From: Ascidiella aspersa | Taxonomy: Eukaryota | Direction of reading: 5' to 3' | DNA: 64,000 bases | Assembly: GCA_963924565.1 (NCBI GenBank) | Contig: OZ004607.1 | Location: 32,488,001 to 32,552,000 of the forward strand | Part shown: positions 1 through 64,000 of the stretch, piece after piece | Position numbering within the stretch: position 1 is the stretch's first letter | How the letters are laid out: each line of letters starts with the position of its first letter | Position numbers and translations under genes: made by a program | The notes under the pieces: generated by a model | What the model was told of the DNA's origin: nothing | The model's database searches: none | The model's input: only the letters and a program-made list of their open reading frames with translations

Positions 1-989
1 CCGTAGCCCGTCTTATCGCGCCTCCTAAACCTCCCCCAACTCCCCTGTGCTTTCCAACGCCGGACCCGTGCAAATAAACGCGCGTGGGAACTACAGCGTC
101 GCGTATGACACGAACCCTGAGCGATTGACCAACGGCGATCGCTCCTTCCGCAAAAAACAAACGGATTTGGGCGCAATCCCGCGATGTTAGGATGTGATAG
201 CCGCGTTTTCCTCATTGCAAGTTGACTTTAGACGCTATCTCCTGCCTTTTTGTTTCCTGTCTCTGAAGCGATTGGATTTTCGATCGGAAGCGGTAAAATC
301 GTTCGGGTTTTGCGATCTTTTAACAACCTCCAGATGCCGATTACGGCGAGATTGTGTTTCCTTAAAGCCCCCCCCCCCTCAACCTTTGTGTAACGTTGGA
401 TTTTGAATTGTCTGCTGTTTGCACTCGTTTCTGCCTCCTGATATTAACTCTTGATTTGATAATCCAGACAAAATCTTTTCTGTCGAAAACTCCAGAATCT
501 TCCTTAGTTCAAATTGATTTCGGAAGTAGCACAAAAGGCCTAAAGTTGTCGCAATTGCGGCTTTTTAGCTGTGCGGTCTTATCAACCTTATTTTGTCAAT
601 GATATATGTAGACAAATGTTTTAAGTTGTGCAAAAAAAAAAACTTTCTCGATGAAACAATAGTTCAAACAATCTTTTTTTTTTCGAATCATAAGTTGTGA
701 TGGCTATTTGACTGTATAATGGTAAACGGGTTTAATTCATATATAATTCCAAAAAATCAGCACAAATTTAAATGATATCAGTATTTCGGCAATTTATCGC
801 TTGTTTGCTTTTTTTACAGTAACTTATCTGCTGGTTGTTATACTACAACAAATATTTTTCTGTCGATTTTAAGAAAATATTTATGCTTTGTCCCTCTAGT
901 TGTTGTCTGCTTTGCGAAAGATTTCTTACATAAAAAAGGTTTTTAGCTATATGCAGATTTGTTAGCAACATCTTTTGTACCGTTAAAAA

Positions 990-1321
990 AGAGCTTGACC
1001 GATATATCAGTTTACCGATAATCTGGGTCGACTTTTTGCTTTTACCTAACATATCGGTATCGCTAAATTTTGGTTCTTATTTCGGTCGATATTTGCTACG
1101 AAAATGTCGTATAGGTTTCCTAAAAATCAAATCAAATTTTTTTAATTTTTTTTGCTAATTTTTTTGGTTTGTTCAGCATGAAAATTGAGGTAGATAAACT
1201 GAAAGGTCATTTGGATTTACATTTCAATAATTCAAATTTTGACATATTGCGGGTAAAAAAAATCGGTATAGGGTATCGATTGACAAAAACATTGAAAATC
1301 TGGGTATTGTAATCGGCCCTA
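990..1321. mobile_element. Degenerate MITE rich in ACCGAT/ATCGGT motifs
   Basis: Repeated ACCGATA at the left, ATCGGTAT at the right, ending ATCGGCCCTA (1312-1321); no clear TSD. Confidence 0.4.
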
Positions 1322-2408
1322 AAAATGATATGGGCCTCTACTAAAAAACTCAAGTTTATTTCTCAAAACAACCGTATTTTTTTCCGAATAATAAATTCCA
1401 TTGTACATGTTCGATCGCCATCGACCCAAATTTGGTCGCGAACAATTAGCCGCGGGTGCTTCCCCTCGACTGAGACACGCCCCGGCAATGTGGTGACGGG
1501 TCGTCGCTGATTCCAAACAAAGACGCTTGTTGTGGCTTGCTGTCAGAGCAACGCCACCTGAAAAGTCCACGTGGATGACTCATAGTGCCCGTTACATGGC
1601 AACCTACTGCAAGCCCCCTTTTTTCTGGTCGCTTTAAAGACAAACGGATCCTTTTTTTAAATCCTGTTTTCGCAATACACTTGTGTTTTAAGTCAGTGCT
1701 TCTGGAACTAGGTTTCGTCAACCCCTAATATAAACTTAAAGCATTTTGGTATTCACATTTTCAAGTTCAAATAATTGCATGTTAATGATTTACAAAAACA
1801 AAACAAGAACTTGTATAAATTTTAATTTAATTTTGGTATGTTTTTCAACAACACAATCTTTATGTTTTATAGATTTTATGTTTTATAGATTTGGAAGGCT
1901 GATACTTTTTTATTAAGCCTTTCAAAACATACGAAAAAAAATATATTATTGCCAAAATCACCTTCGCACAATTTTAGGTTTTTTTTGTTATACAATACCC
2001 AAATTTTATATAAACGACAATTTCAAGCGGTCGAAAAAACGTAATGTTCAAACGAAATCAGCAAAACGATTTCTGTGTGTGGAGCGATTTTAAATTATTT
2101 CTTTTTTGGCATAAGTATAGATTAGATTTTTTAGTGAAACTCAGTAAACCCAAAACGGATTTTATTTTTGTTTTTTTATTTCATGGCAATCGTATGAGTG
2201 ATTGACAGGTACCGTGTACATAGTGAAGCTATATCCCAACGTTGTTTGTACAAGTCCAATTTTGGAAACTTAAACGTTCTGGTCCAATTAGGCGATTTTA
2301 TCTCTACACTTAAATTTTTGAAATGGAGATTTGCATCTGCTTTCCATAAAATAGGTTTGCTGCTTTATGTAGAAAAATATTTGTTCCATTTTTGACCAAA
2401 GGCCTGAC

Positions 2409-2684
2409 CACTGAGCCATGGGTCGCGACCCCAAAATTAGGTCGCCATTCGATTTAGTTGAGTCGCCGAATGCAGCTGTTCACATTGAATTTGTCAGATT
2501 GGTTCTGAGAAATTTTTCTAAATCTAAAAAAAAATCATTATAAGTACACACTTATTTATGCTAATGTTTCAGAAGTGTTTTGTTTGCTTAAAGCTTACAA
2601 AAAGATCAGTAAAAAGAATTAGATCGCCAAACTTTTGCTGTTATACTTAATTTGGGTCGCCACTAAAAATGTTGAGAAACACTG
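2409..2684. mobile_element. hAT-type MITE (CAGTGTTTCTCAAC termini; GGGTCGC subterminal motifs)
   Basis: Right end GTTGAGAAACACTG; homologous to copies in intron 2 of the CDIPT paralogs (36124-36391, 43213-43459, 52186-52390, 52480-52571). Confidence 0.6.
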
Positions 2685-3371
2685 GACATCAGTCGTAGTA
2701 AGAATATCATCGCCCATACAGAAGAAGTAGTTATCATTTTCGAAAGTTTCGTATTTATCATTTCGAAAGTTTCGAATATCTCTTGATTCATTTTCAACAT
2801 CTGGACAAAAGGTTCCTAATATACTCTCTTTTCGAAAAAATATTCCGGAAATCCCGGTCTTCAAATTTCGAGCGTCACTGTAATTGTGGGGAGCGTCTTC
2901 GCCGTTTGCCTTCGAGAGGCAAAAAGTTCCCTTACTCGTTTCGCAGCCACAATTTCGGAAGCCCTTCCCGCTGAATAAACAGCAATAAAACGCTGCCCGG
3001 ACATCCCAGGACACAATAACTCGCTGTGAAACAAGTGGTCTTTTTTGCTTGAGCGTCGCATATTGTTTGACGTACCGCCTGAGTCATTTGCTCGCTATTC
3101 GACATATCGATATTTGCACATGACGAAATGCGAATATTAAACGCGTTTCTTTTCCGCCGTGGCTCGTTGGTAACTGGCAAACTATTTCTGGCCTTCTCTC
3201 TCGGAGATCTGCCAAGTTGTTTGTTTTTTGTGGGCTTTGTTTTCTTAATTACGCCCGCAATGCTGTAAATCAACAGCGTCTTATTAGGTTGCAATGTATC
3301 TTAAACTGTTTGCTAAATAAGGCAATTTTGCCATAAGCTGTTCGGCCTTGTCAACTTTCTTATGTTAATGA

Positions 3372-3462
3372 GCCTCACTGTAGACTAGTTGTTTTTCTAG
3401 CTTGCCTTGCTTGCATCATTCATCGACAGATTCGGTGACTCTGCGATGGCTTTCTGTATACC
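3372..3462 (+). mobile_element. SINE body fragment
   Basis: CCTCACTGTAGACTAGTTGTTTTTCTAGCTTGC...ATCGACAGATTCGG...GATGGCTTTC matches ~53022-53105. Confidence 0.6.
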
Positions 3463-4321
3463 ATACAGAAGTATGTATCATTTTGAACGTTTAGAATGAC
3501 TATGTAAAAATGAATAAGATACTCGAAACGTTCAAAATAATAATAGCTACTTTTCTATGGGCTTTAATGGCTCAAACAATATTAAAAAACATGTTTTTTT
3601 CGAACTACAATTTGCCATTGATATTGAGAATGTTTTATGAAAAACTGGTAAAAATCATAAGAATTTCCTAAAATTAACATAAATATAGGGAATGTTAATA
3701 TTTTCGGTACATCACTTGTTGACGATAAGGCAATTCAACAGTAAAATAAACTTCCTTATTTGTTTCAATTTTTCTATTTCTCTAATTACATGTTTGTGTG
3801 GTGAGATGAGATTATTTTATAATTACACCCACAATTTATGACTGATTTGTATTTTAATAATCGAGTCAGCTGATTCTATTGTGAGAACAAGGTGACGTCA
3901 TACATTGAAAGGAAAACAAGGCGTTGCCAAATGATAAACGTTTGTATCGTAATGATTGGGAGGTTGTTTTGATGCGTAAAATAAACAGCAAATGCCAGAA
4001 GAATTGCACACTGTGTAAAGTTTTGAAAATAAGTACTTGCATTTTTCATGAGAGTGGGTTAAAGGTTCCTAAGACGTTTTATTATTCCTTTGGCTTTAAT
4101 TCTTCGTGGTTCCTCAATTTATTGAATTGCAGAACCCTTTAAATACTTTGAAATAATATTGTCAATTTTATAAACCATGAAATTATATAAGAAAATGCCG
4201 GAACAAAAACAACTGTCCTTTAGAATAAATAAAGGTTGCGATTTCGGATTAGCTTGAAGAACTCACTAGGAAACCGGCGCTCAAAGCCAATTCAAAGTGT
4301 TTCTTGAATATTCAACTAAAT

Positions 4322-4647
4322 TAGGGGTTCTTATACTTTATTTTCCGTGGACCCCTATTTTTTGGGGCTTCGGTGGACCAGGATAGGCAAGAAATGTTTA
4401 GGGAAGACGTCATAAATTGGCGTCACGATACAGATAGATGTTTTCTGTCCAAAAAATCTATAAGTGAAAGGAAGTCAAAACACATTCAGTGGAAAAACGT
4501 TTTATTTTTAATTAAACTATTATCTTTAAAATATTAACTATTTTTCAAATATAGATAAATGAATATTTCAATAAGGCCTTAATGCACCCCCAAAACAAGT
4601 TCACGTACCCCAAAGGGGCTCCATGGACCCCAGTTTAAGAACCCCTG
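4322..4647. mobile_element. hAT-superfamily MITE
   Basis: TIRs TAGGGGTTCTTA / TTAAGAACCCCTG; perfect 8-bp TSD AACTAAAT (4314-4321, 4648-4655); second copy at 31624-31955. Confidence 0.85.
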
Positions 4648-5223
4648 AACTAAATATTTACCTGTTTTTTCGAACGCTTTCAATTCTTTTCACAGATTTA
4701 CGCCGACCGAGCCAAGCAGGCCCGACAGGGTGCGACCCCTAGCGGACAAAAGCGTAGGCGGGAAAGCGGCGAACAAAATGACGACGAAGAAAATGAGCCC
4801 CCCATCCAAGGGGAGTCCGAACCCCCCAAAGGAAAGCGACCCAGGGACTCGGCCCCCGGGGACGCGAAATCCAGGTTGTCGGCCTTCGCCTTTCAGTCTC
4901 AATAACGTGACGTAATACTATGACGTCATCATAGGAAGGTAGATCTCTGGACGGTTTACGCTACCAAAGAACGCTGTTCGAATCGCTATATTCTTTTGTG
5001 TTTTCAACATTTTAACTATTTTCGATCTTAGTGCTTTGAAAGTGACTGTTTTGTATGTAACACAAGCAAATATAACCAATATGGCGGTGAATTTTATGTT
5101 TGCATTTAAAGTGTGTCTTGCTCGTTTAATAATTTAGAGTTTCTTTTCTATAAGCATTTTGACCTGAAGCAAGTAATTGGTTGGCAATCCGGCTTACAAT
5201 ACTACATATATTCAATTCTATAC

Positions 5224-5400
5224 GTGCACTAGACTTCCCTAGATGTTTTATCACATTGTTTACGTGACCCCCATAAAATCAGTCAAATACCAATTTCCAA
5301 CTTTTTAAGTTCTATTTTATCACCTTTTCGTGTAAAAAGTCTTAACATTTTATCCCCAAATTGGGTTACACTTGCCCTGAAATGTTCATTGAATTTGGTC
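5224..5400 (+). repeat. Dispersed ~180 bp repeat (second copy ~8544-8732)
   Basis: GTGCACTAGACTTC...CAGTCAAAT(A/G)CCAATTTCCA...GTGTAAA...TTGCCCT present at both loci. Confidence 0.65.
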
Positions 5401-6133
5401 AGTGCTGTAAACCAGTAGTTTCGTAAAGACGAAGTCTCAGTCAAGTCATTCCTCCGAAAGACTTAGTCGCGTCAAGTCATTTAAAAACAGTGACTTAAAG
5501 TTTGAGTCAAAGTCAGCGTTTTGCCCTAAAAAGGAGTCCTATAATCACAAAAAAAGGGTCGTAATCCAGCTTTGCAGCAGCAGCACAGATTTTTTTCCGC
5601 TTTCCTTTCGTTCACTGAAGCGCGAAAAAGTGACGTAATGCCGGTTTTGTTTTTCACTTTTCCCGTCGGATTCGTGCGAAGGCCACGCGCGCCAAATCTG
5701 TGCGTGGGGGTTCGCGTGCAGACCAAGGCCGGCCCGGACGAACATAGAAATCGGATATTCTTCTTGCTCATGGGGTCGGAGCGCGCCGATGCGCCCCCAC
5801 GCGTCTGATGACGTCACGGCGAAATTCGGGGTCCGATTTTTAACCCCCTTTTTTCGTTTTACCGCAACCTTGGGCGGTTTGCATTTAACCATAGCGGAAA
5901 GACTTGAACTTGTCTGGCAACTCTCAACACCGCGTGTTTTTTTCGTAGTGAAAGTTTTTTTGTGGTAAAAATCTCGATTGGTTAATGTCATGCGATTTGC
6001 CTGATTTGAAAACTGTCTATTAGGTAAGTGTTTCTCACACTGGTGAATAGTTTGACCCCAGATTAAATGAAAATTTTTGCTAGGGCGAACCAGCAGTTAC
6101 AGAATTAAGGAAATAAGGAAAAAGGAATTTTTA

Positions 6134-6345
6134 AATTGGTGTTTTTACCCATATTATAAACTTGCACCAATCTAAAACAAATATAGCAAACATCATTAGT
6201 GGTGAACATATACTAGGCGTAATACAGTGAGAATTTAATTTTTATATTGGTGTTTTTACCCGTTTCATAAAGTTGCACTAATCTGAAATAAATATAACAA
6301 ACTTCAGTTTTGGTAAACATATACAAGGTGTAACAACACAGTGAG
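6134..6345 (+). repeat. Tandem duplication, ~110 bp unit x2
   Basis: ATTGGTGTTTTTACCC...TTGCAC-AATCT-AAA...AACATATAC-AGG-GTAA...CAGTGAG repeated at ~6134 and ~6245. Confidence 0.75.
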
Positions 6346-9300
6346 TTCAGTCTTCAACAATGCTCACCCAATAAAAACACCGAAACAAGTGTTGCTTATA
6401 CAAACCACTCGGAAGTGGTTCACGATGTTGCAGTCACATTGGTTTTATATTTGTGTGGATGGCATGCAGAATTCTATGGTAGGGGTAAACAAATGTGAAA
6501 AACTTTTAGAAACACTTCTTTAGGCAGCACCGTTGGAAGATAAATTTTATTTTCGCAAAACTTCGCAAACTGTACCTTTCGGTGTCCTAATCCTAAGCAG
6601 AAAATAGTTCAATGCTGAAATAAACATCAAAGCCGTTTAGAACCTGGCGTGTGTTTTTTTTAGAAAGCGTACTCATTGTTAAAGAGCACTATCAAAAATA
6701 TGTATCAAAACCTATGTCACGCTGTTGCCTTACAAATGCATCGCGCAATTTCGGTTTGTAAAATGTGCTTCTTTAATAAGCTCAGTCATACGCGGGCCCA
6801 ATTCTCGAAACAACGGCTTGGAAAGAGTTAAGCACTCCCGCGTGCAATTAGCGATTTCGTAAGCCCTCCCTATACACCCTGGCGCGCACTCACCGCAAGA
6901 TTATGTTGCCTTATTTGCCAAGTATAGCTCGGCCAGCGCCACACAGACCCGCTCAGACTGTTTACCGACTAACAGGGGCAATATTGCTGGCGCTTATTTG
7001 CCCGTCCCCGTGCCATTATCGCTCGTAAGTCGAAAAGTATCTGCTTCAACTCTTGTTTTCGACCTTAACTCGGTGTCGGCTTCTCGAAGACTGCTCGGCA
7101 CCCGTCGGTTCGGCCTGATTGGAGCTTGTACACTTGGCCCCGTGGAAAACAAAGTTTTTGCTGATGTCATTCTGTGTTACCACCCTTGGTCGAACAGCGG
7201 TGACCTTTTTGCTACAACGAGGAACAACTCGTGTAGTGCAAGTCGTGACCTTTTTCTCGGTATGGAGCGTTTTGGCGAATTTTCATTTGTCTGTCTCTTG
7301 AAATTGAAGACTATACGGTTTTGAGACATAACCGACGATTAATTAAGTTGACATTTTTAGTTTAGGAGGGTTTTTGTTCAATTTAAATAAAACGCTTGAA
7401 ACATGGAGTTTTCCATTTTAGCTTTTTGTACAGTTCCTAATAGACAGCATCAAAAAATTGAGAAGCTTAATAAACGTATAATTCCTAATATAAAGTAAAA
7501 CACAGTTAAGCAGAATTTGGTTCGATCCTACCATTAAATTAAGTTAAAAAAACTTGTTTTAAAGAGTACGTATAGTAAGCTAAGTGTGAAAAGTTCATAC
7601 ACATTTTGTAACGGGTTTCCAGCTAGCGTTAACCAAAGTTAGACGAATAAGGCCCAAACACAAGTTTAATGTGCGAACAAACTCTATCTCAAAGAGCAAA
7701 GTGCCCCAAAATACACCCTTTAGAATAGATTGATTTCCTATCTGCGGCGTGGGCTAATGCCTTTTAAACGCGCTAATTTCGAAGGCGGATTACGAAGAGA
7801 TCAGAGCCGGTAAAGCCTCCGGCTGTCAATCGACGTTTCGACATCAAAGGGAGACGGGTTCTTACAAGCGTCGCGATAAGAGTTGAAAGGCTTGATTCGG
7901 GCGCTTTTCGAAGGCGAATCAACAACGCGGCGGTCGTCGGGAATGAAATGCCGCTAACCACTCGTCTCCGCTCTGATAAGGAACAAGTGGCATTACGCAG
8001 TGGCCGGGATTAGCCGAAAGGTTCGCCTTTCGTTGTTGAAATCGGTCTCTTTTTTGTTGTAAGGCGGGGTTCGAACAAGGGTTACGCCTACTATAGTCAT
8101 AACCTAAGTGTGTCGTTTTTCTTGAACGTAAGATAAAAAAGAGACACAAACCAACTGATAATCTCTTCTCGACTGTCGCCGTTTTAGATCTCGAGTCAGC
8201 TAATACTTCGATCTGAGCTGTTCTGTTTTTAGTGATGGTGGCGAAACCGTGTTTGAAGAGACCGATTCGGCTGTTTGGTTACATATCAACTGGGTAATTC
8301 CAACATGTTTTTATCAGTAACGTTTTCGCCCCTTAAATTGTAACAAAATCTAAAAAAACACTAGGTTGAACTTTGTCATTGATTTTCCACCCATGAAATT
8401 GTAAAATAAGATCATGTAGGCCTTGTAGGGTAATTAACATTTATTGGTGATTTTCCAACCCTTAAAACTGTAATGAAATAAATTTAACTTAAGGGCCTTT
8501 GTTAATCGATATACAACTTCTGTTTACGTAAATCCCATTCGTTGTGCACTAGACTTCTGCTAATTTTCATTAACATTGTTTGAATTGCATCCATAAAAAG
8601 CAGTCAAATGCCAATTTCCATCGCCGTGATGTGCCATTTCGTCACTTTATAGTGTAAAGAAGTCTAACATTTCAACCCCGTGTCAAATTCTGTTAGAGTT
8701 GCCCTAACTAAAACGTATATCGAATTTTGTCAAAAAGTGATTTTGGAAATATTTGTTAAAGGCTTGACAGGTTTGTTTCTTCGGATTAACTTTGTAGACT
8801 TTTACTGATGTGGCCTGGCTTACTGTGATTTCGCAAGCAAGGTTAGATTTTGTAATGACTTCTAACTGGGCTAAGCCTATCTGTCCTGTGCGCCCAATCT
8901 TAACAGGTTTAGCCCCGTCGTCTTCCCATGGGAAAGGGTTGGCGGTCGGGCGCTAAGCCCCTTGTAGTAATAAGGCGAAGATGACCCGAAGGTGCAGCCG
9001 TAGACGCCAGAAATGGGATTACGGCACGACGAAATGGACGGACTACCCGGCTTGGGTAACGCGATAAGTTAAAGGTCAGATCCACAAAGAGGATTTGGCT
9101 TATTCGCCATGACTTGGCTGCCATTCGCATTAACAAAAGTATAAACTGAAAAAACAAATCTTCGTCATAAGGGATTGTTTTGGCAAAGTATCTGTCGATG
9201 GATTGGATGGAATTGGCCTACGACCAAAACGCTAGTTGAATAAAACTGGTATAAGCTGTTTCCTCTCGTCCTTAAATTAAAAAAAAACGACAAATTGGTT

Positions 9301-9356
9301 TAAAATGTCGTGTAAACCCTTCCCAAGAAGTCTTATAATTTCAATGGCTAAATTTC

Positions 9357-9736
9357 CAGTGTTTACTTAAGTCACTGTTTCCAAATCACTTGATTTGACT
9401 TAAGTCTTGTAGAAGAAAGACTTGACTTAGACTTGAGTTTTTTCATTTAATATTTTTCAATAAATTAGGTTATTTGTCAAAACTTTTGCACGTAAAACAA
9501 TTTGCCTGCTGTTTATTGCGTTTTTGTGTTTTTAATTGGGTTGTTGATCATAATCGTCAAGTTTACCAATTTTAATATTTAACCTTTTTATTTTCATGCC
9601 AATGACACGACTTGAAGTTGACTTGCTTTTATAAAGACTTGATTGGACTGAGGACTTATTATTTTCTTTACAAAAGACTTGACTGGGATTGAAGTTGGTT
9701 TTTCAAGGTATTTAAAATGACTTCTGTACAACACTG
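9357..9736. mobile_element. hAT-type MITE with internal GACTT(GA) repeats
   Basis: CAGTGTT...AACACTG termini; TSD TAAATTTC/TAAATGTC (7/8). Related copies or fragments at ~5400-5520, ~10350-10664, ~39563-39978, ~58800-59150. Confidence 0.7.
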
Positions 9737-11699
9737 TAAATGTCCAACGTATGATAGATTTGCGAACAATTTCTGTCCAGTCTTAAATTTTGGTGTCCAG
9801 GAAGATGTACGACATGCGGAGAAGTGCGTCAAATGTTTACACAAACGTAATTGCGTGTTTCGTTAATATGAAATATTTATGTTGGTGTCGGTCGTCAGCT
9901 AAACCACAGCAATATTTCACTCATTTGACTGAATAATCCTTTTATGCGAGCTTCGCATTTTATTGCATCGAATCGCAGATGCAATGCGAAAGAAACGAGT
10001 AATATCTCTATACGTTTTATTTCGATGTATCGAATTTTTAGTTTGCTTAAAGTACAGAAACACTCAGAAGATACCCGACAAAGCAAAGGCAAAGCTGGAA
10101 CACCTTTACGTTTACGTGTGTTGTTTTCAACTCATTTAAACAAGTTTGTGTTAAAATGACGTCCCAGTCAAGCCATTGCCGTACAAAATCCAAATCATAT
10201 TCGTTGATTTTCAATGCATATATTAAATTTACAAAATCAACGAACACTTTTCATTCTAGACAATAGTTCGCGTAGCAAACACAAAATAAATGGCAAGGCA
10301 AAATCTTTACATTTATTAATTTACGAAGCTTACCAAATCTACCAATCGAGTCATGTAAAAACAGTGATTTAAGAGTTAAGTCATAAGTTACAACATTGCG
10401 AAGTCCAGCGGGGAATCACAGCCTATTTTATCCTTATGCATGGTGCCATGCGACCCCCTCTTATAATTTAGTTCTAGTTTGTAAATAAACTGACTTGATT
10501 AAAGTTTTTCGGCAAAATGACTTGATTTAGAAGTCATTGAGGCAAGCGACCTAAATGGGACGTGAGTTGCAATTTTTTGCAAATGACTCGACTTGGACTT
10601 ATTATTTTGCAAATGACTTTTCAGGAGTTTAAGTCGTTTTAAAATGACTTGGTTACAAACCCTGCGTCAATTAGTCAAGTATAGGAACTTTATTGTGATC
10701 ATTCCAAAGTTGTGCGTTACTGTCTACTGAAGGGATTACACCCAGATAAACGAACCGAAGATCGAACCCGGATGAGCTAAACCAGACGTCTACATTCTAT
10801 AAAGGCGCTCAAACCCAGGTTAGCGTCTTAAGCAGCAGCAGCTTGAAAAGCTTGTTTTTGACCGGAAGCAGCTCAAAGCAAAAGAATCCTTTGCCTTCGA
10901 GCCGACTGCGAAGACTTCAACACCTAATCCGCCCCGCGCGGTTTCCAGTTTAGGGGGCCTAAGGGGGGCTTGTCAAGCACCCGCATCGACCCCGCACCCC
11001 GCGCCCCTTTGTTCGACCCCACGGCGGGGTAAGATTTCGGCCCCTTGGAACGTTTCACACAGTTAACCTTTTCCAGCGCTTTGGACCCTGCAATTAAATC
11101 GGGGTCCGCGCAGGGTAATCTGAACCCCTTTCAAAACTTCCACGGAATTTCGGCCCCCTATTTAGCAAATACCCCTGTTCTGACGTCAGAGTGTTTGCGA
11201 TGCAAGGTAAGATTTGTTTTCCCGCTCTTTTTGAAAGCCGCCTTTGATGGTGGTCCAAAGTGGTTTAATTGTGGGATCGTGTCGCGTCATGGCATTGACA
11301 CCTCGAACCGCTTAAGCTATAGAATAACTGTTGATTGTAACTTAAGCCCTGCGTGTTAAACTCTTGACTAATAAGGCAACGCAATGGAGAATCGAAATTC
11401 GATAAAAATAGACAATGATTAAGCGCTGTTGGCACATTAAATAATTATTTTAAAACGCATTAATACCAACTGAGTTTTGATCTTAATCAATTTAAAATAT
11501 TTTAACGTTGGTCTGTTTTGAATTTATAACTAAGCCTTTTGGCAAACGAACGATATTCCAACCGTTCACCCCTGAAAACAAAAAATAATTTTACTTTAGT
11601 GTTACTTATCAATTATGGCTGAATGCGCATAAAGTATTATAAAATCTTGTTTCATACAGGCCTGTCTATAGCCTGATGTAGAAAACGCAAACGAATAGT

Positions 11700-12180
11700 A
11701 CTTTTTAATTCCGGAAAGTAAGGCAATATATTCCTTGTGCAATATTAGTCATAATAATTTAATAAAATGGCGAGTAACAGAACACTACACAACATAAATA
11801 GGCCTGCTCAGAAATTAACAAAGCCGATTTGGTATACAAAAAAGTCTTACCCCTTGAAAGCAAATAGTAATATCACATTGCACTTTATATTGACACGATA
11901 CCATATTTCGTGATCATGTTTGGGATTTAACTGAGCCGATTTGAGATTGGGGAAATAAAACTTCAACTTTGAGAAGAAGCAATTTTTGTCACTCTGCACT
12001 ACATTAGTCACAGATATTCGGGAAAATTGGCCATATACAGAAACACAATATCATATTTAATGTAAGTCCGCCTTCGATTTAACTCAGCCGACTCGGGACA
12101 CGATAAAAAACAAGAAACAACTTTACCCCTTGAAAGACACAAGCAATATTACTTTGCACCGTATTAGTCACGATTATCTG
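11700..12180 (+). repeat. Degenerate tandem repeats
   Basis: Recurring TTACCC(C)TTGAAAG, GATTTAACT(G/C)AGCCGA and ATTAGTCA blocks. Confidence 0.5.
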
Positions 12181-12769
12181 GACAAATTACGCGTAACGCA
12201 GCACCAATTGCGGCGGATTTATTCCCTCCGAAGCGCATTTGTCGGTAAACAGAGTCGCACTTTTGCTCAAAACACTGACGAAAAGCTTGAAGCAACGTGC
12301 ATCACCCAGAAGCCATCAGATATTGCCGGATAAAAATACACGTGCGTCGCGTCTCGCGGGGCAGGCCTCTCGCGGTCCGACCATCAGATAACGGCGCGCG
12401 GCGCTCTGGGCTTTGAAGGGCTCGGATTTTTTCAACCGGTCGATGCCATCACCGTCCGCACGCATCACCATCAGATCCCACATTTATCTACAAAGACGAC
12501 ACGACACGCCATCATGCAAACGCGCATATAGAGAGACCGCGGGTCCGATTAGACGGCTTCTTCTTTTTTGGGCGCCTAATCTCTTCGTCGGATCACGCGA
12601 CCGCTTTAAAGGATTCAAGGATGAAGATGATGTCTTCCGAGGCGTAATCGGAGCTCGCAGGAGATGCGCGACATCTCGCCACATCACTGGACTTTTTGTC
12701 GCGATTGCAATCGACGCGATGCGACTGACGTTGCCTTGGCGATCCCAATCTTCAAAGGGCCTGAGCACA

Positions 12770-13360
12770 GGAACATGGGGCGAGGTTTGGCCCGGTGCGT
12801 TTCTTCTGGAAGCTTCCACGGATTAACGCATCTGTTGTTTAAGCTGTAAACGTTGTTTTTCGCGTCTTGGCTCGACACTGTGTGTGTAAACATACATACG
12901 TTTTTTAGGTGTGATATTTTTTCTTAGAGGTTGTATATAATATATAATATTAAATCCACTTTACTGGATTACACTTAAAAGCTGTTAGTCAGAATAGGTA
13001 TGCTGCCACATAACGGTTGTAAGGTAAAACAAAATATTTTACATTTTGAGGACCAATTATTGTAAGTTTTAATTCGAATTTAACACACGGGCGATTTCAT
13101 TTCCAGTGCGATTTTTCTCGAAGCTTCCAAATTTCTTTTTCGCCGCCATTTAAAAGAGAGAAACTGCTTTTAGTAATTAAACTTAATAGCTATTTCCCAG
13201 AATAAGTAGCAGACCAATAAGTATTGTAAGTTGAAAAAAAAAATTATTTACATTTTGTTGGCAAAATATCATAAGTTTCAAATCTTATTTGAAAACTATT
13301 AAATTCATGTGGAACACGAGCTATCTCTACCAGTGAATTCTTCTCGAAGCTTTCAAACGA
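12770..13360 (+). repeat. Degenerate tandem repeat (~220-310 bp spacing), each unit ending in a heat-shock-element-like motif
   Basis: Three related blocks AACA..G-GC-A...CC-GTG...TTCT(C/G)GAAGCTT; the last two units also share AGCT-TT..CAGAATA-GTA and TTTACATTTTG. Confidence 0.6.
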
Positions 13361-15684
13361 CGGCCGGATTCTTTTCCATCGTCAATTGAAGGAGATCTGT
13401 CCGCCGGAGCGTGAAGCGTCGTTTGTACACAGGGGCGTTCGTGATCATCCAGTAATCCCTCAGCTCTCCTTCCTGTGTTTGTTTTGTCCACTTTTCTCCT
13501 AAATCGATGATCCCCCGGCCTACAGGTATATGATATACAGCGGCATTACAGCCAACATCTGGTCTATTGCGGTCGTGTAAAAGTCACCTGTCAAAACACT
13601 AGCCCGGTTTTACAGCGATCTAGTCATTTTACGACCGGTCGACAAACGAAACGTGAAACAATATAGGGTTTAAGCGACAAGCTTGTAACTCAACGGTTAT
13701 GATATGACAACCGGATCAACACAAAGTCGTATAAAGCGTCTTGCGATTTTCCTGGAATTTGAAAACCATATTCGACAGGTGTGCTTCAAATAAAAAAATT
13801 GATTACCATGAGCCAGATTTTCTCATCTGATTTTTATGCTTTCGTTTTGGTAACTTCGATCCCGAACCACTATATAAGTTTAACCATGAATAATATTCAT
13901 ATTTATTTTAATATAGTTCAATATTCATTGAATATAAACCGCCACAACATATTTTGGACGTTCCTCTTTGTTGCCTTTGGGAACGTTTCGCGAAAATAAC
14001 GCAAAAATGCTCCGTCATTGTAGTTGGTGGTTCATAACGTGTGATTCACCCTAATGTTTGGACAAAAAACTGGGTGCAGCAAAAGTGTTGAAAAACACCG
14101 TGTGGCCGTAAAAACATTTTTAATTTTTTTAGTTATGTTTAGTTTTGCGAAATAAATCTTAAACGGATTAAAGATTCCGGAAAAACATCAAAGATTATAC
14201 AGGCATAAGCAACATTGGTTCACCTAATATTGCCTATAAATTTATGTTGGATTCGATATTTCTCCTACGCATAACTACAAATTTAAGCAATTGCGTTCTA
14301 CGCTTAAAAGTAAAGATTCTATTAACACAGCACTCAAAAAAAGAATAGCGAAACAGTCTTACTAATTTAGGTGTGCTGCGAAATAGTGTCGCGATTATTT
14401 TTAGTAAAACAGTTCTCCTCAAAATCGGTACGACAGGAAATCAAAGATTGCACGTGGGGCTCGGAATGTCGTGCAGGTCTTGCAAGTTCCAGACGCACTT
14501 GTATCGAGCGTGGATTTTGCGCGACAAGGCCGGTTAGTCAGGCAACTCGCGTTACAGGCGACGACTTGCAGTACAATACGGTTGTGTCGAGTGCACGGAA
14601 TTTCAGGACAAAGAGGGAGAGAATAGCATATAGGAGAAACGGCTTCGCGCCCACGCCAAAGCCCATTTAAGGCGAAGCGCGCCCTTGCGTGTGATACGAC
14701 CCGATGAACGGATTAGACTGATCTGCCAACTTGTTGGGGAGACCTTTTCGGCGGCTTGAAAATGCGTCAGGGATACGATACGCGACCGAGTGGCGTGATT
14801 CACGGCGAAATCGGAGGCTGTCCCTTGAAACATTGACACGCAAAGTCTAAATCCGAGCTTATTTTAGTATCCTGGACAGGCGGACGATTTACCAACGGAT
14901 TTCCATTTTTTCGCACCTGTGTATTTTTGTCTGGGATAACGTTGCCACCCATAGTGAACTAAGACTATAATGCTCAACAATATTTTAATTAAATATCTTA
15001 CTGACAATGTGGTTTTGAATAATGGCTCTGGGGCTGTTTTTAACCTAATTTGGGACAAATGGGGCAAACCCGCGATTCTTCTGAACACCTGCCCGTTGCC
15101 TTTTCGAATCCCTTAAGTATGATTGAACGCAGCCTTAATGCACATCTCGGTTTATTTGCGACGCGTGGACCGTCTCTTTTAGGGGCGCTTTTTGTCCGAT
15201 TCGCCACATTCGTCTTGCCCAAGCGCAAACAGTCACCGGCTGTGTGTGGTCCAGGGAACAAAACCCACCAAAGGTAAACAGCAGTAAACGGCGACCGCTT
15301 CCCAAGGGCCCCGGTCTAATTTGCTTTCGTTCATGTCCAATTAGAAGCCGTAAAGGCCGTAAACAAGGTGTTACCGCGCGCACAAGGCCTTCAGAGTCGA
15401 GGTTTGTCAACAGTCACTTTGTTTAAACTCCTGTCTGGCTTTCGTTGCGCCACCGCCAGCCTCAACCAGCAACCAGCACTTCGGCCATTACATCACGCGA
15501 GAGAAATGCGAGCACGTCGCGCCTCAGTGCACCTGTCACGCACCAGCGATCGCGGCCCGCCCCGCTGATAAAGGCTAGTGTCGGGCTTTGGCGGGCATCA
15601 CACGAGCAAGAGATGACCACGAGGTAACACGTTACAAAGCGCGAGCCGTTTTCTTTTTACCACGGAGCAGGACTCTTGTTGTAT

Positions 15685-15716
15685 TATAAAAAATATACTT
15701 ATCCGTATTCTTCAGT
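15685..15716 (+). promoter_or_regulatory. Core promoter of gsc: TATA box plus initiator
   Basis: TATAAAA at 15685-15691 and TCAGT at 15712-15716; the Inr A (15714) is 29 nt from the TATA start, canonical spacing, ~250 nt upstream of the ATG. Confidence 0.65.
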
Positions 15717-15966
15717 GGCTGGTTCACTGGAAATCGGATCGTTCGTCGACGTTTTATTTGCATCAACTCCAAGCAAAAACTCAGCACTTTATCGCAACAA
15801 TCTCAAGAGATCAAAGAAGAGCTCAGTCCCAAGACTGTTAAGAAGACATCTGTTCATCAGATCAAGAAAGAAACCGGACTTTGCCTTGAAAAATAACACT
15901 CGCGCCAGTTCAATTTCGCCAAGCATCTATTCAAAAAGGAACCGAGAAATCAGCGTCAAAGCCATC

Positions 15967-18900
15967 ATGTCTATTCAGTTCAGCATCGACAACATTCTGG
16001 GCGGCAAGTTGGACCAGCCGCGCGCGGAGCCCAGCTCGCTTCCGCAGATCGCAAGCAGCACGGCGTCAATGGCGCCATACATGCGGGCCTCCCTGAGCGC
16101 TGCCGCCGCGGCCGCCGCCGCCAACTACCCGGCCTCAGGCCTGGCCGGCTGCTATTCGTACCTGTTCCCCTATGTTGGATCCAACGCGGGACTCTACCCG
16201 ACTTCTGGTGAGTTACGCGTTTTCAATTGGCAGTATTTGTCTGTGTTTCTGTAGGTTTTTGTAGATTTGTTTTGTGTTGTATTTAATTGACCAACGCATA
16301 TTTGTGGTTTAAGAGTGATTTTGAAACGTTTAGTTGCTGCCACCTATACTAGCTTGGCGCCTAATTTGGAATGTTTGGTATTATTATTAAAATATATAAA
16401 TCCCCACCATTTTGGCTTTGAACTGTTTTTTTGGTTCTGTTTAATTGTGTTTACTAAAACTAGGGTACAATCGGGAAACAGCGCATAACCTCATAAAATT
16501 GTATTTATTTTAAATATTGTCAACCTCTAGCTAGGCGGCATATTGTTATATATAAAAATAACTACTTAAGTTTTCGCTGTTTTAACAAATATGGATAACT
16601 AAACCCGGTGACTTTTGGCGATTTCAAAATGGCAGCCGCGCCCGACGGTAGCTTTCGTCCCTCGCGATGCTTGTTATGACCAAGCCTAGTTTCCAACGTT
16701 CACCCAATTCGGACGCATATTTGTAAACTAGCGTGCGAAAAGAGTCGTACTTGCGCTTCGGCGGTAGCGTAACGCGTTGAATTGAAACACACGACAGTTT
16801 GGTTCCGTCCGACCGTATTTAGTCACCGCCACATCGTGCGTGCTATTTCGCGTGGGCGTTGCTTTTATCAGCATGGGTCGTCGTCACAGTAAGGCAATTC
16901 CTCTCTGCCCGTCGTCACTGGGCTCTGGCGATAAAATCTGGCTCGGAGTTCTTGCGCTCCGACTCACGACCCGCGGGTCGCAATTTCGAGGCCAATAAGG
17001 CGGCCTGATAAGCATCGAAACGCGTTCAAAGCCGTACCGCGCCCGCGAGAACACGCGAGGTTCTTGGCTATTAAGTCTGTGTTGTTGACTCGCTGAAAGG
17101 AATAACTGGAAAACAGTCGCGGCGGGGTGAGAATTTGTTTTGACTGTTGGGTTAATCGGCGCTAAACAAACTTCAAATTCATGGCTTTGATTTTTAAACA
17201 AGATTTCTAGAGCAAAAAGAGTTTGTAAATTCTCCGTTTGGGAAAACCGATAATCCCTAGTTGGTGTGTTTAATCAGCGTTTGACGAACCCCAGACAAAT
17301 CTACGATCGCGCGTTACTAAAAACAGAATTGCTCCAGCAAAAAATAGTTGGAAACTAGCTGTTTCGTTAGTGGCGCAATATTTGCGGCCGCCATTACGTT
17401 TTAGGCTGCGTGAAATCGTACATGAATTCTGCGATAAACAAATTTGTCGCGCTTAAAACGAGTCTGCCAACACTCGTGTTATGCGCAGGGGAGAAATAAC
17501 CACGTTTTGAAATTAAATCAATGTGCGACCAACGCGAGTGTAATTTGACGATCGCTTAAGCTCTAAAACGCCATTTTTCGCAGGTAAAAAATCTGAAAAT
17601 TTGCTGTAACAAGCGCCAGTGTAATTCTTCGAGCGCGTGAGCTTTTGAAGCGCAATTTTTGCAGCAAAAATGTAATTGAAGTGCGCTGTAGCCGCGGGCG
17701 GGAGAATAATCATGCCTCGTGCTTTGTTTTCGTTCGATCCTGGATTTCGTGCGAGCGTTCGGGATTAATCTTTCCGCTCGTTCTCACGGCCGATCCGGGT
17801 CGCTGCGAATACAAACAAGGGCGCACGCGCGTGTGTGCATCCTCGCGCGCCTAAACCGTGCAAGCGCGTTTGGCGAAATCCCGTCCACTTAGGCAGCGTC
17901 GAATCTCGGCTTGTTGACTTAAGGGATGAGGCGGACTTATGAGCAAGCGAAGAGCAAAATGAGGAGCGGGATCTCGCGTTACCTCCTGCTCTTCAGCTTT
18001 GACATTTACTCGACGCCGCGTTCTCCCCTTGTTCCGCCTCCTTATCGATTAATCGTCATCACCCCGCTCCCGTAATCGCGCTCCCCTCCGGATTTGGAGG
18101 AGGGAGCATAGAGGACGAAACGAGGTTGATCGGATCGAGCGATAAGCCAAGCAATTTCGCCTCTCGTTTCGCGTCCGATGTCACATCTCTTATTTTTTCA
18201 ACGTGCGCGTTGCCAGGGCGCTTATCTGATCCGAGCGCGTTGCTAGGCAAAAGAACTAAAGATCCGGGCGGATTTTCTCGGCAGCGGCGCTAAAAACGCA
18301 GCGGCGAATCGGCGAGTGCAAATAAACAGGCAAATTACGCTTTTTCAAAGCTTCGATTTTTCGTTAGGGCGCGATTGTTGCGATGACATCACGGTGAAAA
18401 ACAAAATCGCGCGGCAAATGGCCGGCGATAAAAATCTGGCGAAGTCCGAACCTTGCGCTACGCGGACGCTCTATTCCCAAAAGGTGGCGGCGAGCGCGCG
18501 CTAAAAAACCTTCATCCGGCGTGTATCACCTTTGCTCGACCCCTATGGCCTTTTCAACGAGGATGTATAGCTCGCCATATTTCGCAGTAATATCGCTGCC
18601 GACGACGATGCCCGCGCCAGGCTATAAGCTAAATAAACTTTGCGGCCCGGTCGCTCTGCGCCATTCAAAAGAGCGCCGTGATAGCTTTTGTGCTCTGCCT
18701 TGTCTGGCAACGGGTAAATACGCCTCGAAACAGAGCGGATTAGCGCGTTGGGCTTAAGTGCACCCCCTTTGCCCCCTCCCCTACCCTGTGGTACCTAATG
18801 GACGGTATTATCGTCGCTCGGCCGAAAAACAAAGACGCCCTTTGTCGGCTCCGAGAGCGCTGTTGTCTCTTTGTGCAACGCCGCGCGCTAATCCCGTCAA

Positions 18901-21900
18901 AAGGACCGTTTACATGACCTCTTAGAAAATCGCGTCACTTTTTGAATGTTTTTTTTCCGACCCTCCAGTGATATAAGTCGCGCCTGGTGTTTTTTCCCAG
19001 TTATCTCAGCAGAAAAATAGGATTTAAAAAGCGATTGCTTTTAAAATTTAAACCGTATAGAACCTAATATGGGTTGAGTGGCGTGTTTGGCAATGGCAAC
19101 TGCACTGTAGCTAATTAAAACAGCCGCTCCAATCTTTATTAAAGTGAACTTCTTGTCACCCAATCGAGGCCGCTTGCTTTAGCAGATCGTCGGATTGCAG
19201 TAACGAACAAAGGTTATGGTTTTCTGGCTCCCCGAAGGGCCCTTGGCATGTTGGCTGAACCCCACAACCCCTCTGCATAATAGCGGGTGATTCGAACGGG
19301 GGGGTCGATCGGTCAAACGACAGCCGGGCCAAGACGCGCCCAGGGTTGAAGTTTCTGTCGCTTTCACGTCATCCAAAGGACACGGCGCCAAATCCACGGG
19401 CAGGATCTTTGTTTAAGCGGCGCATTAGCCGGGCCGCCTAATCCGATACGCGGGGTGTAATGGGAAAATTAGCCGCTTTGTATGTGAGGACGGGCGCGAT
19501 TCGTCATGTGCCCGATTCGGCGCGTCTGATGATGACACGGATTAAGGCGATTCCGCGTATTTTTCGCCGCAGCTTTGTGGACCAAATTCGCCCCTCTCTT
19601 TCTCTTTTTATTTCTGTGTTTTGTCTCTGCGGCGAAACTTAAATCCCACCTGGTTTCCTCAGGATTACGCCGCCTTTTTTCCCTTAGCTTGCCCGTTTCG
19701 CGTTACCTAACCTCGCCGTGACACCCCCGCACACACACGCACACACACGCACACACGCGCGCATTATATATAGACGTGGTCGACGGCCAAGTGCTTGCTG
19801 GCTGCGTGGAAACAATAAGGCCAACAATATGAGAGCGCGATGTTGTTTCTGGCTTGAAATCTCTTGGGACAAGGGACGTAGGTTCATTTCCAGGTTGCGC
19901 CCGGGTCAGCAACATCATCGACAGTTAGGCGCGCTTTTAAGTCGCTTAACGAGAACACGTCCTCGACACGACTCTCTCGCGAGATCGCTCTTTCTTCGCC
20001 ACAGCTTAGCAGATTAGCGAGCCACTTATCGGAGGCCTGAACTCGCCAGCAACCCCCCTTTACTCTAATTCTCGTTGGTTCGCGTCTTGTTCCGCGACCG
20101 CTGTAACTACTTGGTCCTGTGGGACACGGGCGCGCGAGGATGTGCAATTTCTTTTCTCGGTTTTGGTTTTTGTGAATCGCGGGCCGAAACAAAATGGTGG
20201 CGCCTTCTGGGAACCTTATGACGTGATTGGGACCTGAGAGCTGTTGGTCGCTGCGTAAAACAGTTAGCCATCGGGTTAATTTCATTATTTATTTTTGTAG
20301 AATTAAACAACAAGTAAACCAGAGGTTCGCACTTTATGCAAAATTCCCAATGGCCATTCTCCTTAAACTATTGTTTTCACTTGATTACCCTGCTAAACCC
20401 AAATAATTTTCCCGCCAATATGACAACGAGTCGCAAAAAAAATATGCGTAAGTGGAAGTCGTATTAATCGCTAACAGTCGGATTTACAACACCCACAGAA
20501 CACTTCAACAGCAAAAAATAACCGTCGTTTCTTTCGCCAACGGAAACGTTAGAGCCTGTCATCTTTCGTCGCGATACAAAACGCCCGAAAAAAAAACACG
20601 GTTTGGGCCGAAATCCGCTCGCGCCTAATCTTTCCACTTTCCTCCGACCCAAAGTCACGTACCAAAGCAAATCGTCCATGGCAAAATATAAAGCGTTCAG
20701 TGCGCAATTCGCCCAAGTATCGCCTAGGGTAGGCCATGGCGCAGCGAAAAGGCGATAAAAATGCGATTCCTTTGTGATAAATCCGCTGCGGTGGCGGCGG
20801 GTCAGACATCGAGGCGTCGCTGAACGGTGGGAGTGCTGGCCCTTCTGGCCCAGATTAATGCCGCTGATGCCCAGCACGCCTCAGCCTTTTTTGTCCAAGC
20901 GTTTCGCGAAGATTTCGTTTCTGGGTTTTGAGAGGCGTTTTTTTCCTTTCGGTCGATTTTCATGTTTGGGCCGATTACGGGTCGCTGGAAATGGAGCCGG
21001 CCGTTTTGAGGCGGAAAAGCTGGCTGTTTTTGTGGAAGTACCCTTATCATGGCGTAAGTGTGTGGGTGTGGAATACTTGGTTGATAATTTGCCCGGGGGT
21101 GGTAATTTGAACAGACTCGCTCCGGTAGCTGTTTTGGCGCCTGTGGCCATTTCGGGCTGTTTTAAGGGTGTCAGTCGATGTCGAAACGAACTCCCAACGA
21201 GTTTATGTTTCAGCGGCTTGGTAGGTTCACGAGTTTACATCGAGTTTAGATCTCTCCTTAACCTTACTACATACAAATCTCTCTCTCATTCGATAACACT
21301 GCTTTAAAACGAGCCACGTTCTCATTTTCGAATGACACTTTTGAGCTGGACTTTATTCCTGTAAGTAACCTTGCCGGATTTGGCGAACTTAGCTGTGGGC
21401 TGCGGTGGTAATAGGGCGACATTCCGCTGTATTTGAAGTGGTCGTGTTAACTAGAACTTATCCGGCGGTTTTTTTCAGCATACGTGACACAACGAACGTA
21501 GCCGACGTTGCGTAAGGGAACACCTGACGTCGGTTTTGGCCGTGTCACCGTCACGTGCATATACACGCCCGCCCCGTTGAAAGGCCCGTTTCGAGACCGT
21601 GTGTTCTGGTAAACAGCGTGCCGAGACAACGCAAACACAACTGTGGTCTTTGCATGTCTATTCCTCGCTCTTCGATGTTCCCCGCTAGTTTTATTATGCG
21701 GTTTAAATTGGTAAATAGCCAGTCGACTTGGATATTAGGCGTGTAAACTGGTTTAAGGCTTACGACATAAAATAGAATTTTAAACAAAGATACCTTGACC
21801 TCAAAGGTTGTGTCAAAACAACACCGACCTTTTAATAAAAACCTACAAAATTACCTATGGAAAAAAGCGTTTATAGTCCAAACGGTTAAAAATTTCGTCA

Positions 21901-24900
21901 AAGCATAATTACTGAACGTTCGAGTTTACTCCTACGTTCTCACCATAGCGACAAAAGCGCCTTATCACATCATCGCTTTTATGTTGACAAGCGGGGCCGA
22001 TGATTCGACCATCCACAACCAAACAACCTTGTCCCAAGCAAATTCTCAAAGGCGTAAAGGGGAACGCTGAACGCGCGGCCCTCTTCAAATTCGACTCGGA
22101 ATTTCCGCTGTCGTTGCCCGGCGTTGCCGTTTAATCGGATCAGAGCGTTTTGGCTGCTTTTCATCTGCGAGCGTTGGACAGCCGATCATCAATTTCGCCG
22201 CTTCTAATGTGTCGTTTTGCCAATTTGGTCGATCCACGTCGAGTCTGCTACTTTTAGCGACGGCTTAATCATCTAAAAAGCCGTTTATTTAACTTGAGAG
22301 GCGATGCTGATTTGGACGCAGCCCGCGCACAACAAAACAGGCAAGGCCTTGTGAATCGAAATCGCTTCCGGGGATAGTTACAAATGCGAGATGTTTAAAG
22401 CAATTTGCCAGCACCCAAAGACTGGCCACCTTTTGTGGCCGCTTCAATTTGGCCTGAACCGATTTCAGCCATTTAAGCAAAGGGCAGAAACGAAGGCACT
22501 TTTTGGACTCAAACCTTGTTTTCGCTGGATTTGAGTTGTCGAATAGTAAAAAAAAAGGCCAAAAAAGGTGCATTTTCGAAACTCAACGCCTGTTTTTGCT
22601 GGATTCGAGCGTTTGCGCTTTTTAAAGCTGCCAGCCTAAAATTATATCAGCAAACACGACAATTTTCCGCGCCGACGGAGACACGCCGGCGCGTGTTATT
22701 GCGCTCGTAAGGCCGCTCATCCCTTCCAATCGAGGAACAATGCCCGTCCGAGCGATAACCCGCGATGGCAATTACGCGCCACCCTCAGGAATGCGTTATG
22801 ACAATACGATCGCTTATGGCTTATGCGACAAGCGTCGCCGCTCCCGGGCCTGTATCGACAGGATCGCGCGATGTTTTCCAGACTAATGGCTCGATTTTCG
22901 CGCAGCGCGCTTTCCCCTTATCGCGCGTGTATACAAATGACATTTCGCAAAAAGAGGGGACCATCGCCCCCTCGTTCTCTATTTAAACGGTATTTATCGG
23001 AGAATGGCAGGAGTCCGCATGCGCTGCGCACCCCTGATGCCCTACTGGTTATCATGACGATCGGCCGCGCAATCGGAAAAAGAAAAGCCGCCCTGGTTTA
23101 AAAGCGCAAAGCCGTCGAAGATCTGCCTTATCTCCCCGTCGCTTTTATGAGCGCGAGATTACGCGACGTCAGCGGCGTTGAAAGCGATCGAAAACACACA
23201 CCAAGCACCCCCCCCCTAACACACCAATCCTCTGCCCGATTTGCGTCTTTATCCAGACGTCAGCAATAGGCAGTCACCTCGCAATTCGACTCCCCATTAG
23301 GGCCGACCACAACAGCCCAGAACACGTACCGTTGAATCAGCGCGCTTGCTAATCGATCATACGACACCACACAGTTTGTTTGCCTTGCCTTATAGCGGGT
23401 CGCCCGCTTTTTTAATTGCCCCAGTTTTGCCACGCTTATTTTCTTTTGAGCGGACAGAATGATTCAGCGCGCAACTTTATCCCTTGTTGTTGTTGTTTGT
23501 GGCCGACATCTTTGTGGAAATAGGATTACGCACGCGAAGCAGAAAGGGAAGGTGCCGGAGTAATTGCCTGGCAAACAGCGCAGCTCTTTACAGCGAGTTC
23601 GGTTGCAATTTTTGAGGAAAAGCGAGCGGCTCAATGCGGAATTGCGCACTTCGCTAATTGATTTCCGGCCCAACCGCAACGCACTTGTCCCGATTGCATC
23701 TTACTGTAGCCTGTAGGCGCCGCTTAACCAACCTCATTTTTGGGGATGTTTTGCGTTGTTTTAAACCATGGCCAATGCAACAAGGCATATTAAAAACCAG
23801 TCTGTCATTTTTAAACGAAGCTGTGTAAAAACTTTAAACTTAGCTGCGCATTTGTAACTCAGCAATGTAAAAAGTAAATCGGAGCTAAAAGAAACAGAAC
23901 GCCAAATGTCATGTTAACTGATTACTTTTTCAGGCTGTCCTTTATCAAGTGATGTAAAGTGATCTCATTATGACCCTTCTAACGAAAATCCTTTTAATTT
24001 TTACAGCCTTGTCCATTATATGTTGTCAATCTTTTCTTCCTTGAACGTAGTTGCTATTAAAGCTGCTTATAACCGCCGCTTACTTAACGAAGACCTCGCT
24101 TTACAGCCTGTCCACCATCTTTCCTCTCGCCATACGCCTTCGCTGCAGCCGCGGCCGCCGCAGCCGCTTCTACTGGCTCTCCAGTTGGCATGCTCCCACC
24201 AGGGATGCTCGGAGGCCAAGGAGGGGCCGCAGCTCCGCCCGGCTTCTTCTACCGTCTTCCGGCCAAGCGCAAGCGCCGCCACCGCACCATCTTCACCGAG
24301 GACCAGCTCGAGGCCCTGGAGGGAATGTTCCAGAAGACGCACTACCCGGACGTGGTGATGCGCGAGCAGCTGGCCGAGAAAGTCGAGTTGAAGGAGGAAC
24401 GCGTCGAGGTGGGTGGAGTTTTTAAGTAGGACTAAAATGTACTCAGTCTGCTTTGGGGTTAAGTTATTTAGTAGTAATGTGTCGGCTTTAAGGTTAATTT
24501 CTAAGGTAATAGGTCAGCTTTATTTTGGGGGGCAATTGAAAATATCTAACTTGGATAATTTCGATATTTGTCTCTGTTGTCAACGCCAAAAAATCTGCTC
24601 TATAGGCTAATTGAAAGGTTACTAGTTTGTAAAGCTCATTTCAACACTTCATATGTTAAAGCTTTACTTTAAGGTGTTGTCCTTCTAACTAATTTGATCA
24701 TTTCGTATATTTAAGGCTAGCATAAAATTAACCCAGACAATATTTAAGATTAATTCGAATGGTTTGCTAGGTTGTTCTTGTTCTAAAACTTTTCCCGCTT
24801 TTTGTAGGTTTGGTTCAAGAACAGGCGTGCCAAGTGGCGTAAGCAGAAGCGCGAACGCGAGCTGATGAAGGTGGAGACGGACAGCAGCGGATCGGCCGCT

Positions 24901-25518
24901 TCTGATCACCCCCCGTCAAGCCCTGAAAGGTGAGGAATCGAAATATCGTCGCTGTTTCCTTGTCTTGAAATTTTAGCCCTGGTTTCCTTTGTCAAGATAT
25001 CTCTAAACGGGCCTTGCAACATTGTGTGAATCTTATTACGCTGCTAGGTGGGGAAAATGGCGGAAATCAGTTGTCTGAACTGTGAATTGGCCTGTTTAGT
25101 TTAGATACAAGCACGTAAACCTGTTAAAGAGTTATAACTTTGGAAAAAATGATAAATACCCTCGAAAACTTGGTGTAAAAAACAACACTAACTTTCGTTA
25201 TTAAAAGCAATTAACTTTAGAAAACAAAAAAGGCATGATCACTAATTAAAGTGTGATAATGTGAAAAAAACCTAATAAAAACATACATGCACCAAACTTT
25301 CGGCGTAAAAACCAAATAACCAAACTTTACCACTAGATTCTTCTTCTAAACCTTACCACCATCCTTTCTACAGAGCTCAAAGCGTCAGCCCTTCGCCTCG
25401 CTACAACGGAATGAGTGGTGGCAGCAGCTGCGATGAGATGGACTACGGAGTATCCGGAAGTCTGCCTAGGAGCATGATGATGGTTCCAGTGCCCAAGATT
25501 GGGGTACAGGTCGAGTAG
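15967..25518 (+). CDS. gsc: Goosecoid homeobox transcription factor (paired class, K50), 4 coding exons, 269 aa
   Basis: Exons 15967-16207, 24107-24408, 24808-24929, 25374-25518 (810 nt; intron phases 1,0,2; all GT-AG). N-terminal eh1 motif FSIDNIL; homeodomain [46 protein letters not shown]|[12 protein letters not shown] with K50 and the PRD-class intron between residues 46 and 47; two poly-Ala tracts (8 and 9 Ala); stop TAG 25516-25518. Confidence 0.95.
19729..19762. repeat. (CA)n/(CG)n microsatellite in gsc intron 1
   Basis: GCACACACACGCACACACACGCACACACGCGCGC. Confidence 0.8.
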
Positions 25519-28500
25519 AGAGATAAAAATGCCCCCTTTCCCTCTTAAACTTCAGCATTTCAGCACCCATCCACAGCCTTTTAAGTTCCCCCCGTTTTTT
25601 TGCGGGCGAATCGTCCAGTTTCCCAATCCCTCGCCGAAGTGCCTTTATCAGTTTGTATCTATCCAGTCCGACTCCACATGTATCCGCATATGTACTGCCA
25701 TCTCACCTATCCGTCCCACTTCACTTCCCCATCCCCACCCTTAACCCCTTGTTTGAAAAAAAGTCCGTGAGTTTCAAGTTTGCGTCTCGTGCCGCTGGCA
25801 TTGATTGTCAGGCGTGTTTGCCTTTTTCTATTCCTTTTATACGAAAAAACATTAGAGGCGGCCCTCTGGCAGGGTCCTTTGTATTACGTGTGATTTTCTT
25901 TCTGTGCTTGTGTAATGTAATGTATGTTCATGTGTGCGTACCTTAACTACTATTATCCGTCGCCTTCGCTTTGAAAGCGCGGCGTGCTGACAAAGGGTCA
26001 TTACGGAAAAGCCACTTCCCAAAGCGCGCTCCAGACATCAGCAATTGGCGCGACCTCAGTCGCAACCGGGAAAAACACCCCCTAAATTGACTGCATCTGC
26101 CCTAAAAGGCCGCAATCCGGGCGGGCACTGCGCACGCAACGACCAGTCGATAACGCTCGCTTTTGCCGAGGCCAGCGCCAAATCAGTTAACCCGTCGCCG
26201 CGCTCGGTCAAAACAAGCGCGCTGGAAGTAATACCGGGGCAATCGGAGCCTCTAGCCCTCCAATACGTCACCTAAACTCGCCGTGACGTCGCATTTGGCA
26301 GCTCCACTCGGCACTGGCTAGCAAAGCAATCGCCGAGCGAATTTACCGATTGCTGTCGTTCTTTTGATTGGAGGGGGAGGCATGTCGAAAGGCGGTCGGC
26401 TGTTTGCGCAAAAACGAGACGCATGGGAACCGCGGCGCCACTGTTTACCCGAGGCCCACTCACTAAAGGGTTGAGAAACAGCAACAGAAAAACCCGGGGG
26501 CTGATTTCGTTAGCGGCTGTAACCGGACGCTATGATTTCTGTGCGAAAGCTTTCGCCCAGCAGGTGTGGAGAAAAGGGTTCGAAAAAGTGGGTGGAAGGG
26601 CAAAAAACATTATTTCAGTTTCCAGGGCGACAACGAAAACAACCTCGCCGAAAGCAAGCGCGCAAAAATACTCAACTGGGCCAATAATCCAGCGCTGCCA
26701 CGCTTGGTAGAGAAGCGCAAACGTCCGCAACGCCGAGCCTCGCACGCTAGCTGCTGTTTCACAACGGTTCGAGCGCGAGCGATGTATTTTTTTACGACGG
26801 GGTACTGCACGTGGCTCGCTTTTAGGGTCTCGCTTGGTCTCGCTCGCCTGAACGCCCGAATCAGAACCGCGCGTTTTACGAAATCTAGTGTTCGATCGCT
26901 ATTTCCTGCTCGCGCTGGAAAAACAACCCTTTGTACTTGTAGCACAGGAGCGCAACAAGCAAACTGTTTGTCGCTGACAGCGCATATATACAATTGTAAC
27001 ATGAAAACAACGCGATATGGTCCAAATAAGAAATTAGCGATTTCGGAAATATTTAAACCAGCTCTTTTGAATTAACGTACTCCTATATTCTGTCGGTGAG
27101 ATTATGCAATACGCAAGCACGTCCATGCTTCTTTAAAATCGAAGTAGTAAACTGAAAAATGTTGTTACATGCCTTCATTAGAGCACGCATTTCAAAAAAA
27201 GTGTAATATTATTGTGCACAAAGCCTGCAATTTGTTTCGACGCGCCAACGTGTTATTTCCATACTTTGGCGCTCACATATTACAAACTCACATTCCATAT
27301 CGGCCAGTGACGTCATTGCCGGGTGCTTTCCAAGCGATAATGCTCGGTTCGTGTCCGCTCAAAGGCAGGCGAGGCTCGGGTCGAGAGGTCTCCAGGCTCT
27401 TAAAACACCACTGACGGCCGATATTAGGCGAATTAATTCGTAAATTCCACTCAAAGGCGCTTAAATCGCTGGCGGATTAAGCTAGCGTACATGTAAATGG
27501 CGCGGTTTGGCGTGTTTTGGGCGCTACAGATTGCGGCCCACGGTAGCGCTAAGCCGCTAGCACCGACAGACACGCGCGGAAGTAGCCCTGGCCACAATCC
27601 CGGGGCTGCAAAACGCGGTTGCAAATTCTGGCTTGCTCGTGACCCAGCAAAACCTCGCTGGAATATAGAACGTGCGTTTAGAGTTGGAGGCGTGACGTTG
27701 GCGTGTGCTCAAGCGGAACCGCGGGCTGCGAACAATAGAGACGAGTGTTCGTTTTTTTTGCGCTCGGCTGGCGAACAAAGCGATGGTTAGAGATGGTTCG
27801 TTTTTTTTTCTATTTCGACTTTGGTGGGCGATCGGAGATAGTAAACGTTTGCGAAGGGTGGAATAAGCTTTATGCCTAAAGGGTTGCGCGACTTTGAATG
27901 AGAATACTGCGTTAAAATAGCACTTCCAAACCACTGAATGCTTTGTGGTCAAATATACTTAAGTAGATGGATTTTTGACTTTGAATACTGCGTAAAAGCG
28001 ATTTTAAGTGGATTATTTTTACTGTGCCATTTAGTCGCATGCGTAAAAGTAGCGTAGCGACTGGTACATGGAAAGTGACAAGCGAAAATGACCCAAATTG
28101 CGTTGCGAGTTATCGGATAAAAATCGCGTCCTGGGCGTGCGCGTTGATTGTGTTTGTAGCGGAGCCTTTGCTCGTAACTCGAAACAGGACGCTCGAAGAA
28201 ATATTGCGAGCCAGTCGGATAAAGATCTTCAAGGATAAAGAGGGCCTAAACGAAATAGCGGGCCCGTTTAAAGTGGTTTACGCCCGCGGCCAATACCTCC
28301 AACGTGCGTATATAGTCTTGAATCACGCTCCGAAATAGGCGCAGGTGCGGCTCATCCGCTACACGCAAAGTCGTAAGTTCAAAGCCCGTTGAATATAGCC
28401 GCCATTTATCGCCATCGTAATCAGCTGAGTCATAACGCCTTTGTCGCAAAATATTACCACCTCCCACGCAACCGGCCCTTGAGTAACCTGCATACAGTAA

Positions 28501-30695
28501 TACACGCCCTTAAAGCCCCTTTTTACTTAGAATAACGATAAAAATACCCAATTTTAGGTTATATTGTAGAAATTAACGTTTTATAAATAAATTAAAACAT
28601 AAACAATACCGCATTAAAGGGAGAAATTAACATTAACCTAGCCACATTAAACAGCAAACTTTTAGCGTAAAATTATCAGCTGTAAAATCAGGATAAATTT
28701 ACACTTTGATGGCGTAAGAATCGAAACGCATTTACCTCGCGCGGTCTGGCCCGAAAGTGTAGTTCAAAGTTCCCAGACCCCCCTCCCCCCCCAAAAAAAT
28801 TCAAAACTCCGGAGAGCGTTTCTCGCGTTTCGTGTCCAGCGGCCGCCGCTCGATTTTTCTTCCGCGCTGCGGTTTCCCGACGGCTCAATGCGAGTTATTT
28901 CGAGAGCGATCGGCCACATGGTCGGGCTTTGATTGTGCGTCGCCCAGGCGGTGTGTTTTTCTCAATCTGGCCTCCAGCTTGAAGCAACCTGCGGCGGATA
29001 AACAAGCTGCCATGTCGCGCGATGCCAAGATCGCCAGACGCAAGGCAAACAGACATCCTCGTAATGTGTATTTAAATTCCCGCCTACACCGATAGACACC
29101 CAGTTAGCTTGACATCGCGTCAACACCGGGGCAAAACACACTGTCAAAAAAGCGCCCGCCGTTATGTAGCCCATGCAAGGTTGCCCCAGTCGAGCGCTGA
29201 AAAACAAAGCGCGTGCAAAACGAGCTGGAAACGGGCAGATATAGGGCTCGTTTTGGCAAACGGAAACCCGCCCGTCTTTGCCAGACGTCTGGAGGACACG
29301 CATGGCCGCGCGCCGTCGCAAAGGCCCGGGGTTGGTGGTGAAATTTGGGCAACCGCTGCCGAAAAGGACGGGTTTCGAAGTTGCTTAGGGTAATATGACT
29401 TTAAATGTTTTGCGAGATGAATTCAAGGTTACATGAATAATCGAAATTTTAGTTTTCATTCCAATAAGCTTGACATTTTTATAAAATGCTTAAAATTCTC
29501 TTTTTTGTATTTTACGATTTAAAACCCAGCATAGGAACTTTAGGTTTTAATTCTCTCTAGTAAAAATACCCCTCCCACCTTGTTAAGTTCAAAACTGTAG
29601 TTGTCATTTCGCGTACGATTTTTCCTAAGCCTTCGCCTTTGTTTGGCCAATGTTTTTCCCGCCCCTGCATCAGCACGCCGTCGCCTTGTACATTTACCGT
29701 TCTCGTGCATTTCACGCGACCCGTCGCTTTGGACGCCACCATTATCGAACGCGTTCGAACGTCGCGCCATCGCTTCGGATTTCGGCCGATTTTGAACAAC
29801 AACATGTTGACTCGAAATCGCTGCTGATTGGTGGAAGCGAGCACGTGACGTACGACCCTATGTATATTGAAAATCCATTTTAAGTTTTAACCCGATGCTT
29901 GCTGGCTAAGCGTACAGTATCCACCTGTGTATACACCAAGCTGCGTCCATGCAGCCTATACTGGATTTACGTCGCGGCCTGCTGCCGTTTGAATTGCGAA
30001 AACGCCATGATTTTTGTGTACTTACTGCTGCTGCTCCCCTGTCTACTTTGTTGGCTGCTCCTACAGTGATTTATTGCCATTACAGTACAGTCCTTTCATC
30101 GACATCTCTCAGTCACAGTTTTTGTGCCCTCTTGTACGCGAAAAAGTGCGCGTTCGTTTTTCCTACTCTCTTACCAGTCTAATTTGTTTTCTACTGAAGT
30201 TGCAGGCAATGTTTTCTCGATTTTTTTGAAAGTTGGCTGTGCCAAAAATTACCCCTTCCGCCGCTCCCCAGAGGAGAGTAATTTATTTGTTGAAAATAAA
30301 AATGCCGGACATTTGCATTCTGTTGCGAATCAGCTGAGCTGAGAAAAAATTTTACGCCCCTTCTTACTGGCTAAGATTGTTGTTGCTGTTGATTTCACGA
30401 AATCTCATCACTTCACCATGTACGTGTTTATGCAGTAGAAGCCATAGTAAAACTGGACATTTTACAGCCTTTAAACTTTTGCTAAACCCTATCTAAAGCT
30501 ATTGAATCCGTACCGCAACCTGTCAATATATTCACTGCCATCGATACTTGTTTTGGCGTTGCAGCGTTTGAAAAAATAAAGAAAATTGCATCGGAGTTAA
30601 GTACTGCTTTATTGAAAAGACGTTTGCAATATACGTAAGCTTAAAGCGTAAAAAGTGTAACAGAAAAAAATACACTTTAAAAACTAAAAAAATCT

Positions 30696-31260
30696 AAATC
30701 TAAACGTGTTTAGTGAATACAGTGAAACCAGTAGGTGTAAGTTGAGGAAAAAGACAGAAAATATGCCAGAAATAATGTGTTGAAAACGCATGCACACATG
30801 CAGTCTATGTACATAGTTAAAAATATATTGTTTAGAGTAGAGCCGTTGTTTGGCTATATTTTAATCTTTTCCGTTTACCATGCTTTCACAAAAGAGAGCG
30901 GTAACGCTCACGTGAAGAGATATTAGTTACAAAATTGTGCCTACAATTGGAGCCTTTACAACCACCTTCATTATAACTTTATAAAATCTAAACGTGTTTA
31001 GTGAATACAGTGACACCTATAAGTGTTAGTTGGAGAAAAAATAGTGTTAGTTTGAAAGAAAATAGAAAATTATACGGGTATTTTTTGGCTGAAAATGAAA
31101 GCAAGGAAAAACATAATGTAAACTATTTCGATGGTTAGGGCCTTTGTTTGATCATATTTGTATAATGTTTTTCCTTTACCATGCTTTCACAAAATAGAGG
31201 GAACAAACGTTAAAGTAAAGAGACATTAGGTACAAAATTGTGCCTAAAATTGGAGCTTTG
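30696..31260 (+). repeat. Tandem duplication, ~290 bp unit x2
   Basis: AAATCTAAACGTGTTTAGTGAATACAGTGA at ~30696 and ~30984; TTTACCATGCTTTCACAAAA and CAAAATTGTGCCTA-AATTGGAGC in both units. Confidence 0.8.
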
Positions 31261-31623
31261 CGCTTTACAAAGTCGAAACGTCTTTGTTGCTGTATCATTT
31301 TCTCCCAGAGCAATCGACTAATCCCGAAATCGATCCGAGTCGTGTAGGTCCAGGAAAAACATGTAATTAGTGCTATTTACAACTTGAAGCACAATGGCCC
31401 GCAAATGGTCGAGCCATTCCACCTACTCGCTCCAACGGAGCCTTACAAATCCCTATAAAATGACCCCGTTAATGTTCGGGGAATGTGTGGGTGGCATGGG
31501 GGCAAATTGTAGCCGGCAATTTTGCCCCACACCATTTCCCTAAATGTAACACTTCAATCCCAACTGCTCAGTATTAACACTATATCAGGTTGCCTTGAAT
31601 TCAGCTGGGATGATATTCTAGTA

Positions 31624-31955
31624 CAGGGGTTCTTAAACTTTTTTCACTCTGGACCTCTAAAATTTATTTACGCGTGGACCACGGTAGGCAAGAAAATTAA
31701 AAAAGGACGTCATAAATTCACGTCACAGTGCAAATAAACTTCATAAATCTGCTGAATTCGGTCCAAGAAAACGTGAAAGTAAAATGAAGTCTAACTACAT
31801 TCAGTACAAAACCGTTTTATAATTAATTGAATTGTTTTTATTTAAAAATTTATTACTTCTTAAATATACACTAATATTTCAATTAGGTCTTCATGGACCC
31901 CCTAAATCTAGTTCACGGACTCAAAGGGGTATGGACCCCAGTTTAAGAACGCGTG
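31624..31955. mobile_element. hAT-superfamily MITE, same family as 4322-4647
   Basis: CAGGGGTTCTTAAACT ... AGTTTAAGAACGCGTG; TSD TTCTAGTA/TTTTAGTA (7/8); shared internal GACGTCATAAATT and ACATTCAGT. Confidence 0.8.
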
Positions 31956-32567
31956 TTTTAGTAGGAAGTTCTGCTTAAAAAGTCGTTTAATTTACAGGCT
32001 CTGGAGGTAGAAGGGTGGTAAAAAATTGTTTTTTACATGAAATGTTTGTGTTTAAATGTCCAGACACAACAAGGACAATTTATGTTTTAATAAAATTGCC
32101 AAAAAAAGTTCTGCAAAACGCAATGTGATCAAACACTTTTTGTGGCAAAACTCAACACGTATCTGATACAATCATCTGACTCAATTATCTGATTGGTTAC
32201 AACTGGATTGCCGGACGGTAGTGCCTCTGACCAGGGCAGAAATTTATTTATAGAGAGATGTACACTTAACAAAACACTGAGCGAAACTTCCCGGTTTGTC
32301 ACTGGACGATAAGCCGTAGGGCCCACACTTAAAACCGGGACGTGGCGACAAATCAAAGCAATCGGCCATTGGAAGTTCCTTTTCGCTTGACAGGGAGAAA
32401 ACTACTGTCCGAGATACGGGGAAAAAAGGCCAGAGGGGTTCAACGAAAACCAGATATGAGCTAAAATTGCCGCGACAGTTGCGTTGGAAAACTTAACCCT
32501 GGACCAGTTAGAGTAAAGTCACCCTTTTTTTTGTTTTGTCGTGCCGTTTTTGCTAAATACCCTATGG

Positions 32568-32874
32568 TATGGGTGGACAACCTGTGACATATGTGCCAAC
32601 GTCTGCGTATTGAACGATGATTGCAACAAGCTTGCCTCACTACTCCCCAGATTATAGAAGAACAAACCTAAAAAAAAATGTAATAATTACTGATTTCAAG
32701 ATAAAAGTACAGCAGCAATTTAATATCCTAAACACAGTAATGATTGTTATTCATTTTATTGTTTGCTGTGTATCTTTTAACTATCTTCTAAAGACAATAA
32801 ACAGGTTTTGCGACGCATCTTCGGTGAAAGTGAAAACCAAATGACGCTTTGGGCCTAAAGGTGGACCACCCCTG
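32568..32874. mobile_element. Degenerate hAT-type MITE
   Basis: TATGGGTGGACAACC ... GGTGGACCACCCCTG; degenerate 8-bp TSD CCCTATGG/CTCTATAG (6/8). Confidence 0.55.
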
Positions 32875-35196
32875 CTCTATAGGAAGAAAAAACCTTGCCC
32901 TTGGAAAGAAGCTGTGTAAAATTATTTTAATTGGGGCAAATAAAGCCACAAAACCGTGGTTGAAGAGTATTGGTGGTTTTCGTAGTGCTATATAAAGGCT
33001 GCCTCGTGTAAACTCTCTAACAAGTGAGCTAGGCAAAACGGTTTACTGAACCGTTACGCTTTGCTGAAGCTCTGTGCCAGCTAGGACACTTCACAGCCAA
33101 CGAAGCGAGTCGGCGTCAGCAATCTCTGCTGCTGCTGCCTCGCTTCTGTACAGCCCAGTAAACGTAGAAAAACGAACCACGCGTTTTGCAATGCTGGATT
33201 GGATTTTGATGCCAACAGCTTCATGCAGGATGTACCCTGTTTGTTTGTTTTTATTTCTACTAAAGCACAGAAGCATTTAGTTCCTGTATTAAAATCATTT
33301 TATTTAAACCAAATAATTTTTGTTTTTAATCACGAACCATACTACTTCATATTGTAGTTTTTCTTTAAAAAAAGAATTGCTTTTAACTGTTGTAACAGCA
33401 TTTATTCAACGTATTGCAGCTATCTTTGAAGAACTTTACAGAAGTACTCCTTTTAGTACACTCACATTCCTTATTACGTTTGTATTCAAGGTCACAGGGC
33501 ATTTTGGTTTGTGTCATTGAATATATCGTACTTCCAAATCCTCTTAGAATTTACAAAGGCTGAACGGAAAGTGACAAATGGTCAAAGAGTGGAGCTAGCT
33601 AAATTTTAAATCATGCGAAATTATTCATGGTTGTTGGTTATTTCAGATGACCGCTGGCAAAGTAAACCGATAGGCACGCTAGAAATAGCTGGAAATATGA
33701 TCCGTCAGGTTTTCAAAATTGCCCTGTAAGTTGGCCTAATGCAAATATTTTGATCTATTCAAGAAATTTGCTATTTTACCACATTGTAAGTTGCGTGCGA
33801 CACCTAACGGTGTGAAGTAACTTTGAACACTAGAGAACGAGCATCTGTATTTGTTATGTGACGTGTTTGTTTTGAGTCTACAGTCACTAGAAAATTCTGT
33901 TTGGAAACGTTTTGGCATTTTTTTCCTTTTCCCGTACACATCCTGCCTACTGACGTGATTAACTAACAATTTAGTCCCGAACGCATTCGCTTTTCCTTCG
34001 ACGTTAGTTGTACTGTATGCGCATTGTACTGCACGACATGCACGCCTTACTTGCGAGACGCGGTTTTACTGCGCTGTAAGCTGTTTATTCAAAGCGGAGT
34101 TATGCTGAATTTTTCGAATGAACAATAAATCTATAGGCAACCTGACAGTATGCACATGCACTTTGAAGTACAATGGCAGTTTAATTTCGATTTGTCTCCT
34201 TGTTGAAATATACCGATCAAAATAAAGTTTTTATCTAATGATTTTAATAAGTTTAGACAATTTCGGTTTATTGCACCTCCTTTTTAGAAAGTGGATGCTT
34301 TATAAGGCTTTTTCGGATTTAAAAAATCAATAGAGACTTAGAAGATCTCTATGGATAGCATTATAAAATGTATTTAAATTTTAACTGATTTATAGTGATA
34401 GATGATTTTGTAAGTGTTTTGCAATTTACATAGATTTATTCCGATTGTTTTTTAAATCCATCAGCGAATTACAGGATAAATAAGAGTAAGAATCAATTAT
34501 GTTGTTTATTACTTACAACGCATGTCTTAGGGCCGTGCGTAAAGTTGTCACCAAAATCTTTCCTCCGACGTTATTTCTTGGCGCAAAAACAAGTCGCTCT
34601 TTTCCCGCCGCTTTGCTGTTAAATGTAAATTCCTCATAAAAACACGGGTTTAGCTACGAAAATTATCCTTTTTTTGTATCTATTATTCACCAATCTTGAT
34701 TTGTTACACACCTCATTGTAAATAAACTGTCATGCTGTTTTATGACCACCTGTTAGGCATTGCTTAATGCTGCAAAATGAGGGTGTTTTTACAATAAAAT
34801 AATATGTATAGTTTAGCATTAAGGAAGTTAAAAATAAGTTGTATAAGACGCTCTAGTTAAAATAAATTGTATAGGACGTTTGCAACAAATAGTGAGGCGA
34901 AAATTTGAGTGCCGGCCAACATCGAAATGGCCTCAAAGGCTGGCTATATTTGTGGCGCACGTATATATAGGAGGATAACCTTTGTTTGACTGGCCGCTAA
35001 TGTTTTGTGCGGTATGCTGAAAGGCTTGTGATACAAAATGTTCCAGTAGCCAATATTTTGCTTGTGTTCCAATACCGTCAATTAATAGGTTGTTTTATCT
35101 AGAACGTAGTAGACAGACAGAAACAGTGGTTTTCGGTTTTGGTATCTGAGCAACAAAAAGTTTTTTTTTTAAATTTTTTTCTACCGAAGGCACAGG

Positions 35197-38100
35197 ATGA
35201 CGAAGTACACCGCTCGGAACATAATTCTGTTTATTCCCAATATAATAGGTGAGTATTGTTTAATACAAGTGTTGTAGTAAATTCTTACGAAATATCTTGT
35301 AAACAAAGAACGGCGTCACCCTTTATAAATATTTCTACTTTGACCTGATCAGATCATCTGTGCGAAAGTTGTCAAGATTTTTGTGCCCTTTGCCTTTAAG
35401 TGACACTTAGTTTCCAGATACGAAATTCGACAATTATACGGCTACCACAACAGAGACCTTATAAAATATAAATAGAGACTCTTCAAATTGCCTTCCCCTT
35501 TTATTATGTTTCATGTCTCGATTCTATAACATATAGAAAATTCGGACCACAAAAATAACGAGTGTGAAGAATTCAAGTTTTTATTATCGATACAAATCAA
35601 AAATACTGTGTTTTATCGACTGCAATTGTCAATATGTGAAAAAAAGTGAAAAATATATTTGCAGGTTATGTTCGGGTTGTCCTTATTCTGACGACGTTTT
35701 GGTTATTTTCTAATTGCTACAAAACTGCCTCGATATGCTACTTTTTAAGCGTCATTCTCGATGTGTTAGATGGAACAGTTGCTAGAAAATTCAAACAAGT
35801 ATACGATTTGATAACATATATTAGCTTTAACTTAAGATAGCTATATGCTTCAATATCTGTTAATATTCTAGTTGCACAGTTGTGCTCACTCTTGAGTAAA
35901 AGTATAACATTACCATGTTAGAAAAACAAACAAAGCTACAGGGTAAAAATAACCAAACTGAGGAGAAAAAGTTGTTAAATTTTTGTTTGTTGGTTCTTAT
36001 TTCGTGCCACTACCGATCACCAAATTTAAAAACCATGGTGACTATTCTTACCATTCAGATTGGCCTAGTCCTGTACATATCCTAGACAAACAGTTTACAA
36101 TCTCATGTCTATCGCTTAATGTATAGTGTTTCTCAACTCATAGGTCGCCGTTTAATTTGGCTGGTTCGCCAACTGCAACAGTTCTCATGTTTAGATTTTT
36201 CAGGATTGGCTCTGGAAAATATTTTTCCAAAATTTTAAAAATTACCGAGGCAACACGAAAACATGATTTATATTAATTAAATTAAAACTTATTGTAGACA
36301 TAAAAGGTTCAGTAGAAAGAGAATTTTATCGCCAAATTGTTACACTTAACTCAGTATTTGGCTTGTCGCAAAAAGTAGCTGGGAAACACGGAAACGGAAA
36401 TACACCGGACTGTACTTAATGCGGTCCGCCAATGCAGCTATATACGAAACCGTTTTTTTAACTTCATTAAGCCCCGTTTATTGTTATTGACGCTTTTGAA
36501 CGAAGAAATGCAAAAAAAAGTTTAAAACATAGTTTTACCTCAATGATGGACCAACTGTTTCTCTTTAAGTTGTTTCTTTTCAATAAACGTTAAATTTTCC
36601 TCGTACTGAATATCTTTGCATTGTGTCGTTTCAGTGCAGCAGACTCGGCGCCGTACTAGACCTGGTTACGGACATGCTTGGAAATGCGGGCCTGTGTATG
36701 GCCCTGGCCCATTTCTACCCACGCTACATGGTTTTATTCCAAATAAGGTGAAAACATAACTTTAACGACATGAAATTACAGATAGAAAATATTGCGTTCA
36801 AACTAAATGCGTCATGTAAAAATTGTTGCTTTTTAATCAATCAATAAGATTGTTTTACTGCCTTTTCAACAATGCGTGATAAGTTAATAGCCAATCTCCT
36901 CTCTTGAAATTTTCGACTATGCTTTATATCTTTTGTTAAGGGTGATGATTGAAGTCGGGAGTCATTGGTTGTATTTACATTCCACACTGCTTTGTGGAAG
37001 CTCCAACCACAAAGATATAGATACGACCACAGTCGACAACAACCTTATTTTCCTATTTTTTAAAGTGTATTACAAATCAATTGTAAGTCGAAAACTAAGC
37101 TGCGTTGCTTTATGATTTTAAAACAGGGAGTCGAACCGAACCCGAACCGAACCTTTATCAACCGGTTTTGAGCCATTATTTTTCCCGAACTGTAAACGAA
37201 CTTGAACCGTTTTTTAAAGGGCCGAACCAGAACTGAACCGAATATTTTCGAAAGAACTTGAACCGTAACCGAACCCGAACATGTCAAAAACGTGTTCACT
37301 CCAGCATGACGCCTTACAGAGTCGAGTTATGCCACGTTTAAAATTTTATGAAAAATATGACTATTTTAAAACGCTGCTTTTAATTTTTTTAGATTTTAGT
37401 AATGAGCTGCTTTCTTTTTAATAGGTCACGAAACTTAGATTTGATACGAGTTACAATTCAATAATCATTCTCTACATTTATTGACCCACATTTGCAACTT
37501 CTATTGCATCCCAAACGGAACTTCATAATACGGTTTTAAAAAACAATGGTCCATCCGGAGCTGAACTTTTGATTTGCTCCAACCTGAAACCGGAACTGAA
37601 CCGTATTTCGAAAAAAATCCTTGAACCGGATAAGCAAAACGGTTCGACTCCCTGATTTTTCAAATGGCATAAAAATATCATATTTTTGATTTTTATGCGG
37701 GTGGTGTCCGTTTAGATCGCTTACTATAACCAAAACGTGTATAAATGTTTTCGGGAAATATAAATTGTAAATGAGTATTTGCGAATTTTGCTGTTTAATA
37801 CATGAAGCTACATTGGAATCGATGAAAACCAAAATACAATTGTAAATTTTCGATATGGATGCGTTTTAACGAGAATTTTTACTACAGTTGTATGAACTTA
37901 AAATTTATTTGTCTGTGATTAAAACAATATTTATTAGGTTTCAATATAAAAAGCCGTTCTTACAATTTTTGCATTGTTTAGATATCACATCCAAAAAATA
38001 TCACATCCTGTTTTAACTTAACGAGCTGGTTATTTTGGTTAGAATCCGGAATTTCTATTTAGGATTCAAAGAAATAGGTTATACTGTCAGTTTTACATAA

Positions 38101-38667
38101 ACCTGCGTTAATTCGATGAAAAAAGTGATTGTAGCTTTTGTTTTAGCGTTTCAGATTCGGAGTAATTGTGGGAAACGAGATTTTCTTCATAGTGCTTCAC
38201 CTCCTTTACTTCACCGAAGGTCCATTAGGTAAGAGTCGCCATTTGTACATGCATAATGTTTATAAATGTACTGCCTGCGCTAAATTAATAGTTTGACGGC
38301 TGTGCCCCATTTTTGAGAATTAATGCGAAACATTGTTTTCTATAAACGTATATATTGTGTTAACTATTTAAAATCGTTGAATTTATGAAACTCTGTTTAA
38401 AACAGATTTGAGTAGGTCTGTATGATACTGGACTCATGTGAACTTAACAATACAGTTACCAAACCGAACCTTTAACAATACATTTACCAAACTAACCTTT
38501 TTTGTTCTTACTTCTGTTTAGTGATGGGAGTTGGCTTAGTAAGAGCTGCACTTTACCTATGTATTCCGAGTATGATTTCCAAGGTGATTATAAGCGCCAA
38601 TCAACTGATGTATGCGGTGAACCGCATTGCAACGTTTGACGCCAACGAACTCAATAAACAACAATAG
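35197..38667 (+). CDS. CDIPT: CDP-diacylglycerol--inositol 3-phosphatidyltransferase-like (PIS/CDIPT) paralog 1, 222 aa
   Basis: Exons 35197-35248, 35665-35798, 36635-36747, 36941-37082, 38147-38228, 38522-38667 (669 nt, open). CDP-alcohol phosphotransferase motif D-xx-DG-xx-AR-x8-G-xxx-D-xxx-D (LDVLDGTVARKFKQCSRLGAVLDLVTD); PIS-typical LFIPNIIGY, SHW, HK, YY, GNE, EGP. Confidence 0.93.
36124..36391. mobile_element. hAT-type MITE in CDIPT intron 2, shared by all paralogs (predates triplication)
   Basis: TAGTGTTTCTCAAC ... GCTGGGAAACACGG; equivalent copies at 43213-43459 and 52186-52571. Confidence 0.6.
37124..37654. mobile_element. MITE with GAACC subterminal repeats in intron 4 of paralog 1
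   Basis: TIR CAGGGAGTCGAACCG / CGGTTCGACTCCCTG (15 bp perfect); degenerate ATTTTAAA-like TSD; absent from paralogs 2 and 3. Confidence 0.8.
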
Positions 38668-39562
38668 TTACACATTACAGCAAGATTTATCAGCTCGTTC
38701 CAGGCTGTGTACCACCATTCCGATAGCTCACCAACAGAATTCGTAAAAGGCATATTCCGAGATGTACATCAAAAAAACCCGACTGCTGCCTAATCTATTA
38801 AGAAAAGAGCACAAGATGGATACTGTAGTCACCGTTCGTTCGGCAACGAAATGTAACAAGAAAATTTGTGGGCCTTATAATGGTCAGTTAGTATACGATG
38901 ACCATTCAGTTAAAGCCCTAGATTACGGTTATACGTTTAATATTCCAAACTTATTTAGGTAATTATGTATAAAGGTGTTTTCACAATATATCTATGCACT
39001 AAATGTTTAAATAAATTCGAAATGCTGATTTTAGCTATTTATGGCATCGAAGATGTGTTCAATATAACACAGTCGCGCTATTAGCTTTCGGCAAAGAGTG
39101 TTACTTTTAGCAATAAAAAATAAAACGCAACGCTTTTTTTTCTTAGCATTGGTCGCCCTTGATTGAGTCTTCGAAAGTATTGTTAAGACGCTGTTTTCTA
39201 TTTATTTTTAGATTGCCCTTTTTTTAAACTTGGAGGAACGATTTACCTATGCAGTTTATGTAATTAATTGCAGTTAAAATTCGGTATTGTTTTCATCTTG
39301 AAATGCATTGTTTATTTTTTTATACATTTTTCGTCTTCTTCAAGCTATACAACTGTCTTGTGCTATTTAAATGGTGTCAGTTTGCAGTAGATCGATAACA
39401 GGATATTTTTAAATACTTAGGCCTACTGAGTCGAGCATTTCGTTTTTGAGGTATTTTGTTTTGCAGTTAACGAAATATTATTTCTAGGATTATCAGAGGT
39501 ATAGTTGTTGTAAAATATTGTAATGTCCATCACGCCAACCTGTAAAACTCGCTGTTCGGCAG

Positions 39563-39978
39563 TACCGTTGCAATAACTTATGTCAATGACTTGACTTAAG
39601 TGAACTTTAGTTGTTTTCAAAATGACTTAACTTGGTTTAAGTCTTTAAGGCAAAATGACTGGACTTCCAACATCTTGGGGTTAAATTTAAGTGTTTTAAA
39701 TAACGGGTTATTTTTCTTTATTTTAGCACGTAAAACAATTTCCTTGCTATATATATTGCGTTTTTTTTTTTATTTTGTTGTTGAGATATTGCTAAGACAG
39801 CTCAATTCACGAATTTTAATGTAGTTTAACGTTTCATGTATATAACAAATACTTTACATGCTCTAATAATGACTTGACTAGTTGGACTTGACCCAGCCAA
39901 TTGGTGACTTGGACTGGGGCTTTACTTTTTATTGCAAATGACTTTACTTGGATTTCAAAGGACTTGTCTTCAACATTG
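39563..39978. mobile_element. MITE of the GACTT-repeat family
   Basis: Collinear with 9357-9736 (GACTTGACTT arrays, TTTTAGCACGTAAAACAATTT core, right end GACTTGTCTTCAACATTG). Confidence 0.65.
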
Positions 39979-40480
39979 GTCGCCATTAAATGTAAATGAA
40001 TTTAGCAATATTAAAAAAATGAATTTAGCAATAAATCAGGTCCATTTTTGGCCAAATGCCTACTGATAGCGACTTCCTTAATTTTTAACAATAGAAATAG
40101 AAACAAGGTCAAGCTGTAAGTATACTGTTTACTCTACAAGTTGTCGAATGATTTATCATAGTTAAATTCAAAGAAATAATGTGTACAGTTAGATGCCGTA
40201 TCTGTGCTAAATCAAGTTCTGGTGGATACCTTAACAAAACATTGCTACCAAACAAGTATTTATAATGAAGTGCAGCTATGTAAACAGAGCAATTGTGTCG
40301 TGCATATTAAAGTCTATTAAGAAGGCACCCGGTTCGATTTTTGCCAACGGTGCAAGGTAACTCGGATCAAATAAAGATTTTCTAACACGATTTTAAAAAC
40401 GTTAGGCAATTGCAGTGTATTACACTTTCGTTTTGACAACTGCATGGCAGATTTAAATTGAATAAAATTGCTTTCAACAT

Positions 40481-40595
40481 AAAATAGAAATTTCTCTAGA
40501 ATTTAAAATAAAATTTTCTCTAGAATTTAAAATAGAAATTTCTCTAGAATTTAAAATAGAAATTTCCCTAGAATTTGAAATAGAAATTTCTCTAA
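40481..40595 (+). repeat. Minisatellite, 24-bp unit x ~4.8
   Basis: AAAATAGAAATTTCTCTAGAATTT repeated head to tail without spacers. Confidence 0.9.
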
Positions 40596-42207
40596 ACGTA
40601 TAAGAACACATATTGAAGAAATGCAAAGAAAATTTTATCCACAACTGTTAAGAGCGAGCATCTGTATTTGTTATTAACGTGTTTGTTTTGCGTGCGCACT
40701 CGAAAAAAAATGTTCTGCTCATTTCCTTTTCCCGTTTACACTAACCCAGTTTGTCCAAAACACATTTCGCTTCTTGCGATGTTAATCTATCCGAATTCTA
40801 CTGCACGAGACAACGACATGCGCGCCTTACTGTAAGATGTTTCATTTAACGCGGAGCTGCGCTGAATTTTTCAAAATGTACAACACATCTATAAGCAACC
40901 TAACAGTATGCACTTTGAAGTGCAATGGCAGTTTGTTTAGTTTTGCTTAGCGGAGTTCAGATAGCACGGTGGTCATGTTTTCCTGTTGAAATTTACACAA
41001 ACTTTTTTAATATTCAAAATGCAAACTAAATTATTGGTCATAATTAATTTTATTTTGGTATTATGAACCCAAGACTGAAAGTTTCAATTGGTTTCGGTTC
41101 AACCCTTATCTTAGCCCATTTATAATACGTTTAATGCGTTTCGAATATAATTAAATGTGTAATATAAATGTGCTATGACATATAAATGCTCTGTATAATG
41201 TATAGAATAGATACGCTGTATAAGATTTATGGATATTGTCAGGTAAAGTCCGCGATATTTACGGAGTCGTACTTACAACACTTGTTTTACTTTTAATCTT
41301 AACTTTTCTACATGGGAATGCTTTAAAAGTCCTTTTCGGATTTATGAAACTAAAGAGACTTATTAGATCTTTATGGGCTGAATAATAGCAAAATATCTGA
41401 ATTTTAACTGATTTGTAGCGATTTATAAAATATTTAAAAGTATTTTGCAATTCACATGGATTTATTCAGATTTTTTTCGAAATCCATCAGATAATTTTAA
41501 TAGGGGTGGGATTTAATTGTTGTTTTCAAATCATAACGCATGCCTTAGTTTGTCATCAAAGGCTTTTCTAGGATGTTTCTTGGCACAAATATAGTCGCCT
41601 CTCTCTGCTGTTTTTTAGGCAAAGGAAAGTATGTGTAAAAAAGAGCTTAAAAATATGTATAAAAACACGCAAACCCGGAAAAAAATTGGTTTTGAGCTAA
41701 AAAAAATACCCTTGTTTGTATTTTTAGATTTTAGATTTAGAATATTACTTAGTGGCGCCAACATTCTGCAGATTTAGTAGAAAAATTGTTTCAAACTTAA
41801 AAAAAGAGCTAAATAGTAAGACAAAAACAAAGTGCCGGCCACCATCGAAATGGCCTCAAAAGCTGAATAAATCGGTTGTGCATGTCTAGAGTTGGGTAAC
41901 CTTTTTTGACTGGTGTGGCCGCTAGTGTTTTCTGCAATTTGGCTGAACGGCTTGCGATACAAAATGACTAAACACTCTGTCGTCAACAGTTGTCGTCTCG
42001 TGCAAGGCATTTGATTCATCCTAAAAGACGAAGCTCAACTGACCAACGTACTGTTTGAGCCCGGAAACTACATCAGTTCCAGTAGCCTATTTTTTACCGT
42101 TAATTCAATATTTTGTCTACCTAGAACGTATTGACAGACAGGGCCAGTGGTTTTCGGTTTTCGTGTGTGACCTAAAGAGAGTTTTTGTTTAATTTTACCG
42201 AAGGCGC

Positions 42208-45200
42208 ATGATGAAGTACACCACCCGAAACATACTGCTGTTTGTACCCAATATAATAGGTGAGTAGGCTTTTTTTTTTAGTTTGGTAATAAAATAATCT
42301 GCACAGAATGTGTAGTAAACGAAAAAAACGTGCTTTATTATTATTATAGAAACGTAAGGCACACAGCTTAGGAATATTTGTACTTTGGCCTGATAAAGCA
42401 GTTTGTGCGAAAGCTTGTTAAGATTTCCATACAATTTTTTTGTCAGGAGTGGCATCTGGGATTTCAAATTAGGCGAATACTGCTACCAGCAAAGAGCCTG
42501 TAAATAAAAACTCAGCAATTGTCCAATAAACGATACACACACATATGCGTGTTAACGACTGTGATCTAGCCCTTCTGAATCTGCTTTTTGACCAACGATT
42601 ACGGCTTACAAATAATTAGTACACTGAAAGCCATTGCAGACTAACCGCATCGGTCGATCAATGATACAAGCAATGTAGGCTAGAAAAACAACGAGCCTGC
42701 AATGGGGTTCCAACTCACGACCTCCGGCAATTTTCTGGAACGTCGATTTGTCTTCCACTTTTATGTTGTTGTTTCGATTCTGTAACATATACGAAAAATA
42801 TGACCACAAAAATAACGTGTATTAACATTTCATGTGGTTCATTACTTTTATCGATGCAAATGCAAAATGCTGTGTTTTTTAAAGCGATCGTCGAAATAAC
42901 GTTAACAAAATTTGTTTGCAGATTATGTTCGGATTGTCCTTATTCTGACGTCGTTTTGGTACGTTTCTGATTGCTACAAAACAGCCTCGATATGCTACTT
43001 TTTAAGTGTCGTTCTGGACGAGTTTGACGGAATGGCTGCAAGAAAATTTAAACAAGTAAACGATTTGATAATATAAATTAAACTTAACTTAATATATCTA
43101 TACGCTAAAATATCAGTAAATTTTCTGGTTGGACAATAAATTGTGCTCTACCGATAAGCAACATTAGAAGAACATATCTACTGTTCTTACGATTCGGATT
43201 GACCTAGAGAAACTGTGTTTCCAAACCTATGTCGTCCTTTACTTTGTCTCGTTCGCCAACTGCAATAGCTCACATGGTGAGATTTATCGAGATTGGATGT
43301 GGGCATTATTCCTCGAAAAGTTTAGAAAACACGAAGGAATTACGTAAAGATGGCTCATAATAATCGAATTTTTAATTTATTAATATACAAAAGTTCAGTG
43401 AAGAGGTTATGGTCGCCAAAACTTTGATGTTAACGCGAAAAACCAGCTGAGAAACACTGAAATACATCAGATGGTACTTAAATCAGTGTTGTATGTAATT
43501 ACAATCGACAGTTTTTCCTTGCTAGTTCGTTTTTAGCTTCGTCTATTGTTTAGGGTTTTCACTAACTCTTCCTAACAGAACAGTCTTCAAATTTATAATA
43601 AAAATATTATTGACTCCGGGCTAACCCAAGTGGTCTTATTTTGGTTCTAATTTTTTGCACGCAAAAATAAATCATTGTATTTTATTGTTTCAGTGCAGCA
43701 GAGTCGGCGCCGTACTAGACCTGGTTACGGACATGCTCGGAAATGCGGGCCTGTGTATGGCCCTGGCCCATATCTACCCACGCTACATGATTTTATTCCA
43801 AATAAGGTGGAAACATAACCGTATAGGCATGAAGTTACAGATAGAAAGTATTGCGTTCAAACTAAATGCGCCATGTAAAAATGATGCTTTTTAACCAATC
43901 AGTAAAATTGTTTTACTGCTTGTTGAACAAAGCGTGATTAGTTGATGACCAATTGTCTATCTGGCAATTTTCGACTTGATTTATATATTTTGTTAAGGGT
44001 GCTGATTGAAGTCGGAAGTCATTGGTTGTATATGCATTCCACACTGCTTTGTGGAATATACAGCCACAAAGATATGACCACAGTCAGCAACAACCTTTTA
44101 AATGCCTATTATACGACAATTGTAAGTCGAAAATTCAGCTACGTTGAATATAATTTTAAATGCATGATTTTATGATTTCTATTGGGTGTTGTGTGGATTT
44201 TGATCGAAACCGAATTTTAATCGATCTTGGCAGAAAGTTTCCAGGGGAATATAAATTGTAAGTGATGATTTGCGACTTTTGCTGTTTAATAAACGTGCTA
44301 CATTAGAATCCATAAAATCAGAATACAATTATTGGTATCAAAATATCATTAAATGTCACTATGTAAAGACTTTCGTACAATTTTTGCAATAACGTGAGAC
44401 TACATTTAAATTATAAAATAAGAATTTGAGTTAAACAAGCTGTTTATTTTATTGGGAATCGAAATTACTTTTTAGGATCCGAAGAAACGGGTAACCGGTC
44501 ACTACACCGCAATTATTTCAAATAATATAATTAAGCGATTGTAACTTTTGTTTTTAGCTTGGCAGTTATGTGCTAGTGTATGGAAACGAGATATTTTTCA
44601 TAATGCTTTACCTTCTTCACTTCACCGAAGGTCCATTAGGTAAGAGCCGTCATTTGTACGTCATGCATATTGTTTATAAGCATATTAGGTCTATATAATA
44701 GGACTCCAGCCATAAGACCGAAATAAGAACAACATCAACGTCGGAATAAAACGCAGTTCGGAATAAGACCAAAATACGACTATAATACCGTAGTATCGTA
44801 TAAATCGGAATAAGTCCTAGGCCCGTCAGACTATGACCTAAATGGTCAGAATCACGCCTGTACAACACTTTACATAACCCATAACCCTAAGTACATCACT
44901 AACTCCCCTAATAATTTCAACCCTAATCCATTTTGCAACCCCACTCAGTACCCACAAATAACCTTAAATATGGCTAAAATTTCAATGCCAAAACAGCAGA
45001 GTCCTAACGGCGCCGAGAAAACTATAGGCCGCCCAAACGTCGACACACAGACGGCCGATGCCAGACCGAAGGCCCCTGATCGTCCCATATCTTCTCGCTA
45101 CAATTACAGGCTTGATTTAGGCCGTTTAGACCTTATTTCGATGATTTTAATGCGTATTCCGACTTATTCTGTCGTGGATATTACTGCGTATATGGCTTTA

Positions 45201-46273
45201 TTATTTCGTTCGTCTTAATAGTATGGTTTTTATACATATTTCTGCTTTAGGTCAGGTTAAAAATAACCCGTCCAACTCCCGAGTACGTCTACTGCCAAAA
45301 AAATAAACCCGAGTCCGACTCCCGAATCCCGAGTCCGACTCCGGTCAAATGTGCGATTTCCTGATTCTACTCTACAGCCTGTATTCCGCCAATTTACGTA
45401 ACTAAAATAACGTGGACATTCAGTAATCCACTTCTAGGGGTGTCATATAGTTTATTAACTCACAATACATGGTTTTAATATATTCCACCATATGCTATAC
45501 TACCTTTATAATTTCCAGTTGGCGGCCATATCATTTTAAATTTGGTACTGTGCATGAGCATGTCAGACTCGAGACGCGAGTAGTTTAACGTGGTCTTACT
45601 CAAGTCCCGAGTCCGACTCCAGCAAAGCAAATCGAATACTCGAGTCCAATTTTTTTTTAAGGTGTTTTACCAAACCTTAAAAAAAAAACCTGCTAGAGTC
45701 CCGAGTCCGACACCGACACCGCAGCCCTGCTTTAGGTACCGTTGCTTTTTAGGTCATATTTGTGTTCCCCACTTGGCATCAGGTATATACATAATATCGG
45801 ACTTCCCCAGTAATAACTAGCAAGCAGCTTGTCCTTTACAAATGCCATGGCTAGCGTTGTTTCTAGCCCTAATTTTAGGGGCTTATGGTATTATTGTGTG
45901 TTCCCGTTTGGAATTTGTGCACCGACATTTGATTTTTAGAACGAAACACTTTGTTGTGCAAAAATATATTTTATTTCAATTAATTAAAATCATTGGATTT
46001 TTTAAAACTCTGCATAAAAAGAATTGAAGTATGCCTATATATAATAGTAGGCATATATGAAGTTAAACGTTGATAACTTTACATTACCCAACCGAGCATA
46101 AGCTTTTTTGTTCTTACTTCTTTTTAGTGATGGGAGTGGGCATCGTAAGAGCTGCACTTTACCTGTTTGTTCCTATTACGATTTCCAAGGTGATTGTAAG
46201 CGTCGTTCAACTGGTTTATGCTGTGAACCGCATTGCAACGTTTGACGCCAACGAACTCAATGCACAACAATAG
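42208..46273 (+). CDS. CDIPT: PIS/CDIPT-like paralog 2, 216 aa
   Basis: Exons 42208-42259, 42922-43055, 43694-43806, 43998-44121, 44558-44639, 46128-46273 (651 nt, open). Motif LDEFDGMAARKFKQCSRVGAVLDLVTD; NIIGY is changed to NIIDY across the exon1/2 junction; weak exon-3 donor GTGGAA. Confidence 0.92.
42525..42728 (-). mobile_element. tRNA-derived SINE-like element (5' truncated)
   Basis: Reverse complement reads GGAGGTCGTGAGTTGGAACCCCATTGCAGGCTCGTTGTTTTTCTAGC...GCCGTAATCGTTGGTCA..., homologous to 53005-53210 and 3372-3462. Confidence 0.65.
44701..45769. mobile_element. GG-ended MITE with imperfect long TIRs (paralog 2 intron 5), interrupted by a nested hAT MITE
   Basis: GGACTCCAGCCATAAGACCG ... 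GGTCATATTTGTGTTCCC; homologous to 56036-56395; central AACCC-rich tract. Confidence 0.6.
45253..45729 (-). mobile_element. hAT MITE (GAGTCG-repeat family), nested
   Basis: Right end CCGCAGCCCTG, left TIR partly deleted; perfect TSD CTTTAGGT (45245-45252, 45730-45737); single CTTTAGGT at the empty site in paralog 3 (~56355); inverted copy of 46989-47413. Confidence 0.85.
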
Positions 46274-46988
46274 CTATGCACTACTTATGTCGTTTTCGGC
46301 AGTTTACCGCCTTACCTTTTAAAATAGCTCTACGGATCTCCAGCAGAAATGAGCAAAATACATAATCAGATATGTGAATCCATTTTCTATCGCCGCTTAG
46401 CATCAAAAACTGTTTACAAGTAAAGTATGTGAACCACTTCGATAGGGCATAATGATCCCTTAAAGGTAGATGGACATTCAGTTATAAAACCCTTCATTAC
46501 GGTTATAAGTTTGACATTCCAGCCTTTTTTAAGTTAGTATGTATAAAGGTGTTTTCAAAAAATATCTATGCAGTATGTTTAAACAAATTGAAAATGTTAT
46601 TTTAGCTATTTATCTTATCAAGGATGTACTCAGTATAACACAGTCGCGCTATTATAGCTTTTAGCAAAGAGTGTTAATTTTACTAAAAAAATGAAGCCCT
46701 TTTTTGCAAGCATTGAAAAAACGCAACGCTTTTTGTTAGCATTCGTCGCGCATGGCTAAATTCTTCGAAAGCATTGTGTAAGACTTTGTTTGCCATGTAT
46801 TTTTCGATTGGCTTATTTTTTATAAAATAACTTGAAGAAATGCTTTATCCTATGCAATTGGTATAACTAATTTCAGTTGTAATTATTATGTATCGTTTTT
46901 TATCACGAAAATCATGCTTTCCTATACTTTATTTTAATACATTATTGTGCCTTCTTTAAGCTATACAACTATTTTCTGTTATTTAAAT

Positions 46989-47413
46989 CAGGGCTGCGGA
47001 GTCGGAGTCGGACTCGGGACTCGAGGAGTCGGTTTGTTTTTGCTGGAGTCGGACTCGGGACTCGGGACTCGAGTAAGACCTTGTAAAACTACCCGAGTCC
47101 CGAGTCCGACATGCACATACGCAGTACCGAATTTTAAAACTGACATGGCCGCCAAATGGAAATTGTAAAGGTGGAATATTATATGGCGGAATATTTTCCA
47201 TCCATGTATTGTGAGTGAATGAAGGACACCCCTATAAGTGGATTGCTGAATATCCACGTTATTTTAGTTAGGTAAATTGGTGAAATACAGGCTGTAGAGT
47301 CCGGGCCGGACTCGAGACTCGACAAAATCGCACATTTGACCGGAGTCGGACTCGGGTTTATTTTTTTGGCCGGAGTCGGACTCGGGTTATTTTTAACCGA
47401 CTCCGCAGCCCTG
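46989..47413 (+). mobile_element. hAT MITE (GAGTCG-repeat family)
   Basis: TIR CAGGGCTGCGGAGTCGG / CCGACTCCGCAGCCCTG (17 bp perfect); perfect TSD ATTTAAAT; empty site with a single ATTTAAAT in unit 1 (39365-39372). Confidence 0.92.
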
Positions 47414-47819
47414 ATTTAAATGGTGTCAATTCGCGGTAAATCGTTACCAGTATTTTTTTTTAGAAAATTATTCATTACCGGCTCAAACATTTCATTTTCG
47501 AGGTATTGTGCTCTGCGGTTAAAAAAACATTTGTTCCAAGATTAGAGAGTTAGAATAGTTTTGCAATGCCCAGTCGCATGTCATATTGAGTTTTGCAATT
47601 TAGATTGGCAAATGTTTAAAAGATTAGAGCCAGTCGCATGTCATATTGAATTTTCCAAGACACTCGCTGTTTGTCTTCAGAGGTAACATTGTTAAAAACC
47701 CACATTCACAACGCTATGTTGATGGAAAAGGCAACAGCAATCTTTCTTTTCTTATAGTGGACTTTCTTTTGTTATAGTGAAGTAGACTTAGAGATAATAG
47801 ACTAAAAATATATTACTTT

Positions 47820-47896
47820 TTTAATTTTTTCACGGCCCCCTTGAAAAAGGCTCATGGCAACCTAGGGGGCCATGGCCCACAGGTTGGGAACCCCTG
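47820..47896. mobile_element. Right end of a hAT-type MITE
   Basis: CACGGCCCCC...GGGGGCCATGGCCCACAGGTTGGGAACCCCTG. Confidence 0.5.
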
Positions 47897-49035
47897 CTTT
47901 AACGTAATCTGTTTCGCTGCAATCAAAGTGCCCCTTTGTCACTTATTAGCGCGAGACAGCCTTCACAACTCTTTCCTTTTAATCTATATTATGGCTATCG
48001 AAATTATAGTCCAAAAATCTGAACACAATGTTAAAGTTGTACTACACACTTATAATTGATCTTGTCCAATATTCGACTTTTGACATAACTTATACCAAGC
48101 CTTTGCGTTTTAAATGTTAATGGTAATGAAGATTGTAATGTTTCTTTGAAGTGTGTGTTTTGGCTAAAAGTGAAAATATTTTGCTCTGTACATTTATAAA
48201 ACATTTAGTGCATGTTTCACTTGTAAGATTGCGGCAAACTCGTTTAGTTCTTTTAAAACAAGAACACAGGCTTAACCCGTTAAATAGGTTCTGTTTCGTT
48301 AGGACTTGTTTATTACAGGGACTGATATTCACCAGGTTTCGTCGTTAAACATGTTGGTGAAACTACAAAAAAGTGGCATTATATTCAAAGACTAAATTCG
48401 TTTTATAATTGCGCATTATATTCTATCATTACAAGCTAAAAGACTGGCAGTTTTTGTGTAATTAATTTTTTCAGTTAAAATTCAAAATTTTAATTCTTTC
48501 TAATCCTTGTAAATATGTGTATTTTTATGGTAATGAAGCAATAAATAAACGTTGTTGTGTAATCGCAAGCGCGTAAAAGGTTCCGGTTCCGATTAACCGT
48601 AGCCCAATTTCTTTCGTTTAGTATGTTTTACTATTCATTACGTATATTCGTTTCACTGTGTGCATTGGAGGTCACCAGAACCACATCACTGCAGTTGTAC
48701 GTGACAATAAACAGAAATCAGATTGCGTTACGCGGTGTCTGTTTAGGGCGACCAGGCATCAGTTTCAAGATGATGCAGCCAACCAAAGATAATTTCACTT
48801 CGCAACAGAGCAGTACAAACTCCCCCAGACTGTAGCTGCGGTATAGACGTCAAACGCTTGTGCGGCCAACTGTGACTTAATGGATGAACGACGCTGGAAA
48901 AATGCACTTTTATTTAAAAATTAATTTTCCTAAAATCCCAGGACTGCAATTGACATATTATGCTGATATTACATCTGAAAAAAATAGTTTACATTTGAAA
49001 ATCTTTTTCCACTTATTGCCGTAATTAAACATTTC

Positions 49036-50164
49036 CAGTGGCGTATCCAGGTGGGTTGGGAGTTCGGACCACCCTTTTTTTCGTAATCGACATTACTATT
49101 GTGTCAGGGTGTAACTCACCGCCCAAAGTTGTGATGTTTTTAATGTAATTGGGTCACGCGTCTCCAGCTATTGCGAAACCAAAATCAAATGCAAAACGCC
49201 GATTTTCGTCTCTTGGTTGGTCGGCCGTAAACGCAAAATAGTTTTTTCTCTTTCGCCTTTCGTTATTCGCTCAGGTTGGTTAGCAAGGGTGTATTCGACA
49301 AACGACAACGCTAAGTCAAGCCTCTTCCCTTATTTATCTTGCTAGAAACGTCGAGTTGGTTCTTAACCTTTTTTACTTCATGGCTCATTTTCGCTTTACA
49401 AAAATTCTGTGGCCCAGTAAATTGTTATGAAAGAAAAAGGCTATAAAATAGGTTTAGTTTGCACTAACAGAAGCAGGGCATATTTCAAGAGTATTTATTT
49501 AACCGTGCATTAGTGAGATTTTTGCTGCTGACCTTAATCGATCAATTCATCTATTTTTGGAGGGGTTGAAGAGAGTGCACAACAAATGATTTGTATCCCA
49601 GAAGAAGCTATTTTGGAAATTTATCTATTTATACTTGCAATGTTAATACTATGTGTACTAATTATTTCTGCAGTGACACTATCACGAAAACAATAATGTG
49701 CCCGTTTCTTTGGATATCCTTTGACGCTTTTCAGCCTGTATATTCAGAAGTGTTCACTAGCCTCCTAGTTTCGCTTTCGCTTGGTTTTAAATCCCACATA
49801 AACCACTCGTGTTTTCCTTGCCACGCTTTTATCTTGAATGCCCTGCTTTACCGCAGTAAACATCACGCTAGTTTTTAGGCATAGTGACGTAAAACGAACA
49901 GTTAGTTGTAAACATCAAAAACAAGTTTAGGCCTAACGCGTATAGGAAGAATGTTAAGTACAACAGAAACTAATTTGTGACAGACACAAATGAAAATAAA
50001 TTCTTAAATAAATCTAGCTGTTTTATATTGGTCTATGGCCCATCTCAAATGATTTCATGGCCCACCAGTGGGCCATTATGCATTAACGTCAGATGTTAAA
50101 TAGGGTAATTCCCTAAGTTGAAAATTCGGGTCACCACCTTTTTTATATTCTGGATACGCCCCTG
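49036..50164. mobile_element. Non-autonomous DNA transposon with a nested hAT MITE (~49355-50078)
   Basis: TIR CAGTGGCGTATCCAG / CTGGATACGCCCCTG (14/15); no TSD recognised. Inner element GGTTCTTAACCTTTT...ATGGCCCACCAGTGGGCCAT. Confidence 0.55.
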
Positions 50165-51316
50165 TTTGTTGTAAAGGGCTGCGTTATATGCAATGTTGAA
50201 TTTTGTAAGTCTTATAGAATTGCGCAACGAATCCCTTCAAACGAACTAAGTCATACTAGGGCTACAAGGTTATTATACAATGTGAGCTTTTAATGTAGGA
50301 TACATAACATACCGTAGCCGCTACATACCGTACTACGTGTTTTTCAGAGTGACGTGATACATTTCAAAGAATTAGTTATATTATGGTTTGCCTAGTGCAT
50401 TAATAATAAAAGTAAAGTTACACAAATCTAAAGACATAATGAGCAGTTTTTAAAATTGCATATAACAGCCGATGGCAGGGAAGATGTTTAGGTTTTGGCT
50501 TTAAGTATTGGCATACTTGTGTCAGGCGCTTTAAAGCAGAATGTACAGCGGAATCTGTTTGGCTGCTTTAACAGTGCCCCTTCGTCGAGTATTAACGTGA
50601 GACAGTCTGTGTAACGGTTTCGTTTTAACCATATTCTTTTCAGGAAATATTGCTACCGCTAGGCAGGAGTACAGAATTAAAAGTAATTCTACGACGACGT
50701 CATATTTTGTTTGCAATTCGTTGTAAATCACCTCTGACGCATTACGTTTATGACCTATTGAGATTAGGCACTACTCAATGCCCAACATTAAGGTGGTTAT
50801 GCAATATAACAAAATGGTTGCGCTTAAGAGCAAAATATTTCATTGAATATTGGCGTCAACATCTGCGGTTTAGTTAAAAAAGTTGTTTAGGGCGTTTCGC
50901 AACAAAATAGTAAGGCGCAAAAGAGTGCCGGCCAACATCAAAATGGCCTCAAAAGCTGCATATTGCCTGTATTGGACGCGCATGTCTAAACTCGGGTAAC
51001 CTTTACGCTACTGATATGTCCGCTAGTGTTTTGTGCGGTATGCTGACTGGCCTGTGATACAGAATGACGAAATAGTCTAACGTCAACGGTTGTCATCTCA
51101 CACAAAGCGCTTGAATCATCGTAAAAGACGACGCGCAACTAAGCAACGCAATTTGAGCCCGGAAACTACATCAGTGTCAGTCGCCTATATTTTGCCTGCG
51201 TTCCGATAACGTTAAAATTAAATAAGTTGTTTTACCTAGAACGTTGTGAACAGACAGCGCCAGTGGTTTTCGGTTTTCGTGTCAGACCAAAAGTAATTGT
51301 TTTTTACAGAAGGCGC

Positions 51317-54300
51317 ATGATGACCAAGTACACCGCTCGAAACGTTCTGCTGTTTGTTCCCAATATAATAGGTGAGTATGCATTAAATTGAGTTATGTGA
51401 TAAAATATCCTGCACAGAATGTGTAATAAATAGAATAAACGGCGTTATTTTACATTTTGCCGCTTCCAACATGACAAAAATATATCAAAAAACGTAAGGC
51501 ACACAATTTACAAATATTTTTGTTTTGACCTGACGAAGTCGTTTGTGTGAAATCTTGTTAATTTTTCTATGCATCTTGTCGTTAAAAGTGCCACTTGATT
51601 TCCAGATTTAAAATTCGACAAATACTACAACCAGGTTTTGAACAGACACTTTGGAATTGTCTTCTTTTATTTTGTTTCATGTCTCAATTCTGTAACAAAA
51701 ACGAGAAATATGACAACAAAAATAACGTGTATAACGTTTCATGTAACTCTTTACTTTTGTCGATGCTAATGCAAAGTACTGTGTGCACTTTTTTACTGCG
51801 ATTGTCAATATAAACTCAACAAAATTTGTTTACAGGTTATGTTCGAATTGTCCTTATTCTGGCGACGTTTTGGTACGTTTCTGATTGCTTCCAAATAGCC
51901 TCGATATCTTACTTTTTAAGCGTCTTTCTGGATGAGTTTGATGGAAGGGCCGCACGAAAATTTAAACAAGTACGATTTGACGAGATAAAAATAAACCTAA
52001 ACTATGTATCTTTATGCTCAAATATCTATTAACATTTTAGTTGCACAAGTGGGCTTGCACTTGAGTGCAAGTATGATATGCCCGTTACTTTGAAACACAA
52101 TTTTACCGATCACCAAATTTAAGGATCATGTTTACTGTTCTTAAGATTCAGATTGACCTAAAAAACAGTTGTCTATCGCTTAATGCAGTGTTTCTCAACT
52201 CATGGGCCGCCGTTTACTTTGGCTGGTTTGCCAACTACAACAGTCCATTTGGTTACATTTATCGAGATTGGTTCTAGGCAATATTTCTCGATACATTTAA
52301 AAAAATATTGAGGCAACACGAAAACATGACTCATATGAATTAAATGAGAAATTATTAATGAAAAAGTTCAACAAAAAAAGAATCATAACACCGTTTACTA
52401 TGTAACACACTTCTACCGAAAACCAGTTAAGTCTATGTTTTCTGTTCTTACGATTCAAATTGGCTTAGACTTAGAGAAAGAGTGTTTCCAAACCCATGGA
52501 TCGTCATAACTTTGACTAGTTCGCCAACTTTAGCTTTGCTGTTAACACAAAAAAATAGCTGCATGAACACTAAAAATATCAGGTGAAATTAAGTTAGTTT
52601 GATATGCAATTAGATGCAAGAGTTAATCGTTCCTTTGCTCGTTTTAGCTCCGTCCATTGCTTGTTTAAAACAGTGGTTCTTAACCGGGGTGCCGCGGCAC
52701 TCTAGGGTGCCATTTTTAACGTTCAAGGGTGCCGAGAGATATTTCAAATTCTTTAGGATTCCAATTCTTCCTCTATTGGTAAGCTTCTCGTTATATATTT
52801 TTTATGTACGATATAAGTGCAAAAAATTAAAAGATTTTCAACCTTGTTGCACAATTAATATGCTGTTTCAATGTCGTTTTCTGTAACGTTACAGTAAACA
52901 ACTCAGCAAATATCCAAGCAAGGGTGAAGCGAACTCTTCCGAACAGAACAGTGTAAAAACGTTTATTGAAATACTCGCCGAATCTGTCGGTCCCGGCTTG
53001 ACCGTAGGTCGTGAGTTCGAACCTCACTGCAGGCTAGTTGTTTTTCTGGCTTGCTCTGCTTGCATCAAAGATCGACAGATTGGGCGAGTCTGAGATGGCT
53101 TTTCGGTGTACTATTGATAAGGAAGCCGTAATCGTTGGTCATAAAGCAGCTTCCGAGGGGATAGATCACAGATGTTATTAAACACATATGTTTGTGTGTC
53201 TTTCATTTATTAAAATACTATTGACTTATTGCTGAGCCTTCTGGTTGTATTTGGTTCCTTAAATACTTTTACACGCATCAAAAACCAATGTATTCTGTTA
53301 TTCAGTGCAGCAAATTCGGAGCCGTGTTAGACCTGGTTACGGACATGCTCGGAAATGCGGGCCTGTGTATGGCCCTGGCCCATTTCTACCCACGCTACAT
53401 GATTTTATTCCAAATAAGGTAAAAACCTAAATTTACCGACATGAAATTCAATTATAAAATATTGTGTTTAAACGAAAAATGTTGCTTTTTTACCAATCAG
53501 TAAAATTAGGCCTACTTCCTTTTGAACAAAGAATAGTTAATTAATCGCCCCTCTTGCAATTTTCGACTATGCTTTATATCTTTGGTTAAGGGTTCTAATT
53601 GAAATTGGAAGTCACTGGTTGTACTTGCATTCGACACTGCTTTGTGGTAGTTCAAGTCATAAAGATGCAACCACAGTAAAGAACAACCTTTTAAAAGTGT
53701 ATTACACATCAATTGTAAGTCGAAACCTTTTAAAAGTGTATTACATCAATTGTAAGTCGCTGCCTTGGAATATAATTTTGTATGGAATAAGATTGATTTT
53801 CTGATTTCTATCTAGGTGTTGTTTGTTTGATTTTTATCTAGGTGTTGTTTGTTTGATTGAAACCAAATATAAATCGATCTTCTAGAAATGTTCTCGGTAA
53901 ATATGAATTGCAAGTGAGGATTTGTAATCATAGAATATATTCAATACATGAAGCGACATTTGACTGATAAAAATAAAAAAAACAATTAAAATTTTCGGTA
54001 ATGTATATAGGTTTTGATAAGATTTATTAAATTTCCAACTTGTCTCAAGAAAAAAGATGTTCTTACAATTTTGGTAATATTTAAAGATCATTTAAAAAAA
54101 TAAAAAAAATATTTGAATTGAACAAGCTTTTTATTTTTGTTCGAAACCGACATTACTACTTCGTATTGAAAAAATAGCGGCGCTCTTTCACTTATGTACG
54201 TGAAAAGTTATGCAAAAAAAATAAATAATAATACCGCATACCACAACGCATATTGTTTGGGTTAGGGTGCGGGTTAGTGTTTGGGTGAGGGTGGGTCAAG

Positions 54301-56631
54301 TAATATTATGTTTATTATTAATAATACCTTGACCCACCCTCAACCAAACGCTAACCCGCACCCTAACCCAAACAATATGCGTTGTGGTATGCGGCATTTG
54401 AAGAAAGTTTTTTTTTTATTAATTTTTACGTACAATAGTGAAAGAGCGCCAAAATAGCTTACCTGTCACTTTCTGCATACATCTGTTTTAGTTAGAAGAA
54501 TTTAAATAAAGCGATTGTAACTTTTGTTTTCAGCCTGTCAGTTATGGAGTAGTTTATGGAAACGAGATTTTCTTCATAATGCTTTACCTTCTTCACTTCA
54601 CCGAAGGTCCATTAGGTAAGAGCAGTCATTTGTCTAGCCCAGGGGTTCCCAAACTTTTTTGGTCTGTGGCCTAAATGTCTATAATATAGCGATTCGTGGC
54701 TCACCCTGTGCTTTCAAGATGTTGAGCAACATCGGTCTTGAGCGCTTCATCCAACTCGGAACCGCAAACTCACAAAAAAGAAAAACAAGCCTAAATTCGT
54801 TTGAAAAACGCAAGATTGGCAACATTGCTACTCACTCACTTTGAAATTTGAACTGCTATGTCCAACACAGAGGCTAAATCCCATTGTTAGGAGACAAGGA
54901 CCTTTCTAGCTAAGAAATTATTGTTTTTCAAAACAAAGCGCATAATATCCACAGCAGGGGTGGGCAATTATTTTTAACCGCGGGCCGCATGAAAAACTTA
55001 AAATGCTGTGGCGGGGAAGGTCAAAAATAAGATCTCAAATACACGCAATATAACGTCATACTCTGACGGGATAAAACAAATAAGCTAACGAACTTGTTAT
55101 TACGTTTGTAGTTGTACAAAATATTGCAGTTTAAGTTTAATTTAAAGAAGACGTCGCACAAAGCGCGAAATACTTGCGACTATATTTGTTTTAAAATGCC
55201 AACTTTAATTTAAATTTAGTGGGGGCGTGACGCATTGAACACAGATAAAAAATATAGACTTCATATCTTGTTGATATATTGGCATGTATCAAGTTGTAGG
55301 GCGCATTGACCCAAAAGTTAAGATTAAAATACGTAAAAATTTCTCACAAAAAACTTACAATGTTTTTGCTTTTTGAGGCTTTAAGTTACCGATGTGTTAC
55401 TTGCGGGCAACGGCCATATTGCAAAGACAGTATAAATCGGGTTCATTAACTAAATTAGGTTGACAACATGTAAATCGGTATGTTTCAGAAAACGATAATT
55501 TTTTAGAAAATGGTATTAATTTTAGAAAACGGCTGGTATTTAGTTCATAATTTATAGAAGCGCAAAAACTAAATAAATATTAGGATAAGTTTGTTAAACT
55601 TTCGTTGGGGAGAGCGACATAATGCAGACGCTTTTTGTCTGTAAAGACGCCAAAAAATCGCTTGGCGCTCACGAAAAAGACAGAAGGGATTCACGCGAAG
55701 CGCGGAAATAATTTCCACAAGAGTTTTGCGGGAAAGGGTCTGGAAAGAGTGTTTAAGATAACGTACAACCAAACGTGTAGAAACTCGCCCTTGTTTTAGC
55801 TTATATGCATTTTAGCAAAAATAAGCCGCGGGCCGGATCCGGCATTTGGAAACCACTGGTCTAGCCTACATACATAATGTTTATCAACGTATATTTCCTG
55901 CGCTTGGCGTTTGTGCATTGTTTGAGTTTTTACGCGAAACTCCATGTTGTATAAACACACTTTTTGTTTTAATTATTTAAAATCACTGGATTTTAAAACT
56001 CTGTTTTAAACAGATTCAAGAAGGTCTATATAATAGGAGTCCAGCCATTAGACCGAGATAAAGAACAACAGCAACGTTAAAATAGAACACAGTTCGAAAT
56101 AAGATCAAAATATAGGGCTAACACCTAATGGTCGTATAGTACCGTCTAAACCGGACATAGTCCTAAATCCGTCGTAATAAGACCTAAATGGTCAGAATCA
56201 GACCTGAACAACCTTTTACCTAACCCGAAACCCCACCCCTAAGTACATTACTAACTCCCCTAATAATTTCAACCATAACCCATTTTCTACCCCCCCCGCG
56301 TATTTCGCTTTATAAGGTTGTTGGTTTAATTCTACGGTTTTATAGATTTGTCTGCTTTAGGTATTGTTGCTTTTTAGATCTTATTGTGTGTTCCCATATA
56401 ATACTGGACATATGTGAATTTAAAAGTTGGTAACATTACAGTAACTTAACCGAGCTTAACACTTTTTGTTCTTGCTGCATTTTAGTGATGGGATTAGGCG
56501 TCGTAAGAGCTGTACTGTTTCTGACGACTCCTATTATGATTTCCAAGGTGATTATAAGCGTCGTTCAGCTGGTTTATGCTGTGAACCGCATTGCAGAATT
56601 TGACGCCAACGAACTCAATAAACAACAATAG
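51317..56631 (+). CDS. CDIPT: PIS/CDIPT-like paralog 3, 217 aa
   Basis: Exons 51317-51371, 51836-51969, 53306-53418, 53591-53714, 54534-54615, 56486-56631 (654 nt, open). Motif LDEFDGRAARKFKQCSKFGAVLDLVTD. Confidence 0.92.
52671..52930. mobile_element. Left part of a hAT-type MITE
   Basis: CAGTGGTTCTTAACCGGGGTGCCGCGGCAC...AGGGTGCC; no right end found; absent from paralogs 1 and 2. Confidence 0.5.
53005..53210 (+). mobile_element. tRNA-derived SINE-like element
   Basis: T-arm/B-box GGTCGTGAGTTCGAACCTCAC followed by a conserved body and a TG-rich tail; three copies in the window. Confidence 0.7.
53685..53759 (+). repeat. Tandem duplication of the exon-4 end plus 5' splice site (paralog 3)
   Basis: AACCTTTTAAAAGTGTATTAC(AC)ATCAATTGTAAGTCG at 53685-53722 and 53724-53759. 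Confidence 0.9.
53802..53858 (+). repeat. 26-bp tandem duplication
   Basis: TGATTT(C/T)TATCTAGGTGTTGTTTGTT x2. Confidence 0.85.
54179..54450. mobile_element. Palindromic foldback MITE with GG termini and 8-bp TSD (Merlin/MULE-like, unclassified)
   Basis: GGCGCTCTTTCACT...AGTGAAAGAGCGCC, with an inner near-perfect ~65-bp inverted repeat; perfect TSD AAAATAGC (54171-54178, 54451-54458); absent from paralogs 1 and 2. Confidence 0.88.
54640..55858. mobile_element. Composite hAT non-autonomous element (1.2 kb) in paralog 3 intron 5
   Basis: CAGGGGTTCCCAAA / TTTGGAAACCACTG; perfect TSD GTCTAGCC (54632-54639, 55859-55866); contains a second hAT left end CAGGGGTGGGCAA at ~54955. Confidence 0.85.
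56036..56395. mobile_element. GG-ended MITE with imperfect TIRs in paralog 3 intron 5
   Basis: GGAGTCCAGCC...GTGTTCCC; TSD ATATAATA (56028-56035, 56396-56403); empty site AGGTCTGTATGATACTGGAC in paralog 1 (~38414). Confidence 0.75.
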
Positions 56632-58652
56632 TTACACTTTATGGCAAGACTAATCAACTGGTTTCGGCTGTGTGCCACCATGCTTTTTCCGATATCTCTA
56701 TTTGATCGACAGATATTAGTAAAAGGCGTAATCCGAGATGTACATCTATTGCGAAAAAAAAATCTGTGTCCGACTGCTTAATCTTTTGAGGGAAAAAACA
56801 CAAAATGTTCAGTCACCGTTTGGTCAGCAACAAAATGTAAAAAAAAATTTGCGGACCTCTTAGATAGAGCATAATGGTCACTTAGGGGTGGATGAACATT
56901 CAGTTGTAAAGCCCTACATTACGTTTATACGTTTGATATTTCAGGCTTTCTAGGTAATTATGTATAAAGGTGTTTTCACAATGCAACTATGCAGTATGTT
57001 TATACAAATTCGAAGTTGTATTTGTAGTTATTTTTAGTATCAAGAATGTACTCGGTATAACACACTCGCGCTATTGGCTTTCAACAAAGAGTGTTACTTT
57101 TAGTAAAAATATAAAACGCAACGCTTGTTGTGTGTTAGCCCTGATTAAGACTTTGTGTAAGACGCTGTTTGCCACTAATATTATAACTGTCCTATTTTTT
57201 TTATAAAACTTAAAGGAACAATTTACCTATGCAATTTATGTAGGCTAACTAATTGCACTTGCAATTCTGCATCGTTTTTATTATGAAAATTATGCTTTTC
57301 TACTTTATTTTGATACACTTTTTCGTCTTCGTTAAGCTATAACCATACCTGTGGCTGTATAACTGTTTTCTGTTATTTATTTGGTGTCAATTTGCTGTAA
57401 ATGGACAGCATTATATTTTTAGGACATTGTGCATTGCTGACTTGCATTTTCATTTTTAAAGCATTGTGTTTTGTAGTTAACAGAAACGTTTGATCCAGGA
57501 TTAGCAGAATTATAATTGTTTTTAAAATTTGTAGGCGTAATTTCCAAGTGATTTGTACAGCGTTTATTTTGGCAATGTTCATAGGATTCGGGTAAAGTAT
57601 GTAAGTATGTAATATATGAATTATTGAACAAAATGTTTTAAAAATATGAAAAAATTAAACGTGATAGCACTGGATAAATATAATTATTTCGCCTAATCGT
57701 TGTGCTACGCCTTTTTGTGGATGGCGCTGTCCTGTCGTATTTCAATTCGAACTAATAAACACAAGGTTCGCTTAAAACTTGGTCTATAACTAAACATAAC
57801 GTAATTAAGTGAGGAGTGTTTGTTGTAAAATATTCCCAAAATATAAAAAAACATACTGAAATTTAAAAGGGTACGGGTGCCAAAGATGTTTTGTGATTGT
57901 GTTGTATCGGTCACTTATATTAGGAGAGCTTTTTATAATGTATATATGTATATATATATATATGCAAACAGTAAAATATAAAACTGTGAGGTATGATTAG
58001 AGATTCAAGGGAGACTTTAGGTTAGGCAAACCTTTTTCTATTATTTCGATGCTGTTTTGATCTTACGTAGCATCTGGCTGGTAAGTTTCCCAATAAAAAT
58101 ATCGAGTTATGCAACAGGGCTTAACGTATATGTTGTACTGTTGCATAATCGAGACAATCACGCCATGCCTTCGTCATAAACGTCCTAAACAAGATAAGTG
58201 TCTATGAGCAAGAGCAGTAAGATAGTGTGGTGAGTCATGAGCCCGTTAAAGATGTCGTAATGCATCGAGCAATGATTTAGTTTCGTATGTAAGCTTATTT
58301 GAGGAAATAAAATGCTGACAGATATCATTAGCACATGGCGCGTGTATTCGAACTTATTGTTACGAAAAAATGCAGCAAGTGATTCTGATTTATAACAGAC
58401 AAACAAACTAAATAAATAAGTTGGCTTTGTTGTAAAATTTTAGTAAAAATTAGTGAAATTCCCGTAAGGCGTCGAAAGAAAAAAGTTTGAGAAGCACTGG
58501 TGTGTTGTTAGCGATTCTTATTTTGCGCTTTGGGCAAATCATGACATTTGGTCTTTTTGTTAAGAAGAAAAACCGACCCTGCGAATTCTATTTGCAATGT
58601 ATCGGCACATGAATAAACAGCAAGAACATTTAAATGTTGATTTTATATTTGA

Positions 58653-61600
58653 TTATTTTGCTACAAAAAAGCAAAAGTTACTGAAACAGTTCCGCAACTG
58701 CTTCATCAGTTGTTTTGCCGAAGCTCGAAAACTGCCATCCCGAAAGCTGTAAACAACCACGTTAACCAACCTGTAAATAAAACTCGTTTATTGGAGGTGT
58801 CAGTTTTGGAATGACTTACGTCAATAACTTAAAACAAATGCACTGTCACTTTTTTTTAAAGACTTGACTTGAATCTTTTGAGCAAAATTACTTGACTTGG
58901 ACCCAAGTCATTGTGTCAAATATCTTGAGTTGAAATTAAGTGTTTTCATTGTTTTAATTAAACAAATTCGGGGTATTTTATTTTTACTTTTAACACGTAA
59001 AACATTAGCTTGATGCATATCGCGTTTTTGTTATATTTTTCATTCGATATTGTTCATAAACGGGATGAGTTTCCAATTTTAATAGTTTAACTTTTTATTT
59101 TTATGACAAGGACTTGACCTGCTCGAATAATGAATTGACTTGGACTGTTTTGTTTTCAATGTTCGGCATCAAATTTGAATTATTTTAAAAATAATTAAAA
59201 ACGGCCTTTTAAAATTTATTGCTAGTAGTAAAGTAGCGCACCCATGATTCCAGCAAAATTTAGATAAATAATTCTATGCCTAAGACACTCACCCATTTGA
59301 CATTACAAGGAAAATTCCGCCAGTGAGCAGTTTGGCGAGAAGGTTGCATGTGATAACTTTTCCGTAGAAAAGCAATAACATTACCGCGCCCGGAACTGCA
59401 ACAAATACACCAAGAGCCTTATATACGAAAAACAACTCGAGGTTTGGCAAAAAGGGAACATTGTCCAAATTAGAGCTAAAACACTGTTTTTACTTTAAAC
59501 TATTAGTAAAAATAAAGCTATGCACCAATATTTGGAATGACACCCATGTTAAGACGTTTCGAACTACTTTAGTTGCCAAAAGTGTTTCGTGAATTTTGTT
59601 GGATCACTTGGATAAAAAGAGCTTTTATCGTATCAAATAACTATTTTCTCAAACAGTAATTTATGCACAAAATATTTGGAATGACGCCCATGTCAAGACG
59701 TTTCGAAATACTTTAATTCAGGAGGAATTCGATTTTGTAGACTAGAAGTTTGCTTTAAAAGAAAGGTTAAAAAAATTTTTCTGCATATTTTAAAATCTTT
59801 TACGATATTTTCCACAGCACACCAAAACAAACCATGCTTTGTAGAAGGGCAATAACAAAATTGATTATAAACCAAACAAAACTAATTTTTAAGAGGCTGT
59901 GAAATAAGCAAACAAACTAGACTTACTAAACGTAATCGTGAATCCAAATTCCATCACGGCCAGCGTTTTAAACACTGCAACCTCCTTTCGTAGCGTTCTT
60001 GTTCTACTTGAACGCGTCAAATGCTGGGTTTTGTGCAAGGAGGCAAATACAGTTGCTGCTGTCCAGATGGTGAAAAACGTCTACAAGCATGAGTCAATCT
60101 ATTACAAGTAAGCCTACTGAATTCGAATTCCGTACAGTGAAATCGTAAGTTTTTGTTGTGATACTGGGGTCAACTGTCAACATAATTCATTAGTTATAGA
60201 GTATACTATAGACTAATGTTATTTTTTGGAAAAGATGGCAATTCTCTAAACCTGGATAAGCAAAGAAAAGCTTTTATAAATTGTTGTGATAAGACAGTTT
60301 TCTAAAATGTATTTACTTTAACACACATTATTTAAAATTACTGCTAAACCAGTGGTGTTGAGCTTTAAATTTCTTAAAAGCTCTTAACACTTTCCCCCTG
60401 TTTATTAACAAAAAAGTTGATTTGTTTTTAAACTATAGTAGCCTTTTTCTAGCAGTTATTTAGTTCGCCAGGTTATTAATAAATAAAACCAATAAACGAA
60501 TGTCATTGAACAAATGCAATATTAGCCCAAGAATAAGACAAATTATAGTCATTTTACGCACATTAACATAATAGGGGAATTTTCATAACTGGTGAATATG
60601 AAAGAAAATTCTAGATAAATGGCATTACGGACCATCGCAAAATAGTATATGGGTGAAAGCTTTAACTGGAAATAATTGCTTTTTTTGCTATAGCAACAGA
60701 CCTTTATTGTAGCGTACCTTCAAAGGCTCCGAGGGCCCGGGCTGAGAAACCCTGGACTAAACAGTCTTTATGGAGAAACGTATTCCCACATTAGTATCAG
60801 TACGCACCATTGTGACGTAAGGCAGAACAACAAAGGCGAGCATCACTGCCATCTCAATGTACAGGCCTCTTTCAGCGCTGTGTACGATCTGGGTGCTGAA
60901 TGTGAACGACGAGTGGATGTAAGAAGCGATGAACTTATCCGAAAGCAGCGCTGAAGAGTACAACGTTTTTTTGTGACCGGGGATAACAGTATATATATTA
61001 CAACTGACCGTGTACAAGAATTCAGTGGTTCTCTAACTTTAGATCTTGGCAGGCATATTTCGCATTCTTAAAGTAATGGAGGACCCCCTTATTTTTAAAA
61101 CAATAAAACACGTACAAATGATGTTTTGTCCTTTAATTTTAATCTCAATGTTTTCAACGTATTTATTCAAGCGAATATTAAATGAAAATTTTTAGACAAA
61201 TTAAAATCAAAAACAATTAAAAAAATATAAAAAAATATTTTGGTGAAAAAAAAATCGCTTAAACATAAAGTGTAATCTTACATAAGTATAGCCTAAAAAT
61301 GATGAATTTTTTTGTCAAATTACAGGTCACTTAAGCACGCTTTGCAACCTTTTTACTGAAGCCTTGTGCGCGTGGAACAATTTCTTAAAAGTGCAATCTT
61401 AGGGGTGGCAAACTGAACAAAAACAAGGATTTATGATTTTATACCTGGCAGGGCGCTGGTAAGGGCGGCGCTCGTCCAGACCACGGCCAGGAGGGCCAGG
61501 GTGGGCCGGGTGCCCTTCTTCCGGTACCAGAACGGCCAACGGATGGCCACAAACCGTTGCACGCTGAGCATACAAAGGTGGTCAATGGAGGCGACGAAGC

Positions 61601-63178
61601 AGAGAATGAAGAAAGCCGAACCCACGGACGCCGCTGGAGAGTTTTCAAGTTCGAGCTGTTTGTTGCTGAGCTCTTCGGCTGTTACTTGAAGCGTCCAGTG
61701 AATCTTTGGAACTATCACTGCGGCGCCGTAGAGCCCTTAAAATGACGTAGTAGTTTTTTTTTTCTTATTTTTGGTTTGAGACGTAAAAATTACAATATTC
61801 ACATTACAAAGATGTCATTGATTGTGTCGCAAAAGAAAAAAACATGTCGTTTAGGTTACAGAGGTAGTTTTTTGTATTTAACTTACGTTGTTAAAATAGG
61901 CAAAATAATTTTAATGTGGGGGGGTGGGGGGGGGGGGTATTTTTATTTTTTATTTATTTTTTTAAGAATATAAAAGTCGTTGGAACTCGGTGGTGATTTT
62001 TAAATTACTCGATACTCTTCCTGTGTCCGAGGACTCGTATTATACTCGTTTTGTCGAATTTGTACTCGTATTTACTCGTATTGTACCCCTATATTGTAGT
62101 CGTCGCATCCAAATGTATACCACTTTGTGCTGTCCCAAGGTAGGCCTACCATTTTTGCTAAGGCGACACACCTACCTGAAATGAGGTCGGCGAAGGCCAA
62201 GGAAGCCTTAATGAAGCCGTATTTCTTCCGCTCCTCCGTTGAACTGACGCATACAGTGGCTATCACCAGCAAGTTACCGAAGGTGATGGCAGCAGACAAA
62301 AGTATGGCCACCGAGAGAACAAAGTAACCGCCGACTGGACTGTAAATCGATGCACAGAAATAGGTCGTTTAAAAAAACGTTTTTGTAAATATTTGACTTA
62401 ATTTTTATTCACGGATTGTATACCAGCATCTATTCTAGAATAAAGTCTATATGCAATATATCCCAAATTTCTCTAAAAAAATTCTAAGAAATATATTGAC
62501 TATGATTGACGCCACATTTTCTTGCCACATTGACTTCGTCACATCAAAGGTCATTTTTTTAATTTTCGCTAACCCAGTCTGGATACATCTATTTACAGGA
62601 GTATAAGGATTGTACCGCTCAATAAATAAAAAGACAGATGGATCATACAAAATCAAAACAAAAAATTTTCTGGTGCTGTCGCCAGGTTAAAAAGAGGAAA
62701 AGCGTTAATTAACAAGCATTGCGAGAGTGCCTTAATGTGACACTGGGCATAGGATCAATTGACTTTTTCACAGCGATTCTAGGAATGTCTGATGTGTTGC
62801 ATTTATCCGATTAACATCAGACCAATATAGATATAAGGGAGTTTGGTAACAGCTCCGATAGAAAACTATCGGGCGTTCTTATTTAACACACATATAATAA
62901 TCTGTCCTATGAATGCATTAAAAACAGTTGGCGGATACTTAATAAGCACCACTAAAAACTATAACTTCCTAATAAACGCTGGCCTTCCAGACTTCACAAG
63001 TAAACGTGATGGGAAAATATTTAAATTTTAGGCCTAACCTGCACTCCTCGCAGTCTTTCAAGGCAGTTGAGAAACAAGCGTTGTACGCCTTGTCGCTGCA
63101 AAATCCTGGCATTCCACAAAGTGAGCCGTTCACATCGCGGTCTATTCTTCCCAGCAACGAGGTGGCGATGTTTTCCAT
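58653..63178 (-). CDS. Class A (rhodopsin-like) orphan G protein-coupled receptor, 7 exons, 370 aa
   Basis: Minus-strand exons 63178-63039, 62339-62176, 61735-61445, 60950-60808, 60080-59927, 59395-59293, 58770-58653 (1113 nt, open, GT-AG, phases 2,1,1,0,1,2). TM1 FGNLLVI, TM2 SLAFAD, TM3 SVQRFVAIRWP, TM4 W...P, TM6 KTL...FTITFIP, TM7 SNGLVNVVVY, helix 8 FR; N-terminal sequon NGS. Confidence 0.9.
58800..59150. mobile_element. MITE of the GACTT-repeat family in the last GPCR intron
   Basis: GACTTGACTT arrays and ACACGTAAAACATT core shared with 9357-9736. Confidence 0.55.
59519..59718 (+). repeat. Duplicated ~55-bp block in a GPCR intron
   Basis: TATGCAC-AATATTTGGAATGAC-CCCATGT-AAGACGTTTCGAA-TACTTTA at ~59519 and ~59662. 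Confidence 0.75.
61023..61390. mobile_element. Degenerate hAT-type MITE in a GPCR intron
   Basis: Left end CAGTGGTTCTCTAACTTT with GGAGGACCCC subterminal motif; right end degenerate. Confidence 0.4.
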
Positions 63179-63946
63179 GAGCTTTCACCAGTGTTTGTTA
63201 ACTTCGAAAAACAGACTAGTATATAACTGAAACATAATTGTAAAAACCTTTTTCGTGGAAGGCTAATTTCGAAGCCCTGAACAAATGAAAGTTTACAGGT
63301 GTTCTTGACTAGACCTCTATACTTTATAACCGTAGCTTATTTAGCACCGTATGCACTGCGCGTGTTTTTGCCTCGGTCGATTATCGACTGCGAATTAAAA
63401 TACTCAATGCCCAGAAATGCTATTATTTCGGCAATCTTTAATCGATTTTTCGTTTTGTCCTACCTGTTTACCTGCAAAACGTTTTTTTCGTTTTTTTACA
63501 GCAGCTTTGTTTTCCTTCTAGTCTCTTTCAATCAGTTAGACCCGTTAGATATTTAGCCTCCTGAAGTTTTTAACCTGGGCTTTTAAGACCATACAGACCA
63601 CAATGGCATGTGATTGATTTAGCGAGTAGCAAACTTCAAATATACCCCCGGGGTCTATTTTTGCGTGAATTGTGTAACGACCACATTATGGTCACGTTTA
63701 CACCACAAAAGATACGCGACAAAAGAGGTCGGTTTAGGCCTAAATTATTTATACGTCACGGTTCTAGGATCGGCCATTCTCACCTGATCGCTATTGTTAG
63801 CCTTTCGAAAAACATCTTGACTGCAGACACGCTATCGTTATTGAAATACATGTTTTGCCAAACCGGGGTTGTGAGAAAGTCATCTCTTCATGGGGTTGAT
63901 GAGCCTAACCGGATAATTAGCATCACAAGTGCTTGAAATTTTGAAT

Positions 63947-64000
63947 CAGGGATGGGCAACCTTTTTCTGGTTTCTGGCCAGACCCAAGCTCAGAACGGTC
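63947..64000 (+). mobile_element. Left end of a hAT-type element running off the window
   Basis: CAGGGATGGGCAACCTTTTT...GGCCAG. Confidence 0.5.

What the first reader, a model, noticed from the sequence alone, without database searches (positions are those of the whole stretch)
35197..56631. Three intact tandem PIS/CDIPT-like genes: candidate neofunctionalised phospholipid-synthase subfamily
Seen: three complete, open 6-exon genes (222/216/217 aa) whose frames survive despite heavily diverged, transposon-filled introns; the paralog-1 exon-4 insertions (6 and 12 nt) are in frame. Known: CDIPT is normally a single-copy essential housekeeping gene in animals. Inference: a retained, diverged triplet suggests selection for a new or specialised CDP-alcohol phosphotransferase activity rather than dosage. 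This is the best candidate for an undescribed system in the window.
Basis: partly seen in the sequence, partly recalled or inferred. Interest (0 to 1): 0.75.

Follow-up and report, generated by a model that had tools for sequence, protein, structure and literature searches.

The report
Three extra, diverged PI-synthase gene copies
A sea-squirt genome carries, beside its normal phosphatidylinositol synthase gene, three intact tandem copies that evolved very fast, kept the catalytic core but changed residues on the side that holds the second substrate, so they may make or handle a lipid differently.

Summary
Three six-exon CDIPT-like genes (222, 216 and 217 aa) lie head to tail at 35197-56631. 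All 15 introns are GT-AG, and the 6-nt and 12-nt insertions are in frame.

A fourth, compact gene on another chromosome (C4) is the canonical CDIPT, 84% identical to the Phallusia mammillata protein. It has the same exon sizes and intron phases.

The three copies are under selection:
- dN/dS is 0.30-0.58.
- CDS indels number 1-3 per pair, all in frame, against 17-21 expected from the introns.
- A neutral simulation gives a chance of about 0.1 per copy of staying free of stops.

All eight signature residues of CDP-alcohol phosphotransferases are kept. All three copies have replaced residues that are invariant in 189 animal CDIPTs, among them the Arg after the catalytic Asp (now Met). A mycobacterial homologue needs that Arg for activity.

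RNA support is thin: a few strand-consistent reads on copy 2 exons and none on the last two exons of copy 1. No close relative turned up in the protein databases. New function is plausible but unproven. Two look-ups of earlier notes showed no such finding on other DNA.

The parts
35197..38667 (+). Copy 1 (c1), CDIPT-like gene, 6 exons, 222 aa: 35197-35248, 35665-35798, 36635-36747, 36941-37082, 38147-38228, 38522-38667
   Evidence: all five introns are GT-AG and the CDS is 669 nt; exon 4 has +2 and +4 codons in frame; exon 2 scores 31.4 bits on PF01066; five private changes at sites at least 90% conserved in animal CDIPT; no RNA reads on exons 5-6.
42208..46273 (+). Copy 2 (c2), CDIPT-like gene, 6 exons, 216 aa: 42208-42259, 42922-43055, 43694-43806, 43998-44121, 44558-44639, 46128-46273
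   Evidence: all introns are GT-AG; exon sizes 52, 134, 113, 124, 82 and 146 nt are identical to the canonical gene on C4; low, strand-consistent RNA depth of 0.25-0.94 in the four bins that hold most of exons 1-4, and 0 in the pure intron-2 bins. The split codon between exons 1 and 2 reads GAT (Asp) where 99% of animal CDIPTs have Gly.
51317..56631 (+). Copy 3 (c3), CDIPT-like gene, 6 exons, 217 aa: 51317-51371, 51836-51969, 53306-53418, 53591-53714, 54534-54615, 56486-56631
   Evidence: all introns are GT-AG and the CDS is 654 nt, with one extra codon in exon 1; shortest branch and fewest private changes at conserved sites. Expression was not tested, because the one read-laying run did not reach it.
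35764..36673 (+). c1 catalytic signature D-x2-D-G-x2-A-R-x8-G-x3-D-x3-D, split over exons 2 and 3 by intron 2, followed by Met instead of the invariant Arg
   Evidence: Translations: DVLDGTVARKFKQ | CSRLGAVLDLVTD-M. Arg at this column in 189 of 189 animal CDIPTs.
43021..43732 (+). c2 catalytic signature split over exons 2 and 3, followed by Met
   Evidence: DEFDGMAARKFKQ | CSRVGAVLDLVTD-M.
51935..53344 (+). c3 catalytic signature split over exons 2 and 3, followed by Met
   Evidence: DEFDGRAARKFKQ | CSKFGAVLDLVTD-M.
37083..38146 (.). c1 intron 4, holding an interspersed repeat of about 540 bp (copy-specific insertion)
   Evidence: 44 matches listed, 1730 first-look candidates (40 scored), 70-76% identity.
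44640..46127 (.). c2 intron 5, holding two interspersed repeats of about 470 bp and about 390 bp
   Evidence: 89 matches listed, 8407 first-look candidates (40 scored).
54616..56485 (.). c3 intron 5, holding an interspersed repeat of about 885 bp
   Evidence: 56 matches listed, 4737 first-look candidates (40 scored), 71-89% identity.

Best explanation
The three genes are functional, lineage-specific paralogues of the animal phosphatidylinositol synthase gene (CDIPT) in a phlebobranch-like ascidian.

Origin. The six-exon canonical gene, which still sits on another chromosome, was duplicated at the DNA level. The extra copy then evolved about nine times faster than the canonical gene (stem 1.15 against 0.13 substitutions per site). 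It was later triplicated in tandem, and the introns grew by copy-specific transposon insertions.

Likely mechanism. The proteins keep the whole metal- and CDP-binding signature, including the catalytic-base Asp. They therefore most likely still bind CDP-diacylglycerol and transfer a phosphatidyl group in the ER membrane. The side of the pocket that holds the acceptor alcohol has been remodelled and then held fixed in all three copies:
- The Arg right after the catalytic Asp became Met.
- Ser and Asp, one and two helix turns before the invariant His-Trp, became Arg and Glu.
- The invariant Cys of the next conserved segment became Ile or Val.

The likeliest outcome is a phosphatidyltransferase with altered acceptor handling, either a different acceptor or strongly changed kinetics for inositol, expressed at a low level or in a restricted place.

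What is shown: gene structure, intactness, selection, the residue changes, and the existence of the canonical gene.

What is inferred: retained catalysis, that the changed residues line the acceptor pocket, and any change in substrate.
For: Intactness and selection.
- 15 of 15 introns are GT-AG and there are no internal stops.
- dN/dS is 0.58, 0.35 and 0.30 for the three pairs. Fisher tests give p = 0.029, 1.7e-6 and 4.7e-7.
- Alignable intron parts carry 26-33 indel events per kb, of which 1 of 14, 1 of 29 and 1 of 23 are multiples of three. The CDS pairs have 2, 3 and 1 indels, all in frame, where 17-21 would be expected.
- A neutral simulation at 0.09 substitutions per site leaves 8-12% of copies free of stops.

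Origin from the canonical gene.
- Only four loci in the 308.6-Mb genome match exon 2 and exon 3: the three copies and C4:14158311-14158711.
- The C4 gene has exon sizes of 52, 134, 113, 124, 82 and 146 nt and the same phases as c2, with introns of 60-158 bp.
- The C4 gene is 173/206 identical to Phallusia mammillata CDIPT. It differs at 0 of the 65 scored columns that are at least 90% conserved in 189 animal CDIPTs.

Tree (41 taxa, six exon partitions, LG+G4).
- The triplet is monophyletic at 100/100.
- It is sister to the own canonical gene at 63/86.
- It lies inside a Phallusia+Ciona clade at 94/95.

Catalytic core kept.
- The signature DxxDGxxAR-x8-GxxxDxxxD is intact in all three copies.
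- Clarke 2015 (PMC4634129, passages) defines these eight residues, names D4 as the catalytic base, and places the acceptor pocket between TM4 and TM6.

Remodelled acceptor side.
- Of 64 conserved columns, 47 are retained, 7 are changed identically in all three copies, and 4 are changed in all three to different residues.
- These changes include R75M, D103E and C147I/V, at columns that are 100% invariant in 189 sequences. S99R lies on a split codon (AGG).
- The profile alignment to M. tuberculosis PgsA1 places R75 on R94.
- Grave 2019 (PMC6506517, passages) reports that this position is always K or R and lines the alcohol pocket. R94K strongly reduces activity and R94Q nearly abolishes it.
- The 16 residues from that Met onward are identical in the three copies although very unlike the canonical gene.

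Expression. Reads on c2 fall almost only in bins that hold exon sequence (apart from a repeat bin and about 0.06 in one intron-1 bin), on one strand only.
Against: - Selection is relaxed (omega 0.3-0.6). Against intron divergence, dN is 0.5-0.7 of neutral.
- c1 has five private changes at highly conserved sites, among them an invariant Tyr changed to His. It shows no RNA read on its last two exons.
- RNA evidence for c2 is about 1x coverage, from 24 laid reads in total among 7.8 million records read, and no splice joint reached the listing threshold. c3 was not tested.
- Loss of the K/R after D4 nearly abolishes activity in the bacterial enzyme. The same change here could mean loss of catalysis rather than a new specificity.
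- No orthologue in another species was found, so long-term conservation is not demonstrated.
- The placement of the triplet on the tree is not significant: alternative placements give p-AU of 0.50, 0.37 and 0.17.
Confidence: 0.5

Rival explanations
1. The three copies are ordinary PI synthase isoenzymes. They still make phosphatidylinositol from CDP-DAG and myo-inositol. They are kept because expression has been partitioned by tissue, stage or stress, or because they prefer different CDP-DAG molecular species, as reported for the two plant isoforms.
For: - All eight signature residues are kept, as are H107/W108, H122/K123, Y136/Y137 and N150/E151. In all, 47 of 64 conserved columns are retained.
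- Gene structure is the same as in the canonical gene.
- There is a precedent. Arabidopsis PIS1 and PIS2 differ in preference for saturated versus unsaturated CDP-DAG and feed different PI pools. This is taken from a review (PMC2841259, passages) that cites Lofke 2008, which was not read.
- The low c2 signal in one RNA data set fits restricted expression.
Against: - Residues invariant in 189 of 189 animal CDIPTs are replaced in all three copies: R after D4, D103 and C147.
- The equivalent R-to-Q change nearly abolishes the bacterial enzyme.
- The stem branch is about nine times longer than that of the canonical gene. That is more than simple partitioning of expression would need.
Confidence: 0.25
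2. The copies are catalytically impaired. Either they are non-enzymatic partners that pair with the canonical enzyme (CDP-alcohol phosphotransferases crystallise as homodimers) or with other proteins, or they are duplicates on a slow path to loss, with c1 furthest along.
For: - The positively charged residue after D4 is lost, and it is critical in PgsA1.
- Omega is relaxed, especially c1-c2 at 0.58.
- c1 has five private hits at conserved sites and shows zero RNA depth on exons 5-6.
- Homodimeric architecture is stated in Clarke 2015.
Against: - Frame and splice sites are intact in all three copies despite an intron indel load that predicts 17-21 events per CDS pair.
- All four metal-binding and catalytic Asp residues, and the G and AR of the signature, are kept. 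A pure scaffold would not need them.
- dN is significantly below dS in all three pairs.
Confidence: 0.2
3. The triplication is an assembly artefact: collapsed haplotypes or a mis-joined repeat written out as three genes.
For: The window is a single assembly. The two DNA-like runs that hold it come from one study and might include the source sample.
Against: - The copies differ by 12-25% at the DNA level, far above the difference expected between haplotypes.
- They carry different transposon insertions.
- Short-read contigs of X1 and X2 match copy-specific sequence in 30 of 30 bins at single-copy-like, even depth.
Confidence: 0.02

Closest known systems
Canonical animal CDIPT / PI synthase (EC 2.7.8.11), here the genome's own gene on contig C4 and Phallusia mammillata CDIPT (P0160)
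   Same: - Same family: Pfam PF01066.
- Same length, about 216 aa.
- Same six coding exons with the same sizes and phases.
- Same eight-residue signature.
- Colinear over the whole length.
   Different: - Only 47-54% identical to the canonical gene.
- Stem branch of 1.15 substitutions per site.
- 11 of 64 highly conserved columns are changed in all three copies. These include the invariant Arg after D4 (Met), D103 (Glu) and C147 (Ile/Val).
- Introns are 172-1870 bp with transposons, against 60-158 bp.
- Three tandem copies.
Plant PIS1/PIS2 isoenzymes (Arabidopsis)
   Same: More than one PI-synthase gene in a single genome, with reported functional partitioning by CDP-DAG species and downstream PI pool (PMC2841259, passages).
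   Different: The review describes the plant pair as highly similar to each other. Here the extra copies are about 50% diverged from the canonical gene and have lost invariant residues. No biochemical data exist for them.
Bacterial PIP synthases (M. tuberculosis PgsA1, PDB 6h53; Renibacterium PIPS, 5d91/5d92)
   Same: Shared signature and fold family. The profile of animal CDIPTs aligns to PgsA1 over the signature at E 1e-4. The residue after D4 is Arg in both PgsA1 (R94) and canonical CDIPT.
   Different: PIP synthases use inositol phosphate and carry extra Arg residues for its phosphate. The triplet has Met at the R94-equivalent position, a state the authors say does not occur among the enzymes they aligned. 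Their supplementary alignment could not be seen.
Choline/ethanolamine phosphotransferases (CHPT1/CEPT1; PDB 9uet, 8gyw)
   Same: Same signature. They naturally lack a basic residue after D4: the CHPT1 chain reads ...CDS... in the alignment.
   Different: They have extra C-terminal helices for a lipid acceptor, about 390 aa, and use CDP-choline or CDP-ethanolamine as donors. The genome has its own such gene (L003). The triplet is clearly CDIPT-derived and not of this branch.

Membership tests
Class I CDP-alcohol phosphotransferases (Pfam PF01066) | Signature D1xxD2G1xxAR...G2xxxD3xxxD4 with eight absolutely conserved residues (Clarke 2015) | tested here: met
   All eight residues are present in c1, c2 and c3, spanning exons 2 and 3.
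Class I CDP-alcohol phosphotransferases (Pfam PF01066) | Profile match above the curated cut-off | tested here: met
   Exon 2 alone scores 31.4, 25.3 and 27.8 bits against a cut-off of 22. The own-genome scan hit c1 exon 2. Exons 3 and 4 alone gave no hit (0 of 6 pieces), as expected for pieces of 37-46 aa.
Class I CDP-alcohol phosphotransferases (Pfam PF01066) | Six-transmembrane-helix fold of the soluble-acceptor members | not testable with these tools
The fold is inferred only from gap-free colinearity with canonical CDIPT.
CDIPT / phosphatidylinositol synthase clade of animals | Closest relatives are CDIPTs, and the genes branch inside the animal CDIPT tree | tested here: met
   The best summed exon identity is to Phallusia CDIPT, at 101-116 of 204-207 residues. 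The ML tree places the triplet inside the tunicate CDIPTs, but alternative placements are not rejected.
CDIPT / phosphatidylinositol synthase clade of animals | Shared gene structure with the canonical gene | tested here: met
   Five introns at the same positions and phases. c2 exon sizes are identical to those of the C4 gene.
CDIPT / phosphatidylinositol synthase clade of animals | Residues invariant in animal CDIPT outside the general signature (R after D4, D103, C147, L143; P0160 numbering) | tested here: not met
   These columns are invariant in 189 of 189 sequences. The triplet has M, E, I/V/V and R/-/S. The own canonical gene keeps all of them.
CDIPT / phosphatidylinositol synthase clade of animals | CDP-DAG:myo-inositol phosphatidyltransferase activity | not testable with these tools
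   Needs a biochemical assay or pis1 complementation.

The most novel reading that the evidence does not exclude
The triplet encodes CDP-diacylglycerol-dependent phosphatidyltransferases that have switched acceptor away from myo-inositol, to another cyclitol, polyol or small alcohol. That would give this ascidian a phospholipid head group, or a dedicated lipid pool, not made by any known animal enzyme. The switch would have been made by replacing the basic residue after the catalytic Asp and re-lining helices 4 and 5.
Probability: 0.15. Interest if true: 0.8.

Novelty: new variant of a known kind. Interest (0 to 1): 0.45.

Why it matters
PI synthase is usually treated as a single, strongly conserved housekeeping enzyme in animals (general knowledge, not tested here).

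This genome holds a natural experiment. An extra copy escaped that constraint and changed exactly the residues flanking the catalytic base. It was then kept and multiplied.

If the proteins are active, they show which residues set acceptor specificity in eukaryotic PI synthases. No solved structure of such an enzyme turned up in the PDB sequence searches. They might also reveal an unknown lipid.

If they are inactive, they would be a rare case of a retained pseudo-enzyme derived from a lipid synthase. Either outcome can be tested directly by expression in yeast.

Tried and rejected
- Alignment A1. One database CDIPT plus all 18 exon pieces was misaligned by MAFFT for exons 1, 4, 5 and 6. It was not used for any search.
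- Representatives search with c2 exon 2. It gave 40 hits at E<=1e-3. The top hit (P0001, 760 aa, 15 short stretches) is a repetitive false match. The best real matches are 59% identical, no closer than generic CDIPTs.
- Profile search A2. 445 hits, of which 120 were listed. The arthropod relatives of its first row dominated. None of the stored proteins was triplet-like.
- Profile search A3. 981 hits, of which 120 were listed. It returned tunicate canonical CDIPTs only. A calibration shows the triplet's own exons sum to 290-313 bits against a listing floor of 281.5. Piecewise scoring under-counts: the own canonical gene sums to 289, while its 84%-identical relative scores 372 as a whole protein. 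Close orthologues should therefore have been listed. More distant ones may have been missed.
- Search with the open frame around c3 exon 3. No candidate shared three words. This blank is weak, because even this species' own exon ORFs are not in that database.
- PDB search by sequence with P0160. 0 hits at E<=0.001. The profile search gave 15 hits at E<=10, aligned over the signature region only, so the TM4-TM6 residues could not be mapped onto a solved structure.
No model and no fold search were made.
- AU test of three alternative placements of the triplet. None was rejected, so I do not claim a date for the duplication.
- Paper searches. The listings showed no paper on CDIPT paralogues in tunicates and no solved eukaryotic PI synthase. 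This is a statement about those five searches of the held library only.
- Supplements are closed. The family alignment behind 'position 94 is always K or R' (Grave 2019, Supplementary Fig. 3) was not seen.
- I guessed that the ORF at 15676-16254 starts a homeobox gene. Pfam gave no hit, so I do not claim it.
- Yeast Pis1 residues that set the Km for inositol are recalled only. No held paper confirmed them, so they are not used as evidence.

Full report
**What is there**

The window is G000:C1:32488001-32552000 of a 308.6-Mb assembly in 75 contigs.

A self-comparison of 34-58 kb shows three head-to-tail units of about 7-9 kb. They are 74-91% identical where alignable.

I rebuilt the exon models from the sequence. 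Each unit holds a six-exon gene on the + strand, and all 15 introns are GT..AG. The CDS lengths are 669, 651 and 654 nt, giving 222, 216 and 217 aa. The first ATG is at 35197 and the last stop ends at 56631.

c1 exon 4 has two in-frame insertions of 2 and 4 codons, and c3 exon 1 has one extra codon.

Exon 2 of each copy passes the Pfam PF01066 gathering score on its own.

The long introns that I tested (3 of 3) hold different interspersed repeats, each with thousands of first-look candidates in the genome. The insertions therefore came after the duplications.

**A canonical gene exists elsewhere**

Searching the whole genome with c2 exon 2 and c2 exon 3 gave four loci each: the three copies and one place on contig C4.

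That locus (L015) holds a compact gene with introns of 60-158 bp. Its six exons have the same sizes (52, 134, 113, 124, 82 and 146 nt) and phases as c2.

Its exons are 173/206 identical to the protein that UniRef names CDIPT of Phallusia mammillata. It agrees with the majority residue at all 65 scored columns that are at least 90% conserved in 189 animal CDIPTs.

Earlier notes of this scan call the genome a sea squirt. The CDIPT tree and this identity agree with that.

The rest of the family in the genome is as follows:
- L001 is a cardiolipin-synthase-like gene.
- L003 is a choline/ethanolamine-phosphotransferase-like gene.
- L005 is an exon-like hit that I did not resolve.
- Two genes lie on bacterial-looking contigs.

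**Not an artefact**

Two DNA-like runs of the same species hold 0.82 and 0.54 of the sampled words of 35100-45000.

Their contigs cover 30 of 30 bins of 38130-44129, at even depth outside two high-copy repeats.

They come from one study and may include the assembly's source, so this is support rather than independent proof. Separately, the copies differ by 12-25% and carry different transposons.

**Selection**

The figures below cover 213 in-frame codons, with split codons left out and exons treated one by one.

| Pair | aa identity | dN | dS | omega |
|---|---|---|---|---|
| c1-c2 | 76.5% | 0.134 | 0.229 | 0.58 |
| c1-c3 | 77.9% | 0.127 | 0.368 | 0.35 |
| c2-c3 | 82.6% | 0.097 | 0.322 | 0.30 |

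dN is below dS in every pair, with Fisher p of 0.029, 1.7e-6 and 4.7e-7.

The alignable intron parts give K = 0.18-0.21 and 26-33 indel events per kb. Almost none of those indels is a multiple of three (1 of 14, 1 of 29 and 1 of 23). At that rate 17-21 indels are expected per CDS pair. The observed numbers are 2, 3 and 1, all in frame.

Random substitution at 0.09 per site leaves only 8-12% of copies without a stop.

Three of the four exon variants listed in the other samples' contigs are synonymous.

The frames are therefore being kept by selection, though the protein is under looser constraint than a housekeeping enzyme.

**What changed**

Against the own canonical gene the copies are 47-54% identical, and dS is saturated at about 1.7.

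All eight signature residues D1xxD2G1xxAR...G2xxxD3xxxD4 are present. Clarke 2015 defines these residues (PMC4634129, passages).

The 64 columns that are at least 90% conserved in 189 animal CDIPTs divide as follows:
- 47 are retained in all three copies.
- 7 are changed identically in all three: A24I, Y29W, T63S, L72V, R75M, D103E and R213L.
- 4 are changed in all three but to different residues: M31, A50, M146 and C147.
- 6 are changed in one or two copies. c1 has five such changes, c2 two and c3 one.

Two further changes lie on split codons:
- The codon between exons 3 and 4 reads Arg where 95% of animals have Ser.
- The codon between exons 1 and 2 of c2 reads Asp where 99% have Gly.

R75, D103 and C147 are invariant in all 189 sequences.

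The 16 residues that follow the last signature Asp are identical in the three copies, yet unlike the canonical gene. A new state was reached on the stem and has been held since.

**Meaning of R75M**

A profile of 28 CDIPTs aligns over the signature to M. tuberculosis PgsA1 (PDB 6h53). In that alignment CDIPT ...TDR... lies on PgsA1 ...CDR....

Grave 2019 (PMC6506517, passages read) makes these points:
- R94, next to D93 (D4), lines the alcohol-substrate pocket.
- The position 'is always positively charged (K or R)'.
- R94K strongly lowers activity and R94Q nearly abolishes it.

Clarke 2015 places the acceptor cavity between TM4, TM5 and TM6, and names D4 as the catalytic base.

The other shared changes lie four and eight residues before the invariant His-Trp of the next helix, and in the following conserved segment. 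It is my inference that they face the same cavity.

**Origin**

A partitioned ML tree was built with 41 taxa, six exon partitions and LG+G4. Its main features are:
- The triplet is monophyletic at 100/100, on a stem of 1.15 substitutions per site. The own canonical branch is 0.13.
- The triplet is sister to the own canonical gene (63/86).
- Both lie within a Phallusia+Ciona group (94/95).

Forcing the triplet outside own+Phallusia, outside the phlebobranch canonicals, or outside all tunicate canonicals costs 3.9, 7.6 and 15.3 lnL units. None of these is rejected, with p-AU of 0.50, 0.37 and 0.17. The date of the first duplication is therefore open.

The shared intron positions show a DNA-level duplication, not a retrocopy.

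**Expression**

One RNA data set of the species was laid on 38130-44129, with 7.8 million records read, about 6% of the data. Only 24 reads fell on the stretch, most of them on repeats.
- c1 exons 5 and 6 had no read.
- The four bins that hold most of c2 exons 1-4 had mean depths of 0.25, 0.69, 0.5 and 0.94, all with the first mate on the minus strand.
- The pure intron-2 bins had 0.
- No joint reached the three-read threshold.
- c3 lies outside the stretch.

This is weak evidence that c2 is transcribed at a low level. It says little about the other two copies.

**Relatives elsewhere**

None of the following found a triplet-type protein:
- an exhaustive HMMER search of 1.84 billion cluster representatives with c2 exon 2;
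- two profile searches of the 5.8-billion-cluster database;
- a search with the open frame around c3 exon 3.

Calibration indicates that the triplet itself or close orthologues would have been listed.

These databases do not seem to hold this species' own genes. No eukaryotic genome collection could be searched. The blank is therefore only suggestive.

**The joined step**

**Verdict**

The reading 'neofunctionalised subfamily' is the best single hypothesis, but it remains unproven. Ordinary isoenzymes, and catalytically impaired or decaying copies, remain live alternatives.

The genes are a new variant of a known enzyme family, of moderate interest.

Noticed in passing
G000 contigs C35 (L002:1375-3442) and C53 (L004): These two small contigs of the assembly look bacterial. 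GC is 0.46-0.47, against about 0.34 in the L001, L003 and L005 loci. On C35 an intronless pssA (139 bits against a cut-off of 107) sits next to msrP (485 bits against 207). They probably come from a symbiont or a contaminant.
   Followed up: partly
window 53685-53759: A tandem duplication of about 38 bp copies the end of c3 exon 4 together with its GTAAGT donor (94.7% identity; sequence). Using the second donor would add 38-42 nt. I did not work out whether that breaks the frame. The model uses the first donor.
   Followed up: partly
window 40930-41129 and 42530-42729: Word depth in the DNA contigs is extreme, 6,500 to 150,000 against about 40-90 elsewhere. These are very high-copy short repeats, one between c1 and c2 and one inside c2 intron 1. 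RNA reads on the second lie on both strands.
   Followed up: no
window 40480-40594: A short tandem array of a 24-bp unit lies between c1 and c2. On the minus strand it reads as REISILNS repeats in an ORF.
   Followed up: no
window 45278-45647 and 47017-47386: An inverted pair of about 370 bp at 79% identity. One arm lies in c2 intron 5 and the other downstream of c2. These are probably two copies of one transposon family.
   Followed up: no
window 61431-61715 (- strand): An ORF with a rhodopsin-family 7TM match (PF00001, 41.1 bits against a cut-off of 30.5). It is a GPCR exon downstream of the array.
   Followed up: partly
window 43772: Contigs of both other samples read T instead of A here. 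That turns Ile into Phe in c2 exon 3, the residue that c1, c3 and the canonical gene have. Depth is raised at this place, so contigs of the other copies may be laid here instead.
   Followed up: partly
window 14000-30000: A GC-rich block (0.45-0.52, against 0.33-0.40 around it) lies upstream of the array. An ORF at 15676-16254 gave no Pfam hit. I did not identify the gene content.
   Followed up: partly
G000:C2:26152798-26153319 (L001) and G000:C1:26806373-26806702 (L003): The genome's cardiolipin-synthase-like and choline/ethanolamine-phosphotransferase-like genes appear as single open frames of 302 and 386 aa without introns. The CDIPT genes, by contrast, have six exons.
   Followed up: partly
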